DNA of 64,000 bases. Source: a virus. Taxonomy: Duplodnaviria > Caudoviricetes. The position numbers were made by a program, and so were the translations under genes. Below, in pieces: positions 1-64,000 of this stretch. Each line of letters starts with the position of its first letter. Within the stretch, counting starts at the first letter, position 1. The stretch lies in IMG/VR virus record IMGVR_UViG_3300028591_000121, positions 1-64,000 of that record; one strand, 5' to 3'. Below the pieces are notes generated by a model, which made no database searches, was not told where the DNA came from, and saw only the letters and a list, made by a program, of their open reading frames with translations.

Positions 1-3000
1 TTTTAATGTTACTACTTCCGTCAGCTAATTCTACGCCTGTAGAATAAGAGTCAAATGTGGAATAGCTTCCTTCTTCAACATCCCATCCCTTAGCGTTCAT
101 GGCTTGCCAAGGAACTTTCTTACGATTAAAAGTAACACCGCTTCTCTCATCGATCAAGCTTTGTCCATATTGTTCAAGTTGATCTCTTGTCATCCCGGCG
201 GCTTTAGCAACTTTATTCCAGGCTTCTTCCTGTCCTTTGGCTACCTTCTGACCTTTCGAGCTTTCGATCTCGGCATTAATAGCTTCTATTGTATTCTTGT
301 AAAGAAGTACATCTTCGTTGAGTTTTGTCCATACGGAATCCCAACCGACCCCAGCTTTTAATAAGTCCTGATTAACTTGAGCATATGTTGCCAGATTCTC
401 AACAGCTTCATTCCATTTGTCAGTTCCCTTTTCAAGAACATTATCCTGAATAGCAGAGTACTGACCAAGAGCTTTATGTAAGTCGTTGATTCCTTTCCGC
501 ATCGCCTCAGCCTGAGTATGGAACTCACTTGTTCCGGCTTTCTTAGGATCAAGCAGAGTAGAAGTTCCGGGGAGAACTTTCTTCGTTCTGTCATCCGTGT
601 CTTCATAGAGCTTCAGTAATTTCTTATCGAGGTTGTACTTGATCTTTTCTACTACATCATCAGTAATATTATTTGCTTCTTCAGATGTAATGCCAAGATA
701 CTCAAGCATCTTCTTCTTATCAGTAGACTTTGCTCCGTCATAAAGCTTATGGAAAGCTTCAGAGAAGTTATCGACATTCACGCCGTCAAGCTTAGTCTGT
801 AACGTCTCAAGGAAATACATAGTTTCTTCAGCGGACTTGGTAGTCTCACCCGTTGCATCAGAGAATGCGGCTTTCAGAGCAGTCGACCAACCTTCAACAG
901 AGTTCGTAACCTTAGACATGAACTCTTCATCCCAGACAGTCTCTGCAAACTTATCTGAGTCAGGAGTAAACTCTTGTTCAGCAAGGTATTCGATAATTTT
1001 TTTCCTTATACTCTCTTCAAACCCGCTGACTAATTCAAATACAGCATCTGCGTTTCCGTCTTCCGCTGTTTTAGCCATTAACTCCAGATACGGATCAAGT
1101 TCGTTTGTGGCATTCTTGGCATCTTCAGCAAGTTGTTCATTTTGCGCTGTCCTGTTTTCAACTTCTGATTTATACTCTTCAATCCATTCTGCTTGCATGT
1201 CATACCAATACGCCATCAAGTCAGCTACAGTGAAAGCTGATTCGTTTGTAATATCTGTGCCAACTTTTTCAAGCTCAGGCATACGTGCAATCATCTTATC
1301 GTATAAAGGCTTATTGTTTTCCTTTATTGTATTTAGTCTTGCGTTGAATGTTTCCGTATTGTAAGTACCGTCTTCCCGTCTATCTCCCAAAAACTTTTCA
1401 TACTGATCTTGGAAACCCTTAGACCAGGCTCTCATTGCGTCATCTTGTTTCTTTACAAGATCCTCAACTGTTTCCTGTTTAGGAGTTTCCGTGGAAGATG
1501 TTGCCTGTTCAGCGGTCTTTACCATGTCATCGCCAAGTTTTTTCAGAGTTCCGTCATAAAGATCATTATACTTGTCTACGAGATCATTATACGCTTTTTG
1601 ATTTTCTTTTGTCGGTTCAGCGTTAAAAGTATCAAAAGCAGTCTGAAGTTCTTTGTCTGCTTTTTTAAGTTCTACTGCTCGTTCTTCTTGATTTTTCTTA
1701 TATTCAGAATTTGCAGAGACATACAACTTTTTGATTTGATCGGCGGTGTTTTTGAACTCTCCTGTATAATCTTCATTATCCCAATCAAATTGATCAATTA
1801 TAGCCTCGGCTTGTTCATTTAATGCTTCAGCCATAAACGACGGCAAATTAGAATCATCAATAAATGCTCGAAGCAGTTCACCCGTCATATTTCTAATTTC
1901 GTTTTTCTGACTCTCAAGTTGACCAGCATTTACGGCATAACTATCTATTGTCTCTGTAACTGCATCAATAAAAGCTTGGTTTTCTTTTCGTGAGAATAAA
2001 GCTTCAGTATATTCCTTATAATCATTCGGGTCAGCAAGCTCATAATTACCCAAAGCTAATGGACTTAATTTGTATGGTTGTCCATTTGGTTTCATAATCC
2101 CTAAATGATCTGCAAAATACTCGGATATCTCATCAAATGCTTCATAAGATTTAAGACCCTCATTGGTATTATCTATTATCGTATCTATGAGCATCTGTTC
2201 AATCATTTCTCTGGCACTATATTTTACTCCGCCTTTTTCAAATATATAAGTTCCATTTGAACTTTGCGTAGAAAAGCCATAATTAGTACCAGTATATTCA
2301 AATATGCCTTGCATTTTAGAACGTTGAGCTGCAACGTCATCTTCTAATGTTTTTGCTTTCTTCGTAGATTCAGCCAAAGTCGGCAAAGATTCCTAGGCTT
2401 TTTGTCTGGCAACTTCTTTTGATAATTCAATATTGCGCTCAAGCTGTTCATTAACAGCATTAATAACGCCTTCTTGATAGGAATATACATCGCTTACCCC
2501 TTGTAAAGCATCCCGAACTCCCGGAGACATCGACTCTAATTGAGAAAGTATCTCTTTAAGTCGAGCAGTATCATCCGCACTCTTGTCCGCCTTTAAAGAT
2601 AATTCTGCATATTCATCTCTCTATGATTTGAGGCTTGTATTGTCTTTAATCATATCTTGCTGTGCAGTCGAAACATCTTTAATCGCTTGCTTTGATTTGT
2701 CAATACTATCTTGTAGACCTTTAAATTTATCAGCCATTGTAGGCACGTCATGGCTAATCATAGCACCAAGTAAAGACACAATAGCAATAACAGCCGCCAC
2801 TCCTGCGACAACCAAACCAATCTTAGTTCCAAAAGATCCTCCGGCAGTAAACCATTCGACTAAACTCATTCCTGCCATCGTCTTTTTAAGTGAAGCAAAT
2901 CCCGCAATCTATGCAACTATCCCTCCAGTTACGACAGGAATAATCACATTAAATCCACTCATACTTTCTGTCGCTTGGACAAAACCGTTTGCAATTCCTG

Positions 3001-6000
3001 CTCCAATATCATGTAATCCTTTAATAGTGTTTGCGTTTAATAAAGAGGAGTACACATTTTCCAAAGCCTGTTTGAATCTATCAGCGGCTGCCGTTGCGGA
3101 TTCCATATAAGTAGCGTAGCTATTTGCAACAGAACCAGAACTATTCATAGCGATATTGTAAAGTTCCATCGCACGAGAAGCACCTTCGTCCGCCTTAGCC
3201 AAGTCATTCATTAAGGCGATAAAGAAGTTCTGTTGACGAGTGCCGGCCATTGTAGTGGAGATATAAGATTTCTGTTTGTCAGTCAGATCGTCCCACTTTG
3301 TACCAATATCTTCGAATATCTCATTCAAGTCTCTCCAGTTGCCTTCTGTATCCATAAGAGTTACACCGATAGTACGAAGAGCTTTAGCTACGTCATTGAT
3401 CTTCGTCTCGTCTTCTTCGTTAAAACCAGTCTGCTTAATTTGACGAAGACGTGCAATCATTGTATTTAAAGAAGTTCCGACTGCTTCAGGAGCAAGTCGA
3501 GTCTTTTCAGAAAGAGTTGCTATATAGGCAGAAAGATATTCCAAAGAAAGTCCTGCTTCACCCGCAACGCTTGCAACCTTCTGAGCAGCAGTACCAATTT
3601 CTTCACCACTACTTGCAGCTGCATTACCGACAGCGGTAAACATACTTGCGACTTCTTCCGCATTGTAACCTACTCTAGTCGTAACCTCTCCTGCTTCTTC
3701 AACTGTCCGCACATAACTTGAATAAGCATTTATAGTTGCGGTCATTAATTCAGTGGCAGTGTTTATTTCGAGTCCAGAAGTCTTTGAATACATTGTTATA
3801 TATTTCAGACGCTCATTCACTTGTTCGTCGCTCAAGCCCTGACGATACAGAGTAATTGCAGACTTTGCGAGTTCTTGAGAAGTTATATTCATTTCCTTCG
3901 CAAGCTGGCGATAATTCTGACCGAGAACCAGAGATTCTTCCTCACTCTTACCAGTAACAATACGGATCTCATTCAGTGCATCGTAATATTCTGTTACATA
4001 CGAAGTTGCATTCTTCCAGAGAGTACGGAGTCCTCGCATCTAAATATAAGTCTTCGCAAGTTGAGCCAATCTGTCGAGAGATCTGTTATCTGCCTTCTCA
4101 TTATTATCGGAATTCTTTCTTTGTTCTTGGCCTAATTCTCCGATAGCTTTTTTCATTTCCCCTACATTCTTAGCCAACTCTTTATACTTATCAGACTCTT
4201 TATCCTATAAGGACATATATTGTTCTGCGTCTTTGATTGCATTCTTATATTTAGAAATTGTTACCTCAGCACTTTCTTGTTCCGTAGAGTCTCCAGACTC
4301 TTTAGCTGCTTTATATCTTTCTATTGCCTTTGTAAGTTCGTCGTAAGAATCAGCAAAATTTTTTCTATTCAAAGCCATTTCTGAATATGAACGAGCCGCG
4401 TCGGCAGAAGTAGCTGCTTTCTTAACAGCTTCGAGCTTTTCATATTCTTTGTGTTCTCTTTTGATCTGCTCAATTCTTCTCTCTGCGTCTTCGAGTTCTA
4501 CTCTTTCAGCTCCAGTTAATGAATGCTGTGCTCGTTTCTCGTACAGTCTCTGAATATCTTCATACTTCTGAAGCTATTCAGTCTATGCGGCAGATGCCTC
4601 ATTCTGAGTTTTTGTTATTTGAGAATTCTGGAAAGCCATTTCCTGTTCTTTTGCAAGGTCTCTGTAAGCTTCCTGACACTTTTGCACTGTCGCATACAGA
4701 CTATTAAATGCTGTGTCCTAGGTATTAACTTGCGTGTCATCCCCAGTCTTCTCGAACTCGGCCTGAGCTTTTTCTCTCAGATTCAGAACAGCCTGCATCC
4801 TAGCATACAGAACGTTTACGTAATCCTTGTCTTCGCCATCATTTATGCTGCCAGGGGTAAAACCTTTTTTACCCGCAGTCACTTCAGCTAGTTTAAGTCT
4901 TAATTCTGTAAGCTTATTCTATTCATTCTCCATCTCGTCCGCATCCAGTAGTCCAGTTGCCATATTTGCTTTGGCTTCATTAATGCGTTTGTATAACGAT
5001 TCGACCTCAGCCCTCGTAGCTTTTAATTCTTTGGCTTCCTTACTTTCGTTTTTCGATGCGTCCCTACGGGCTTCATCTGTTTTCAGTTTAGCTTTACGTA
5101 AATTCAACTAAGCTTCTGTTTCTTCTTCTATTTCTGATATTGAATTCTCTCTATTTTGATTAGTATACGGAGCATTCTGAGCATCTTTTAATGCCTCTTT
5201 GATTTTATTTATTTTTTCTATTGTCTTATCTATTTCAACTTGCAGAGCTTCATAGTAATCTTCTCCGGGCTTATATTTTAGCTGATCATTTTGAAGCTCC
5301 CTTTGTCTTTTAGTAAGTTTTTCCCACTCGTCATAATATTTTTTCACACGAGCAGTACCTTCATCAACCTCTTCATTAGCTTCATCAATAGCAGCTTTGG
5401 TACGGGTTAAGTCAAGATTGTGGTATGCAGTCCTGCGCTCTATACGGGCTTCTCTGTTTTTATCACGATCAGCTTCGTCATAATTTAAGAAACCTTTTGA
5501 CGTTATATTACCGTCTACATCTTTAACACCGTTCTTGACTTTATCCATTAACTCCTATAAAGTATTCATTTCTTCCTGAGCTTTATCGATCGTATCAGTA
5601 GGAGTATTATCAGGGAAGGATTGAAGTCTTTTTTGAACAGCATACAATCTTTGCTCATATTCTTCGTATTCTTTATAAAGTTGGCTAACTTCATCAGACA
5701 CACGTTTTCTTTTTGCTTCCGTATTATCGGTCTTTGTTTCGTCAGTCTTCTTTATACTATCTCCGACCTTCGAACCGTCTGTAGCTGCTTTATGAATTGC
5801 GTCAAGATTTATTCCGGCAACCGCTGTCTCTATAGATTTTATAGCATCAACAAGAGTTTTAATCGCTTCAATAGCGGGACCAAAATTAAACGCCGTATTA
5901 ATATTTGCAATCTTTTCAGGAATCTGCGCCGTAGCTTCGTCGAATCCTTTAAACAATCCGCTGAAATCAATTGCCGGAACTGCTTTTAACTGACCGTTCG

Positions 6001-9000
6001 CTTGATTAATAGCGTTAATAATTCCATTAGTCATCTGAGTAATTTGCTGTCCTGCTTGAGCTGCCACACCACCGCCACCGGCTCCGCTTGTAACCGTGGC
6101 AGTAGAAGTATCGAACACCGCCATAGGATCTTTAAATTTAGAAACATCTCCTTTTAAAGCTCCCATCAACGACTCAACAGTAAGTCCCATTTCTGAAGCA
6201 ACCTGTTCAACAGTAGGTTTCTACAACGCCATTCTTTCCTCAGCGGTCTTTGCTTCAGAAAGAAGTCTATTCATAACTTCTTCTCTAGCTGTAAAGAATT
6301 TATGAAAGATATCAAATTCAGATCCTTGCAGTATTTGTCCGTCTTTATCTAACATGCCTGCATCTTGCGCGGCTTTTTGTTTTTCCAGGAATGTTTTACG
6401 CTATTCATCTCTTTTACGGAAAGCTTCCGAAAGAGCTTCTTCAATCTCTTCCTGCTTTACATTATATAAATCAATAGTATCTTGGCTTATCGCACCGACT
6501 GCAAAATTATCTTGTCTACGATATAAGAAGTCAGATTTATTTTCCATCTGTGCTACTTCTTGAAGTTGCGCTTCGTATTCTTTTTTGGCAGCACTAAATT
6601 CTTTAAAGATGGGAAGATATTTCTGAACATACTTTGTATAATCTTCGGAGATTTTAAGTTCACCCTGGAGATCTTCCATAAGTTGCTGTAATTGCAATTG
6701 ACTATCCTAAGACGGATTGGAATGTTCTCCTACTCTAATATTGTTAGCAGATACGATAGGTTCTATTTCTTTACCTATTACATCTCGAATATGCTCTGCT
6801 TCTTTTAATTCTGCTTGCAAAGCTGCGAGTTCTGCTTCGAGCGCATTTGTTGCATTATCTTTATCGTTTTCGGTAGTCCCTGTGACACGCATCCTCGCAT
6901 AACTGACTTCACGTAAAGATTGTAAAGATTCTATTAATGATTCATGCGCTTCTTTGTAACGAGCTAAAGGCCCATTCTCATAATCGGAAACAAGTTGCTC
7001 ATGCTTCTTTACGGCTTCTTCAATTTTTGTTTTTAAAGCTTGAAACTCCTTATATCTCTCGTCAAGAACATTTAATGCAGCATCATCTTCTGCTTGTGTT
7101 GCTTCTCCTCTGGAATACTTAGCATGAGTTTCTTGATAAGCTTTATCGGCTTCTTCCATTAACTGCTTCTGTTTACCATAGGCTTCAATAAGCTCATTCA
7201 CATTTTTTGTATCTTCTTCAATGGCTCTCTTTGCTTCATCGGCATTAGCTTTAGCTTCAGTATCTTTTGTTTTGGCATTTTTGTATTTTGTAATAACACC
7301 GTTAGTATTCTGTAAAAGATCCATATCTTTTTCATACTGATCCTAATCAGCTTTATACTCTGCAGCAATTCTCTTAAAATCATCACGCTTTAACTTTGCA
7401 GCCTTCAACTTTTCCTGTATCTCGTTTGTTTCTTCTTGTTCGTTTTCAGCACCAATGGCTTGAATTTCCAATGTTTGAAGTTCTTTCCTTGCACGTTGAA
7501 GATCGTCTGCTAGAGTTTTTAATGTGCTCTTTTTTTCTTCAATTCGCTTTCTGACTTTTTCTATTTCTTCTTTTTCAGCATCATCAAAATCTTGTGCTCG
7601 CAGTTCACCCCATGTAAAATTACTTTCTGGACTGATCATAGTATATAAATCAGAACCAGCAATTTGAGGAGTTTCTGCTTTACTTGTCATACTTGCATAA
7701 TTCTTACTAATCTTATCAATCTCATCTTGAGAATCGCTGATTTCTTTTTCGGATTCACTAATTAACGACAAGGTCTTTGCAATCTGTTCTTTTTTAGCTT
7801 GAATAGCCTTCTTTAGATTCTCATATTCGCCTTTACTAGTATGAAGAGAAAGTTCCTGTTCGAGCTTATGAACCTGCTCATCCGCTTCATTAAACTTATC
7901 TATATTGTGAGTCAATTCCGTATAAGCTTCTTCTGCATCCCAAGCAGTCGATAAAGCTGGGTTTATTCTTCTGTATCCATTATAAGCAAGACTAGTATCC
8001 GATAATTGATCTATCTCATCTTGTATATCGTTAACAGCTTTAATTGCATCCAGATATCCTTTTATCTTTCTAATCGTCTTCTGCTTGTCATTCTCAAACT
8101 GAGACATCTGCTGATCTACAGCATCTACTTCTTTCAAATGGGTAGCAACTCGTTCAGCGACTTCTTTTTTGCCACCTTCTAAACTGAGATTAGCACGAGC
8201 CTCATTTAAAGCACTAAACTTTTCACTTATTTGCTTGTATTCTTCAATCGTTGAATCTATCTGAGGTAACAAATCCGGCGTTTTAAGTTTTGCTGCTTCC
8301 GCTCGTTTCTCAATAGATTCCTGATAGGCTTGAGCATATTCAACAGCGGCTTCTCCGGCTTCAGTAAGTTTCTTCCCGTCTTTCTGGTCTTTAGTGGAAA
8401 CAGTCTCATACATTCCATCTTGAATACGTTTCTCGGCTTCGGCCATTCTCTGCTAGGCTTTAAGAGATTCCTCATCCTATTGACTTTGCGTGTTCGTAGC
8501 AATAACAAGCTGGTCATTAATTAACTTACTTCTGCGTGTCATGATATCCGCAATTTGTCCAGAAACAGATCTATTCTCTTCTTCCAAGGGATCTAAGACT
8601 TTAGACAAATCTCTCTTTTTACTTTGTAAATCACTTAAAGCTTTTTGATCATCTTCAGTCTTTTTATCCTTGCCTTTAATTGCTTCAATCTGCGCATCAA
8701 TCTCTTGCTCTTGTGCTCTCTAAGGTTTTAATTTATCTAATAACTTATCTCGTTCTGCTAATAATTCGTCAAGTTGATTATTATAATCATTAATTTGTTT
8801 ACCAGAACTCATTCGCTCCAGTAATTTCTTATTCGCTTCCTTATGTCCAGGGAACAGAATTTCCATCAACTCATTTTGAGCACGTTCTCTTTCTGCTTGA
8901 AGTGCTTTCTATTCTGCCTTGTCATTTGCTAAATTCTTTTTTGCTTTTTCAACGGCTTCAATGGCGGAATCTATTTTCTTCTGTTCATCAGCGGTAGGTT

Positions 9001-11353
9001 CTCTTTCCAGATAAACACCGGCTTCGTCAGTTTTTCTTCTACCGGTAGCTTTATCTATTTCATATTTCGCGTTATCTGCTTGTTTTTTAATTTCATTTGC
9101 AGCCTGAAGGGCTTCTCTTCGTGCAGTAACCAACTTTCCTGTTAACTTAGTACGATTTTCGATGTCCTTAATTTCTGCTTCTGCCTTCGCAATTTCTTCC
9201 TTTAAACTTTCTTGTGTGTTTTCTTCAGGTTGCCAAGGGACTCGAACAGCAATCGTCTTTGCTGATTGTGCTATTTCAGCCTGAGCTTGATTAACAGCCT
9301 GTTGCGAAGTAACGGCCTGAGCTTTTAATTTATTCTAATTCGCAGTATTCTCTGCGATTCTTTTTATTAATTCATCTTTTTTTTCTTCTAAAGCTGTTTC
9401 ATCGTCCTCTAATTCAGAGATTCTATCTCGTGGATCTTCCAATGCGGTATCATCCTAGTCGATCACGATATCTTCATCGCTATTATTAATTGCTTCAGCG
9501 ACATCTTCCAATGACGTGACTTTAGAAGCTTCTTCTTTTAACTCTTTCTTCTTTTCCCTCTACTCCGCTAATTCTTTTTTCAAATTATCTAAAGCTACGT
9601 TATCTTCCTCAATATCTTGAGTCTATGCTTCTATTAACATATTCCTTCCTTCGTTGGATATTCCAGAAGATGTAGAAGCACCGACTACTGGCTGTGTCGA
9701 ATCCGCAAGTTCATTATTTAACTGTCCTACCTTGCTAACCGCTTCTTGTGTCGCAACCGCAAATTGATTCATTCCTGCTGTCATCTGTCCTAAATAAATA
9801 TTAACACCATTGCCGGAACTAAAAGCCGCCGCAATGCTTTCAATATTTGCACGGATAGATTCAACTGAAGTAGTCAATAAAGCCATCTGAGCAGGATCGA
9901 TATTGATAATATTACCAGTGGTTTCTTTCAAACCCTACGCAGCCTTTTTCGAAATTCCTGTGAGGGCTTTAAAAGCACTATTGCTAATTTTGTTAAGAGT
10001 ATCTTCATCCATTTCACTGGTAATCTTAGCGATCTCGTTTTTTTCCTGTTCGGTCACTTGCTGATAAACCTTTACCAATGCACCGATCTCATTCTGAGCT
10101 ATCTTGCTCATGCCAGATAAAAGTCTCTTAAAATCACCAAGGCTTTCTACGACATTAGAAATATCAAATCCTTGAATTGATTCAAGAGCAGTCGTAATAT
10201 CTCCAGATCTTGAAACCACGTCATTTGTAAGACCAATTAATTGCTGTTGCATTTGTGAAAGATTCTGCACGGTGGCTTCAAGGGTTAACCCCTTCATCGC
10301 ATCATTAAAAGACTTTATCATTGTAGAAAGAGAATCACCAACTGGAGTCGCTTTATCTTGAATATCCGTAAGAGAATCAGATATCTGCTTTAACTGCTCA
10401 ACCGCTTGAATCTCAATCGTTTGATCTGCCTTAGTGCCATTTTTTATTTCTTGAACAAACTCCTAATATTTTTCTCTAATTCTTTTAAAAGCACTTTCGA
10501 ACGGGCTAACCATTCTATCCTAAATCTGACCCCAGTTATTTTCAAAATTCCTGAACTCATCACCGTTCATTACTTTCGCAAGAGATCTCATATTATCAAT
10601 CATCACTTGCTCATTAAGAGATCCTGCCTTCACCGCATCTGCATAACCTTGGTAAAGTCTAGCCATTAAATTTAAGGATTGCGTTGTCTGCTTATAAATC
10701 TGATTAGCTTTCCCGTCATCAGTCTTCGTAACAGAAAACGCAGTCTGCTATTGATCTACATGCTTTGACATTTTATCCATTGCAGATTCAAGATCTTGTA
10801 TTTGATTAAGAGCACTCTCAAAAGGTTTCTTTGTGACTATTCCTTCCTTGTTCATACTCCCATTAAAAATTCTTGCCAGCCTATTCATCTCTTTGCTGAA
10901 AGCTGCGATCTTTTCTTTGAAATCCGCAAGCGGAACAATATTATCTAAATCAACTGCCTTCCCGCTATCGATTGCATTCTTTACGTCTGCGCTGGTTGTG
11001 TTGAAAGCTTTCCCGATTCGTTCGATTTGTCCAACGACACCACTTAAATCCGCTTTGGCAAAGACAGATTCCATCTTAGTAACAGTTGCGCTGAATTTAT
11101 CGACACTTGTGGACATTTTGCCGAAATCGACAGTAGCGACACGACTAGCAAAGTCATCCAGTACCCTCGTTACTTGACGATTCATCCCGCTAATCACATT
11201 AACCATATCATTAATCTGAGTTTTCAGCGGAGATAAGTCAAGAGATTTGCCTGTTTTACTTTGGAAAGCGTCTACGCTTTTAGAAGCTTCCTGTAAACTT
11301 TTTATTAAACCAGATACATCAAGGTCTAAACTAGCAATAACTTCTTCTGCCAT
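1..11353 (-). CDS. Tail tape measure protein, >3,780 aa, runs off the left edge; continuous only with TAG read as a sense codon (Leu)
   Basis: ORF-track fragments 10748-11353, 9935-10321, 9623-9931, 8909-9133, 7343-8446, 6707-7324, 6401-6697, 5555-6190, 5108-5548, 4919-5107, 2909-4039 and 2621-2878 share one frame, and the fragment ends I checked are TAG. Coiled-coil composition; TP901-type tape-measure core at ~2909-4039 (EAVGTSLNTMIARL, AGTRQQN); hydrophobic segments at 2700-2950. Confidence 0.92.
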
Positions 11354-11381
11354 TCCCCATCACGTCCTTTCGTATTTTAAT

Positions 11382-11412
11382 AGTAGAGAGGACGTGTCGC
11401 ATCCTCTCTACT
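11382..11412 (-). terminator. Hairpin (possible terminator or processing site) upstream of the tape measure gene
   Basis: Inverted repeat AGTAGAGAGGA...TCCTCTCTACT. Confidence 0.45.
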
Positions 11413-11419
11413 GTCTTAC

Positions 11420-12037
11420 TCACTTATCGTTCTTTTTAAAATCAAAAACCTGACCATTCGTGTAAAGCTTGCCATCCTTTACGACAGGCCTATCTTCTCT
11501 TGCATTCCGATCATTCAGCAGATTAAGACTTCCTGCTGCTTCCTGGATCATTTCAATCTGCTTATTCATATCATCGGTATTAGAAACATCTCCAAGGAGT
11601 TTCTTAATAAAATGAGCAAGAGAATGCTGTTGATCATACTGTTCTTTTACAGCATCAATCATAAGATTAATCATCTCATCACACCGACTCCAGTCATCTG
11701 CAATCACTTCATAAATCTTATCCAGTACTTCTTCTGCTACCAACCAATCATACAGTTCCATCCAACTCTGGAAACCGCCAGTAAGATCCGCATTGATATT
11801 AGTATAGAAAGCGATCACTCCAATTGTCTGAACCAACGGCCATCTCCAACTAAGAGTGTACACTTCGTTCTCTTTATCTTCAATGGAAATAAACTGTACA
11901 ATAACCTGAGCAAGACGTTCTTTACTCTCATAAGAAATCCACTTCTGAACTTCGATAGTGTCTCCGCTCTTGGTAGTAACGTTTACAACTTCAGGCATCT
12001 TAATCATATCTTTAGTCACATTAAATTCCATACTCAC
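11420..12037 (-). CDS. Hypothetical tail-region protein (205 aa, no TAG)
   Basis: Intact ORF between the tail chaperone and tape measure genes. Confidence 0.75.
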   Translation of the reverse strand: MSMEFNVTKDMIKMPEVVNVTTKSGDTIEVQKWISYESKERLAQVIVQFISIEDKENEVYTLSWRWPLVQTIGVIAFYTNINADLTGGFQSWMELYDWLVAEEVLDKIYEVIADDWSRCDEMINLMIDAVKEQYDQQHSLAHFIKKLLGDVSNTDDMNKQIEMIQEAAGSLNLLNDRNAREDRPVVKDGKLYTNGQVFDFKKNDK

Positions 12038-12049
12038 AACCCCTTTACC

Positions 12050-12388
12050 TTAACTCTTCTTTTGATTCCGCTGACTTAAATGTCCGAACAGATCAGCCAG
12101 ACCTCTGTTCTGAGAAGTAACCTTCTGTCCACCTTCTTGAATCAGTGTCATCGGATTATGTTCCATAATCATATCCCAGGATTTCTCTACGAAGCTATTC
12201 CCCGCATAATTTGAAATCCCGTCATACGTAATCCTATGTCCAAGCTGTTCAAGAATATCTTCAAAGAATATATAATTCATCCGATTTATTTGTTTCTCGT
12301 CAACAACTCCAAGATATGTCGCAACAAGGGCAACAGCCTTGTCTAGACTTATTTCGCCCCCTGACTCTTGGGGGCCATCAGGTTTTTT
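12050..12388 (-). CDS. -1 frameshift extension (gpGT-like) of the tail assembly chaperone
   Basis: The -1 frame is open from the slippery heptamer A-AAA-AAC (12388-12382) through ...GEISLDKAVALVATYLG...MNYIFFEDIL to 12050. Confidence 0.75.
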   Translation of the reverse strand, partial: KKPDGPQESGGEISLDKAVALVATYLGVVDEKQINRMNYIFFEDILEQLGHRITYDGISNYAGNSFVEKSWDMIMEHNPMTLIQEGGQKVTSQNRGLADLFGHLSQRNQKKS

Positions 12389-12864
12389 AGCTTTTCTTCC
12401 TTCTCTTTAATCTTATTCACTCGAATAAAAATCTCCACTAGCTTATCGATTGTATCCTGTGTAATAAGATTATAGTTCGTCTTAACAAGCTCCTCATTAT
12501 CCGTAATCGCAATTAACCAGTCGAACGTAGCCTTATCTCCGTCTCGTCCGCCCAGGTCTTTCTCTGTAAAGTTAAGCAGCTCTCCAATCGGATACACTTG
12601 CAATACGTGATAAAAGTTCGCTGTCTTATTTCTAAAATATTCCTACTTGGTTGGGAATATCTCAATCGGAGTATTCCCGAACAGAACCATATTCTCAGGA
12701 TGACCCGTCTTCGGTAATTCCTTCTTTTCGGTTTCTGCGGAAGGAATCTCTTTCTTGTTTTGCTTTGGATCAGGAAGTTCTTTGTGTTCCTGTTCGGTAG
12801 ACGGTGTTTCAACCATCGGCTGTTCAGTGTCTGGGGTATCCTATTTCTTTCTCCTCGTTGCCAT
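12349..12864 (-). CDS. Tail assembly chaperone (gpG-like), 2 in-frame TAG
   Basis: ATG at 12864 with GGAG RBS; TAG at 12841-12843 and 12643-12645 (IFPTK*EYFRN); lies between the major tail and tape measure genes; slippery site near the 3' end. Confidence 0.75.
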
Positions 12865-12926
12865 CGTCCTTCAACTCCTTTAGATAAAAAGAAAATCCCT
12901 ATGCTTCTCACATAGGGTACATTTAT

Positions 12927-13190
12927 TTAGTCAGGATAACATACGTTCTGAAACTTCTTGTATGCATCCAGATAAGTTTCATGTTTATCTCCATTGTGAG
13001 TAATCTCATAATACATCCCGTCAGGAACAACTGTACTCAGTAAGGCTTTCCAATTCTGTAATGTCTTCGAAAACCACACAATGTATACGTCCTTTGCGGT
13101 GATTGCGAAATTATCTGTCTTCTCTGCATGACTGTTAAAGTATTCGCACACCAATTCCTTCGCCCTTTTAAACATAGCATCATTATCCAT
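12927..13190 (-). CDS. Small conserved phage protein (DUF6275-like)
   Basis: Motif VYIVWFSKTLQNWKALLST..DGMYYEITHNGDK.E.YLDAYKK recognised; flanked by hairpins, so it looks like an inserted gene. Confidence 0.65.
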   Translation of the reverse strand: MDNDAMFKRAKELVCEYFNSHAEKTDNFAITAKDVYIVWFSKTLQNWKALLSTVVPDGMYYEITHNGDKHETYLDAYKKFQNVCYPD

Positions 13191-13231
13191 TTCGATTCCT
13201 TCTTCCTTTATACTTTATACTCTATAAAGAC

Positions 13232-13256
13232 GGGAGACGGAATAAATCCGTCTCCC
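13232..13256 (-). terminator. Rho-independent terminator after the major tail gene
   Basis: 10-bp stem GGGAGACGGA-ATAAA-TCCGTCTCCC. Confidence 0.6.
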
Positions 13257-13269
13257 TAGATTAGACTGA

Positions 13270-14118
13270 TTAACCCCAGTCAACTTCGGTAGCGTCGCTC
13301 TTAACAACGATATTGCCATCGGCATCAAGAGGTTCGTAGCTCCATTCATAGGTACGGCCGTCAGCACGCTGAGGGTCAATAACGGAGAATGTGAGACCGA
13401 AGGTCTGTGCGCTCTTGTAGCTGGCGTTGATACCAGGGGTCTGAGTCACACGGACACGATAGTAGTAGATATGCAGCCAGCCCTTCAAGTTAGCGTCTTC
13501 GCAAGAACCACCGTCGGAATACACCGGGAAGTGCATGGCAAGAGCACCCTTAGCAGTGGTAGAAGTATTGCGGACGATAACACGATGAGCGTCCACGATC
13601 CGGCGATGGTAGCTCACACGGATCTCGTCACCGACAGTAGCATCAGCAGCGTTCAGAGTAATCTCGGTCTTGCCATCGGTATTAGCAGCCGCAGCGGTAA
13701 TTGCCACAGCGAACTTACCTTCGGCAGCAGTGGTAGCTTCTTCCAGGCCACGGATGGAAACGGAGTTAGCCTGCACTTCGTAAGGCAGAGTAATCTTCAG
13801 ACCTTCCTTAACTTCGAACCGCTTGCTCTCCAGCATGCCGATATCGCCAACGGAAACCTTTTCAGCATTAGCCAGTTCGAAAATGTCCAGAGTGAACTCA
13901 GAAGATTCGAAGCTGATTTCAACAGTAGAGTCGGTGTCGATGTGAGCCAGGGGCAGACGATACTGACCACCAGTAATATCCTAACCATTCAGAGTGAAGT
14001 TAGAGGAAGCGGTGTTCACCTTATCATAGGAGAAGACCGTGCCGTCGCAACGTTCAAAGTCAATGTTAGGAGTGTCGATAACATAGCCCTTCGCAATATC
14101 TAAATAAATTGCACCCAT
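13270..14118 (-). CDS. Major tail (tube) protein, 1 in-frame TAG
   Basis: ATG at 14118 with AGGAGG RBS; TAG at 13981-13983 (NG*DITGGQ); high-expression codon bias; position in the tail module. Confidence 0.8.
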
Positions 14119-14174
14119 ATTTTATTCCTCCTTGATTGGTATGGCGATCTATGAATCCGCCTAATTCATACCCG

Positions 14175-14651
14175 TCATACAGTCTCTTTATAAGAAAAGA
14201 CAACGTGATACCTTTTGTATCCCGCCATCTTTGTCCACTAGTCATAACTGTCTACAAAGCGAAACTTCATTCCAAACAAATGAGGTTCGCTTGTCTATAA
14301 AAGTTTTAATCTGTCCTTTATAAGTCTTGTTCTTTTACGAAGTCGATCCACAGGATCTGCGTCATAGAGATAATCATCCCGGACATACACATCAAAATGT
14401 TTAGACCGCATCAGGACTTCTTTATTTCCTGAATCAACATTCTCTCCGTCATACACTACGATACGCACTTTTTCATCCGTCAGCTATTCTCCACCGTTCT
14501 CATCTTCGAGCCAATACTTCTGGACAAAATGCAAAATGTTAATATCTTTTGGAAGCAACATCAGTTCCTGCATAATGGGATCGTCAAATATAACATATCG
14601 CAAAATGCTGTTCCAATTGTCATCCCATGTCCTTCCCATCATTGCACTCAT
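14175..14651 (-). CDS. Putative tail terminator/completion protein, 3 in-frame TAG (absent from the ORF track)
   Basis: MSAMMGRTWDDNWNSILRYVIF...GE*LTDEK...KLL*TS...YD*WTKMAGYKRY...ETV-TGA; 158 aa. Confidence 0.75.
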
Positions 14652-14664
14652 CTGTTTCACTTCC

Positions 14665-15180
14665 TTAATGAAATTTTATAAATGAACCAAAATCCACACT
14701 CAACAAGCGATTCTCTAGGATGGAAGTCTAGTCATAACTCTTCGCATTGGCGAGTGAATTTTCAAGAACTGGATGTCCTACTTTTAAATACTTCTTTATA
14801 GGATGAGCATGCTTTGCTGTACTGGTATGCTTGCTGTCAAGATGGTGTCCCCAGACTTGCGCTCCTGGTTTTGACATAGGGCCTTCTCCGCCACTCTCGT
14901 CATTACCCCATTCCTCAACGGCTGCCCTGTGAAGAACATGTTCTTCCGAACCAGGAATAACGCTTGCGCTACACTTGATCATTTCACCCTCTTGAGTTGG
15001 GGGATGTCCGTCAATGTAACCACGAACAGAGCTTGTGAAATCAAAGTCTCGCCAATCATCAGGCCTGTTAATGTTTAACTCTTTAATAAGACAAGACCCT
15101 AAGATATCCTGAACATCTTTCATTCCCTCTGTCTATGCGCTCATCATTTCGGAATGTAATCCATTCACGTCAATACCCAT
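14665..15180 (-). CDS. Putative neck/tail-completion protein, 2 in-frame TAG
   Basis: MGIDVNGLHSEMMSA*TEGMKDV...SYD*TSILENRLL...FH-TAA; extends ORF 14728-15123 at both ends. Confidence 0.7.
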
Positions 15181-15988
15181 TGTTATCAACTCCACCGCCA
15201 ACACGCTTACCGAATACACTCAGCACCCCATGCATTTTATCGATATGAACCTCAGCCGTAGAAATATCAACAACACGATAATCAAAAAGACCGATCTTAA
15301 ACTCGTCATCGATTCGAATCTTTCTCGTCTCGTTATTCCATTGCATATATACGGAGATCAGGTCGTTCGAGTTAATACCGGGCATGCCAGAAGAAATACT
15401 ATAATCAGGTCTGCCAGCGTACAGGGCATGGGATGTAGGAATATCTTTAACAATAATCTCATACTTTCCTGTCTCATCCAACTCCACTCCGTCTTTCTTT
15501 TCAGGCAATGCAAATGCGTATCTGTCGCTTGCGATTCTATGTTCTCTTCTGAATGTAAGATAGTCATTACACTCAACGGACTGAGTCGCTTGGTTGTTCG
15601 CATGGTTCTGTACATTCCAGTTCAGGAGATACAGTGCACCATCTTCCCGTATTGCATAATCCCCTTTATAAATCTCAACATTATGTTCAACCTTAAAGTT
15701 CGTACTCATATCTGAGTTACCGATCTTAGACTTCCAATCGATAGGAGTCTGCTGCGCTCTGATCCGATACGGTTCTTCTGGTTTGTTATACCAGTCATGT
15801 ATGATATCAAACCACCAGTTCACATAAGGCTTATCTTCATAAAGTTCGTTATGCCAATCTGAGTACAAGGTAGCAGGATCTCTGAACCTACGATTAGTTT
15901 TTATTTGAGGATTTGGACGTAAGGCTTCATCGTCGAAAGAATCCGCAGACTCAACTTCGCTTTTCCTCTTGTTCAAGATACGTCCCAT
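15170..15988 (-). CDS. Putative head-closure / head-tail joining protein
   Basis: Start MGRILNKRK with GGGGTG RBS; beta-rich; position in the head-tail module. Confidence 0.65.
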   Translation of the reverse strand: MGRILNKRKSEVESADSFDDEALRPNPQIKTNRRFRDPATLYSDWHNELYEDKPYVNWWFDIIHDWYNKPEEPYRIRAQQTPIDWKSKIGNSDMSTNFKVEHNVEIYKGDYAIREDGALYLLNWNVQNHANNQATQSVECNDYLTFRREHRIASDRYAFALPEKKDGVELDETGKYEIIVKDIPTSHALYAGRPDYSISSGMPGINSNDLISVYMQWNNETRKIRIDDEFKIGLFDYRVVDISTAEVHIDKMHGVLSVFGKRVGGGVDNNGY

Positions 15989-16280
15989 CGCCAACACCCC
16001 CGTATACAATACACTGCGGAAGTCGGCCAACTTCTCCTGCTTTATCCAAAAGCTTGTGTTTGATCTTAGCAAATCTAGCCCAGGTCTCATCTGCCCATTT
16101 CTCTTTTGGCAGACCACCTGTCGCTTCATAGACAAGATCTTCAACATCAGTAATCATCCGCATCATATCATTTCTGATCATTTGCGTATATTCATCAAGA
16201 CTGTACATATAGTCTGCAACAGGCATCAGCTTTTCATTGCGGTATACAATATGTACACTCAAGTTCTTTTTCTCTTCCAT
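15951..16280 (-). CDS. Hypothetical protein (109 aa)
   Basis: Intact ORF with RBS, overlapping the downstream gene. Confidence 0.65.
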   Translation of the reverse strand: MEEKKNLSVHIVYRNEKLMPVADYMYSLDEYTQMIRNDMMRMITDVEDLVYEATGGLPKEKWADETWARFAKIKHKLLDKAGEVGRLPQCIVYGGVGDGTYLEQEEKRS

Positions 16281-16299
16281 TTTCCTACCGCCTCTTCCC

Positions 16300-16725
16300 T
16301 TACAGCATGTTGTACCTAGTCATCTTATGCCACATCTGGGTCTGTTCAGAACGTGCGAGATTCAGCATTTCAGTTACATTCTTGAACGGTTTGTCTCCGT
16401 TCGTAACGCTCATAGCATCTGTGGTATAGCTCTCTGTTTCACTCAGATCTCCCCTGACTTTATCAAGGAACTATAACTGAGCGGTCGCAAGAATATACCG
16501 CTGTTCGTCAAGCATAAAGTCTGCTTTGAAATACTGAGGTTTCCCATCTTCATCGAGAACAACAAGATCTTCAGAATATTCCGCAGATTTCCCAGCCATG
16601 ACATAGAAATGCTCAATCGCATCCAGAATAAAGTCGCACATATCATCCAGGTCTAAATCTTCTGGAACTTCCTGCCATTCGATTCGGTTGACAAGTTTCT
16701 TTGTCTACTTAATCAGATCTGTCAT
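16300..16725 (-). CDS. Putative head-tail adaptor, 2 in-frame TAG (absent from the ORF track)
   Basis: MTDLIK*TKKLVNRIEWQEVP...TAQL*FLDKV...SYTTDAMSVTNGDKPF...NML-TAA; GGAG RBS. Confidence 0.75.
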
Positions 16726-16739
16726 TCTCTTTCGCTCCT

Positions 16740-17171
16740 TTATTCTCCGCCGTGGAGTTTCGCATCAACGACTTTCATCTTGCTTGCAGGAAGATCCATT
16801 TCGGTAGCGATCCGTTCGATCCTACTAAACAGAACCCGGTCAAACTCGATTTCGTCGAGCCACTTCTTGACATTAGCAGCAGAAGCCCGGAGATGCTTCC
16901 TGATATCATCGTCATCCATGAACACAGGATTCTCTTCCATAACAATACCGCTGCCTTCAAGAATCTCTTTGGCTTCTTCGGGATTTTCAATAGTCAGATG
17001 ATTGGAAGAAAAAACTGAACAGATAGAAGACAGATAATCAATCTCGTCCTTAGTCATCGGAAGAAAAGATCCCGCCTTAATCAGTCGTTCTTTTTCATCA
17101 AGCATTTTGACAGCAATATCAAAAGTTGTGTTATTCCGCACACGAATTTTATCACTATTCATTTCCTTCAC
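16740..17171 (-). CDS. Hypothetical protein downstream of the major capsid gene
   Basis: Intact ORF with GGAG RBS. Confidence 0.7.
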   Translation of the reverse strand: MKEMNSDKIRVRNNTTFDIAVKMLDEKERLIKAGSFLPMTKDEIDYLSSICSVFSSNHLTIENPEEAKEILEGSGIVMEENPVFMDDDDIRKHLRASAANVKKWLDEIEFDRVLFSRIERIATEMDLPASKMKVVDAKLHGGE

Positions 17172-17227
17172 TCCTCTAAAGAAGAGAGGACTGCCGAGGG
17201 AAACTCAGCAGTCCCCGTAGTATTAAC

Positions 17228-18253
17228 TTAGTTGGACAGATCCTTGTACACGGACATATAGGGCTGTTCGCCATACACGAAACCGCAACCAAATTCCTGA
17301 TCCAGACGGATTTCCCAAGTGAGATCGTCGATGTGACGAGCTTCCATAGACTGCACCGGACCCTTGGTGAAGACCTTGAGCGGACGCATATCAGCAGAAG
17401 CAGCGGTCGGGAAGATGAACATAACCTTGGGATTAAGGACAGTCTCAGAGATGCTGCCGTCCTTATAGGGGTTCATCATCGTAGCCACGTCAGCACCAAG
17501 ATAACGACCAATGTAGCCGTTCTGGTTCTGTTCAAGGATAATGTTGTCAGCGAACTGCTGGGTAGCAGGATTCTCGACAGTCTTGAAGCCAGTCAGTTCA
17601 GCAAGCTGCTGAGTGGTCTCAATATCGCCAACGATACCAACGCCACCATAACGCATCCAGTGACGAATCAGAGGATCAATACCAGACTTCAGAACACCAG
17701 AACCTTCAGCATAGAAGGGAGAACCCGCAGTCAGAGTACCAGTCCTGTTGTAGTTGGCTTCGAGAACTTCACGGATATAGCCGAGCTTGGCGTTCTCCAT
17801 CTTCACAGCGGCATCAGACACAAGATCAGCCATCTTAACCACACCACGATTGATGTCAGCAATCGTCATGAAAGGACGAGCGGACACAGTCAGGGAGTCA
17901 AGAGTGACGGTCTTGTGAGCGATACGGCTACGAGGAGTCGTAGAACCCATAGCCTGGATATAAGCCTGAATGCCTTCCAGACCAACAGTAAACTTAGGAG
18001 TGTCGTTCACACCCAGAACCTTATAGTCAGCAATGCGATTCAGGAAATCGCTCATGGGCTTAACCAGTTCATCCACAGAGAAACCAACCAGCTGGGCCAG
18101 TGCATGCATATTCATGGGATTGGGATCTTCCGCAATCACCTGAAGCTATTTATTCAGCTTATCTAAATCACCAGAGTCAATACGTTCCTTGCGGGTCTCT
18201 GCGACCATAATCTTTACCGCAGGATCGTCACGACGGATAATAATATCAGACAT
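17228..18253 (-). CDS. Major capsid protein (341 aa), 1 in-frame TAG
   Basis: ATG at 18253 with GAGGTG RBS; TAG at 18146-18148 (DKLNK*LQVIAED); strong codon bias; follows the scaffold and decoration genes; downstream hairpin at ~17188-17214. Confidence 0.85.
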
Positions 18254-18282
18254 ATATTTTCACCTCGATATTGTTTTGTTAA

Positions 18283-18729
18283 TTATTGAACCTTGGCAAC
18301 AGTGCCACCAGCAACAGGCTTCATCTTATCGCCGGCCGCGACGGTGTCGTACAGGGTCTTGTCGACACTCATGTAAACCATATCGCCCTTAACAGGCTGA
18401 CGCATCTTCACGTACTTGCCAGCAGCAACAGCATACATGGTCTCATCATATTCCAGAGTGTCATCAATTTGCCAGTCATTCTCCGTGAACCAGAGATTCT
18501 CAGCATTATTAACAAGAACATTCATAGCGAGGAAATACAGACCCCACTGATAATACTTGTTCTCCATACGCATAACGCACTTAGCTGCGTCAGTGTTGTC
18601 TGCGGCTTCAAGCTTTGCAACCTTATTATTATTGTTGATCTTTACGAAAACGCCATTCTCAAGCGTTTCAGCTGCGACATGATGACCATCATATACGTGA
18701 CCATCCTATCTTTTCATAAATCCAGCCAT
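18283..18729 (-). CDS. Putative capsid decoration/stabilising protein, 1 in-frame TAG
   Basis: MAGFMKR*DGHVYDG...ENGVFV...; GAGGTG RBS; sits directly upstream of the capsid gene. Confidence 0.7.
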
Positions 18730-18752
18730 AGTGTTTCACCTCATTCTTTTAT

Positions 18753-20162
18753 TTACCGTCCAGAAATAATTCCACCGAAAGTCATATCATCAATAATCCC
18801 AGCATAACTGGAAAAGATTTGACCAACGGGATTGGACTGATCTTTATTTTCAGATTCTTCTGTAGTCTTCTTGGCAGCCTGTGCCACTGCTACACTGAGA
18901 TCTGCAAGCTTCTCATAATCCAGAGAAGCAATCGCCGATTTAACCTCTTCATCTTCAATATTCAGCCCCATAGTTTCCGCATAAACAGTAGCCTTATTCA
19001 GCTTCTGATCATGCTCCATCTTCTGGGCGGCTTCTTTATATTGATTCAGTTCGGCTTGAATTGCATCATAGTCTTTGACCTTCTCCTGAAGACTTGCGAT
19101 CATAGACTCTTGTTCCGCAATCGTTTCCTGCATCCGAGTAATACGAGTCACGTAAGTTTCCTCGACTGTTTCGATAACCCGATTCATTTCAGGCGGTCTG
19201 TCGCTGACTTCTTCGGCCTTGGCTTCTTCCTTATTTTCTTCGGGAGTCTCTTCTTTCTTCTCGTCCTCATTAGCGGGGGCTTCCTCTGCGGAAGCTTCTT
19301 CTTTCTTCTGCTCTTCCGTATTGTCTTCAGGCTTTACCTCTTCGCCTTTCTCGTCAACGGCAGCATTAGCTTCAGCAGCCACATTGGGTTCGTCTTCAAA
19401 ATCAGATACACGCTCAACAGTCTGTTCACTTGCGGTGTCTATCATTACTTCTTCGACAGTAGAAGCATTCGCTTCATTCACTTTGTCCATTTCTTCGTTC
19501 ACCTCGTTTGTATCTGTCCCAGACTTCTCTACTGTTTCGCTGATAATTTGAGTCGGTTCAGTATTATCCGTAAGCTCCGCTTCTGCTTCCGCAACCTAAT
19601 CAAGAGCAACCGCTTCAGGATATGCGGGTACAGAGACGATTGCCATCCCATTTAACGTATTTGTTTCTGCGGCATCCACATACATAACTTTGCCGTCATA
19701 AATTACGTGATCAGGATCATACGTCAACTCGAAAGAAAAGCATAAAATTCCTTTGTCATACATTTCCTTCACTGCTGCACAGATATCGGATTCTCTTTTC
19801 GGAATTCTAACTTCTCCGTATAAACATGTGCCAAACTCATCCTTTACCTTTTCAAAAGAATTGAGAGCGAAACTCCCAATCTGGTCAGTCCCGAAAGTAT
19901 GTGTAATACGATTAAACTTATGTCCAAGCTGCTCGTACCTTCCGGCCTAAAGATTCATCTTATCTGCGTACAAAGGAGTACAGTCATATTTCTCAGGGTT
20001 CGCAACAATCTCGTCAATAAATGCTTCTGTAACACCCTGTTCATTTCTGTTCCCGTTCGTAGACTACATACGCATCTTCACTGACATGAATTGGTTATTA
20101 GTCTGCTGTTCGGCCAGCAAAACATCAGAAGCCAGAACAAACATACTATTCCGACTATCCAT
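18753..20162 (-). CDS. Prohead protease-scaffold fusion (469 aa), 3 in-frame TAG, all in the protease domain
   Basis: N-terminal domain ...FSFEL...GMAIVSVPAYPEAVALD*VAE resembles HK97-type proteases; C-terminal half is an acidic coiled-coil scaffold; possible nested start at 19490. Confidence 0.8.
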
Positions 20163-20269
20163 TTGCTGTCACATTCCTTTCCTTCTCACCTAAAATAATA
20201 GGCGGTCTTATTTTTCGGTAAGATGGAATTTATACTTCTAAGGGAGTATAACTCGCCTTTAAAAATATC

Positions 20270-21961
20270 TTATGTCTGCGCTTCAGAACCTGACGGGTTC
20301 GAAGGCTTAGGCTGTCTCCCGGTTTGAGACTTAGCGGGATCGCTTGTGCGCTCGTTATAGTCTTCAGTCGGTCTGCCTCTTGGATTCTCCTCATCTGAGT
20401 CGTTATTTTTAGTACGGGATTTGCGGTAATAAGTCTTACCGTTGCGACGATAAGTCTCATAACCTTCCCTGTTTTCTGGCTCATTATTTACCGACTCAGT
20501 CGTATTATCAGAAGAAGTCTCAACTAAACTGGGATCAACCAATACTTCGTCAACCCCGGTTCGCTTCTCTTCCTTCCTGCGCTCTACTTCCTGATCGATG
20601 TCAAAGCCATGAGTCTGAAGCAGAGTCTTCTTGGAGATGACTCCTTTGTCATAGAGCTTCGTGCAGATTTCCTGGAACTGTTTTGTACCAGCGAGATCTA
20701 CAGGCGGGAAAGTAAACTGAGGGATCTGATCGGGTGCACTGTGAGGAATAGCAGTGAAGCCACGCTCGTTCAGTCTCTCATTTATCTTGTTCATAATCTC
20801 GCAGAACTTATCTCGTGCTTTCCTGATACGGATTGCAGCCGTCTGCATGGAAACCTGAGCCGTAGCAAATGTCGCACTGGTTGTGGTCTGTCCGCTTACA
20901 ATAATCTCAGAGATACCACCCGCAGAAAGAATCTGTGAGTTGACACTGTTATACTTATCGAAGTGGAAGATCTCATCCTAGTCCGGCTGCTTGAACTCAG
21001 CGGTTGCCCATGAGTTGGTTACCGCAAGAGCAGATCCTTGCATAGCCCGTTTGAATGTCTCGAATACTTTACCCTACTGTTCCTTGTTCGGGAGTACGTC
21101 CCCGTCAGGGTCACCGTACTTAACATGAAGGAAGCTTCGAGTACCGAGCTTTAAGTTGCTGTCTTCCCAGTCGCTAATGATTGACTTCTTTTTCAGCGGG
21201 AGAAGACACGCAGCGATCATCGGAATCGCATACCTCATCCAGTCTTCCTTAGTGTCCTGAAAGGTGAATGTGTTATGCGGATTCAGCTGAACGAATTTCT
21301 TTCCGTCCCTGACACCCTCTGCGATTTCCGGGGGATAACCCGCAAGTCTCAGATTAATGTCACTGTCTTTCAGATAATTTTCCGCAGATAAATTACTGCG
21401 CTGTAACCCAAGATTAGCCAGAAGCTTTGTGCAGTCGAATTCAAGCATCGGCTCGAAGTCAACTGCGATATTTGCAATCCTGATATATTCAGGGGGAAGT
21501 GTAATCTAACGACCATCACTAAACTAATAAATATACACATTAGCGTACTTGTGGTACTGGTAGAAGATACTCTCCATCTTTTCACGGAGTCGAATCCTCT
21601 CGTAATACTTCTCATACTTCTGCTTTACTTCTTCGTTTGCCCCAATCAATTTCCAGGGGTCAGCTATACTAAACGGAGTATATACTTGTTTAATTAATCC
21701 ACGATATATAGGGTCTGCGTCAACGTAGTAATCACTCTATGCAAACTAGTCATAAATATATAATTCTTTATTACTCAGGATGGTCTCATAAGAAATCTTA
21801 TTCCTTACCTATCCACGTCCCTGAATAACAGGATTGTTGAAAGTAATCGTTGGAGCTGCGTTCGGGTCGAAGGCAACTTCACCGTTCATCCTCTATTCCG
21901 TACCATCTGGGACAACAGAAGGTACTTCTTTAGGCCGTCTGAAAATGTCGAAGATTCCCAT
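20270..21961 (-). CDS. Portal protein (563 aa), multiple in-frame TAG
   Basis: ATG at 21961 with GGAGG RBS; ...IYD*FA*SDYYVDAD..., NVYIY*FSDGR*ITLP, PNKEQ*GKVF join fragments 21074-21448 and 20270-20848; follows TerL. Confidence 0.85.
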
Positions 21962-21978
21962 AACTACGCCTCTCCTCC

Positions 21979-23697
21979 TTAATTCCAAGTTCCTACAATG
22001 CCAACGTCATCGACTTCGCCATTGCGTATTTTTTGTATCCGCTTGTTCTCAAGTTCTGAGATATATCTCAGTCCCATAGAAAGTGCGGAGTAACGGTCTT
22101 TATGCTGATTATATTTTGCCGTATCGTATATAACGTTTCCGGCAACAGTCTCTTTGGCTACGATCTGTCCAAGCTCCACTTGTAATGCATCGGCTTCAAG
22201 AAAGATCGCTTTTTCTTCTTTCGTCAGGGTACGACTCTTAATTGTCCTGCCCTCATCGTCTTCTTCGATAAGTCTGTCCTCAACAAGCTTTCTGCTGGAG
22301 ACAGGCAATTCGATCTTCCGTTGCTCAAGATTCACAGTAGTCACGGTAACCAACTGTTGGTTCAGTTTATTGTCCGCAACAACAGGACGAAGAAGCGGAA
22401 CTGCATTCCTGATCGTTGAGTGTTCCGTATCCACAACAAGTGGCGGATACTCTTTCCTCGTAACAGGATCAATCCACGGTTCCGATAAGAACAGCGGGAA
22501 CGCATCACCCAGACCACGATGGTCGAATACAACCTTGATCGTGTTCGGAAAAGACACGAGAAGTCTCCTGACTTCCTCAGCCAACTTATCAAGTCCTCGA
22601 CCGTGGAAAGTTCTAATCTGAACAAGCCGGGTAAGGTATGTCCCGTCCTCACGCTCGATCAGCTTCAGAACACAGATAGCTGCGTTGTCAGCGTCCTTCG
22701 CCTGAGAAGTAGCCAAGTCAACACTGATCACGTACTCCGAAGTAGACTTCGGGGGCTGAGTCAACTCGACATTCTCAAGGACACGACAAGGTTCAGTCAA
22801 CTCATGCGGGAAGACTGCTCCTTTTTCTGATCCCTTAAAGATAGCTCCGTACTCCATTTCAAATGTCTGCTGCGGAAGACTATCCTTCTGCTCCTCAATA
22901 AACTTCTCTCTCGCAAGCCCAAGTCTCTAAGCTGACTTATAATCCTAGGCACAGGCAAAGTAGTCTTTACTCTCCCGGTCAAGCTTTGACATCTTATTCA
23001 GAGCATTAACGAAGGAAGTATAATAGTAGCTTGACTTGAAACATGCGGAAGTAATACTGATCATCTTGGAATCATAATCCTCGAAGTGCGCCTGATGGCT
23101 AACCATACGGGTCGTGTTCAGAACAGGGTTAACGACTTTCTCGATATCCTTCTTTTTCACTTCAGGAGCTTCGTCGACAATAATAATCTTTGCACGGTTA
23201 CCAAGGAAACTCCGCATAGAATAAGACTCAATCTTAGATCCGTTCTTAAATCTGCATCTGCCCTTCTCATTACTTACCTGAACAGGAGAATGGTTCTTGG
23301 CTTCGATCTCTCGCAGAATATTCGGGATCTTAATCAACTCGTCATCGATCTTTTTCAGAACGAGTGTCGCCTGTTGCGCTGTGCCGGAGACAACTGCAAT
23401 CATACTTCCGGGATACAGGACAGCCAGAGCGCAAGCACACAATGCGGTAATCCATGTTTTGCCGTAACCACGAGACTGAGTTAAAAGAGATCTGGCGCAA
23501 TTGCCGATCTCTCTGGCTTCGATTCTCTGCGTATCCTTCTACTCGATACCAAAGTATTCCATAATAAAGATATCGAGATGGGTACGCCAGAACCAGATTT
23601 GCTTTCGCCATGCTTGAAAGTTCTTGATCTCTATTCCGCAGACCTCAATAGGGGGTCTGGCTTCAGCTGCTGGTATTTCTTTATTTAACTGCTCCAT
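21979..23697 (-). CDS. terL: Terminase large subunit (572 aa), 3 in-frame TAG
   Basis: Q-motif region YFGIE*KDTQ, Walker A SRGYGKTW, Walker B IIIVDEA, nuclease ISVDLA...KDRYSA; TAG at 23539-23541, 22945-22947 and 22927-22929. Confidence 0.92.
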
Positions 23698-24593
23698 CAC
23701 TCATAACCACCAATCGATGTGCCGACAGCGGCAATAGTATGACGGAAGTCAGAAATAATCATGTCAACCTGATCCGGCTCGAAAGTAAAGTCATTCTCCC
23801 CTAGGAGTCCAGTCGATTCCAGTCTCTCGATAATCACTCCAAGCGAATCCTCGTCAGTAACACCGACCTTGTTCTTAGCCTGGACACAGGCGGCGAACGT
23901 TGTCATCTTGGAATATTCCTCATATAGAGCGTGTGCGGCTTTGCACTCCTGCATATTAATTTCTCCACGCCTGAACTTATCGTCAGCGATATCCGCATTC
24001 AATGAAGCCTTCAGAAGTTTCCGTGTCGAGTCAACAAGGTTCAAGTCATTCATATCAATTCCGTAAGCCTTAACATATCCGTCAAAGGCTTCGGTCTATT
24101 CTCTGATCTGACTGTCTGTATAATAACCTCTCCACGTCTTATCCCACTTGGGCTTCTCAGAAGTTTCAGGCGAGTCTGTCTATGCTTCGGGATTATTCAG
24201 CGCAGTAGTCGAAGCTTCGTCATGATCCTCGTACTGGTAGTACGCTACATTATTCATGATCGAAAGCCATGTCTGGGCTACGATCTGGATCGCTGCCTTC
24301 TGACGTTTCGTCTCGTCAGTAGCCTTCAGGATCAGATCGCTCGTAGACATTGTCTTCTGCGCTTTTACTTTACAAGCTTCCCAATACTTATCTTCCCAGT
24401 GCCTGTTGTTTTCATAGCAGTACCTTACGACATCTTCTTTCGTCTTCAGAGATTTCTTTGCACACTCTTTACACCAGATGTCATGATAAGACTGGGATTT
24501 CCATTCTTTGTTCATAGCGAAATCTCCAAGAGGAAGAACTTTGCCGCATTTGATACAGTACTTACCGACAAGCGTTTGTCTATTTCCTGCCAT
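23697..24593 (-). CDS. Zn-finger protein upstream of TerL (possible small terminase), 2 in-frame TAG
   Basis: CxxC...CxxC N-terminus; joins ORFs 24180-24593 and 23697-24053 (NPEA*TDS, QIRE*TEAF); TGATG overlap with TerL. Confidence 0.7.
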
Positions 24594-24617
24594 TTGCTTT
24601 CCCCCTTTTGGTATAAG

Positions 24618-24652
24618 AAAAGCCCCGAAGGATTTATTCCCTTCGAGGCTTA
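24618..24652 (-). terminator. Rho-independent terminator after tRNA(CAT)
   Basis: AAGCCTCGAAGG...CCTTCGGGGCTTTTCTT on the minus strand. Confidence 0.6.
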
Positions 24653-24656
24653 TAAC

Positions 24657-24727
24657 TAGCGAGAGGAAGACTCGAACTTCCACCTTATGCTTATGAGGCA
24701 TACGAACTTCCATTGCTCTTTCCCGCT
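24657..24727 (-). tRNA. tRNA with CAT anticodon (Met, or Ile2 if lysidine-modified)
   Basis: Acceptor AGCGGGA/TCTCGCT; anticodon arm TATGC-CTCATAA-GCATA; T arm GGAAG-TTCGAGT-CTTCC. Confidence 0.85.
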
Positions 24728-24793
24728 ATATAAAGGAGAACTTTCGCTCTCCTGTTTTTATTGAGTATAACGGTTTACCGTTATATGTTAATC

Positions 24794-24850
24794 TACGGAC
24801 AACCGATGAGTCGAACATCGCCACCGAAAGTCACCACTACGCCACCCGTA
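24794..24850 (-). ncRNA. tRNA-like element lacking an anticodon arm
   Basis: Closing stem TACGGGTGGC/GTTGTCCGTA; D-loop-like TAGTGGT; canonical T arm CGATG-TTCGACT-CATCG. Confidence 0.4.
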
Positions 24851-24928
24851 TTATACAGCATATAACAGTCGGAAACCACAGATGATACGGGTATCTCCTG
24901 TGGCGAGACTTACGTCTCTGATAACTCT

Positions 24929-26179
24929 TTACAGAATGATCGGATACACACACTTCCTGCCGTATCCTTTCTCGATAACCATTGCCACTGCACCGGGCTG
25001 TCCACCCAATTCTTTACTCTGAGCATAGCAGTCAACTCCGCATAAAGAAGGAACACGAACAATATAGCTCCTGCCATCCTTCGTCATACCTGACTGCATC
25101 GTCACTTCATTGTGCAGATGTCCGCAAACAAAGAAGTCTATCGGCGTTCCATATAGATTAACAGTATCTCTTGCGATATCTGAAATAGTCTTATATGAAG
25201 CTCCATCACCGTGGAGCAGTAAAAAGTTATAACCTTGAACCTTTGCCAATACTCGTCTATTCGTATTCGGATTAATAATAATGTTCGGGTGAACCTTCAG
25301 CCGTTCCTGAAGATACCACATAATAATCCGCTCCATGTTTTCTTCCTCAAACTGTCTTGCTTTTGATCCAAGCGGACGAATCTCTGAGTGGTTGCCGGTA
25401 CACGCATGTACCTTCACAACACTCACATAACTCGACAGCCTTGTAAGCCAGACAGCAAGATACTCGCTAAGGTGAATCGTAGAATCAACAATCCCGTACT
25501 TCAATCTCATAAGCTGAGAATCTCTTAACATTCCGTCAATCAGATCCCCAACCAACATAACCTCAACGGTATTAATCTTTTCTTTCTCGATAATCTCCTC
25601 AAGCTGTACCAAAAGATTTCCCATCCGCTGTTCAAACGTTGCGGGATTATAGAGATTCAAGCAATCTCCATCCAATCCGCAGACAGTAAACTCAGAACCG
25701 TAATGAAAATCACCAAGAGCCACGACAAGAGAACGACTCTCTTCATCTACTGGACTCCACGGAATTATCCTCTCAACATTGATCGGCTTTAAATTCTTAA
25801 TCGCTTCAGCAACTACTTCCTGTAAAGATTGGCTTCTAGATTCGGCACGAAGTTCCGCACGAATCTCTGTACGGAGATCACGAATCTTCTGCCGTTCTAT
25901 AAAACCATTTGTGTCTGCTTCTGGGATTGTTGCTGCAACTCCATCCTTGGATTTAACCACTTCTTCTGAGGACGAATCCCTGAACTTCAGTACACCAGCC
26001 TCGTCAGCTAATGCAATGCCAACGCCGGCTTTTCGTAAGGTGTCTGGACTCATCTGGAGTCCATAATTATTTACAATCTCCGACCAGTCATAATCGGAGA
26101 CACCTGACTTCTTATTCTATATATCGGAGACAAGCTGTCTCTTACCTTCTTTATCCAACACATCGAAGTTTGCTTCCAA
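24929..26179 (-). CDS. Calcineurin-like metallophosphoesterase, 1 in-frame TAG near the N-terminus
   Basis: Motifs GDFHYG, VGDLIDG, TGNHS, LHGD, GHLH; TTG start at 26179 with GAAGGA RBS; TAG at 26117-26119. Confidence 0.85.
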
Positions 26180-26196
26180 TATTCCTTCACACCCTT

Positions 26197-26460
26197 TTAA
26201 TCCACCGTGTAATACTTCTTGTAAAGACAACCTTTCGGATGATCGTCGTTACTTCTTCTCCATGCCCGTCTCGCACACTTTTTGTAAAAGCTCTTCGTGT
26301 CGCTATAGTCGAGCCATTGGATGTGGTTCACCCGCTCCTCGTTATAATAGAAGTTCCTGTTATACCAACCGGGATACTGGGCGATCTATTTGCGTCTTTT
26401 GTCCTTCAGGTACTTTTGTCTACGTCTATACGCTCTGCTTCTGCCAGCCTGTTCAAACAT
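26197..26460 (-). CDS. Small basic hypothetical protein (87 aa), 1 in-frame TAG
   Basis: MFEQAGRSRAYRRRQKYLKDKRRK*IAQYPGW...YTVD-TAA with GGGGG RBS. Confidence 0.55.
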
Positions 26461-26489
26461 ATCAAAGCCCCCTTTAATTCGCAACGTAA

Positions 26490-26560
26490 CTGGGGATGTA
26501 GGTACTGCCCCTACTTATTCTGGTTCAAAGCCAGACTCCTTGCTTCTAGGACAATCCCCA
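26490..26560 (-). tRNA. tRNA-Gln(TTG) with a non-canonical T loop
   Basis: Acceptor TGGGGAT/ATCCCCA; anticodon arm TCTGG-CTTTGAA-CCAGA; T arm GTAGG-GGCAGTA-CCTAC. Confidence 0.8.
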
Positions 26561-26670
26561 TTATTCTGTGGCTGTTTTACTTCGCCACAGCGAAGGTTAT
26601 TCAACTACCGTAAACAACTTTAAAGAGCGTCCCTAGAGTCCTTACTATCTCTGGCTATTACAGGATTGAG

Positions 26671-26743
26671 CGGTCTCTCCCAGGCTTGGACTGGGGACCC
26701 TTCGATTAACAGTCGAAAGCTCTACCAACTGAGCTAAGAGACC
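26671..26743 (-). tRNA. tRNA-Asn(GTT)
   Basis: Acceptor GGTCTCT/AGAGACC; D arm GCTCAGTTGGTAGAGC; anticodon arm TTCGA-CTGTTAA-TCGAA. Confidence 0.92.
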
Positions 26744-26864
26744 AAAACAGACCAAGCCTTCTCCCAACAGTCTGCCGTGAGCCACACCTTCCGTTATTTA
26801 GCCACGGACTACGGCTTTAACAAGATGGCTCGTCCCTAATATGTATTTAAAAATAAATCAGGAG

Positions 26865-26952
26865 TAGATCAGCCTGGAGTCGAACCAGGATTATACCTTG
26901 CGAGGGCCTGCGGCTTATAAGACCGTGGCTATCACCATTTAGCTACTGATCC
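26865..26952 (-). tRNA. tRNA with TAT anticodon (Ile-UAU) and a ~20-nt variable arm
   Basis: Acceptor GGATCAG/CTGATCT; anticodon arm CGGT-CTTATAA-GCCG; variable region containing a CCT-CGCA-AGG hairpin; T arm CCTGG-TTCGACT-CCAGG. Confidence 0.8.
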
Positions 26953-26969
26953 ATAACCGCAACCAAAAG

Positions 26970-27258
26970 TGTCCGAAGTGGGACTTGAACCCACATGCCT
27001 TACGGCGACAGATTTTCTTACTACTCTATATTACTATAGCCGTACACATTGTACGTTGTAGTCTGGACTATGTCTTCTCCTTATCATCTGACTTAGGAGA
27101 CCCCTGTATAGTCTCTACACATTTAGGAATTTATTTCCACTTAGCTCGACGTTATCCCGTAAGGACTTTCGCCGAATTAGGGGGTATCCGTTAAAGCCTT
27201 TCGTTCTTTAACGCTCAATTCAAAAGTCTGTTGCGTGTGCCGATTTCGCCATTCGGAC
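26970..27258 (-). tRNA. trnL: tRNA-Leu(TAA) interrupted by a group I intron
   Basis: Exon 1 27258-27224 (GTCCGAATGGCGAAATCGGCACACGCAACAGACTT); exon 2 27016-26970 (AAAATCTGTCGCCGTAAGGCATGTGGGTTCAAGTCCCACTTCGGACA); spliced loop CT-TAA-AA. Confidence 0.9.
27017..27223 (-). mobile_element. Group I intron (207 nt, no ORF) in the tRNA-Leu(UAA) anticodon
   Basis: Inserted after U34; ends in G; core-like motifs GTAGAGACTA and GAAGACATAGTCC (P7-like). Confidence 0.85.
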
Positions 27259-27314
27259 ATATAAACCAAGAGGAAGCCGCAGTTTCCCACGGCGTTCCTT
27301 TTGGAGAGGATTAC

Positions 27315-28763
27315 TTAATATCCGAAAGGCAAGGTAACCTGAGCGTACCGTTCCGAATACAGAGCCTTCTTCATAAACTCATACGGATTGGTGTTATTCT
27401 CGATCACCATCTGGAATACAGTCGGACTGCTTCCGCTGACAAGAACTGCTCCCGTGTCATCCATCTTTACCGGGTTCGTATCCGTAATAGAAGATACCTT
27501 CCAGAACACGACTGTCGGCAGCTTGTAGCCGTTCAGTTCAAACATCTCTTTCGCATGTTCGAAGATCGTGCTGTCTGGTCTGCCGCAAGCCATGTCAAAT
27601 TCCATATCAGAAATAATGTACAGAGTCTTCGGCAGTTCTTCCTGCGGGACATTGTTCTTGATCGCAGTCTTGAGAAGAAGATCAAATACCTTCACGAGGT
27701 CGGTGTTTGTCCAGTCATCGTACCTCATACAATAATCAACCTTACCGACAATATCCTGATTCGGAATCTTAACCATCTTCGGATTCGCAGAGAAAGTCAT
27801 GAAGTAATTATGGAAAGCTCCTGTGTTCCGTTCCGCAAAATAAATTGCAAGACTCGTCGCAATCTCCAGCGGAGTTCCGTACATAGAACCTGATCCATCC
27901 CTGACAACCAGAGCGTTCTCTCCGTTCGTGTAATCAGGAAGATTCTTCCACATTACATCAAGAGCCTTCGCATCGCTGGGATTGCCCGCATTCTCCGCCT
28001 GATGAACAATCTGATACGGAGTCAGAGTCTTTGTGTTGATCTTCTGCTCTCCCTTTTCGACACTGTCAAGATACTTGCAGTACCGATCATAGTCGTTCCG
28101 CAGAAAAGCTCTCTTGTACTTCATCATCGCCTGAGAAGGAAGCTTCGAATAATCGAAGGTGTAATCCCTCATGCGGAGATAGTTCTCAAGAAGGTTTGCA
28201 CCCTTTCTTGATAAGGTCAGGAACTGACGATACTGCTTCTGGTTAAGACCCCAAAGAGATGCGATCCTCTTTGCTCTCGCAATCGTAACCGGGGACGAAG
28301 CATTAATTGAGGGCAGCCACTTTGCACAGAGCTTTGCGTCTCCCTTATCGAAGACCATAACGTTGTGCAGGAATCCCGCCACATCGTCATCCATTCCACC
28401 GCCAGTCATCATCTCCAGCATATCATCGAATCTTCCGTAGATCGGAATCAGCGGAAGGATATGTCTGGCAAGGGTCGAGTCGGTCTCTGCGATATGAGAG
28501 ATAATTACCCGGAAGACTCTGCGTTCTCCAAGTCCGCCCCGCACATCCCTGGCGTAAAAGAGAAGTTTAAGAGCAGTCAGTTTATCTTCTGCCCAGGCTT
28601 TCTCCCAAGCCCTAACAATATCCACGTCATCCCATTTCCGCATAATCCCAATCTCAGAAAACAGATCAAGACAATCGGATTGAGTTGTGGAATAAGCGAC
28701 AGCCCCGTTCGCAGTCCTAGACTTCGAGGCTTCAGTTACGAGGTTATTCAGATAACTCGCCAT
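27315..28763 (-). CDS. DUF2828-family protein (TROVE/Ro60-like helical domain plus vWA), no TAG
   Basis: Motifs T.NGA.AYSTT...CLDLF, RDVRGGLGERR, YGRFDD, CAKWLPS, DGSGSM (MIDAS), ISDMEFD. Confidence 0.85.
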   Translation of the reverse strand: MASYLNNLVTEASKSRTANGAVAYSTTQSDCLDLFSEIGIMRKWDDVDIVRAWEKAWAEDKLTALKLLFYARDVRGGLGERRVFRVIISHIAETDSTLARHILPLIPIYGRFDDMLEMMTGGGMDDDVAGFLHNVMVFDKGDAKLCAKWLPSINASSPVTIARAKRIASLWGLNQKQYRQFLTLSRKGANLLENYLRMRDYTFDYSKLPSQAMMKYKRAFLRNDYDRYCKYLDSVEKGEQKINTKTLTPYQIVHQAENAGNPSDAKALDVMWKNLPDYTNGENALVVRDGSGSMYGTPLEIATSLAIYFAERNTGAFHNYFMTFSANPKMVKIPNQDIVGKVDYCMRYDDWTNTDLVKVFDLLLKTAIKNNVPQEELPKTLYIISDMEFDMACGRPDSTIFEHAKEMFELNGYKLPTVVFWKVSSITDTNPVKMDDTGAVLVSGSSPTVFQMVIENNTNPYEFMKKALYSERYAQVTLPFGY

Positions 28764-28818
28764 ACCTTTTTCCTTTCTCGACCCAGCGGTCAGTCCTTTA
28801 TACCTTTACAATAAATCC

Positions 28819-29145
28819 ACGGCACGAAATAAATAGATTAACAGTCTATTGCAAAAGCGAGTTGCTGTGTGTGCCGTACAATTAAACTCGGTACTTAAAT
28901 TGATAGATTAAAAGTCTATTGCTTGAAGCTTGTTTGCTGTACGTACCGAATAAAAAACTTGTATTAAATACACGCTAAAAAGTCACGGCGTAGAAAAAAT
29001 AAAATACAATGGCACAGAGGTAAAAGATCTGTTATTATAAATTTATGTAATGGTTTGCAGTATACGCCGTTCGATAAATGTCAAGGCACTTATATAATAT
29101 TTTCTAATTGCACAGAAATCATATATCGGTTGCTGTTAGTGCCTT
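28819..29145 (-). ncRNA. Array of four small hairpin RNA-like repeats (closing stem + AC(A/T)GCAA + internal stem-loop)
   Basis: Units 28819-28877, 28888-28949, 28985-29070 and 29083-29145; the 7-8-bp closing stems differ in sequence but each pairs perfectly; the AC(A/T)GCAA motif follows the 5' strand in all four. Confidence 0.75.
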
Positions 29146-29149
29146 ATAG

Positions 29150-29224
29150 TACGGGTGGTGGGATTTGAACCCACAAAAGACAAACATTTAGAGTGTTCCG
29201 CATAGGCCGTTCTGCTACACCCGC
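29150..29224 (-). tRNA. Amber suppressor tRNA (anticodon CTA) with a tRNA-Leu-type body
   Basis: GCGGGTG-TA-GCAGAACGGCCTATGC-G-GAACA-CTCTAAA-TGTTT-GTCTTTT-GTGGG-TTCAAAT-CCCAC-CACCCGT-A; anticodon at 29189-29191. Confidence 0.92.
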
Positions 29225-29243
29225 TAGACCCAGAGTAAGGGTC

Positions 29244-29951
29244 TTAAATTCTCTTTACAAACTCCGGGTTGATATCATGGAAGGTACAGTCCGCATAACA
29301 CACAGTACCGTCCTTCCTGATTCCGATCAGAACATAGTCCATGTCGTAAAGCTCGTCTCCGTTCGGGAGAACCTTAACCTGATACTGCGGAAGCTTTTCC
29401 AGTACGAGAGAATACTTAACCCCGTGGAAACTGAACTCTCCATCTGTGTTGACATAACACCTGTGGGTGTCTGCGACACTGTTCTCGTTCTTCCAGATCT
29501 CGAACTTGGTGAAGCGGTCAACCTTCTTTTGCTTTGGCTTCTTCTTCGTCTTGACTGGTTCTGCCCCTATTGTGTTTCTGAATGTGTCGGTATCGGCTGC
29601 AACCTGAGCGTTTCCGCTTGGACTGACTCTTCCGTACACAACATCTTCAACATAGGTGGGACACGATGACATAGGAATTTCTCTGCTACCCCGCATCTTA
29701 TCCTTGTAGTCTGTCTCTATGCCCTCTGAAGCTGCTTCTGGAAGCATAACCATAGCAATGGAGTCGAGAAATGTTTTGACCTTAGCTCCCGGACTATACG
29801 GACTCCCGTCCTCATTGATCCAGTTTCTGTTACAGTAATCTCCCCATTCTTCGAGGAGTTCCTGACAGATCTTCTTTCGCTCTTCCTCGTCGTGGATTGT
29901 TATTCTTTGAACCTTCCCGTCAGGAAGATGAATGTGATAGCCTTTAGCCAT
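29244..29951 (-). CDS. Hypothetical protein (235 aa)
   Basis: Intact ORF with GGAGGG RBS, immediately upstream of the suppressor tRNA. Confidence 0.75.
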   Translation of the reverse strand: MAKGYHIHLPDGKVQRITIHDEEERKKICQELLEEWGDYCNRNWINEDGSPYSPGAKVKTFLDSIAMVMLPEAASEGIETDYKDKMRGSREIPMSSCPTYVEDVVYGRVSPSGNAQVAADTDTFRNTIGAEPVKTKKKPKQKKVDRFTKFEIWKNENSVADTHRCYVNTDGEFSFHGVKYSLVLEKLPQYQVKVLPNGDELYDMDYVLIGIRKDGTVCYADCTFHDINPEFVKRI

Positions 29952-29996
29952 TAGTTTCTCCCTCCCTCTATTATGATCAAATAAGTTGTCACTTTT

Positions 29997-30407
29997 TTAG
30001 GCACAGGGAGAACCTGGGCTGTATACTTCTTCCCAACGTTTATTATTGGCTTCTACGATCTTGGCAACCGCTCTGTCCTAATACGAGGAAACAGTAGCGA
30101 CTGCAATCTGATATCTTTCCGCCACATCACTCATCCCATACCCGTCCATCTACATGTCTACTGTCTGCCGTTCTGACTGTGAAAGTCCGCACGTCTCAAT
30201 CTAGTTATCCAGATCAATAAACGTACACATTCTTTCCGTATCCATAATTGAAGTTCCCGCAGATTCGATAATCCCAAAAGGGGAACTCAACTAGTCGTAC
30301 TGGCGATCCTACTCGCTCCGCTGGATAATAAGTCCTGCAACGATTCGGGGTTCACTCAGCGGTACATAACCCCAGTTGTCAACAATCGTGTCATTCTTTC
30401 TTGCCAT
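29997..30407 (-). CDS. Sigma-70 region-4/HTH regulator (136 aa), 5 in-frame TAG (absent from the ORF track)
   Basis: MARKNDT...RSE*DRQYD*LS...IDLDN*IETCGLSQSERQTVDM*MDGYGMSDVAERYQIAVATVSSY*DRAVAKI...-TAA; HTH pattern. Confidence 0.8.
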
Positions 30408-30684
30408 CAGCACCGTCTCCCTTTTTTGTCTTGGGAGACTTCTTCAGCCTGTCGAGTTCTGCGTCAGCGTCATCCAGAGCAGCTTGCAAACATGCGACCT
30501 CTTCCTCTGATTTCGCAAGTCTGCCAAGGCATCCGACAATATTATCCAGGTTATTCAGCAGGAGATTCTTCAGTGTCTCCTTCGCCTGGGCTACGCCGGA
30601 CTTCCTGCGAAGCGCATTCTCATATTTCAACTGAGCATCTTTCAGTTCAGTCTCAAGCTTCTTCATATCGACAATCGTCATCAT
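30391..30684 (-). CDS. Small coiled-coil hypothetical protein
   Basis: Intact ORF within the operon. Confidence 0.65.
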   Translation of the reverse strand: MMTIVDMKKLETELKDAQLKYENALRRKSGVAQAKETLKNLLLNNLDNIVGCLGRLAKSEEEVACLQAALDDADAELDRLKKSPKTKKGDGADGKKE

Positions 30685-30688
30685 CTAT

Positions 30689-31126
30689 TTATTCCCCCGT
30701 CTCCGTAATCCCGTTCAATTTATTGTAGGTATCCTTGTCTACCGCAAAGGTCGTATTATAACGACTGATCGGAGCATTCAGGCTCTTCATAATCGATTTA
30801 ATCTTGCGGAAGATAACTGCTGCATTGCTGTCTCCGTAAAGCTCCACGTCATAGGTCTGTCCGAAACGGAGTTTCCTCAGTGCAGCAAGCTTGGCATAAT
30901 CTTTTCCGTTCCGCTGTTCAGTAAGGATTGCAACTCCGAAGAAGAAAGCATCATCCTGCCCAAGCTCCGGCTTTACAACTACGGAAATAGATTCGCCCTT
31001 CTCAAGTCTGTTAATTAAATTAACTAGTTCCGTATAAGAAACAATCTGAATCCGTTCCTCAAAAGGTCGGGTATCGATTGGTTCGTTATCGATCACTTCG
31101 TTATTCTTTTCAATTTCTGCGCTCAT
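30689..31126 (-). CDS. Hypothetical protein (start MSAEIEK)
   Basis: AGGAG RBS before ATG at 31126. Confidence 0.65.
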   Translation of the reverse strand: MSAEIEKNNEVIDNEPIDTRPFEERIQIVSYTELVNLINRLEKGESISVVVKPELGQDDAFFFGVAILTEQRNGKDYAKLAALRKLRFGQTYDVELYGDSNAAVIFRKIKSIMKSLNAPISRYNTTFAVDKDTYNKLNGITETGE

Positions 31127-31148
31127 TTTCTGTATCTCCTGTTTAAAT

Positions 31149-32327
31149 TTATACCGCTTCCCCGATAAAGGTATCAGTTTCGATACCGACGTAATTACCC
31201 TTCTTGTCAAAGCACGTCCACTTGCCGTCAAAGAAGAATCTGTACGTCTGCGTATCAAAGCTGTAGCCCGGGTCAAACACATAGTTCGGACTCTTTCTGC
31301 ACTCGTCGATATATCTCCGAAGGTCACAGTTCGGATTCTCACGAACAGGCTTCAACTCTGCGACCCATCCAAGCTTCTCACGCTCTCCATCCCTTGGACT
31401 TATCGTCGGAACAGGAACAAGCTTGTAAAGCCACTCTTCGGTAATAGGATCTTCCCTATTCCCAATGAACTTTCCGTCAGAGTCGAATCTCTGAGTTCCC
31501 CATTCAGATACAGGACTCGTGACCAGGAACTCCCCGTTCTTATCCTGAACGTAAGAAGCCAACTCTCCTGTCCTCTCGAACCCGTTCATAACAAAGTGGT
31601 TCAGTTCCGTATTTGTTCTGACAATCTCGCAGTACCTAGTCGAACCAGCTGAAGTCCTCTCCTGGGTAAGCAACTGATCGTATCCCATATCCATCAAAGC
31701 CTTTCTCGTAATCCGACTTATCTCTGAGTCAGAGGGACAGCTAACAGATTCCCTGTCTGTCTCTTCAGGAGCTTCTTCGATCTCCGGGCGATACTCAAGA
31801 TCCCAGAACTCACAGAGTTCCTTCGGAGTCAGCTTATTAATCGCTTCGAAGATATCCTTCTCTGACTCGCTCAGGTTATCCGTCTTCAGATACCCAGGCA
31901 CGAACATATTCCGTTCGCCTATAGTCTTCTGAGCTATCGCCGGTTCTTCTCCCTGATAGTGGACTTTATTCTTAGCGGAATACAGTCCTGCTTCTCTTAC
32001 AGGCAGCGAGTCCAGAATATACAGAGTCTCAAAGTCTACCGTAATACGATTAGCGGATTTGTCCCAGAAGATCAGACCGTAATCGTCGAGATTCTTCCTG
32101 GCTCTCCTGAAGGAGTCCCTACTCATCCGCATAGACTTTTCGATATAGACCTCAGAAGGTCTGAACCCTTCATCCAGTTCTGTATAGAAAAGAAACAGCG
32201 AGACAGCCTGAGCCTTGTTAGGCATCCTTCTCTTCTCCACAAGACTCTCAATCAGTTCGATCCGCTCTTCTTCAGAAGGACGGAATCCAACGAAGTGGAG
32301 CTTCGGGGGTACTACGGATTTTCCCAA
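31149..32327 (-). CDS. Hypothetical protein with an N-terminal winged-HTH-like segment (possible replication/DNA-binding protein)
   Basis: FRPSEVYIEKSMRMSRDSFRRARKNLDDYGLI pattern; AAAGGAG RBS; adjacent to iteron-like repeats. Confidence 0.6.
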   Translation of the reverse strand: MGKSVVPPKLHFVGFRPSEEERIELIESLVEKRRMPNKAQAVSLFLFYTELDEGFRPSEVYIEKSMRMSRDSFRRARKNLDDYGLIFWDKSANRITVDFETLYILDSLPVREAGLYSAKNKVHYQGEEPAIAQKTIGERNMFVPGYLKTDNLSESEKDIFEAINKLTPKELCEFWDLEYRPEIEEAPEETDRESVSCPSDSEISRITRKALMDMGYDQLLTQERTSAGSTRYCEIVRTNTELNHFVMNGFERTGELASYVQDKNGEFLVTSPVSEWGTQRFDSDGKFIGNREDPITEEWLYKLVPVPTISPRDGEREKLGWVAELKPVRENPNCDLRRYIDECRKSPNYVFDPGYSFDTQTYRFFFDGKWTCFDKKGNYVGIETDTFIGEAV

Positions 32328-32426
32328 GAAGATAACTCCTTTCCGTATACAGATTACAGATATTCTGGAAAAGATAACCGGGAGATTACGAGAATCCGAA
32401 GGCTAGTTTTTCTCCGGGTCTCACTA

Positions 32427-32480
32427 TATATAACGCTCCCTTTTTTTGACGATATTAACCTGAGCCTAGAAAAAATTTTC
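32427..32480 (-). promoter_or_regulatory. Putative phage-specific promoter, copy 1
   Basis: AAAATTTT..AGGTTAATATC..AAAAAGGGAGCGTTATATA; near-identical to 49681-49729 on the plus strand. Confidence 0.6.
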
Positions 32481-32490
32481 AGTATTAAGC

Positions 32491-32923
32491 AGTTAGTCAT
32501 GTCTAACATTTCTGCACCCTATATAACTAATAAGTACGGCGTTTATTTTCTCAGACCCTGTATCGAGTTAGTCATAACTAATAAAGTTGCACCCCATATA
32601 TATAATACCCGGCTCGAATTCTCTCCGCCGGGTAGATCGAACTCTTACTCAGACCCGTATAAAAGTACTCAGATATAGTTAGATATGTCTAACAAAGTTG
32701 CACCCTATAATATATAGGGGACTCACGATTTTACTCCTGACTCTGGAACGAGGGGCGAGTTAAGAGTGAGTCCCCGCCTGATAAAAGTTACGTCTAGGTA
32801 TAATTACTCTGTGTATCTTTTATTTAACCCGCATAAGAATTATTTCTCTTTCCGCATAGAAAAATATTATGTATAGTAGTTAGATATAACTAACAATGTT
32901 GCACCCCATAATATATAAGGGGG
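32491..32923. repeat. Four dispersed ~35-bp direct repeats with a palindromic core (iteron/operator-like)
   Basis: AGTTAG-N6-CTAA(C/T)A-N4-TGCACCC at 32491, 32566, 32677 and 32878. Confidence 0.75.
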
Positions 32924-33602
32924 ACGAACAATTTTTACTAAAGCTCCGAAACAGGCAACGTTTGACGGAATTGTGAGTCCCCCGTCAATAGCTAGGTTTC
33001 GTTGACGAGAGACGTATCTTGAGAAGTACTTCGTATACGGATATTTTTTCTCAGAGAATATATTCCGCATAGATAAAATAATTTAAGATGCGTGGAGATA
33101 TTAATACAGCCTAGTAGGTCTTTAATAACCTAGTAGGCTGTTTTATTCGTTTACGCAGCTTTTAATATATAACGTATTATATAATATATATTAATATATA
33201 GTTATAGAGATGAGTGTACTAGGTAGATAGTACACCTCTATTTTTAGGTCAATTTTTAGAAGGATATTATATCGGGAGTCGATATAGAGATCCCAGCGTT
33301 AAAGACCTGGGTTCAGGGACGTAGGGTGTATGTTTTTCTATTCTGCGGAATTTAAGTCTTCAATCTAAATATAATAATTATAAACAGAATGTAAACAGAA
33401 GTTATCCACAGGGTTATAGGTATAGATTTATAGGTTTCAAAATTGGGAGAGGTGTTGGAATAGAACAGCCTGGGCCGATCCGCACGAAGAAATCTTTTAG
33501 GAACGTAAAAAGATATTTTGTTCCATTTGTGTCATACTATAGTTGCGGAAGGGCAAAGCCCTTCTAGCTAATGGCTTGCAACCTACTGCAAGAGGTACAC
33601 AC

Positions 33603-34091
33603 ATGAACACATTCAAGACTGCAATCGAATCTTCCAAGCTCTTCACTATCCGCACGACAACCGGAACGACTAACGGCAAGGCATGGACCAAGGAAAGTGC
33701 CGTTGCTACTGCTGACGGCAAAAAGGCAATCAAAGAAGCTATGGCATCACTTCTCAATCATGACGGCGCGGGACTTGTCCCCGTGATGGCTGACCTTGGC
33801 GTGACGGCGTCCGCCGTGGAGTGCCATCGTGCTTTCCTGACCGCCTGCAAGGCTACCAAGCAGGATGATGATTCTATGGTCATCCTGCTCCGTGGCGATG
33901 GCGTGCACTCTGTCTCCAAGCTGATTCCCGTGATGTACGCACTTTTGGCAAAGGACGGCAAGGTTAACATCGTAGGCAAGAAGAGCGAGACGCTCCGTGG
34001 ACGGCTTGCCGACGCAGAAAAGAAGGCAACTAAGCTTGAGGCTCTGCTCAAGGCTCATCCCGAGCTTGCTGCAGAACTCGCCACCCTGTAA
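33603..34091 (+). CDS. First early gene, hypothetical (162 aa)
   Basis: GAGGT RBS; strong codon bias; followed by a terminator. Confidence 0.75.
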   Translation: MNTFKTAIESSKLFTIRTTTGTTNGKAWTKESAVATADGKKAIKEAMASLLNHDGAGLVPVMADLGVTASAVECHRAFLTACKATKQDDDSMVILLRGDGVHSVSKLIPVMYALLAKDGKVNIVGKKSETLRGRLADAEKKATKLEALLKAHPELAAELATL

Positions 34092-34092
34092 T

Positions 34093-34121
34093 GGGAAGCC
34101 CTTCGGGGCTTCTCTTTTTTT
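34093..34121 (+). terminator. Rho-independent terminator
   Basis: GGGAAGCCC-TTCG-GGGCTTCTC followed by TTTTTTT. Confidence 0.8.
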
Positions 34122-34282
34122 GGGCGTTTCTCCAGGAGCGATCTTGGAGATTCGCCTTATTTTTCGTCTGTTTTTTTCTGTCTCCGTTTTCGCTTCCGAA
34201 ACGGGGATGGACAAAAGCAGATGGGCTTCCGTCTGCTACATTTTTTATTTTAGGCGGTAACTCCGCCGGAAAGAGGTTCATT

Positions 34283-34585
34283 ATGGCTACTACTATCTTT
34301 TCTCTGATTGAAACCCTGACCTATAAGGTCAACACCATCGATGTTTGCAGAGACAATCATATGCTGACCGACTCCGACAAGGAGGGGATTCAGCAGAGGG
34401 CTAACGTTGCCCTCGTCAACGTCGTCGAGGCGGTCGAAAATGACCCTGTGCTCTCTCTGAACAGCGAAGCGATCTTCTCTCTTGTGAACACAATCATCGA
34501 GGGGATCGGGGACGGATATTATGCCGTCTACACCAAATACCTCGGCGAGGGTGGGAGATGGGAGATCAAGCGTCGTGGCGAGTAA
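34283..34585 (+). CDS. Early hypothetical protein
   Basis: GGAAAGAGG RBS; ATG at 34283. Confidence 0.7.
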   Translation: MATTIFSLIETLTYKVNTIDVCRDNHMLTDSDKEGIQQRANVALVNVVEAVENDPVLSLNSEAIFSLVNTIIEGIGDGYYAVYTKYLGEGGRWEIKRRGE

Positions 34586-34750
34586 CTCCCAACGGGGAGA
34601 GTCAAATCCACTGGCTCTCCCCTTCCCCTGTCCTTTTTTTCGTATCCATTTCTCTCTGTCTCTGCTCGTCAGGGACAGAGACAAGTGGATATTCGTCTGT
34701 CCACTAATAAAAATATGTGTGTGGGTTACCCACACGGAAAGAGGTTCACT

Positions 34751-35038
34751 ATGACAAACAAGCGTGCACTAGCTCTCGTTGAATCCATCCTTGACCCCCT
34801 GTACAACGGGTCTGCTCCGACTGAAGAACAGCTGAACTCGGTTCTCCACGAGTTCGGAGTGACTTGCCCTGAAGACGAAAAGAATTCGTTCTGGGGCAAG
34901 GCTCTCCTCGAAACCATCGAGAGAGAGTATCAGACGAGAGTAACCTTCGCAAAGGGTACATACCGTCTCTTCGATTATGACGAGGATGGGCGGTATATCG
35001 ACCTGAATCAGCCTCTGGAAGAAGGTGACGATGAGTAA
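34751..35038 (+). CDS. Early hypothetical protein
   Basis: GGAAAGAGG RBS; ATG at 34751. Confidence 0.7.
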   Translation: MTNKRALALVESILDPLYNGSAPTEEQLNSVLHEFGVTCPEDEKNSFWGKALLETIEREYQTRVTFAKGTYRLFDYDEDGRYIDLNQPLEEGDDE

Positions 35039-35208
35039 TATCTTCCGCTTTTCTCTCGACGGGATACGAGCCAGAAGACCCGTATCCCGTCTCTTTTGCG
35101 TGTCTATTTTCTTGTGTTCCTGCGAGTCAGGGACACACGAAAGTAGACATTTACTTTGTCTGCTTAATATTTTGTGTCGGTTTAACCGACGGAAAGGACG
35201 GTACTCAC

Positions 35209-35541
35209 ATGAAGTACTATTTCTTCGAAGAGGTCTCCTTGACCTTGATCAACTTTGCTCTCCGCTCTATCGGTGAACGGTCTGCTCGTGACACGTTCCC
35301 TCTGGAGACACGGACTCTCACGATTACCCATCGTAAGCCCCTGAAGAAGTGGGGTGACACCCTGATCATCACGATCTACGGTGATCGTACCGATTCCGAG
35401 GTCGAAATGACCGTGGAAACCAAGGATTTCCCTGTCGAGGATATCCTCGCTGATAGGGTTATCTGGTATTTCCTCGGATTGGATGGACTCGAAAATGTAA
35501 AGTCCATCGAACTGAACGAAACAAGTGAGGTGATTATCTGA
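35209..35541 (+). CDS. Early hypothetical protein
   Basis: GGAAAGGA RBS-like sequence upstream. Confidence 0.7.
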   Translation: MKYYFFEEVSLTLINFALRSIGERSARDTFPLETRTLTITHRKPLKKWGDTLIITIYGDRTDSEVEMTVETKDFPVEDILADRVIWYFLGLDGLENVKSIELNETSEVII

Positions 35542-35795
35542 TCTTATCTGATCTGATTTTCCATTCTGCTTTCGTTCTCTCCGAGTCTGTCTCCGCTTCC
35601 TGTTCCCTTTGAGTCTGTGTGTTAACTCAAGTCATGTCTGTCCGAGAGAGCACCGTAAGAGATTACACCGCTGTCTTACAGATGTAGACTAAGTTAACTA
35701 AGACTTCTGTGTGTATCTATATATCTGTTTACTATCCCGTATATAAATACTTATATATGTATACGGGTATAAAAATGAAAGGATGGTTATTTATT

Positions 35796-36263
35796 ATGAT
35801 GCTATTTACGGATGTTTGTTATAGCGGTTACTTCCGCCTCCCTCTTTTGTGTCTTGCGTTTATCCTCAACTATTTCCCTTTTGTCGAAGATTTCTCTCAG
35901 GGGATTCGCATCTACAACGAGAAAGGGGAATTCCTCTTCTCTCTTGGGATGGTGCAAACGGATCTCAAGCAAAGCACCAATGACGTGTTTGGATGTAGGA
36001 ATTCCACGGATACTCTGATTTTCTCCAATAATGGGGAAATAGAAGTATCCGTCTGTGCGGAAATTCCGTCCGTTGCAGATAAAATGCGGAAAATTTGGCA
36101 ATACTGCCGTAAGAATAATATTAATACGGCAGATATGTATATGGATTCTTTTAGCAGAAATACTCTGCATAGAATCCTGATTACGGAATGTCAATGTGAT
36201 GATTGGGAATCTGAACAGTGGGAAGTAATTGGGATGCTCAAACAGGCAACTATCCCACAGTAA
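35796..36263 (+). CDS. Early hypothetical protein
   Basis: AAAGGATGG RBS. Confidence 0.55.
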   Translation: MMLFTDVCYSGYFRLPLLCLAFILNYFPFVEDFSQGIRIYNEKGEFLFSLGMVQTDLKQSTNDVFGCRNSTDTLIFSNNGEIEVSVCAEIPSVADKMRKIWQYCRKNNINTADMYMDSFSRNTLHRILITECQCDDWESEQWEVIGMLKQATIPQ

Positions 36264-36309
36264 TTCTGTCAGCAATTTCTCTGTAACCCGATGGAAATGT
36301 GATTGTCGC

Positions 36310-36371
36310 AAAACGTGTTTCTCGTAAAAACGTGTTTCTCGTAAAAACGTGTTTCTCGTAAAAACGTGTTT
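36310..36371. repeat. 17-bp tandem repeat, 3.6 copies
   Basis: AAAACGTGTTTCTCGTA x3 + AAAACGTGTTT. Confidence 0.95.
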
Positions 36372-36413
36372 GTCACAATTTCCGTCGGGAATTTTTATGA
36401 AAGGAGAGTTTCT

Positions 36414-37421
36414 ATGTTTGAGTATGAACTTTGTCAGGACTCGTCATGCTTCTTGATCGATCTTTGTCGTGGATCGATCGGATCATGGCGGAAAGCCCGT
36501 GCGGAATTCCAGAGCAGAGGATACCACGGACAATACCTGCTGATTCGTAGGTCTTATTCGTGCGGAAATTTTAAGATCTGGAATATCAACATCTGATATT
36601 TCCGTTCGGAGGTTTCAGAGTAGGGAGCGATTAATGCGGAATCTTAATAATCGCTCCCCTCTTTGAGATCTCGGAAGAGTCTCAAATAAATATAAGGAGG
36701 CCGTTTACTATGGCAACCGCAAAAATGTTCTTCACAGTTCTCGTTCTCAACAACGAGAACACCCCAGTCAACAGAGGATACATCGAAGTATCCTCAGACC
36801 TGAAGTCCACTGATATATTCCGTGAACTTCGTCGCCAGAATTTCGTAACTCGGAATTTCGCACTTGAAATCATCTGGAAAAACGGTATCGCAACCGTCAC
36901 GATGTCCGGTCTGATCGACGATGACGGACAGAAGATCTGGAACTGTGCTTCGGTTGAAATCTGTCAGCTGAAGCGGATTCTTCCTGCTACAACGAGAAAG
37001 GCGGTGGCTTAATATGGCAAAGTTTTATATGAAGCCAGAACTGGAAGAAAAGGATGGTCATCTATTCAGTTTTAACGGTCTGGAAATTTCCTTTACCGTT
37101 AAGAGTCACGACCTTAACGGCAACCCCGTTCTCAAGGTTTTCGATAAATGGGGGAACTATGCATATGTCAAAGGAAGCGATGCGTATAGGTATTCATATG
37201 ACTACGACAAGTATGTCGGCAGTATGGGCAGTCTTTATCGCTTCAAAAGTCGCTGTCCAGAGATGGATAGGCTTGAAGCCTATCGCATCCAGACTTTTGC
37301 GGAAGACATGGGGCTGACGATCGAAGAATCCGCAAAGACCATAGAAAATTGGGGCGGAAATATCTGGAAATTCTCCCCTGATACCGTCCGTATTGCGAAG
37401 GGAGTGAAGCTGTATGAGTGA
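36414..37421 (+). other. Three small early hypothetical CDSs (36414-36596, 36710-37012, 37014-37421)
   Basis: Each has an RBS and a TAA/TGA stop. Confidence 0.65.
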
Positions 37422-37651
37422 ACGAGAACGCCATCGTCGGTACAAGAACAAGAGGGGAAAAGTATCTCAGGATACTGGATGGGACTTATTTAAAGTCACC
37501 CTCTTTATCCTCGGCATGGAGACTTTGTTCTTCTTTATGATTTTCAGTAAATGAAGATCAAAGTCAGTTTAAGTTTGTTGCTATTTGGTCTGGAATTGAA
37601 CCAGATCGTTTTTATTTTGAGCGGAATATTCCGCAGAAAAGGAGATTTACT

Positions 37652-38521
37652 ATGAAGATCAGTGAAATCCGTAAGCAGTATCCAACCAAGACCTATGAGG
37701 ATCGTGAGCAGACCGTCAACAAGATCCTCGCTCACAAGGAGTCCATGACCGTAATTGAACGGTTGGTTCTCCTGTTTATCGTAATCATTAATTTCCACAC
37801 TGGCGGAAAGATTGCAGGAATTTATTCCTGCGACTCTTCGGCTCATGGGTGTTCATTCTGTCAGAAGATGAAAAAAGCTGCAGAAAATATCTGTCTGCTT
37901 ATTTGCGGACTCTGCTACGATTATGAGCAGGAAATTCGCCGTCCTGCTGTCTTTAAAGGACACAACTTGAACCGAATTATCCTTTCGTCTGTCCTTTTTA
38001 CAGTTGAAGAATGGAAACAGCGACCGATTAAACTGCACAAGGACGCAGAAGATAAAGTTCTCCGTATTAATTCGTCTGGAGATACGGAAAACTTAATCCA
38101 TGCGGAAAATATGCTCAATTTAAGCTATGCAAATCCAGAATTTGATGTCGGATATTGGGCAAAGAACGTTCCTGCTGTAGAAGAAGCCATCCATACGGTC
38201 GGCAAACCAGAAAATGTAAGATTCGTACAGTCTTCTTTAAAGATTGGATTCGAAGACGAGATGTCTCCAGAAGCTGATCTTTTGTTCACTGTTTATCCAG
38301 ATGTCGAGACTTGTCTGGAAGCAATCCGCAAAGGTGGGAAGCCTTGTAATGGTCGTAAATGTGAGGAATGCGGAAAGAAGTGTTACAAGAAGCCGGAAAA
38401 TGGCGGTTGGGAGAAAGGAAGTAATGTTTGCGAACTTCTCCGTTGTTCTGAAGCGGAACGGAAGCTGATCATGGAAGCATACCTCAAAGAAAAAGCTCGT
38501 CGTGAAGCTTTGAACAAGTAA
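37652..38521 (+). CDS. Gene-product-88-like Cys-rich protein
   Basis: CxxC/C..CY motifs; RINSSGD core; C-terminal C...C..C..C cluster. Confidence 0.6.
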   Translation: MKISEIRKQYPTKTYEDREQTVNKILAHKESMTVIERLVLLFIVIINFHTGGKIAGIYSCDSSAHGCSFCQKMKKAAENICLLICGLCYDYEQEIRRPAVFKGHNLNRIILSSVLFTVEEWKQRPIKLHKDAEDKVLRINSSGDTENLIHAENMLNLSYANPEFDVGYWAKNVPAVEEAIHTVGKPENVRFVQSSLKIGFEDEMSPEADLLFTVYPDVETCLEAIRKGGKPCNGRKCEECGKKCYKKPENGGWEKGSNVCELLRCSEAERKLIMEAYLKEKARREALNK

Positions 38522-38606
38522 TTCGGCAGATACACATAAAGGGGACGAAACTCTCGTCCCTTTTAGTGTGTCTACGGACACAAATATTATGAAAGGAGTT
38601 GTGACT

Positions 38607-39230
38607 ATGAGCACAACAAAGAAAATCCTCGTAGCTTGCGAGGAATCACAGGCGGTCTGCAAAGCTTTCCGCAAACTTGGTGCGGAAGCTTATAGTGCAG
38701 ACATTCAAAGCTGTTCTGGAAGCCATCCAGAATGGCACATCAAAGGGGACGTTCTTCCTCTTCTGAATGGCGGACTGTTCAGGACTCAGGATGGGAAAGT
38801 ACACAAGGTGGATCATTGGGATCTAATAATAGCCCATCCGCCGTGTACTTATCTTACTCGATGCGGAGCAACGCATATGTATCCGCACGGACAACTGAAT
38901 CAGGAACGGTATCAGAAAGGACTTGAAGGTCGGAAGTTCTTCATGTCCTTTTTCAATTGCTCCGCTTCTCATCTCTGTATTGAGAATCCTACTCCATTGC
39001 GGATTTTTGAACTCCCCAAGGAATCCCAAGTCGTTCAACCCTTCGAATACGGAAATCCGTACACGAAACGGACTCTCCTATGGTTGAAGGGACTGCCGGA
39101 ACTCAAACCTACGAACATCGTCGACCCAATCGGCAGTTGGGTAGCGATGCATAAGACCCCTAAGCAGAGGTCAAAGACTTTTAGCGGAATTGCGGAAGCT
39201 ATGGCTTCCCAGTGGTTACCGCTGATTTAA
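38607..39230 (+). CDS. Compact DNA cytosine methyltransferase-like protein
   Basis: ILVACEES, DLIIAHPPCT (catalytic PC), IENP, KRTLLWLKGL, RSKTF.GIA.AMA.QW. Confidence 0.8.
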   Translation: MSTTKKILVACEESQAVCKAFRKLGAEAYSADIQSCSGSHPEWHIKGDVLPLLNGGLFRTQDGKVHKVDHWDLIIAHPPCTYLTRCGATHMYPHGQLNQERYQKGLEGRKFFMSFFNCSASHLCIENPTPLRIFELPKESQVVQPFEYGNPYTKRTLLWLKGLPELKPTNIVDPIGSWVAMHKTPKQRSKTFSGIAEAMASQWLPLI

Positions 39231-39624
39231 GAAAGGAGAATCGGCATGACATGTAACTGGTTGACAACTAACGAGACAGAGAAAGTCCTCACATGCGGAG
39301 CAAACTTTGGCATTCCTCGCTCCGTAACTCGTCAGGCAATCGCTGCGTACTTTGAACGGGATGCGGAAAAATTCGACGATCTGCTCAGTGAATGGGCAGA
39401 TCAGGAAGCTGTCGAAGCGGTGGCAAATAAGTTGATGGAGTATACGAAGGGAGATTAATTATGGCACTTACTTGTAAGGACTGTCCTTATTGTTACAGGA
39501 CGGAAGATGACAAATATCCTTGCTGTCATTTTGAATCCCTAGGAGAGTGGGATAAAGCCCCGTGTGAATATGACGATGAGCCGGAAGAAGAGCCGGAAGA
39601 TTACAGCTATTTGGAGGAGTAAGT

Positions 39625-40113
39625 ATGGCAAAAAGATTCGTTGTAACCCGTAAGGGAAATCGTATTACCCGTTCCAAGTACGGAGTGGGCAAAGTCATGT
39701 GCTTTTGTGTGTATGCACACAAGAATTACGCACACAAGATTATCCCTATGGAAATCCTGATAAATGCGGAAGCTGTTCTGCATGAGAAGTATCCAGATTT
39801 CCAGTACAACTGTCTGAAATATGACACCAATACTCAGACGGTCAGCTTTCAGGAAGGGGCAGACTTTGACACTGCCCGTGAACCCGTTGTCGGGGACTAT
39901 GTTTCGGTTTTCCCTGACGGAAAGACTCGGAAAGGACATAGCGACTATATTTGGCATCATAAATGGCTCTGGGTCATGGACGATTACAAAGGCTTCGACG
40001 TTGAAGCCTCTTTTAATTGGAGTCAGAAGTGGCTGTCAGTACTGACGGAAACTGCGGACGGCAACGGTATTCAGAGATGGAAAGCCCAACTTAAAAGGTT
40101 CGGGCTTGAATAA
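39625..40113 (+). CDS. Hypothetical protein resembling the accessory domain of phosphorothioation-associated methyltransferases
   Basis: DFDTAREP and IWHHKWLWV.DDY.GF motifs; adjacent to a SAM-dependent MTase. Confidence 0.45.
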   Translation: MAKRFVVTRKGNRITRSKYGVGKVMCFCVYAHKNYAHKIIPMEILINAEAVLHEKYPDFQYNCLKYDTNTQTVSFQEGADFDTAREPVVGDYVSVFPDGKTRKGHSDYIWHHKWLWVMDDYKGFDVEASFNWSQKWLSVLTETADGNGIQRWKAQLKRFGLE

Positions 40114-40131
40114 GAAAGGAGATCAAAACTT

Positions 40132-40671
40132 ATGGCACAGCGTTACACGAGTAAGGACACATCGGTAAACACGGGAAAACTCCCCTTCCTCTTCTCTCAT
40201 CTGGAATCCCTAATTGGTAAGGCAGAAAAGCCAGACCATTACATTCTCGATATCGGATGCGGGAAAGAGACCGCCCATATCCGTGAAAAAGTGAAGTCTC
40301 TTGGATGGGGCTACATTGGATATGACCCCTACAATCAGGACGAAGACGAACAGGGCGTTGCTCGTCTTGCTATGGCTCTCTTCCCTATCTCGATTGCAAC
40401 GCTATCCAACGTTGTGAATGTGATCGATGATGATCAGGCAATGTTGGATGCCATCCGTATGGGAATCTACAATACTGCGTCCCATACCGTTCTGGTAACT
40501 ATCTATGAGGGAGATCGGACGGGAATTGGTCGTGTCACTAAGCGTGACTGTTATCAGCGGAATATGAAGAGGAAGGATTACCTTCCTCTTTTCAAATCCG
40601 CTGGACTCTATGCAATGCGGATTCCCAACGGGTTCGCACTGTCGGATGTACCCTTCAAGAAAAATATCTGA
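40132..40671 (+). CDS. SAM-dependent methyltransferase
   Basis: ILDIGCG, GYDPYN, LSNVVNVI. Confidence 0.75.
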   Translation: MAQRYTSKDTSVNTGKLPFLFSHLESLIGKAEKPDHYILDIGCGKETAHIREKVKSLGWGYIGYDPYNQDEDEQGVARLAMALFPISIATLSNVVNVIDDDQAMLDAIRMGIYNTASHTVLVTIYEGDRTGIGRVTKRDCYQRNMKRKDYLPLFKSAGLYAMRIPNGFALSDVPFKKNI

Positions 40672-40684
40672 GAGGAGAATTGGT

Positions 40685-42731
40685 ATGACAAATTATGACG
40701 GCATCAGAGTCGGTCAGTTGATCGACAATCCTGAATTTAGTTTTAATGCCCCGTTCAGAATCTGCGAATATGTGGACACGACAACAGAAGAAGTCCTGAA
40801 GAATGGAGATGAACTGACAGGCGAGACGATTGTCTGGTATGACGATGCCAAAGACAAAAAGGATATCCCTGAAGACATCAAGCGGAGATGGATATCTGCA
40901 ATCAACATTGGGGATGACGGCGTTTTGGAAATTGAGTTTGTCCGGCTTTACGGAGAAGACTATCCGGCATAATTGAAAGGAGAATTGATTATGAATTGGT
41001 TGCCTATTGAATCTGGAAAAAGCGATTGGCTGTATTCCGGCAACGACAAGCAGGATTCGGAGCGTCGTTGTATTGGACATCTCCGTGGAGACTTCGGGAG
41101 AAGCGGGAAAGAGTTCTGGACGAGCTGGTTTGATCACGAAATGATCCTCAAGACTCAAGAATTCCGTGAGGAGTTTAACGAAGTCGTGGACGAACTTCGT
41201 GAAGGTTTACTCAGTGACTTCTATACCATGTATAAGGAATCCAGAACGGGACTTCTCCTTGAGAGAGATGAATACGGATTCCGTTCGGAATCTGAGCACT
41301 TCATTTACTGTCTTCGTTGCATCCCCAGAAAGGGAGACTACAACTTCTATATCTATTGTTACGACAAGGGGGTTAACTAAGATGGATGTTATTCGAATCT
41401 ATGGAGCGGATGAACAAGAATATCAGAATCTTGCTCGTGTTGCCCGTATCATGACTGCCCGTTCTCTGAACGGTACAAGATTTGAAGTCGGAGTTACCTA
41501 CTTTGACTTTGGGCAGGACTGGCGTTGGACAACCATCCTTGCCTACAAACAGGACAACGGCAGTTTCCAGTCCCTGACTCCTGCGGAACAGGAAAAAATT
41601 GTGACCGCAAATCCTGATGATCTTGAAACGGTCACTCAGGAACTGATGGACAAGTGTGAGAAGGAATATCCTCGCCTTTATTCCTTCCGTAAAGGCAAGA
41701 AAAAGTGGAAGGTTACCTATACGAGAACCGAATCCACGACGTTCACAGTAGAAGCGGATGACGAGGATGAAGCTCGTGAGGAAGCAGACCATTATGTGGA
41801 TGATCACAATGTGGAACTGGAAGAAGAGATGTGCGACAACGATTACATCTGTAGTTTCAGCGATATTAAGGAGGAAAAGTAAGATGGCAAAGCAGTATAT
41901 TGTGTCAGTTGGTAGAAGACCCTTCCAGATCACCGACAAGAAGGATAGAGCAATCGAAATAGCAAAGGATTGCTCCGCTCTGTACTGGAATACAGAGTGC
42001 AAAGTTTGCCATGCAAACTGGAATCAGGTCAAAGGAACGCCGATCTTTATGAATGGCATGAAGATTGATCTGGAAAAGATGACAAAGATTGGCGAACAGT
42101 ATCTGTTCGTCAGCAAGAACAGAAATGTACTCGGACAGCTGCACATTACCGTAATCACATTCAATGAGAACGGACTTCAGTACTACCTGACAGCCGATCT
42201 CTTCGGAAATAAAGACTACCCGGAAAATTGTTCCGCAATTTATAACTACGCAGTACCGATTATCGAGAAACTCGGTATCGGGAAGGAAACCCCTGATATG
42301 GTCAGAGACGGAGACGAGTTCTATCCCGTCTATGAGTTTGACATGAGCAAGTTGCCCATGTATACGGAAGGGGGTGAGGAATAATGTTCGCAGATCTAGC
42401 AGTAGCAATTGTAGAGCAGGCCGCAAGGGATTACATGACTGCAAAAAAGTACCTGATCGCACATAATTGTCCAGAGGACTTGGTGAAGCTTCGCCGTGAA
42501 GCCGTGAGCAAGTACAATACGGCTCGTTTGTACGGGGATGGTGCAGGAATGCATCATTACCGCATTCTGATCGATCAGTATGATATGTTTGCAAGAAGAC
42601 AGGAAGTCGTTGATGAAATCAGCGACTTTTTTCTTGACGGAAATCTTTCCATGTATGTAGATACGCCGGGAGAAAAGCTTCTGGAAGGTATCGAAGCAAA
42701 GATAAGCCGTAAGGCAAAGAAAGGAGCATAA
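40685..42731 (+). other. Run of small early hypothetical CDSs (40685-40972, 40991-41380, 41382-41882, 41884-42384, 42384-42731)
   Basis: Tightly packed; RBSs present; TAA stops. Confidence 0.7.
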
Positions 42732-42733
42732 GT

Positions 42734-43621
42734 ATGAGTATTGATGTTTATGCAATGGTAACTGATCGCATTCTTTCCGCAATGGATAAGGGAATTATCC
42801 CGTGGAAGAAGCCTTGGAAGGGTGGAGATGCACGTTTCGCAATCTCCCATGTGACTGGAAAGAGATATAGCCTTCTGAACCAGTTATACCTAGGACTCAG
42901 ACCCGGAGAATACCTTACCTTCAAGCAGATTCAGAAGGAAAAGGGACGGGTTCGCAAGGGTGAGAAATCCAGCATCGTGGTTTACTGGAACTTCATTAAG
43001 GCAACCCAGACCGACAAGGAAACGGGCGAGGAAATCGTTAAGATGATCCCGATGCTGAAGTACTACAACGTTTTCCATGTCGATCAGTGCGAAGGTATTA
43101 AGCCTAGATTCACAGGAAGTCAGGAAACTATGAGTGTGGCTGAACTGAATGCGGAAGCTGACGAGATTATCGAAGATTATGTCAAGCGTTCCGGCGTAAC
43201 CTTCGAACAGAAGCTGTCTATGGAAGCCTACTACAATCGTGTACAGGACAAGGTTGTAGTTCCTGAGATCGGGCAGTTTTCTGAGACTGCTGAGTATTAC
43301 AGCACTGCTTTCCATGAGTTGACCCATTCGACGGGACATAAATCCAGACTGGATCGACTGGATGAGAACTCCAGATTCGGAAACGAAGTCTACTCCAAAG
43401 AAGAACTGGTTGCGGAGCTTGGAGCTTCTGCTCTGGTTAATTTCTGCGGACTGGAAACGGAAAGCAGTTTCCGCAATAACGCCGCCTACATTCAGGGGTG
43501 GAGCAAGGCACTTCAGGAAGACAAGAAAATGATCGTCTGGGCTGCAGGAAAGGCGGACAAAGCTGTCCGTCTTATTCTTGGTGACCGTGCAGAAGAAGAC
43601 GAGAAAGGGGGTGATAAGTAA
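42734..43621 (+). CDS. ardC: ArdC-like antirestriction protein (ssDNA-binding domain plus zincin-like domain)
   Basis: IIPWKKPW, YSLLNQL, TFKQ, V.KGEKS, YYNVFH..Q, HELTHSTGH..RL, YSKEELVAE. Confidence 0.88.
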   Translation: MSIDVYAMVTDRILSAMDKGIIPWKKPWKGGDARFAISHVTGKRYSLLNQLYLGLRPGEYLTFKQIQKEKGRVRKGEKSSIVVYWNFIKATQTDKETGEEIVKMIPMLKYYNVFHVDQCEGIKPRFTGSQETMSVAELNAEADEIIEDYVKRSGVTFEQKLSMEAYYNRVQDKVVVPEIGQFSETAEYYSTAFHELTHSTGHKSRLDRLDENSRFGNEVYSKEELVAELGASALVNFCGLETESSFRNNAAYIQGWSKALQEDKKMIVWAAGKADKAVRLILGDRAEEDEKGGDK

Positions 43622-43936
43622 TGACGCAGGATTGCATTATTGAACGGGATGCGAAGTTGAAAGAAATCGCCGCCGATGTAACCGCAATGATCAAGAAATA
43701 TGGGAGACGGAAGGATGTTCACGTCTCTTATTTTCATGGGACGGAAGAAGATGTTGCAAAGTTTTCTGAATGGGATCGCAGAAGACTTTTCATCTGGCAG
43801 GACAGAGAAATCTTTCTTGTATACGAGGACAGCGGACATCTTTTGTACTCCGTTCACGTCGATGGCGATTCATACCTGACGGCACTTGATGAACTTGTTC
43901 GTCTGGTGTCTGCAAAATTCTGAAAGGAGAATAGTT

Positions 43937-44338
43937 ATGGAGAACAAAGACATTATGAATCTCCTCCATGCCAAGTACGGAATCTATATCCGTGGCGCAC
44001 ATATCGTGGAGATGATTATGAACGGGAGCAAGGTTATCGAAACCCGTACCCACGACAAACTCAAGAGATTTGTAGGGCAGTGGGTCGGAATTATTCATAC
44101 CGGCAGTGGAAAGCCAAAGCTCGTCGGATATGTGTTCATCCGTAGCCAGTATGAGTTCATAAGCGAAGAAAACTTCAGAGCGTATGAATTCTGCCACAGG
44201 ATTCCGAAAGGCAGCAAATACGACTGGAAGGATGGCAAAAAGAAATATGGATACCTATTAGGGGAGATCGTTAAACTCGACTCCCCTATTGAATTGGAAT
44301 CCGTCAAAGGAAATCGGATGTGGAGGGAATTGGAATGA
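43937..44338 (+). CDS. ASCH/PUA-like domain protein
   Basis: IMNGSKVIETR motif; C-terminal G.RMW. Confidence 0.65.
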   Translation: MENKDIMNLLHAKYGIYIRGAHIVEMIMNGSKVIETRTHDKLKRFVGQWVGIIHTGSGKPKLVGYVFIRSQYEFISEENFRAYEFCHRIPKGSKYDWKDGKKKYGYLLGEIVKLDSPIELESVKGNRMWRELE

Positions 44339-47300
44339 CTGTTAAACAGCTGAAAAATGGCGAGTTCTTCACTCTGAAGCCCATCGCCGAACCCAAAGAG
44401 AACCAGGTCTTCATTCGTGGAGAATATGACCGCACAGAAAAGAAATATGAGTGCGGAAAATTCTCTGACATCAGCTACTCTCGCCTGTTAAAGGGTAATA
44501 CCGAAGTCTATACGGACTTTGTGTTCTAAGAAAGGAGAATAAATATGATCGAGATCGGAAAGAAATATCGTTTCCGCTATAACGGAGACGAGATCGACAC
44601 TGACACCCATGAACTACTGATTAAGGAGAACGGAAATTTCTGCACTCCGTATAGTTGGAACTCAACGCACGAATATCTTCTTGCGGTATTCGATGGGACA
44701 AACAATGACCTCTGCGTCCGTGAAGAAGAGCTTGAGGAGATTAAGGAAGGAGACAAGACTATGAGTAAGATTATTTTTAAGGAAGTTCCTGCTGTCCAGA
44801 TGGAAACTGATTGGTTCTTCGAAGACCAGGGTTTTTCCGGCGAAGAAAATGAGAAGGCTGAACTGTTTATTCTGCTTAATAACTGGCGTGGAGATTGGTA
44901 CGGATTCAATGCGGACGATTTCACAAAGATCGCTCGTGAAAACGACTTGGATCTGGATGACAAGGACATTATTGAGAAGGTCATCGCTGCGTTGAAGACC
45001 AAAACTGGAGCGAAGTGGAATTCTACGAGAGCCTATGGCTATTGTCAGGGCGAGATCGCTACAGTTATTGCCTGTGAGGACGTTTATACGGAAGACGAGG
45101 CAAGATCTTATGCGGAGATTTATCTCGGAGCTTGCAAGGAATTCCGTACTGAGGATGAATGCGGTTTTTATGTTGCGGATTGTCAGGTAACAAAGACTGA
45201 GGATTATAAAACAGTTCTTGCGGACATGGCTGGCTATGACGTTGAGGATGTAGAAGTCCAGATGATCTCCGGCGAAAAGACAGTAACCATCTACAGCTAC
45301 GAGACGATTTAAGGAGCGTGAAGACAATGAGTAACAGGATTTACTTCGTCGAGTTCGACACAAAAGAATGTCGCACTATCTATAACCATGTCTTCCATTG
45401 TATAGCTTCGAATGCGAAGGAAGCAAGAGAAAAAGCAAGAGAAGCATGGTACACAAACGGCGAGACCTGTCATATGTTTCACGTCTATGCTAAGAAATCT
45501 CTTATCAGCAATCCTGAGTATCTTAGGGTACGCAACTGCATGGGACAGGAGATCAAAGGAGCAAATGTGCTTGACCGCTTTATTCTCTACGATCTGAAGC
45601 CGTGGGACGGATTCCGTACACATAAGAAAGGAGAATGGACATGACAAGAGCGTATCAAGTTGTCTATCGGCTGTCCAAGAAGTACGGTTGCAAGTCTAAC
45701 TGGATCTGGGAACTCGTTGAGGAGAATTTCAATATGCGGAAAGGTCAGGGAGCTTTACTTGACCCAGCAGAAGTAATCAAGTTGGAAGAAATTATTGAGG
45801 AGTTGATCGTAGGATGAAGAAGCGTTACGGATGTCAGGAGACTGCATTGCATCTGTCCCCGGAAGCCCAGAAGATTTACAACGATACAGATCCTCTCAAT
45901 ATTTTCGAGAATGAGAACGGATTATACACCCTTACAGGAGCTATTGAAGCAGAAAATCTTACGGAAGGAGAAGTAAATGATGCTCTTATTAGTCTTGCTT
46001 GCGAGTGCTGGAGTTGATAATCTGGTCTCATTGTTCCGTCGGATGCCGAACTTCAAAATGATCTACCTATAAGACGAGAAGCGAACTGATCGCTTCCCGT
46101 TTTAAATTCCGCACAAACAAAAAGGAGAATGAATATGAACAATGTTATTTTTATCGAAAACACTATGCCTGACGGAACTCCCCTGACTCTTGAATCCTGC
46201 TCTGAATACAACCATGTCACGATTGAACCCAAGAAGAATGCCAAGACCTTCCCGATGACATTCAGTTTTCAGACAAGAGATGAAGCAGAAAAGTGCTTCT
46301 GCGAACTGATGAAAGGTACGGCACAGCCTTGGCAGTATCAGCCTCATCTGAGCAAGAGAGGAAAGACGATTATGAAGCAGTACAACGACACAGTCCAGTC
46401 CGATTTCACCGACGAACAGTGCAAACGGATTGATCAGGTTTATGACAAGGCAACAGAACTGTTCCTGTTCCTGACTGATGGGAGATTCAATGTGGAAGAT
46501 ACTCCCGTACTTGGAGAGCTTACAGAAACGATTGCGGAAACCCTGACTAAGGCAGGATATGCAGTCCACTTCCCTACTTGCATCGAAGAAGATGGGACGA
46601 CGAGGATTGTAGATATCTATGAGTAAGAAAGGAGAGATTGATATGGCAAACCCGAATGAAATGAAGACCCGTAAGGTTCTGGACATGTGTGAGCACGGCT
46701 TTTGGATCGTTGTGATCAAGAATTACAGCGATCTTGAGAATCCGTACTGGATTTACAGGAAGACATGGGGAAGCAAGCGTCTCCTCGTGAAGGTATCGGA
46801 TATGTGTCAGGTGACACACTTTCTTGACCGCACTTACATCTACGGAATGGATCAAGTCCCGCTTGAAGAGTACATCGAGTGGGCAAAGAGGAAAGACTGG
46901 AGATTCATCTGATCGGTTTGCTGTCCTATCGGCGTGACGGGGAGAAAGGATTCTATTCTGAGTGAGTATTCCAGCCGGATTATTTCCTGTATGGAAGAAC
47001 TTGTAGGAATAGCAAATGAAATGGAAGCGAAATCCTATGTCGAGGAAGCTGAGAAGCTTCGTGATCTCGCCGGAAGAGCAGAGAACCTAGCTCTTGACCT
47101 GACTTACAAAGCAATTTTTGAAAAGGAGAATTGATTATGAGGTTTATCGTTACGGAAATGGATATCTATCGCCACAATCCCGAAGTCGGTCAGCTTTTTA
47201 CTCTGGTTCGTCATGAGGATATCAGGACAGGCCATAGTTACTATCGTCTCGGCGGATCTCCTGAAGGAATAGGCGGAAATATGGATAGCTCAGTCAAACG

Positions 47301-49711
47301 CTATCATGGTTGGCGTGGTACAACAAACAATATCTCCGTCGAAGCATGTGGATTGAGAAGAATTGAGAAGATTCAGTGCTGCAAGAACGGGAATGCATGG
47401 ATTACTGTGTCCGACGATCTGAAGCCGGACGAAGATTGAAAGGAGAATGAGTATGAAGAAGCAGTTTGTTGGTCTGAAGAAAGGTTTCCTTCTGATCGAA
47501 GAGAGCCAGGACTCGAATTACCCCGGAGTTTATATAAGTTATGTGGAGAACGTTGAAGATGTTGGACAGACTCTCTGCCTGATTGAGGATGACACGAACT
47601 CCAAGACTAATGAAGCAGTTGCAATCCATATCTGGGGCGATTGCAGCGTTGATAACCCGACGGAAACCACGACGATCCGCAAGGCGAACTGGAATAATCT
47701 GTGCGAGTAAGGAGAATGGTTATGAAGAAGACTGAAGCAATTAATAAGTTTCGTACTGAGATCGAAGCAACAATGGTTGAGTCCTTCCGTTCCGTACTTG
47801 AATCCGAAGGAAGGATTCAGTACCAGATTTATATCTGGGAAGACGGACAAATTGAGAGATTGGAAGGGACTTACGGTGATCGTTCCTATCTCAGACCAAG
47901 AGACGATGAAGAACGTCAGTTGTTTTATATCTGTCGGGTTGATTGGGGCTATATGGGTGGAGCAGAAATTACTGACATTGATGAGATGGTTGAGGACTAC
48001 GAGAGCGATGTAGAAGAAATCCTCGACTATGTATATCTCGAAGCAGTCGACGAAGAGAGGTGGGACTGGTGAAGCTGTTGGTCTTTGCTTTGATGTACCT
48101 GTGTGTATCTGTGTTGGCTGAGATTGTAGAAAAGATGAGGAGAATTTAACTATGAAGAAGCTTTCTATCCCGGAATTCGCTAAAGTTCTGACTGAGAACC
48201 CTGAAAAGGAATTGTATATTGCTGCAAATTATGACGAAGAGATCGGGGCTTTTACCTCAGACTGTTGTGACACTTGGTTCGCCTTCGAAATTACATCTAT
48301 CGGTGACTGCCCTGTTCTTCTTGCGAACTACTGCGGTTCAACTGAGCCGTATGACATTGCTTCCTATCCTATCGCCGGATACTACGACAATCTGACTGGC
48401 GAAACTAATGATCTGGAACACGCCATTTCAAAATACATGCAGAAGATTGACGAGTTGCACTATTGCAACATGGACAACGTTGTCTACTTCGATGACGAAG
48501 CTGTCGAAATTTGAGAGGAGAAAACATTATGAAGATTATTTTTACGGCACTCAATCCCAAGGACGAGAACCAGGAATTCTACTTCGACAACGTTATCGGC
48601 ATGGAGAAAGTTACGGACTCCGCAAAGACTCCTTTCCTGCTTGTCAAGACTTCGGAATATCCGACCGTCGAAGTCAACCTGAAGAAGTATGACTTCAAGT
48701 TGGAGATTGAGTGATCTCACATCTGAGTACAGAAAATTGAGTACGATTTGCTACTGGGGAGACGAAGCTGAAGAAGTTTACGTCTCCCCTATTTCAGCTT
48801 AGAACTTCTGTTAATTCTCTACTGAGTACAGAAAGGAAAATTGTTATGAAAAAGTATTACAAGGATTTTTATGGGTGCATTGCCTCAATCAAATCGAATC
48901 GAGACGGGACTTACTTTTACCGGGTATGTAACGTATGGGGTAAGTTGGTGTGCAAAGGGCAGACCCGTACAGAACGTGGAGCTAAGATAGCCATCGGCCA
49001 GGTCACTGACGGCAGATGGAAAGAAGTAAGGTAACTATCTAGTCGGGAAATTTTTGTGCAACTTCCCAGCTGCGAAGATTGGCAGAACATGGTATAGTGT
49101 GTCTGAGGACATGAGATGAAAGGAGAACTCAACTATGACTAAAGGACAGAAGGCACAGATCAGGAGATGCTTTGAGAAGATTGAAGCAGAACTGGACAAG
49201 CTCCAAGCTATCGCTGACGAGTTGGAAGACAAGTATAGTGATATCCCGTTTGAGAAGTTGGACTCTGATAAAGCGAATCAATTGTTCCAAGAAATGACTG
49301 ACCTAGAACAAGCAATTAATGATACGAGCTTTGGAGTGAACGGTTGGACTCTTCAATATGGTGATTGATAAGGAACGTTTCGTAAGAGAGAAGACTCATC
49401 GTCGGGTCTTCTTTTCTTTTAATAAACGGATATAGGAGATATGATATATGTGTCGTAACATTTGGTCTCAGCTTCCGAGGAGCAAGAAGATGGTCTATGT
49501 ATGCAAGGGTGCTGTCTCTCATGCAGCCGTCATTATTGACAGCCAGAGAGTGGTACAGATCCCGTATCGTGATAACGGGAAAGGTGTACTGGTTGTACTA
49601 TCTGGCAGAATATCTTACCGTGACGCACAACGACTTGATAGAGCGAACAAGATTGTTTGGTTGAACCTAGACTTCGTAAGAAAATTTTCAGAAGAGGTTA
49701 ATATCCGCTGA
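44336..49711 (+). other. Cluster of ~18 small early hypothetical CDSs (e.g. 44545-45312, 45318-45644, 46129-46626, 47131-47439, 48152-48514, 48846-49034, 49135-49368, 49448-49711)
   Basis: Dense, co-oriented, AAGGAG RBSs, TAA/TGA stops; no in-frame TAG seen. Confidence 0.7.
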
Positions 49712-49729
49712 AAAAGGGAGCGTTATATA
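49681..49729 (+). promoter_or_regulatory. Putative phage-specific promoter, copy 2
   Basis: AAAATTTT..AGGTTAATATC..AAAAAGGGAGCGTTATATA, shared with 32427-32480 on the minus strand. Confidence 0.6.
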
Positions 49730-49763
49730 AGTAGACGCACTTCACAAACGGGAGGAGAAGTAG

Positions 49764-50024
49764 ATGAGAAAAATTCAGAACCTTGCAGTCGTGCGTGGGA
49801 GTAACGCAGAAAAGCACATGGTGGTTTCCACCGAATACGGAACGAGTTTCAGTGTTTCCGTATACACAGAGAAAGATTATACGGAAATCGGTGAAACGGC
49901 AACCCCAGCTGAATGGTACAGGGTAAACAATCGTGATGAATTGGATGCGACTTACGCATATCTCTGCACCAAGTATGGAGTTGTTATCTCCAGCACTGTC
50001 TGTATGACGGACTGTGACAACTAA
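49764..50024 (+). CDS. Hypothetical protein
   Basis: GGAGGAG RBS. Confidence 0.7.
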   Translation: MRKIQNLAVVRGSNAEKHMVVSTEYGTSFSVSVYTEKDYTEIGETATPAEWYRVNNRDELDATYAYLCTKYGVVISSTVCMTDCDN

Positions 50025-50044
50025 GAAAGGATGAGAGAGAAAAG

Positions 50045-51382
50045 ATGTCCGACTATTGTGGTTACATTACAAGAATCAAAGGATTGACTCCTCTCCCAAA
50101 TTCGGATCGTCTTCTGATCGGACGCTGTTTCGATGACAACGTTATCGTGGATAACTCCTACAATGAGGGAGAACTGGTCGTCTACTTTATGGCCGGCACT
50201 CAGATCGGTGAAGAGTTTGCCGAGAAGAACAACCTGATCCGCAAAGTCGATGCGGAAGGTAAGAATGTTGGCGGTTACCTTGAGAAGTCTAGGGCGGTCA
50301 AAGCAATCAATATCAGAAAAAGCAAGTCCGACGGGCTTGCGCTCAAGCTTGAGAGTCTGGAAGGCTTCACTGATGTCTCCTCTCTGAAGGAAGGAGATCG
50401 GATTGAGGTTCTGAATGGGATCGTAATCGCTCAGAAGTATCTTCCCAAGATCACAGCGACCTCTGGAAAGAGTAACGGCAAAGAGAGTGCAGTGCCCAGG
50501 ATCAATTGTCCTCAGTTCGCTGAACATATTGACACGGCTCATCTCGACAAGTCTCTCTCTGCTTTCCGTCCCGGAGATACCGTCCAGATCACGGTTAAAC
50601 TGGATGGGACTTCGCATCGTACAGGCTACTTCCCCGTCACTCATGTTGCCAAGAGGAACTGGCTGCAGAAACTGCTCCATCTGAATGCCAAAACAACTAC
50701 GGACTGGGAAATTGTGAACGGAACACGACGTGTTGTTCTGAACTCGCCCGACGGTGGGTTCTATGGGAGCAACGAGTTCCGCTTTGCAATGGCGGACAAG
50801 TTAAAGGGCAAGCTCTACAAGGGCGAGGAAGTCTTCTACGAGATCGTCGGTTATGTTGGGAAAAACGGACATCCAATTCGTCCAACCGTTGACAACAAGA
50901 AACTGAACGACAAGGACTTTGTAAAACAGTATGGTGGCGTGTCCGAGTTTTCCTACGGGTGCAAGCAGGAGAACGGATACACTGATGATCCGCCTTGCTG
51001 CGAGATGTACGTCTATCGTATTACTCTGACTACGGAAGACGGACATGTGATGGAGTACAGCCCTGATCAGATCAAGGCACGGTGTGAAGACATGGGTGTC
51101 AAGTACGTGCCTGAGTGTGAGACCTTCCGTATTCCTGAAGACTGCGCTGATCCTGGCGAGTACGTAATGGAGAAAGCCAAGCAGTATTACGATGGGCCAG
51201 ATCCCATCGGTAAGACTCATGTCCGGGAAGGTGTGGTGCTCCGCATTGTGAACCGCAGAAGCTTTGCGGCTTACAAGTACAAGAACCACTCCTATAAGGT
51301 GCTTGCTGGAATCGCAGTTGATCAGCTTGTTGCTTCCGGCGAGATCAATGGTTTGTCTGCTGATACGATTGAGGAACTGTGA
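50045..51382 (+). CDS. RNA ligase (Rnl2/DRB0094-like) with an N-terminal OB-fold
   Basis: Motif I TVKLDGT, FYEIVG, REGVVLR, AYKYK; N-terminus P..DRL resembling tRNA-binding OB domains. Confidence 0.85.
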   Translation: MSDYCGYITRIKGLTPLPNSDRLLIGRCFDDNVIVDNSYNEGELVVYFMAGTQIGEEFAEKNNLIRKVDAEGKNVGGYLEKSRAVKAINIRKSKSDGLALKLESLEGFTDVSSLKEGDRIEVLNGIVIAQKYLPKITATSGKSNGKESAVPRINCPQFAEHIDTAHLDKSLSAFRPGDTVQITVKLDGTSHRTGYFPVTHVAKRNWLQKLLHLNAKTTTDWEIVNGTRRVVLNSPDGGFYGSNEFRFAMADKLKGKLYKGEEVFYEIVGYVGKNGHPIRPTVDNKKLNDKDFVKQYGGVSEFSYGCKQENGYTDDPPCCEMYVYRITLTTEDGHVMEYSPDQIKARCEDMGVKYVPECETFRIPEDCADPGEYVMEKAKQYYDGPDPIGKTHVREGVVLRIVNRRSFAAYKYKNHSYKVLAGIAVDQLVASGEINGLSADTIEEL

Positions 51383-51939
51383 TATGAGGTATACGAGATA
51401 TGAAAATGGCTTCTGGCGTTAGCGTCAAATCATTCATCCGCAAGACAAATAAAGACATTTGCATTGCCTATTGCCGGAATTGCAACTGTCTGAGGACTTT
51501 GCAACGGCGTAGGGTATTATGGAAGACCTTCAATGTCTGCCCCTACTGTTACTCCACTTTTATTCTGCCAACTCTTCACTCTTAATTCAACTATTAGTTG
51601 AACTGGATGCAGCAAAATTTTATGCATTTTTGGCCTTCACAAGGGTAGCCCGGTATGTTAAGCTATCCTTGTTCCAAGATAATATAAGAAAGGAACGAGC
51701 TTATGAACGATATGTTTCAGACCACGAACCGCTACCTTGAACAGTTCCTCTTCGCTGTAGGAATCAAGGCAGTGAAGACTTCCAAGACGGAAGATTTTAT
51801 GACTTGCTGGTACTATCTGCGGACTCCTCGTCTGGAGAAAGCGGTCACCGCTTATGGCGAGATTGTCAGCACTCCTCATACTGCCGCCTAAACCAGTATT
51901 TTCCCTCTCACAAGCACGATTCACAAAGGAGAATGAGAT

Positions 51940-52890
51940 ATGAGCGATACTTCTAGAACTTATGGCGTTGGCGGTGCTCCGCATTATACGATGGTTGATT
52001 TCTATTGCCAGTCTCGCAAGCGCAAGGTCAATGAGAATACGATTAACCTTCAGCGCACTCGTCTCAACACTGTACTGAACGAATGGGAACAGAAATACAA
52101 CGTGATCATCCTGGAAAATCAGATCATTGGGCTGAACGGAATCATTGTTCAGCGGTGGTGCAATGACTGGAGCGAGACGAAAGCACCGTCGACAATGAAT
52201 AACTATATTTCTTTCCTTAACAACTTCCTCTACTGGGCTTTCAAGATTGGATTTGTACAAGAAGATTACTCAGGAATCCTTAATTCTCAGAAGCTCATTG
52301 ACCCGGAAACTCTTCCAGAAGACGAACGTCCTGTAGAAAAGTTCTATACGCATGAAGAAGTTGAAGCTCTGATTAAAGAGATCGAAAAGAGTCAGGACAG
52401 GAACTGGTTGAGAGACCGTGCAATGATCACACTGATTCTTTTCAGCGGACTCCGCAGAGAAGAGATTGCAAAGCTGACAATTAAACAGGTTCTCAACTAC
52501 GGAAAAGGATATGTTTACTGTCAGCGTAAAGGTGGAGCTTGGAGAATGGCTGAAGTTTCAGAAGAATGGTACAAGTATTTGCAACCTTACCTCGACAGCC
52601 GTGAAGATACTTATGATGACTCCCCTCTCTTCACCACTGAAGGCGGAACAGCCATTACAAAGAAGGGAATCTATAACACAATCCGCAAATATCAGGACAG
52701 GCTTGGACTTGTAAGAGGTTCTCACGTACTTCGCCATGTATTCATCTCCGAGGTTGAGAAGAACGGTGGGATTGCAGTCGCAAGAGACTGTGCAAATCAC
52801 AAACACATCCGTATTACTGACAGATATGATCACACGACAGCAGACCAGAGGAAAGTTGCAGTAAACGGGATCAATTACTTCGGTAAGTAA
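51940..52890 (+). CDS. Tyrosine recombinase/integrase
   Basis: RDRAM...SGLRREE, KGG, HVLRH, NH...T..Y. Confidence 0.88.
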   Translation: MSDTSRTYGVGGAPHYTMVDFYCQSRKRKVNENTINLQRTRLNTVLNEWEQKYNVIILENQIIGLNGIIVQRWCNDWSETKAPSTMNNYISFLNNFLYWAFKIGFVQEDYSGILNSQKLIDPETLPEDERPVEKFYTHEEVEALIKEIEKSQDRNWLRDRAMITLILFSGLRREEIAKLTIKQVLNYGKGYVYCQRKGGAWRMAEVSEEWYKYLQPYLDSREDTYDDSPLFTTEGGTAITKKGIYNTIRKYQDRLGLVRGSHVLRHVFISEVEKNGGIAVARDCANHKHIRITDRYDHTTADQRKVAVNGINYFGK

Positions 52891-53105
52891 GCCTTGTTTG
52901 CCCCATCTTCCGGGACAGACTTAGACATACTGCTTACAACTACACACAAGCACAAACAACAAACACACAACGATTCACGATTAACAATTCACAAAACACA
53001 GCCACTGCGTGTTGGCGGGGCTGATGTTTAAAAGAATAAGTTAGCTGAAATTTGTTGATGTGTTTTTGTTTGTGCATTTTTTATGCCCAAGTGACCCAAG
53101 AAAGG

Positions 53106-54116
53106 ATGAACAAATATATGGAAATGAAAAAAGCCCGGCGAGTACAAGCCAAGATCAAGCTTGCTATCGCAGGAATTTCTGGCAGTGGCAAGACGATGAG
53201 CGCACTGCTTATGGCTTACGGAATGGTGAAGGAATCTCATCCTGGCATTTCTGACAGTGAAGCATGGGAAAAGATCTGCCTGATCGATACCGAGAACGGC
53301 TCCGGCTCACTGTATTCGAAAGCCAAAGTCAAAGGAACAACAACAACGATTGGTGAGTACTACACCATCGACATTGAACCGCCCTTCACTGTTGACAAGT
53401 ACATCGAGTCAATCAAGACCGCAGAAGAAAACGGTATTGAGGTGCTGATTATTGACTCCGTATCCCATGCGTGGGCTGGCGAGGGTGGTGCTCTCGACAA
53501 ACAGGCTGCAATCGCTGCCAACTCTCCGTCAGGCAACTCCTACACTGCTTGGAGACAGCCGAAGAAGGATCAGAGTCAGCTGATGAACACGATTCTCCAG
53601 TGCAAGATGCACGTTATCTCCTGCATCCGTGCAAAGACTGAATATGTGCAGGACAAGGATGACAAGGGCAAGACCCGTGTTCGTAAGGTTGGTCTTGGGC
53701 TGATTACCCAGGGTGAAACCGACTACGAATACACCACAGTCTTCATGCTGAATCAGGAACACGTTGCTTCCAGTACTAAGGACAGGACTGGACGTTTCGA
53801 CGGGCAGTACTTTGTCATTACCCCTGACACGGGGCGTGAAGTGATTCGCTGGCTCGACGATGCTCCTGTCGAAGAGCCGAAGCCTGAGATTACGAAGACT
53901 GAGACCCCTGTTGAGACTGCTCCGGCTGATCCCGCAAGAATTGAAGCGGCTAAGAAGTCCATTAGCGATGTTGTTTCCAATCTCATGGAAGCAGGAAAGA
54001 CCAGAAGTGAAATTGCTGCGGTAACCAAGCAGTACTGCGGTGTAGCCAACTACCTCAAGGTAGACGATATCGAAAAACTGAAGGCCACGTACCTTGCGCT
54101 GGCCGCTATGGAATAA
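53106..54116 (+). CDS. AAA/Sak4-like ATPase (recombination)
   Basis: GISGSGKT, IDTENGS, IIDSVSHAW, YEYT, KDRT. Confidence 0.85.
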   Translation: MNKYMEMKKARRVQAKIKLAIAGISGSGKTMSALLMAYGMVKESHPGISDSEAWEKICLIDTENGSGSLYSKAKVKGTTTTIGEYYTIDIEPPFTVDKYIESIKTAEENGIEVLIIDSVSHAWAGEGGALDKQAAIAANSPSGNSYTAWRQPKKDQSQLMNTILQCKMHVISCIRAKTEYVQDKDDKGKTRVRKVGLGLITQGETDYEYTTVFMLNQEHVASSTKDRTGRFDGQYFVITPDTGREVIRWLDDAPVEEPKPEITKTETPVETAPADPARIEAAKKSISDVVSNLMEAGKTRSEIAAVTKQYCGVANYLKVDDIEKLKATYLALAAME

Positions 54117-54128
54117 GGAGAGATTTAT

Positions 54129-54539
54129 ATGGCAGTAAACAAGATTACAACCGTGGGTCGGCTCGTTGCAGACCCTGAAGCACGGCAGGCAGGAAGCTAT
54201 CCGATTGCGGAGATTCGTATTGCGAGTCCTACCGCAACAAAGCAGCGCAACTCTGAGGAGTATATCACCAATTTCTACCGTGTGACGATCTGGAACAAGA
54301 ACCGCTGTGAATACGTACTGAAGAACCTGAAACAGGGCGATATGGTGTGTGTCAGCGGTGACCTGACGATCAATATGTACAAGAAGACCGATGGAACGAC
54401 CGCAACTTCGATTGACATCACTGCAACCGATGTTGAACTGATGCGGCGTAAGGGTGACGGCAGTTCCTCTGCTCCTGCTGCAACTCCTGCTCCTACAAAG
54501 AGACCAGAGATTGCTATGGAAGACGATCTCCCCTTCTAA
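54129..54539 (+). CDS. ssb: Single-stranded DNA-binding protein
   Basis: NKI..VGRL.ADPE N-terminus; C-terminal DDLPF. Confidence 0.92.
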   Translation: MAVNKITTVGRLVADPEARQAGSYPIAEIRIASPTATKQRNSEEYITNFYRVTIWNKNRCEYVLKNLKQGDMVCVSGDLTINMYKKTDGTTATSIDITATDVELMRRKGDGSSSAPAATPAPTKRPEIAMEDDLPF

Positions 54540-54564
54540 TCCAAAAAACTAGGAGTACAAAGCG

Positions 54565-55110
54565 ATGACGAACGACGAACTCTTTGCAGAATGGCATCCG
54601 ATTATTCGTAGTTGTCTGAAGAGTTACATTGCGACGCATAAAGCTCTGTCAGCTTCCTATGAAGATCTGTATCAGGAATGTTTCGCCTATTTCCTTAGAC
54701 TTAGGCGGAACAACCCTGACTTTCATCCAGGATATCTCACTGTCAGGGATGTTATCAGGGAACACTTCATGACTACCAAAATGTTTACAGTACATAGGAT
54801 AGATAAGATCTGTACTGCGACAGTTGGTAAGAAAATTGATGAAATATGCGACCGTAGTCAGGATATTTCAGAGTTTGTCAATATCGAAGACAAGTCTTTG
54901 TCAAATACTTATAACGACGTTGACACTATGGTTGACTGGAATCACTTCTGTGAAATTCAGGGAGAGATTGATTCAAAAATTCTCTTTATGAAGGCTAAAG
55001 GGATGACAAATGTAAGTATTGCGAAAGAATTGGGGATCAGTTCTCCGGCTGTCCTCAAAAGACTCCGCAAACTGAGTGTTAAATACCATGAATGGCTTGA
55101 AGCCAGTTAA
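54565..55110 (+). CDS. Phage sigma-70-family (ECF-like) sigma factor
   Basis: Region 2 YEDLYQE; region 4 GMTNVSIAKELGISSPAV.KRL. Confidence 0.75.
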   Translation: MTNDELFAEWHPIIRSCLKSYIATHKALSASYEDLYQECFAYFLRLRRNNPDFHPGYLTVRDVIREHFMTTKMFTVHRIDKICTATVGKKIDEICDRSQDISEFVNIEDKSLSNTYNDVDTMVDWNHFCEIQGEIDSKILFMKAKGMTNVSIAKELGISSPAVLKRLRKLSVKYHEWLEAS

Positions 55111-55291
55111 GGAGACGAGTTATGTACCCTACTTACGTATGTACGATGACCAAGAAGCAGTACGACTATTACTTTACTGATGCGGGTGGTCGTATCCGTT
55201 CGAAAAAGGAACTGATCGAATACATTTCGCAGACTTCCGAGATGTTCGGCGAGTGTGTCGATATTAAGGTCGAGGATTAACGATAGAAAGG

Positions 55292-57151
55292 GTGTCCACT
55301 ATGGAATCTGTTGAAGAAACTGTAATGGATTATGCCAGAACCGCATTAGGGGAATACAAAACACGCCACACTGCGAATGGGACAGAGTTTGTTGCTAAAT
55401 ACTGTCCCATTTGTAACGGCGGAACCGGTAGCCACAGAGATATGTGGACATTCGCACTCTCTACTAACGGGGCTGCGAACTGTAAGCGTGGAACATGTGG
55501 TTTCCGAGGAACAATCAACGATTTACTCAAAATGGAAGGCAAAGAACCGATCAGGTTCAGGTTTTCAAAGATGGATATGACGAGTTCGAAGAAAAATTAC
55601 ACCCTTCCAAAGACAGAGACGGTGGAACTGACACAAAAGTGCCGTGATTACCTTCATACAAGAGGTTTTTCGGACAACACGATCAATGCGTTCCATTTGA
55701 ACAGCGATACCCAGGGAAATATCGTCTTCAACTTCATTCGGCATGGTCAGGTTGTGTATCAGAAGTTCCGTGCGCCTGAAAAATTCATTAAAGGCAACGG
55801 AAAACCCAAGGAATGGCAAGTTTCCAACACTGAACCGATCCTTTTGAACCTCGACGATATCTCTTTGAAGACTCCGCTCGTGATTACTGAGGGCGAATGC
55901 GATGCGATGGCTGTTTTTGAAGCCGGATACACCAATGTGACATCAGTTCCGTGTGGATGTGACAATCTGACGTGGATCGACAACTGTTGGGAGTTCCTGA
56001 TGATGGTTGACACCATTATTTTGTTCGGGGATGCCGATGAACCCGGTCAGAAGATGGTTGAGGACTTGAAAAACAGGCTTTCGATCTGCAATTTGCAGTT
56101 CATTCCGATTGAAGCCTACCCTACCCGCCCTGATGGAACAGTTTGCAAGGATGCAAACGAGATTCTGGTGCGGTATGGCAAGGAAAAGGTGTTGGAGATG
56201 ATCGGAAGCGCAGAATCCTGCGAAATTAAGGGTCTGATCGATTTCGCAGATATCCGGCGTAGCGATCCCAACAACAAAGTCCGCATCCCAATCGGTATTC
56301 CGGGCTTAGACAAGGCAACAGGCGGTCTTCAAGAGGGTGGAATTACTATTGTGACGGGCGATCCTGGCTCTGGTAAGTCAACTTCGATGGGGATCACGAT
56401 TATTAATGCAATTGAACACGGTTTCCCAGTCTGTGTGTACTCCGGCGAACTTTCCGCAGAGGATTTTCAGGAGTGGATCACGCTTCAGGCTGCCGGAGAT
56501 GAGTATGTCGGACTCCGATACGATGATTTCGAGAAGAGTTATGAGCCTTGGCTTGAGGATGACGTGTATAAGCGGATTTGCGAACACTTCAGGGGCAAGC
56601 TGAAGGTCTACGACAATGAATTGGATACGCCGGAAGGTATTCTGAAGGCGGTTACAGACCTTTTTGAGGGAGCATTTCGAAGATACGGCTCAAAGTTGTT
56701 CTTTGTAGACAACTTGATGAGCCTTGGGTGGGGTTCTTCTGGTGATGACAATGCAGTACAAGGTGAAATCATTCAAACGATGAAGCACTTCGCATTGAAG
56801 CACCACGTCCACGTTGTAATCGTTGCCCATCTTCGCAAAACAAGCCCTCTTGGACGGTCAAAAGTAACGCTGAACGATATTGCTGGCAACTCCATGTCCG
56901 TAAAGGCAGCCGACAACGTGTTTCTCGTCGAAAATCAGGCATTTAAGGTGCTGAAAAACCGCAAAAAAGGACGTTTCCCGATCACGGAGTTTTGTTTCTG
57001 CCCCGCATCAAGAAGAATTTATCAGGCGGATGTCGGAGACACGCTGGTTTGCAATTGGGATCGCAATGGAGCACCTCATCCGGCAAAAAGAGCAGACTCT
57101 TTGGACGATTACAAGATCAAGCCACCGCCAGTAACCAACGAACCGATCTAA
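55292..57151 (+). CDS. Primase-helicase (T7 gp4/Twinkle-like)
   Basis: Zn finger CPIC..C...C; TOPRIM ITEGECD, D.DEPG, KDANE; SF4 helicase GDPGSGKS, VDNLM, VAH.RK. Confidence 0.9.
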   Translation: MSTMESVEETVMDYARTALGEYKTRHTANGTEFVAKYCPICNGGTGSHRDMWTFALSTNGAANCKRGTCGFRGTINDLLKMEGKEPIRFRFSKMDMTSSKKNYTLPKTETVELTQKCRDYLHTRGFSDNTINAFHLNSDTQGNIVFNFIRHGQVVYQKFRAPEKFIKGNGKPKEWQVSNTEPILLNLDDISLKTPLVITEGECDAMAVFEAGYTNVTSVPCGCDNLTWIDNCWEFLMMVDTIILFGDADEPGQKMVEDLKNRLSICNLQFIPIEAYPTRPDGTVCKDANEILVRYGKEKVLEMIGSAESCEIKGLIDFADIRRSDPNNKVRIPIGIPGLDKATGGLQEGGITIVTGDPGSGKSTSMGITIINAIEHGFPVCVYSGELSAEDFQEWITLQAAGDEYVGLRYDDFEKSYEPWLEDDVYKRICEHFRGKLKVYDNELDTPEGILKAVTDLFEGAFRRYGSKLFFVDNLMSLGWGSSGDDNAVQGEIIQTMKHFALKHHVHVVIVAHLRKTSPLGRSKVTLNDIAGNSMSVKAADNVFLVENQAFKVLKNRKKGRFPITEFCFCPASRRIYQADVGDTLVCNWDRNGAPHPAKRADSLDDYKIKPPPVTNEPI

Positions 57152-57325
57152 GGAAGGGAAAAAGTATGAAAAAGAACGAGGTACGTGCAGGACAGAGGGT
57201 CAAGTTCGATACCCCGCACGGTATCGAAGAGGGTTATGTGATTTATGACACCTGTTTTGATGTTTATTTTCAGGTGAAAACAGATAAAGGACGCAATCTT
57301 TTGCTGTTGCCAGAGGAGTTGACGC

Positions 57326-58156
57326 TTGTTGAAGAAGACGGAGAGTAATCCCCACTATTCTTTCTCTGCTTTGACCTCTTTTCTCCAGTGCCCGATGAGT
57401 TTTTATCTCCATAATATCGAAGGAGTTCCAAGTGATGGTAATGCATTCTCTGATTACGGAAGTTATTGCCACAAACTCTTGGAAGACTGGGAGAAAGGAA
57501 CGATTCCGCTGTTTGCTTTGGCGGATGAGTATGAGGGAGGCTATCAGAGCAACGTTACCCATGCATTTCCTGCCTTCCCGAAAGGTATGCCTGAGAAATT
57601 CTTCCTCGCTGGACTGGAATACTTTGAAAACTTCAGCGGATTCGATGAGGATTATGAAATTCTTGAGGTTGAGAAGAAGTTTTCGATCCAGATCAGAGGA
57701 CATGAGATCCACGGAATCGCAGACGTTATCTGTCGGAACAAAAAGACAGGGAAGATTGAGGTGATCGACCACAAATCCAAGTCGAAAGCCTCGATGAAGA
57801 AAGAATATCAGATTTATAAGAAGCAACTTTATCTTTATGCGATCTACATCAAGCAGGAATACGGTGAGTGGCCGGCAAGACTCCGCTTCAATATGTTCAG
57901 AGAGGGCTACTGGATTACAGAAGACTTTGATGAAGCGTATGTGAAGGAGACTGAGGACTGGATTGAGGACACGATCAAGAAGATTGAAGCCACGAAGGAC
58001 TGGGCGATCTGCCCTAATTGGTTCTTCTGCTTGCAACTGTGCGATGTGATCGGTAGCTGCCCCGCAAGAGATGCGATTGTAACCGGGGCTGCATTCGAAA
58101 AGAAAGAGAAGAAAGGTAAAAAGGAAAAGGAGAAAGAGGAAAATGGCGATGCGTGA
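57326..58156 (+). CDS. PD-(D/E)XK exonuclease (Cas4/RecB-like)
   Basis: SFS.L..F..CP, G...H, G..D, IDHKS, QLYLY, C..C....C. Confidence 0.85.
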   Translation: MLKKTESNPHYSFSALTSFLQCPMSFYLHNIEGVPSDGNAFSDYGSYCHKLLEDWEKGTIPLFALADEYEGGYQSNVTHAFPAFPKGMPEKFFLAGLEYFENFSGFDEDYEILEVEKKFSIQIRGHEIHGIADVICRNKKTGKIEVIDHKSKSKASMKKEYQIYKKQLYLYAIYIKQEYGEWPARLRFNMFREGYWITEDFDEAYVKETEDWIEDTIKKIEATKDWAICPNWFFCLQLCDVIGSCPARDAIVTGAAFEKKEKKGKKEKEKEENGDA

Positions 58157-58552
58157 ATTGACCTACTGGATTCCGCTCTACACATTCATCCTGACTTCGT
58201 TCTTCGCTCTCGTATTCGGTTATTACCATAACGAGAAGATGATTGAGACCGAGCAGTATGAACTGATGGTACAGCCTTGGAAGCCAATCCTGATTAACTG
58301 GGCGATCATTACGATCTTTATTCTGGGGGTGAGTCTTGGAGCATGACCGAGAAGCAGATAAGAACACATTCCGCTAGTGAGTGTCAGAGGATTTACTGTC
58401 AGGAGTACGGATTCCCCTGGGTCGCTCCGATTAAGTGTTGCCCTAGGTGTGGATTTGATATCTATGACCCTGAGAAAGGGTACACGAAAGAACAGGCAGC
58501 GACTCAGATGATTACCAGCTGTCCCCACTGTCATTACAGCTTTGTCGATTAA
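58143..58552 (+). other. Small membrane protein (58143-58346) and Zn-finger protein (58343-58552)
   Basis: Two hydrophobic helices in the first; CC..C and CPHC motifs in the second. Confidence 0.6.
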
Positions 58553-58570
58553 AGAAAAGGAGATTCAGTT

Positions 58571-59371
58571 ATGGGTAATGAGTTGAAGGTTTTCCAGAAC
58601 GAACAGTTTGGTCAGGTACGTGTGATGATGGTCGACAAGGATCCGTGGTTTGTTGCTGCGGATGTGTGCAAGGCACTTGAACTCAAGAACTACAACACGT
58701 CTCTCCAGCTTCTTGATGATGACGAAAAAATGACTATCCATAATGTGGATAGTCATTCAGGTCAGCGTGGTGGAGCGCAGTTCACAACACTTATTAACGA
58801 AGCAGGACTTTATTCTCTGATCCTTCGTTCCCGCAAGCCTGAAGCCAAAGCTTTCAAGCGTTGGGTAACTCACGAGGTGCTTCCGTCGATTCGTAAGCAC
58901 GGTATGTATGCGACTGACGAAACTCTTGATAAGATGATCGGAGATCCTGATTTTGCAATCAAGCTCTTTACGACTCTCAAGGAAGAGCGTGAGAAGAATA
59001 AGAAGCTTCAGGCTACCGTCGAAACTCAGGCTAAGAAGATCGAAGCTGACAAGCCCAAGGTTCGTTACTATGACATCATTCTCCAGTGTGAGGAACTCCT
59101 TACTCCTACTCAGATCGCCAAGGACTATGGCATGAGTGCGATCAAGTTTAACAGGTTGCTTAGTGAACAGCACATTCAGTTCCGTCAGGGTAAGAAGTGG
59201 ATTCTGTATCAGAAGTACGCAGACCTTGGATGGGGACAGAATCAGACCAGTGAATATTACACGGATTGGGGGTTCAATTGCGACACCGCTCTTCGCTACA
59301 CTCAGGTAGGACGCAGAGGAATCTATGACAAGCTCAAGGCTAATGGAATTCTCCCGATCTGTGAACGTTAA
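58571..59371 (+). CDS. BRO-N/KilAC antirepressor
   Basis: F.NEQFGQVR, PWFVAADVC, INEAGLYSLILRSRKPEAK.FKRWVT.EVLPSIRK.G.Y; KilAC TQIAKDYGMSA. Confidence 0.9.
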   Translation: MGNELKVFQNEQFGQVRVMMVDKDPWFVAADVCKALELKNYNTSLQLLDDDEKMTIHNVDSHSGQRGGAQFTTLINEAGLYSLILRSRKPEAKAFKRWVTHEVLPSIRKHGMYATDETLDKMIGDPDFAIKLFTTLKEEREKNKKLQATVETQAKKIEADKPKVRYYDIILQCEELLTPTQIAKDYGMSAIKFNRLLSEQHIQFRQGKKWILYQKYADLGWGQNQTSEYYTDWGFNCDTALRYTQVGRRGIYDKLKANGILPICER

Positions 59372-59394
59372 TTAATTTAGAACGGAGTATTGAA

Positions 59395-62300
59395 ATGCCA
59401 ACGATTGAATTCGAAAACTACCATTCTCACAGTTGTATCAGCAACGGTTCGTCCTTGGCAGATTCCCCGGTTCTCTATGATCAGTACGCAAAGGTATACA
59501 AGGAACGTGGAATGCACTGTCTCTTTGCTGTTGAACATGGAAACCGGGGAGACGTATTCCGCTGCTATTCTCTGACAGAACAGTATGCGGAACAGTCTGA
59601 ACCTTATAAACTCACAACTCTTGCAGGAGCGGAAGCTTACTTTGTAAACGACCGCAAAGCAAAAGATAGAACAAATGCCCATCTGATTCTGATTGCCAAA
59701 GATCAGGAAGGTTACTATGAACTGAATGAGATTCTCAGTGAGTCATATGAGACGGGTAAGTATCACAAGAATCGAATCGACTGGGAGTTACTTGAGCGGC
59801 TCGATCCAACCCATTTCGTGTGTACTACCGCATGTGTCGCTGGCCCAGTAGGTAAGATGGATGAGAGTGCGGTTTGCAGACTCGCCAGTATCTTCGGTAA
59901 GAACTTCTACCTTGAAGTCCAGGCACATCTTCAGGCTGATCAGATTGAGCATAACAAGAAAGTACTCTATCTCTACCATAAGTACGGTTATCCTCTGATC
60001 TTTGCTACTGACTCCCATTACATCGACAGCAAGGACAAGATTCTCCGTGATCAGATTCTCCTCTCTTCGCACATTACTTACGAGGACGAAGGAAGTTTCG
60101 ATTTGTTCCTTCCTACCGCTGAAGAAGCTTACGAACTGATGAAGACTCAGGGAGTACTTTCTGAAGCTCAGATTCGTGAAGCTTTCGACAACACGCTCCA
60201 GTTCCGGGATTACCCAGGCGTAACATTTACGCATGAGAAGAAGATTCCGAATATCTATCCCAAGCTTTCACAGGAGCAGAGGGACAAGATGTACTGGACG
60301 ATGTGTCATGAGAAGTACGAGGAGTTGTATGGAGATACACCAGACGAACAGAAGCTTGCCGAGTACGAAGATCTTGAGAACAACGAACTCCATCCCGTCA
60401 TCGAAACCCGCACAACAGATTACTTCTTGGATGTTAAAGCCACTATTGAAAAGGGCATTAAATACGGGGGAATCCTTACCCACACAGGAAGAGGTTCTGG
60501 CGTGTCGTTTGCTTCCAATCATCTTCTTGGTTTCACGTCAATCAACAGACTCCGCTGTCCAGTAACTCTTTATCCTGAGCGTTTCATTTCTGCGGAACGT
60601 CTTAAAGCCGGCAGTATTCCCGATCTGGATTTGAATATCGTAGCTCAAGAACCTTTCCAGAGAGCGGGACGTGAGATATTCGGAGAGTTTAGTTTCCTTC
60701 CGATGATTAAGTACGATACGAACAAAGCCGGGGCTGCGTTCAAAATGCTAGCTAGGGCTAATGACATTCCTTTTGAGACAGCGAATCTGGTATCCAAGCA
60801 GTTGAAGAGATACGATACTGAACTTGCTTATGCGGATGAAGATGAAAAGGACATGATTCAGCTTGAGGATTATGTCGAACCACGATTCCTTGATCTGGTT
60901 AAAGAATCAGAAGCTTACCGTGGAATCATAATGAGGTTTGGCGTACATCCTTGCGCTCATCTGATGGTTCAGGGAGATATCCGCAGACTCTTCGGTACAA
61001 TTATTATCGACTCAGAACACAGCAAGAAAGACCCAGTAAGATGTGCTTATATTACTGGTGATATGGCTGACAAATTTGGTTATGTTAAGCAAGACCTTCT
61101 GATAGTGGAGTGCGTGAAACTTGCAGAGATGGCTTATGAAGCCGCTGGGATTGAGATGCCTACGGTGGATAAGTTGATTGAGATTACTAAGAACGATAAA
61201 CCTACTTGGGATATCTACGCTAAAGGCTTGACCCTGGGTGTGAATCAGGTCGAGAAGCAGAAGACTTCCGACAGAGTGAAACAGTTCAAGCCCAAAAGTG
61301 TGTCTGAGATTTCCGCATTCATTGCTGCCATCAGACCGGGCTTCAAGACGATGCTCAATTCCTTCGTAGCACGAGAACCTTTTACTTACAACATTCCAAT
61401 CCTCGACAATATTCTCCAGACAAAAGATATGCCTTCCTCTTGGTTACTTTATCAGGAACACATTATGACAATAGCTAAGGTTGCGGGACTGACTCCGGCT
61501 GAAGCTTATGTTCTGATTAAGGCGATTTCGAAGAAGAAGAAGAAAGTTATCGAAGAGAAGAAGGAGAAGTTTATCAACGGTCTGACCGAGGTTCTTTGTT
61601 CTCAAACTCACGACTCAGTAGAGAAAAACAAAGACATTTCAATGCAAGTATGGCAGATCGTGGAAGATTCTGCGTCCTATATGTTCAACGCTTCTCACTC
61701 ATTTTCTGTAGCGTGTGACTCGTTATACGCCGCATATGTTAAGGCTCACTACCCTATCGAGTTTTACAAGACTCTGATTACTCTCTATGCGGATAAAGGT
61801 AAGAAGGACAAGATCGCTGAAGCTAGGACTGAAGCTTTGAAAGGATTTGGGATCAGGTTTGTACCGCCCAGATTCAGGCAGGACAACAGAACCTTCTCGA
61901 TCAATAAAGAAGAGAACACAATCTCCGACGTTCTTGTTTCCGCAAAGAGTATGGGTAAGCAGGCGGCTGCCGATCTCCTCAAATACAAGGACTACGATGG
62001 AAAGTACTTTGTTGATCTGGCTTACGATATCTCAAGAAACACATCGATCTCCAAGACTATGATGGAGATACTGATCAAGATGGATTACTTCCAGGAGTTT
62101 GGTTCTGCGGGTAAACTGATGGGTCTTTGGCAGGAACTCAGGGAAGGCAAGAACAAACTCAATGATAAGTTGATCGAAAAAACATTTAATGCGCGGCTTG
62201 AAATCCTGCATGAGATGGAAGACAAGATGCCCGAATCAGAGTTGCCAATGGGTTTCCGCATCAGGTTTGAGATTGAAACGTTTGGTACTCCGATCTCTAC

Positions 62301-62595
62301 ATTTCCTGATGCGAGAGGTATGTATGCGGTGACTTCAATCGATGACAAATATGGGATTAAGCTTGGACTTTACAATCTGCGGACAGGCACTGCTGGTATC
62401 GTAAAGGTGAAGAAGCCAATCTTTACCGCCCATCCTCTTTATGTTGGCGATGTGCTGCATCTTGATCTCTGGTTGCCACAGCCGGCCTATACATACAAGG
62501 ATGGTAAACGCCAGAAAATTGAAGGTTCGAAGGAATTATGGATTGAACAGTATACGGTTCTTACTGATCCCGTGTCTGGGGTCAAGGAAGAATAA
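59395..62595 (+). CDS. dnaE: DNA polymerase III alpha subunit (DnaE-like), no TAG
   Basis: PHP NYHSHS, TDSHY; GRGSG, PDLD; HP; Y.FNASH. Confidence 0.93.
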   Translation: MPTIEFENYHSHSCISNGSSLADSPVLYDQYAKVYKERGMHCLFAVEHGNRGDVFRCYSLTEQYAEQSEPYKLTTLAGAEAYFVNDRKAKDRTNAHLILIAKDQEGYYELNEILSESYETGKYHKNRIDWELLERLDPTHFVCTTACVAGPVGKMDESAVCRLASIFGKNFYLEVQAHLQADQIEHNKKVLYLYHKYGYPLIFATDSHYIDSKDKILRDQILLSSHITYEDEGSFDLFLPTAEEAYELMKTQGVLSEAQIREAFDNTLQFRDYPGVTFTHEKKIPNIYPKLSQEQRDKMYWTMCHEKYEELYGDTPDEQKLAEYEDLENNELHPVIETRTTDYFLDVKATIEKGIKYGGILTHTGRGSGVSFASNHLLGFTSINRLRCPVTLYPERFISAERLKAGSIPDLDLNIVAQEPFQRAGREIFGEFSFLPMIKYDTNKAGAAFKMLARANDIPFETANLVSKQLKRYDTELAYADEDEKDMIQLEDYVEPRFLDLVKESEAYRGIIMRFGVHPCAHLMVQGDIRRLFGTIIIDSEHSKKDPVRCAYITGDMADKFGYVKQDLLIVECVKLAEMAYEAAGIEMPTVDKLIEITKNDKPTWDIYAKGLTLGVNQVEKQKTSDRVKQFKPKSVSEISAFIAAIRPGFKTMLNSFVAREPFTYNIPILDNILQTKDMPSSWLLYQEHIMTIAKVAGLTPAEAYVLIKAISKKKKKVIEEKKEKFINGLTEVLCSQTHDSVEKNKDISMQVWQIVEDSASYMFNASHSFSVACDSLYAAYVKAHYPIEFYKTLITLYADKGKKDKIAEARTEALKGFGIRFVPPRFRQDNRTFSINKEENTISDVLVSAKSMGKQAAADLLKYKDYDGKYFVDLAYDISRNTSISKTMMEILIKMDYFQEFGSAGKLMGLWQELREGKNKLNDKLIEKTFNARLEILHEMEDKMPESELPMGFRIRFEIETFGTPISTFPDARGMYAVTSIDDKYGIKLGLYNLRTGTAGIVKVKKPIFTAHPLYVGDVLHLDLWLPQPAYTYKDGKRQKIEGSKELWIEQYTVLTDPVSGVKEE

Positions 62596-62610
62596 GAAAG
62601 GAATAATAAA

Positions 62611-63024
62611 ATGAATAAGATTTCTTTTCCATACTTTGTAGATGTAGGGTATGGGAATACATTCAACACGGATTGTATTTAGGGTGTAATCAGAGTAGGC
62701 ACAAGAGGTGCAGATCGTACCCTTGACTGGGCTAAGAAGAACAGAAAAGTCTGGGATTGCCGTATGAATAAGACTCTGAACTCTATCTTCCTGCTGACAA
62801 ATGGAGATGTGGTTATGTCCCACTTGTCACTGGAGACTGCGAGAAAGCGTCTCAACTCCGGCATTCGACTTGCTGCCGACCCACCCGTCGAAGATAACGA
62901 GTGTCGATACACGGAAGTTATTATCCCAGAGACTCCGATTGTATTCCCTAAGCCAGCCCCTAAAGTTATTGACACTGAAGATATTTTTGATGAGGACGAT
63001 TTCGAGGAGAGTGAAAATGAATGA
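62611..63024 (+). CDS. RemA/DUF370-family protein, 1 in-frame TAG
   Basis: FVDVGYGN..NTDCI*GVI...K...SIFLLTNG.VVMS.LSLET..KRL matches the RemA pattern (INIGFGN...RIIAIV...VILS.V.PET..RL); TAG at 62680-62682. Confidence 0.7.
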
Positions 63025-63698
63025 TTGAACTGCAGCCTTGTGCGAGGATTTAGTTTCCGACAACACCAGAACAAGGAGTGGAGATGTAGAAACTGTGTGA
63101 GTATGCGGCAAGAAATTGCTACAACACTACAGCTAAGATGACTGAGACGAGCTACCAAAAGATGATCCCCGCCTAGCTTAAAAAAGGACACGAGTCTCCG
63201 ATTGAACACTCGCTTATGATTGCGGAGATTGTTACTGGGCGAGATGTTATGGCTGAACTGACCAGGCATCGACTGAACAGCTTCTCAATCCGCAGTCAGA
63301 GATATGTAGATGAATGCAAGACTGGCGATATTGCATTCTGTGTTCCGCATTTTGAAAGGTACGGAGAAGAGAAAGCCCATGTCCTGTATAGTCTCTGGAA
63401 AGAAGATTGTTTAGCTTGTGAGGAAAGCTACAAGTATCTGAAGGAAGCAGGAGCGATTAATGAGGACGCACGTAAGGTTCTGATTAACTCTACTGCTACT
63501 CAGATCATAATGAGCGGTAACCTTAGATCCTGGAGACATGTATTTCAACTGCGGACAGCGAAGGATGTGTATCCTGAGTGCAGGATCGTTATGTGTGAGT
63601 TGCTCGAAAAAGCCAAGCTGATGTATCCCACAGTGTTTGACGATATTATTCCTGATGCAGCAGAGGAGAACGACGATGGCAATAGTAAAGAATCCTAA
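63021..63698 (+). CDS. thyX: Flavin-dependent thymidylate synthase, 3 in-frame TAG
   Basis: AARNCY, GHESPIEH, ELTRHR..SFS..SQRY, ARKVL, NLRSWRH..LR; TAG at 63051, 63087 and 63174. Confidence 0.92.
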
Positions 63699-63888
63699 CA
63701 CGGAATTCCGCAAAGGGCTGAAGAAGCGGATCAAGTCAAATGGCGGTTATTGCCTGAATAAAGAGAAAGGCAATAAGGATAACAAGTGTCCGTGTAAAGA
63801 GTTTAAAGAGACTGGGGAATGTGAATGCGGGATGTACGTTACAATCCCCGACGAACTGCTTGGAGAGGAGTTCACAGAAGATGATTAA
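63676..63888 (+). CDS. Ferredoxin-thioredoxin reductase catalytic-subunit-like small protein
   Basis: GYC...KCPC.EF....C.CG.Y. Confidence 0.65.
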   Translation: MAIVKNPNTEFRKGLKKRIKSNGGYCLNKEKGNKDNKCPCKEFKETGECECGMYVTIPDELLGEEFTEDD

Positions 63889-64000
63889 GTTTGAAAAGGT
63901 TTCATTTGAACAGTTTTGTCATGATTTTGTAGTGATGACTGGTGAGAATAACGAGTTTGATGAGCAGACTATCCGTGGGATTTATGATTCGATTCAGCTT
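63881..64000 (+). CDS. Probable dUTPase, N-terminus only (runs off the right edge)
   Basis: MIKFEKVSFEQF...IYDSIQL resembles the N-terminus of Firmicutes dUTPases; nucleotide-metabolism context. Confidence 0.55.
   Translation, partial: MIKFEKVSFEQFCHDFVVMTGENNEFDEQTIRGIYDSIQL

Follow-up and report, generated by a model that had tools for sequence, protein, structure and literature searches.

A ruminant-gut phage that very probably uses TAG as a leucine codon and carries a suppressor tRNA resembling tRNA-Leu

Insertion of Leu at amber codons is known from Escherichia coli, where the suppressor supP/Su6 is a tRNA-Leu whose anticodon has been mutated from CAA to CUA. Among phages whose genetic code differs from that of their hosts, only two reassignments, TAG to Gln and TGA to Trp, have been observed (Borges et al., preprint, 10.1101/2021.08.26.457843). 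TAG-to-Gln recoding (code 15) is found in the crAss-like, Lak, Garnet, and Topaz phages and in phAss-1, and TGA-to-Trp recoding corresponds to code 4 (10.1101/2021.08.26.457843; Peters et al., PMC9523058; PMC10607447). The isotypes predicted for phage suppressor tRNAs (tRNA-Sup) are Gln, Trp, Ile, and Tyr, with no Leu among them (PMC10879173). Outside the phages, TAG specifies Leu in chlorophycean mitochondria (NCBI table 16), in chytrid mitochondria, and in phyllopharyngean ciliates (PMC6551751, PMC6131824, PMC11687900). No report of TAG-to-Leu recoding in a phage was found in the phage literature searched. The suggestion, made in an earlier sequence-only reading of this DNA, that such a code had not been described in phages thus holds within that literature, and the survey cited above agrees with it (10.1101/2021.08.26.457843).

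The 64,000-nt window analyzed here is the 64 kb at the beginning of a phage contig of 119,416 bp, the termini of which share a 141-bp repeat. Contigs of this phage were found in sheep, goat, and bovine sequencing runs belonging to 18 studies. The explanation that best accounts for the data as a whole, and one that we hold to be very likely, is that the contig represents a complete phage of ~119 kb from ruminant-gut Clostridia in which TAG is a leucine codon; its own host has not been identified. A related TAG-using element (L071) is carried on a 300-kb contig (C59) of the Eubacteriales metagenome-assembled genome G001. The prfA gene is intact in G001 (515 bits) but is located on a different contig (C61).

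All 14 peptide motifs that the sequence-only reading had quoted as containing TAG were found exactly, with TAG at each of the marked positions. They are located in ThyX, the RemA-like protein, TerL, portal, ORF 18753-20162, the HTH gene, ORF 17228-18253, and the giant ORF (Table 1). Its observation that essential genes are split by TAG and rejoin in frame was borne out for TerL (3 TAGs), portal (8 TAGs), and ThyX (3 TAGs): with TAG read through, each of these forms a single frame that is collinear with full-length homologs. The "protease" label that it had attached to ORF 18753-20162 is unconfirmed; the matching family, phrog_3313, has no known function. The longest frame has 1,077 codons with TAG as a stop and about 3,785 with TAG read through. 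The greedy ORF set contains 152 in-frame TAGs genome-wide, including 105 within ORFs of at least 150 aa, and the stop that interrupts the recoded frames is always TAG, never TAA or TGA. In the ORF set, genes terminate at TAA or TGA by construction, and their ends hence are not independent evidence. Naive six-frame ORF coverage was tried as a test of the code and dropped: it was nondiscriminating, with TAA-as-sense scoring highest. The evidence therefore consists of homolog-supported rejoining of frames, not of coding density.

Comparison with four independent assemblies of 94 to 97.6% nucleotide identity found TAG kept at 15 of the 18 compared sites. Of the other three, one is in tRNA-Met, outside the coding sequence. 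The portal site 21506-21508 has TAG in the window and TTG in strains L002 and L007. None of the 40 listed differences from the Logan contigs affected any of the 11 TAG codons that lie in the compared stretch (139 further differences were unlisted). This read-coverage comparison involved Logan contigs only, from which read-level error cannot be assessed. Contigs from RNA libraries also cover the compared stretch, which does not in itself prove transcription.

Table 1. Features of the 64,000-nt window that bear on the decoding of TAG
Feature	Coordinates	Strand	Assignment or basis	In-frame TAGs
Giant virion ORF	2..11353	-	>3,784 codons	27
Five virion-module ORFs	12349..16725 (12349-12864, 13270-14118, 14175-14660, 14665-15219, 16300-16725)	-	ORF list	10 together
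Virion structural protein (one of the five)	13270-14118	-	Matches phrog_2729	
YonB-family virion protein	17228..18253	-	phrog_4088; homolog in L005 has Pfam PF27364 YonB	1
Head-module protein, family unknown	18753..20162	-	phrog_3313, function unknown	3
Portal	20270..21988	-	PHROG portal phrog_2739	8
TerL, large terminase	21979..23700	-	Pfam Terminase_6N	3 (23539-41, 22945-47, 22927-29)
Endonuclease-like ORF	about 23697-24653	-		2 real
tRNA-Met	24656-24728		Between the endonuclease-like ORF and the metallophosphatase/exonuclease	
Metallophosphatase/exonuclease	24929-26230	-	Pfam Metallophos; PHROG exonuclease phrog_284	1
Suppressor tRNA, anticodon CUA	29149..29224	-	ARAGORN; Rfam tRNA, 54.8 bits	
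Sigma-factor-like HTH regulator	29997..30413	-	Pfam GerE; PHROG sigma factor phrog_3512	5
RemA-like protein	62611..63024	+	Pfam RemA-like; motif confirmed, no homolog tally	1
ThyX, flavin-dependent thymidylate synthase	63021..63698	+	Pfam Thy1, E 8.5e-40	3

The residue specified by TAG was inferred from alignment columns. In a control tally, in which all 64 codons were scored against 61 related loci, every one of the 61 sense codons recovered its standard residue. The conserved TAG columns had Leu in 15 cases out of 16 and Phe in the remaining one; the binomial probability of 15/16 Leu arising by chance is 1.7e-15. When 30 TAG columns were considered, Leu was the majority residue in 21, and the ln likelihood ratio favored Leu by 77.9 over Gln, 29.1 over Ile, and 21.8 over Met. 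The summed weight across 31 TAG columns was 17.6 for Leu and 0.15 for Gln. In the reciprocal test, 337 in-frame TAGs of the relatives were compared with the window residue, which was Leu in 136 cases, TAG in 46, Ile in 36, and Gln in none (background frequencies, 7.4% for Leu and 3.6% for Gln). The spill-over into Met, Ile, and Val at TAG columns does not differ from that at sense codons for Leu, e.g., CTG and CTT. The Codetta-type tally that the sequence-only reading had proposed thus came out decisively for Leu, and its interpretation of TAG as Leu is further supported by the reciprocal test, the TAG/TTG swap between strains, and the Leu-type tRNA(CUA) described below. With TAG aligned to Leu and the other sense codons standard, the assignments are those of NCBI table 16; table 22 was excluded, as TCA reads Ser in the tally. 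This assignment remains an inference from homology alone, without protein or tRNA-charging data.

Among 120 TerL homologs, the three TAG columns contain Leu in 116 of 118 sequences; Leu in 84 and Met in 34; and Ala in 70, Val in 40, Ile in 5, and Leu in 2. In TerL relatives with 78 to 81% identity, all three TAG sites are occupied by Leu codons (CTG, TTG, CTC, or TTA). The TAG columns of portal include those with Leu in 54/54, 56/56, 43/56, and 36/56 sequences. Some TAG columns are non-Leu in the homologs, e.g., Ala/Val in TerL and Asp or Glu/Thr in portal, as is expected at variable positions. The three columns of ORF 18753-20162 have Leu (32 sequences) and Met (15); Leu (24) and Arg (12); and Phe (16), Leu (12), and Cys (12), and the single column of the YonB-family protein has Leu (19), TAG (9), and Val (3). 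The columns of the five virion-module ORFs are mostly Leu, e.g., 27/27, 27/30, and 14/16. Those of the endonuclease-like/metallophosphatase region include Leu in 24 and Met in 14 sequences and Leu in 23 of 45; an apparent third TAG of ORF 23697-24824 falls within tRNA-Met. The giant virion ORF overruns the start of the window and resumes at the opposite end of the contig. Its homologs (four long relatives with 36 to 40% identity) reach only 4 of its TAG columns, which contain Val, Leu, Phe, or a mixture of Leu, Val, and Thr and are hydrophobic and uninformative.

The sigma-like HTH regulator, with 5 TAGs in 138 codons, has the highest TAG density in the window, and its codon 35 (30309-30311) is TAG in 14 relatives and a Leu codon in 15. 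ThyX is an early gene with many homologs that have Leu or Ile at all three TAG columns; in the 120 homologs used, these columns contain Ile in 39 and Leu in 37, Leu in 88, and Leu in 109 sequences. Alignments with ThyX proteins from the PDB were set aside as too distant, with a single informative site among the three (Ile in the homologs), and the 120 closer homologs were used in their place.

The tRNA(CUA) of the window measures 75 to 76 nt. Its D stem has 3 bp, its variable loop has 7 nt (GUCUUUU) in place of a long (class II) variable arm, and it has a G1-U72 pair and A73. In E. coli, A15:U48 is a Leu identity element, and leucyl-tRNA synthetase (LeuRS) does not read the anticodon; bacterial tRNA-Leu is defined by a long variable arm. 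In a 12-sequence alignment (A2), A15, U48, and A73 are invariant, and each of the 19 CUA tRNAs from the clade that could be scored has the A15:U48 and A73 combination. Within the related host genome G001, only the tRNA-Leu (five) and that genome's own pair of CUA tRNAs have it. The combination is also seen in some tRNAs for Ala, Ile, Met, and Pro that are carried by phages. Both tRNA-Gln of G001 have G73, in contrast to A73 in the phage tRNA(CUA). The best 30 matches of tRNA(CUA) among 400 Clostridia genomes included 24 tRNA-Leu and no tRNA-Gln, with the matches spanning only the T arm and the 3' acceptor strand. A tRNA-Leu(UAG) from L105 has a 5' acceptor strand and T arm exactly as in the phage tRNA(CUA). 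Positions 7 to 68 show 78% identity to a short tRNA from L104 with the Leu anticodon AAG; the short-arm tRNAs of L104 with anticodons AAG and UAA sit on the scaffold of tRNA(CUA). Phage-encoded short-arm sense tRNA-Leu genes are found in L104 (AAG and UAA), L028 (UAA; 75 nt), and L057 (CAA; 76 nt).

The loci of relatives encode 30 further CUA tRNAs, and in many relatives these have long arms (84 to 92 nt), several with a Leu-type D arm. Nearest-neighbor isotype assignment against one host tRNA set was ambiguous for the window tRNA (Gly 75 versus Leu 74); this crude procedure was right for only 49 of 117 controls and was given little weight. The best overall explanation, and to us a highly probable one, is that the phage tRNA(CUA) arose from a tRNA-Leu by shortening of the variable arm, while its acceptor stem, T arm, A73 discriminator, and A15:U48 pair remained those of Clostridial tRNA-Leu. 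The ARAGORN label "Pyl" was rejected, as it reflects the anticodon alone and the TAG columns are Leu across the virion genes; the synthetase search, which was for class I enzymes and not for pylS or pylBCD in particular, was negative. Decoding of ATA as Leu by a tRNA(UAU) with a long variable arm was likewise rejected: the ATA columns are Ile in 6 cases out of 9, and the body of that tRNA is not Leu-like.

The frequency of TAG per 1,000 codons is 6.4 in the late block versus 1.1 in the early block, where the majority of TAGs fall upstream of the true gene starts. TAG makes up ~8% of the Leu codons in the virion/late genes but is nearly absent from those of the replication block. About 12 relatives have TAG in no gene other than the sigma-like gene and/or its neighbor; the sigma-like regulator lies just upstream of the tRNA(CUA) gene. 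Searches of the phage genome revealed no release factor gene, no recognizable anti-RF1 function, and no class I aminoacyl-tRNA synthetase, and a promoter/terminator scan of the 26.5- to 33.6-kb region found sites no more numerous than in shuffled sequence. Since LeuRS does not read the anticodon, the host enzyme would be expected to charge tRNA(CUA) with Leu, an inference for which there are no charging data. At UAG, the charged tRNA would compete with the host release factor 1 (RF1) and insert Leu. Given the bias of TAG to late genes and the TAG-rich sigma-like regulator, late expression probably depends on the suppressor tRNA being made, which would act as a gate.

Could TAG instead encode Gln, as in the crAss-like, Lak, and other recoded gut phages that use code 15? 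The literature searched reports no other TAG assignment for phages, and public pipelines have used Gln in proteins of close relatives (P0001 and P0121), but in P0001 the Q was set by the pipeline and is flagged "with_TAG=Q." None of the 16 conserved columns has Gln as its consensus, and in none of the 30 TAG columns is it the majority residue; with the ln likelihood ratio of 77.9 for Leu, no window Gln opposite any of the relatives' 337 TAGs, A73 in place of the G73 of the related host's tRNA-Gln, and no tRNA-Gln among the 30 best tRNA matches, we regard this assignment as virtually ruled out. There is also next to no room for the view that the TAGs are untranslated, being either assembly or sequencing errors or marks of pseudogenes in a decaying element. 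This view is contradicted by the 15 of 18 sites that are TAG in every covering assembly, these being four independent assemblies from other samples, and by the absence of TAA and TGA from the same frames. It is also at odds with the recurrence of the phage contigs across 18 studies with sheep, goat, or bovine runs, with the placement of TAGs at Leu columns far beyond chance, and with carriage of a matching CUA tRNA. Homologs do have Met, Ile, Val, or Phe in some TAG columns, and the window tRNA(CUA) has no long arm and shares A15:U48 and A73 with certain phage tRNAs for Ala, Ile, Met, and Pro. TAG might accordingly stand for a hydrophobic residue other than Leu (Met, Ile, or Phe) or be ambiguous, with a synthetase other than LeuRS charging the short-arm tRNA. 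We consider this very improbable, as the likelihood ratios favor Leu over Met (21.8) and Ile (29.1), the Met/Ile/Val spill-over matches that of the Leu codons CTG and CTT, and an identical tRNA scaffold bears the Leu anticodons AAG and UAA.

A further possibility, which refines the reading of TAG as a leucine codon and does not exclude it, is partial reassignment: RF1 would still stop at TAG, and substoichiometric Leu read-through would serve mainly to control dosage or timing. It is consistent with the lack of a release factor gene or recognizable anti-RF1 function in the phage genome, with the intact prfA in G001, the genome that holds a related element, and with the scarcity of TAG in early genes and its restriction in low-TAG relatives to the sigma-like gene and its neighbor. 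On the other hand, the giant ORF would need 27 consecutive read-throughs, and portal would need 8. Inefficient suppression could hardly achieve this, unless the tRNA outcompetes RF1 by a wide margin. Partial reassignment thus remains conceivable but, in our judgment, rather unlikely.

Beyond this single phage, it is likely that a whole clade of ~100- to 120-kb gut and rumen Clostridia phages and prophages, distant relatives of SPbeta/c-st, uses a virus-imposed TAG=Leu code. Its suppressors would derive from tRNA-Leu and range from long-arm to short-arm forms, and the code would have grown from a gate of one or two codons in the sigma-like gene, which adjoins the tRNA gene, into the virion genes. 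If true, no virus before this clade would have been shown to assign TAG to Leu. The code inferred for the phage described here would add a third stop-recoding assignment, with a different synthetase, to TAG-to-Gln and TGA-to-Trp. It would contradict the generalization that limits such takeover to GlnRS and TrpRS, as the hijackable synthetases would not be just these two. The clade's series of long- to short-arm CUA tRNAs, together with the relatives that have TAG only in the regulator, would provide a natural system for studying how codes begin, and its CUA tRNAs would be ready-made Leu amber suppressors for Firmicutes.

There are also practical consequences. Among the phage stop recodings, gene callers implement only the TAG-to-Gln and TGA-to-Trp tables, and pipelines restore the frames yet place the wrong residue at >100 positions per genome. 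The warning of the sequence-only reading that table 15 pipelines would do so proved justified, as the public translations from close relatives, P0001 and P0121, carry Q at TAG sites; such Q-for-L translations are already present in public protein databases. Structure prediction, proteomic searches, and phylogenies would be affected, and this phage group is abundant in the ruminant and human gut. For mass spectrometry, Leu and Ile are isobaric.

The described phage resembles other recoded gut phages in its habitat, in the concentration of recoded stops in late and structural genes, and in having its own CUA suppressor tRNA with no dedicated synthetase; that its host, too, uses the standard code is a presumption. 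It differs from the code 15 phages in the inferred residue, Leu rather than Gln, and in a tRNA that appears to derive from tRNA-Leu. Like NCBI table 16, its code has TAG as Leu, TAA and TGA as stops, and the rest standard, which is an identity of tables and not a sign of common descent. Unlike the table 16 systems, which are organellar or nuclear codes of eukaryotes that apply to the whole genome, this code appears to be imposed by a virus on a bacterium presumed to use the standard code and to affect mainly late genes. The phage tRNA and supP/Su6 both combine a tRNA-Leu body with the anticodon CUA, which is workable because LeuRS ignores the anticodon. A single base separates the anticodon CAA from CUA, and likewise the codon TTG from TAG. 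Unlike supP/Su6, the phage tRNA belongs to a natural, conserved, phage-borne gene family and rescues no mutation; the copy in the studied phage has no long variable arm and serves >100 codons. The phage short-arm tRNA-Leu genes share with this copy the 3-bp D stem, A15:U48, A73, and a variable loop of 5 to 7 nt, but they read CUN and UUR codons, whereas the window copy is predicted to read the stop codon UAG.

TAG is very probably read as Leu in this phage, with no direct evidence from protein or tRNA charging. All 14 peptide strings in which the sequence-only reading had placed amber codons are found in the window, with TAG exactly at the marked positions. As that reading had held, essential genes are split by TAG: TerL, portal, and ThyX are fragmented under table 11 but, with TAG read through, form single frames that are collinear with full-length homologs and contain no TAA or TGA interruptions. 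In four independent assemblies of this phage species, obtained from other samples and 94 to 97.6% identical in nucleotide sequence, 15 of the 18 sites compared are TAG as well, a retention that marks these codons, at the sequence level, as real and inherited rather than errors. The three differing sites are TAG/TTG at 21506-21508, TAG/TTT at 21809-21811, and one inside tRNA-Met.

TerL alignment A1 led to 62 IMG/VR loci, taken with 10-kb flanks. Each window ORF was aligned to the stop-to-stop frames of the relatives, and the consensus residue at each window codon was taken from at least 5 of them. In this tally, which had been suggested along with the Leu assignment and which returns the standard amino acid for 61 of 61 sense codons (including ATA as Ile and TCA as Ser), 15 of the 16 conserved TAG columns are Leu and one is Phe, with no Gln; the chance of 15/16 Leu columns is 1.7e-15. 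Leu is the majority residue in 21 of the 30 TAG columns with data, and over these 30 columns, with emission probabilities learned from sense codons, the ln likelihood ratio is 77.9 for Leu over Gln and 21.8 for Leu over Met. In 120 database homologs, the three TAG columns of TerL contain L in 116 of 118 sequences, L in 84 and M in 34, and A in 70, V in 40, I in 5, and L in 2, respectively; at all three sites, the two closest standard TerL translations (81% identity) show Leu, encoded by CTG, CTC, TTG, or TTA. ThyX is an early gene for which many homologs exist; its three columns contain I (39) and L (37), L (88), and L (109). Most relatives use in-frame TAG themselves. In the reverse test, 337 TAG codons of relatives face 136 Leu, 46 TAG, 71 I/M/V, and 0 Gln in the window, against a background of 7.4% Leu and 3.6% Gln; the outcome is alike for relatives located in bacterial MAGs. 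The codon tally, the homolog columns, and the reverse test thus bear out the proposal that TAG stands for Leu and not Gln, and the aligned relatives suggest a clade-wide TAG-to-Leu pattern.

Gln at the examined TAG sites is confined to P0001 and P0121, public TerL and ThyX translations of close relatives, the former flagged as translated “with_TAG=Q”; the warning that table 15 pipelines would insert the wrong residue was justified. P0121 also has Q at one ordinary Leu codon of the window, which means that this codon is TAG in that strain. Both are table 15 calls, so that TerL and ThyX of the window phage species (L007) already stand in public databases with Gln at TAG sites.

The window is the initial 64 kb of a 119,416-bp record whose last 141 bases are identical to the first 141; this identity points to a circularly assembled, apparently complete genome; its CheckV completeness is 100%, and its GC content is 44%. 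The giant virion ORF has up to about 1,100 further codons at the far contig end (G000 C1 116055-119414), and its conservation in long relatives is limited to a stretch of about 600 residues. At about 21961, where the opening codons of the portal ORF as annotated overlap the TerL end, 4 bases are missing in contigs of three other runs, so the true portal start is probably further downstream. The closest deposited phages are far off, with TerL identity of 32% to Clostridium phage c-st and 27% to the SPbeta group. Contigs related to it were recovered from viromes of rumen and gut and from MAGs of Clostridia/Eubacteriales. The phage itself occurs in gut runs of sheep, goat, and bovine origin that belong to 18 studies.

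Features of the window and their coordinates
Feature	Position	Strand	Remarks
Late block, virion and packaging genes	2-32,327	-	Pfam/PHROG annotation
Giant virion ORF	2-11353	-	>3,784 codons in window; crosses contig junction
YonB-family protein	17228-18253	-	
Portal	20270-21988	-	
Large terminase (TerL)	21979-23700	-	
Other structural proteins	within 2-32,327	-	
tRNA(UAU)	26864-26952	-	88-89 nt
DUF2828 + DUF7788 gene	27315-28763	-	no TAG; phrog_850 “RNA-binding protein,” E 1.9e-128
tRNA(CUA)	29149-29224	-	ARAGORN; Rfam 54.8 bits
Sigma-factor-like regulator	29997-30413	-	5 TAG in 138 codons
Early block, replication and nucleotide-metabolism genes	about 33.2-63.7 kb	+	RemA-like gene and ThyX at its end

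Four tRNA genes are found in the window, all on the minus strand of the late block. The ARAGORN label “Pyl” for the CUA tRNA, the predicted amber suppressor, reflects the anticodon only. This tRNA has a 3-bp D stem, a 7-nt variable loop, G1-U72, and A73, and its best 30 BLAST matches in 400 Clostridia genomes include 24 tRNA-Leu, 3 tRNA-His, and one each of tRNA-Thr and tRNA-Ser, with no tRNA-Gln. One Clostridia tRNA-Leu(UAG) is identical to it in the 5' acceptor strand and the entire T arm. Among full-length matches, the best is a 78-nt short-arm tRNA, 78% identical over positions 7-68, whose anticodon is AAG (Leu); it has the same D arm and an identical variable loop and adjoins a 77-nt short-arm tRNA-Leu(UAA). 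These two genes, which share the scaffold of the CUA tRNA, belong to a tRNA array in a Clostridia genome (L104, G071:C23, about 1411-1568 in locus coordinates) that is probably prophage-borne. Short-arm tRNA-Leu(UAA) and tRNA-Leu(CAA) are also found in relatives of the phage. The DUF2828 + DUF7788 gene has the CUA tRNA on one side and the UAU and Asn tRNAs on the other. The tRNA(UAU) has a class-I-like D arm and body, G1-U72, and A73, yet a variable region of ~20 nt, and its counterparts in relatives are ordinary 74- to 77-nt tRNAs; the codon tally, with Ile in 6 of 9 ATA columns, does not point to a recoded ATA.

LeuRS is blind to the anticodon, its identity elements in E. coli include A73 and A15:U48, and the classical suppressor Su6/supP is a CAA-to-CUA mutant of tRNA-Leu. 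The loci of relatives contain 30 CUA tRNAs (21 distinct), many of them 84 to 92 nt long with a long variable arm, several of these with a typical tRNA-Leu D arm, and the rest short like that of the window. A15:U48 and A73 are present in all 19 scoreable CUA tRNAs. Within the tRNA set of G001, a Eubacteriales MAG that serves as a related host genome, this combination is found only in the five tRNA-Leu and in the two CUA tRNAs of G001 itself, and both tRNA-Gln have G73. A nearest-neighbor comparison of the window tRNA with one host tRNA set, a crude method and a poor classifier, was ambiguous.

No release factor or class-I synthetase was found encoded in the phage genome, which suggests that the CUA tRNA would be charged by a host enzyme and would compete with host RF1. 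G001 encodes, besides its two tRNA(CUA) genes, an intact prfA and prfB-like genes; its related TAG-using element (L071) resides on a 300-kb contig, and the intact prfA lies elsewhere in the MAG, on a different contig. If culturable, G001 and its element are a candidate experimental host-prophage pair.

TAG accounts for 7.9% of Leu codons in the late block (6.4 per 1000 codons). The early block has 1.1 per 1000 codons, most of them upstream of likely true starts and the remainder only in ThyX and the RemA-like gene. TAG density peaks in the sigma-factor-like regulator, which shares the strand of the CUA tRNA and is located two genes upstream of it; at codon 35 of the regulator, 14 relatives have TAG and 15 have Leu. 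In about 12 relatives (L013, L017, L018, L033, L037, L040, L041, L051, L056, L057, L059, and L062), there is essentially no in-frame TAG across 2,000 to 4,000 aligned codons, except for one each in the sigma-like gene (at window codon 35) and/or its neighbor, the homolog of 29244-29951. The CUA tRNA is adjacent in most of them and was not found in the fetched stretch of L017, L018, and L056. In these relatives, recoding looks to be at a minimal “gate” stage. By inference, suppressor tRNA production may gate translation of the late regulator and virion genes, which agrees with a model put forward for recoded phages of other kinds (10.1101/2021.08.26.457843); also by inference, wide TAG use could have grown out of such a gate. 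A promoter and terminator scan around the tRNA/regulator region returned nothing above chance.

A survey of recoded phages observed only TAG-to-Gln and TGA-to-Trp (preprint 10.1101/2021.08.26.457843), the recoded tables available in annotation tools are 15 and 4, and the predicted tRNA-Sup isotypes are Gln, Trp, Ile, and Tyr (PMC10879173). The literature searched, which left out most subscription journals and so does not prove absence, contains no description of a phage with TAG-to-Leu; within that scope, the suggestion that the code is undescribed in phages stands. The observation of in-frame TAG codons is confirmed, and its interpretation as a Leu codon is supported. As a biological system, the phage belongs to the stop-codon-recoded phages; its codon table is that of NCBI table 16, which chlorophycean and chytrid mitochondria use and which has more recently also been described in phyllopharyngean ciliates (PMC6551751, PMC6131824, PMC11687900).

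Follow-up and report, generated by a model that had tools for sequence, protein, structure and literature searches.

We consider it highly likely that the tRNA encoded at positions 29150-29224, hereafter tRNA(CUA), is a functional Leu-inserting amber suppressor, that is, a member of a compact phage tRNA-Leu family that acquired the CUA anticodon and is charged by the LeuRS of the host. The evidence consists of the tRNA itself, its family membership, the occurrence of TAG codons at Leu positions and the absence of synthetase and release-factor genes from the phage genome. The analysed stretch (the window) covers the initial 64 kb of one virus contig, which is 119,416 bp long and rated 100% complete. 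The sequencing runs that contain the stretch are from sheep, cattle and goat gut samples.

The tRNA(CUA) gene and the recoded genome

The features discussed below are as follows.

29150..29224, minus strand: tRNA(CUA), 75 nt including the discriminator, without an encoded CCA (Rfam RF00005, ARAGORN)
29997..30413, minus strand: small ORF, 5 TAG codons in frame, located some 0.8 kb upstream of tRNA(CUA) (ORF survey with TAG as sense)
26970..27258, minus strand: type II tRNA-Leu(UAA) whose variable arm is long, with a group I intron (Rfam RF00028, ARAGORN intron mode)
26490-26560, minus strand: tRNA-Gln-like gene with an atypical cloverleaf, anticodon UUG, U1-A72 and G73 (sequence reading)
1..26250, minus strand: late (structural and packaging) module, genes with in-frame TAG (ORF survey, TAG as sense)
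21979..23700, minus strand: gene for the terminase large subunit, 3 TAG codons in frame (PHROG 2)
20270..21988, minus strand: portal gene with 8 in-frame TAG codons (PHROG 2739)
1-11359, minus strand: giant ORF with 27 TAG codons (ORF survey with TAG as sense)

The sequence at 29150-29224 scores 54.8 bits with Rfam RF00005, the gathering score of which is 29, and is the one CUA tRNA found by ARAGORN, intron mode included, in the complete 119-kb genome. Each of the features ascribed to it in the preliminary description was found on reading the sequence, and the gene lies on the minus strand. The acceptor stem (GCGGGUG/CACCCGU) begins with a G.U wobble at pair 1-72 and is followed by U8 and A9. 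The D arm consists of a 3-bp stem (GCA/UGC), as claimed, and a 10-nt loop, which opens with G13, A14 and A15 and contains G18G19. The anticodon stem has 5 bp, and the 7-nt anticodon loop, described as CT-CTA-AA, reads CU-CUA-AA in the RNA and includes U33. The claimed 7-nt variable region GTCTTTT (GUCUUUU in the RNA) is present, unpaired and ends in U48. The T arm is GUGGG-UUCAAAU-CCCAC, and the discriminator is A73, which corresponds to position 29150 (A on the minus strand). The cloverleaf is the minimum-free-energy fold of the molecule. In an alignment of 47 family members, including tRNA(CUA), 96.6% of cells pair and 14 of the 20 pairs are changed on both sides, a degree of covariation reached by none of 500 shuffles.

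ARAGORN reports the gene as "tRNA-Pyl(cta)". "Pyl" is the name that the program gives to any CUA anticodon and does not denote an identity. Pyrrolysine tRNAs have a very short D loop lacking G18G19, a 3-nt variable loop, a 6-bp anticodon stem and an atypical T loop. We rejected this identity on account of the 10-nt D loop with GG, the 7-nt variable loop, the 5-bp anticodon stem and the T loop UUCAAAU.

A promoter and terminator scan revealed no promoter-like site upstream of tRNA(CUA) on its own strand, nothing scoring above shuffled sequences, and neither an HDV-like (theta) ribozyme nor any other Rfam family adjoins the gene at E values up to 10. Contigs from RNA libraries of three studies span the locus and its flanks, one of them without any difference, which is compatible with, and weakly hints at, transcription of tRNA(CUA) within a longer precursor.

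Downstream of tRNA(CUA) are found, in this order, small structured RNAs, a Ro/TROVE-like gene (PHROG 850), a split tRNA-Leu(UAA), tRNA(UAU), tRNA-Asn, the tRNA-Gln-like gene and tRNA-Met. A group I intron (Rfam RF00028, 49.9 bits, E 1.6e-10), about 207 nt in length, separates U34 from A35 in the tRNA-Leu(UAA) gene. Because the intron splits the gene, the latter was missed by the default ARAGORN scan and by the Rfam tRNA model. Splice sites placed by analogy with cyanobacterial tRNA-Leu introns would assign exon 1 to 27224-27258, the intron to 27017-27223 and exon 2 to 26970-27016. The intron mode of ARAGORN labels the split gene "tRNA-Stop(tta)", a call that we rejected, as a U.G pair at the 5' splice site and a terminal intron G give the loop CU-UAA-AA. 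Two further intron-mode calls, one at 84.6 kb and one at 102.3 kb, seem to be spurious. The intron is kept in the relatives L001 and L002. The spliced joint is absent from the RNA-library contigs, which leave part of this stretch uncovered and are not informative either way. The T arms of tRNA(CUA) and tRNA-Leu(UAA) are indeed one base apart, as had been noted. The tRNA-Gln-like gene was missed by ARAGORN and Rfam in the window, and its counterparts in the near-identical L001 and L002 score 40.4 bits with Rfam. It also carries the Gln hallmarks U1-A72 and G73 that had been reported to be missing from tRNA(CUA), which has G1.U72 and A73. Host-clade tRNAs-Gln likewise feature U1-A72 and G73.

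When TAG is read as sense, the longest open frame grows from 1,076 to 3,786 codons, and about 124 in-frame TAG codons are found across 59 crude gene calls. These codons cluster within the late module of the minus strand (1-26 kb), and a second cluster lies at 106-119 kb. In contrast, the long plus-strand genes at 33-64 kb have zero in-frame TAG codons. The late module is located downstream of tRNA(CUA) on the same strand, so that the tRNA gene stands at the entrance of the module. A CUA anticodon in a 7-nt loop and TAG codons within conserved genes thus occur together, as expected of the amber suppressor of a recoded genome. Matches to PHROG families also name a virion protein and an exonuclease. 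The nearest relatives of the terminase (TerL) belong to Clostridium phage c-st (32%), SPbeta-like and phiCD211-like phages. Portal relatives are found in metagenome-assembled genomes of Clostridia, two of them within contigs of 269-300 kb. The terminase and portal relatives therefore identify a large phage of Clostridia, rather than a crAss-like or Lak phage. Its hosts are taken to be gut or rumen Clostridia.

A compact phage tRNA-Leu family

Plain pairwise identity to a first reference set of 203 tRNAs did not single out any isotype, as Gly, Lys, Met and Leu tRNAs all fell between 0.65 and 0.76. A BLAST search against cultured phages returned short T-arm matches only, to tRNA-Leu of T5-like phages and tRNA-Lys of Streptomyces phages. 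Since plain identity does not separate isotypes, it was replaced by an architecture test, a scan for the D arm and a covariance model.

The architecture set comprises a 3-bp D stem, G13.A22, G18G19 flanked by 2 and 3 loop bases, A15-U48 and A73. These six features were picked after viewing the data, and coincide with the published E. coli tRNA-Leu identity set, which consists of A73, A14, A15-U48 and G18G19 (PMC6614811, PMC9976931). All features of the set, as well as A14, are found in tRNA(CUA). The first reference set contained 203 distinct non-suppressor tRNAs, taken from relatives and from two host-clade genomes; of these, 14 of 16 tRNAs-Leu and no other isotype pass the test, and A73 is present in all 16 tRNAs-Leu. 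In a larger set of 1,068 tRNAs, Leu tRNAs (123/161) and CUA tRNAs (9/17) pass, along with 5 of 890 tRNAs of other isotypes.

The D-arm scan of IMG/VR (U8-A9, a GCA/UGC stem and the loop GAA-N1-2-GGY-N-UA) returned 105 loci and 1,042 tRNAs, 96 of which have the motif. The anticodons of these 96 tRNAs are UAA (43), CAA (27), UAG (12), AAG (6), GAG (1) and CUA (7), so that 89 are Leu, 7 are CUA and no other isotype occurs. The 14 nearest neighbours of tRNA(CUA) are all compact tRNAs-Leu, with identities of 0.71-0.81, and the best other isotype reaches 0.70. Individual members match parts of tRNA(CUA) exactly. For instance, the variable loop and the T arm are identical in a Leu(AAG) tRNA (L150), and the acceptor stem, including G1.U72, is identical in a Leu(UAG) tRNA (L177).

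The covariance model, called R1, was built from 44 sense compact tRNAs-Leu, with no CUA member, and run on tRNAs of the window, of relatives and of the host clade. The scores were as follows.

Window tRNA(CUA): 78.2 bits
Other short CUA tRNAs with the same D-arm type: 68-80 bits
Compact Leu(UAA): 63.6 bits
Type II tRNA-Leu: 48-55 bits
Best non-Leu tRNA, a host-clade tRNA-Phe: 52.0 bits
Window tRNA(UAU): 36.1 bits
Window tRNA-Met: 35.8 bits

The score of tRNA(CUA) is 26 bits above that of any non-Leu tRNA. The proposal that the suppressor is built on a tRNA-Leu scaffold is thus borne out by the architecture test, the D-arm scan and model R1 alike. The molecule departs from its family at position 20a, which is C, versus A in 44/44 sense members. 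The Leu anticodon pattern (NAG or YAA, with A35) is missing, as CUA has U35 and A35 is invariant in the 44 sense members. Class II tRNAs have a long variable arm that exceeds 10 nt and forms a stem; this arm is also missing, the variable region of tRNA(CUA) being 7 nt long and unpaired.

The short variable arm is real, but it is not a truncation peculiar to the suppressor, as the preliminary description had proposed; it is usual in the compact phage tRNA-Leu family, in which 53 of the 69 distinct Leu members with the D-arm motif have a variable loop of 5-8 nt. This 5-8-nt loop characterises the family, together with a D arm with A9 and A12-U23, A15-U48, A73 and a frequent G1.U72. The latter is found in 29/69 members, compared with about a tenth of other tRNAs. 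A9 and A12-U23 take the place of the usual G9 and G12-C23, a swap that would fit covariation of the 9-12-23 base triple. Compact tRNAs-Leu are annotated in cultured phages, namely P-RSM6 (74 nt), Bmoc (75 nt, CAA) and Phosso (79 nt, UAA). In 121 Clostridia genomes, the top R1 matches inspected are all compact tRNAs-Leu with Leu anticodons. One genome carries an 18-tRNA array with four compact tRNAs-Leu, and three genomes have a single Leu(CAG) each. At least four CUA lineages exist, and tRNA(CUA) of the window is nearer to sense Leu members than to other suppressors.

The meaning of TAG

An alignment of the portal protein, with X at each TAG, and 120 homologues from the database shows mainly Leu, Ile or Thr in six of the eight TAG columns; the residue counts in these columns are Leu 92, Leu 95, Leu 103, Ile 58 and Leu 57, Leu 117 of 120 (residue 305), and Thr 79 and Leu 27. 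The other two columns fall in a variable N-terminal stretch. In a relative with 82% identity (P0002), whose portal frame is open throughout, Leu occupies each of the six. In the terminase, two TAG sites correspond to Leu in 56/57 and 60/63 aligned relatives. In the ORF at 29997..30413, the TAG columns at residues 45, 81 and 98 are likewise mainly Leu.

All TAG-bearing ORFs of the genome were then compared by tblastn with 77 related IMG/VR loci. In this comparison, Leu (852) stands opposite TAG most often, followed by Ile (118), Ala (95), Phe (79), Val (62), Thr (58), Met (54), Tyr (24), Ser (22) and Gln (11), the share of Gln being 11 of about 1,700 aligned cells. As a calibration, residue profiles opposite real codons were computed from the same alignments. 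The fraction of Leu is 0.53 opposite TAG, versus 0.50 opposite TTG, 0.50 opposite TTA and 0.43 opposite CTG; the profile of ATA resembles those of ATT and ATC. The earlier claim that TAG encodes Leu is therefore upheld both by the homologue columns and by the match to the profiles of the phage's own Leu codons. Judged by these alignments, TAG behaves as a Leu codon, and Gln is excluded. A complete distinction between Leu and other hydrophobic residues is beyond the reach of alignments; Ile ranks second in frequency, and a minor share of other hydrophobic residues may be inserted.

Sister phages provide an internal control. A CUA tRNA is present in 21 of 82 related loci (15 distinct sequences), the gene occupying the same place from relative to relative. 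In three loci (L057, L060 and L067), the CUA tRNA is of the Ser type: it combines a long variable arm with G73 and G15-C48, and its D arm shows up to 90% identity with that of tRNA-Ser. TAG is found in Ser columns in these three loci, as well as in L055 and L082. In loci in which the CUA tRNA has A73 and a Leu-type core, TAG is found in Leu columns, whether the variable arm is long or short; long arms occur in L013 (92 nt) and L035 (87 nt). On sequence comparison, the type of the tRNA body and the meaning of TAG in alignments agree in both the Leu and the Ser lineages.

Three other readings were weighed against Leu insertion. The suppressor might insert Gln, being derived from tRNA-Gln(CUG) and charged either by GlnRS or by GluRS and an amidotransferase, as in "code 15" phages. 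All recoded phages in the literature searched read TAG as Gln (e.g., PMC10607447; pipelines in PMC9610469), and close relatives in the protein database (P0001) seem to have been translated with Q at these positions. The probability of this reading is close to negligible, as 11 Gln stand against 852 Leu opposite TAG in about 1,700 cells, G1.U72 and A73 of tRNA(CUA) against U1-A72 and G73 of the tRNAs-Gln of the phage and the host clade, and the D arm is limited to Leu or CUA tRNAs in IMG/VR. UAG might instead be read with other or ambiguous charging, either with Tyr (class II body, A73) or, by a relaxed synthetase, with Ile, Met or Phe; TAG would then be tolerated at hydrophobic positions without being strictly Leu. 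The D loop also resembles that of host-clade tRNA-Tyr, C20a is off the Leu family consensus, and roughly one in five residues opposite TAG is Ile, Ala, Phe or Val. Against this, the TAG profile is indistinguishable from that of true Leu codons, TAG is found in near-invariant Leu columns (e.g., 117/120), and Tyr stands opposite TAG in just 24 cells. Moreover, reference tRNAs-Tyr are all long-armed, mostly have G15-C48 and mostly have 4, not 3, loop bases after G18G19. We regard other charging as improbable.

It is also conceivable that tRNA(CUA) is not a working decoder but a decoy or a tRNA-like element, either part of a module of Ro-like protein and small RNAs or a bait for host defences that target tRNAs, and that TAG is read by another route. 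The gene adjoins the cluster of small structured RNAs and the Ro/TROVE-like gene, and some recoded phages are devoid of a suppressor tRNA (PMC10607447). We nevertheless hold a decoy to be very improbable, given the complete, covarying cloverleaf with its canonical 7-nt anticodon loop, the recurrence of CUA tRNAs at the same place in relatives, where the Leu or Ser type tracks the meaning of TAG, and the lack of a second CUA tRNA in the genome. A Leu-inserting suppressor remains the preferred reading.

Charging, decoding and relation to known systems

A search for synthetase and release-factor genes, which had been suggested earlier, was run on the complete genome and found none. No match was obtained to the synthetase families PF00133, PF13603, PF00749, PF00579 and PF00587, which cover class Ia, Ib and Ic catalytic domains, the class IIa core (tRNA-synt_2b) and a LeuRS-specific domain, nor to the release-factor domain PF00472. 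As the phage has no synthetase, tRNA(CUA) is expected to be charged by a host enzyme. In E. coli, neither the anticodon nor the long variable arm matters to LeuRS, and a minimal tRNA-Leu devoid of both arms is still charged if A73 and the contacts of the D loop with the T loop are intact (PMC9976931). A20a is reported to be important for E. coli LeuRS, and was essential in an E. coli selection (PMC9976931). In Streptomyces coelicolor, the single LeuRS charges a natural type I tRNA-Leu(CAA), provided that the variable loop has at least 5 nucleotides, including nucleotide 48 (PMC6614811). In the same study, the Streptomyces LSD domain was required before a LeuRS normally limited to type II tRNA-Leu would accept the type I form, and acceptance by the host LeuRS is therefore not guaranteed (PMC6614811). 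Since A73, the D/T-loop core and a 7-nt variable loop that includes U48 are all present in tRNA(CUA), charging with Leu by the host LeuRS is the best-supported mechanism. From the absence of a phage synthetase and the E. coli identity rules, the host LeuRS is the enzyme that most likely charges tRNA(CUA).

The following course of events may be envisaged. A CUA anticodon could arise from CAA by one base change. Host LeuRS, recognising A73 and the D/T-loop core and not reading the anticodon, would charge the resulting tRNA. Once made, tRNA(CUA) would compete with the RF1 of the host at UAG, and the TAG-bearing late, lysis and structural genes would then be translated with Leu at TAG. Early and replication genes, which are free of TAG, would be independent of tRNA(CUA). 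RF1 is encoded by all four host-clade genomes tested, scoring above the curated cut-off, and tRNA(CUA) must therefore compete with termination at UAG. We identified no anti-RF1 function in the phage and no factor tipping the balance towards read-through. U33 and the context A36-A37-A38 are typical of efficient amber suppressors and go along with i6A37 modification. The i6A37 modification, the competition with RF1 and a role in timing would also apply to tRNA(CUA).

Parts of this system are familiar. In recoded gut phages (crAss-like, Lak and phAss-1; NCBI table 15), a CUA tRNA is also encoded by the phage with no phage synthetase, TAG is likewise confined to late, structural and lysis genes, and the host uses the standard code and has RF1. 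In contrast to table 15 phages, in which TAG is Gln and the suppressor has a tRNA-Gln body, TAG is Leu here and the body is that of a compact tRNA-Leu. Unlike crAss-like and Lak phages, the virus described here is a large Clostridia-type siphovirus, the TerL of which is nearest to those of c-st and SPbeta-like phages. Leu amber suppressors are known from the laboratory. The E. coli supP / Su+6 suppressors are tRNAs-Leu with a CUA anticodon that are charged by LeuRS and insert Leu at UAG; they are mutant type II host tRNAs and suppress partially. In contrast, tRNA(CUA) is a natural, conserved and compact phage gene that serves about 100 in-frame TAG codons. The mitochondrial codes of chlorophyceans and of Scenedesmus (NCBI tables 16 and 22) also assign Leu to TAG, throughout the organellar genome. 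Here, the reassignment concerns part of a virus genome only, in a host that ends genes at TAG.

The type I tRNA-Leu(CAA) of Streptomyces coelicolor (PMC6614811) similarly has a short variable loop and coexists with type II tRNA-Leu, and the 7 variable-loop nucleotides of tRNA(CUA) exceed the 5 required in that organism. The Streptomyces tRNA is a chromosomal sense tRNA of an actinomycete; its loop has 5 nt, position 48 is C, and the single LeuRS of the cell charges it. In contrast, tRNA(CUA) is phage-borne, has a CUA anticodon, a 7-nt loop and U48 paired with A15, and its charging is a prediction. The tRNAs-Leu of P-RSM6, Bmoc and Phosso (74-79 nt) align along the full length of tRNA(CUA), sharing A9 and the T arm, and that of the Streptomyces phage Bmoc also has the same D arm. 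In contrast to tRNA(CUA), these tRNAs are sense (UAA or CAA), not suppressors, and belong to standard-code phages of other bacterial phyla (P-RSM6 is a cyanophage and Phosso a Sinorhizobium phage).

Phage suppressor tRNAs and the recoding of late genes at TAG are already known, in the literature searched as TAG = Gln only. We found no report of TAG = Leu in phages in that literature, in which a natural, conserved, Leu-type phage suppressor that is drawn from the compact tRNA-Leu family and serves TAG = Leu is likewise without a counterpart. Pipelines and surveys that apply table 15 would place a wrong residue at about 100 positions in this phage, and likewise in many relatives; the mistranslated sites include many conserved Leu positions of portal, terminase and tail proteins. 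The body type of a CUA tRNA (Leu-, Ser- or Gln-type) offers a simple sequence-level predictor of the meaning of TAG, and its predictions matched the independent alignments in the Leu and Ser lineages analysed here.

tRNA-Leu with a short variable loop, earlier documented for Streptomyces and mitochondria, is common in phages. The compact form may be adaptive, for instance if it lets the tRNA evade host enzymes or defences for which the long class II arm is the recognition feature. As a compact natural Leu amber suppressor, tRNA(CUA) is also a candidate genetic tool. We tentatively propose, as a possibility that we rate below even, that compact tRNA-Leu is a distinct lineage spread by phages and accepted by the LeuRS of several phyla, from which Leu amber suppressors were recruited more than once. 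If this were true, tRNA(CUA) would be a natural minimal Leu suppressor usable in Gram-positive hosts, and phages would make repeated use of a genetic code with TAG = Leu that has gone unannotated so far.

Compact tRNA-Leu genes in phages and Clostridia

Compact tRNA-Leu genes, the variable loops of which measure 5–8 nt, are common among phages of several bacterial phyla. Carriers among cultured phages include Streptomyces phage Bmoc (loci L137 and L242), cyanophage P-RSM6 (L241) and Sinorhizobium phage Phosso (L243), and 53 further distinct compact genes were identified in IMG/VR. The G1.U72 pair occurs in 29 of the 69 family members, compared with approximately 10% of other tRNAs. Compact tRNA-Leu genes were also found in Clostridia genomes, at loci L258 (G074:C23), L259, L260 and L261. 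One genome features an array of 18 tRNAs that includes four compact Leu genes (CAA, UAA, AAG and CAG), and three others each carry a lone compact Leu(CAG) gene.

Neighbours of the suppressor tRNA

The following features were identified downstream of the amber suppressor tRNA of the window:

26490-26560, minus strand: tRNA-Gln(UUG)-like cloverleaf featuring U1-A72 and G73
26864-26952, minus strand: tRNA of 89 nt with anticodon UAU
26970-27258, minus strand: tRNA-Leu(UAA) gene with a group I intron (Rfam RF00028)
27315-29145, minus strand: Ro/TROVE-like gene (PHROG 850) and a non-coding stretch

The intron of tRNA-Leu(UAA) is about 207 nt long and, with the splice site placed by analogy with cyanobacterial introns, splits U34 from A35, an insertion site identical to that of the cyanobacterial and plastid tRNA-Leu intron. 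Its RF00028 score of 49.9 bits is marginally below the gathering score of 50, and the intron is retained in the close relatives L001 and L002 (44.9 bits). The gene was detected neither by the ARAGORN default scan nor by the Rfam tRNA model.

The tRNA(UAU), in which the G1.U72 pair is also present, has a variable arm of 20 nt, including a 3-bp stem. The 89-nt form is conserved in relatives L001–L003, whereas other relatives carry tRNA(UAU) genes of 74–77 nt. In alignments of homologues, Ile is found opposite ATA codons (I 0.34, V 0.20), as for ATT and ATC. The tRNA-Gln(UUG)-like gene features a 7-nt D loop lacking GG and a T loop, GGCAGUA, that departs from UUCRANY. In the window, it was matched neither by ARAGORN, even at a lowered threshold, nor by Rfam; near-identical copies in L001 and L002 reach 40.4 bits with Rfam.

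The Ro/TROVE-like gene matches PHROG 850, annotated as 'RNA-binding protein' (E 1.9e-128), and is preceded by approximately 330 nt of non-coding DNA located immediately downstream of the suppressor tRNA. Together, they may form a Ro-protein/Y-RNA-like module within the tRNA cluster.

TAG-containing open frames at the genome ends

Open frames containing TAG codons lie at both ends of the contig:

window 1-11359, minus strand: giant open frame with 27 TAG, which spans 3,786 codons or more and extends past the window start
genome 116055-119414, minus strand: 1,120-codon frame with 3 TAG, at the contig end

If the genome is circularly permuted, the two may encode a single protein of about 4,900 residues.

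Other CUA tRNAs, and TAG codons of a sister lineage

Further CUA tRNA genes occur at other loci. The gene in the L080:5620 region is 74 nt long and features U73 and a D loop lacking GG; those at L225 and L237 (91–92 nt) have long variable arms and a differing D arm.

L055, L057, L060, L067 and L082 constitute a sister lineage within the same phage family, with portal proteins approximately 40% identical to that of the window phage. In these phages, TAG occurs at conserved Ser columns, and the CUA tRNAs of L057, L060 and L067 have a tRNA-Ser body (G73, G15-C48 and a long variable arm). Taken together, these features suggest that the sister lineage uses a TAG = Ser code, which likewise differs from table 15, where TAG is read as Gln.
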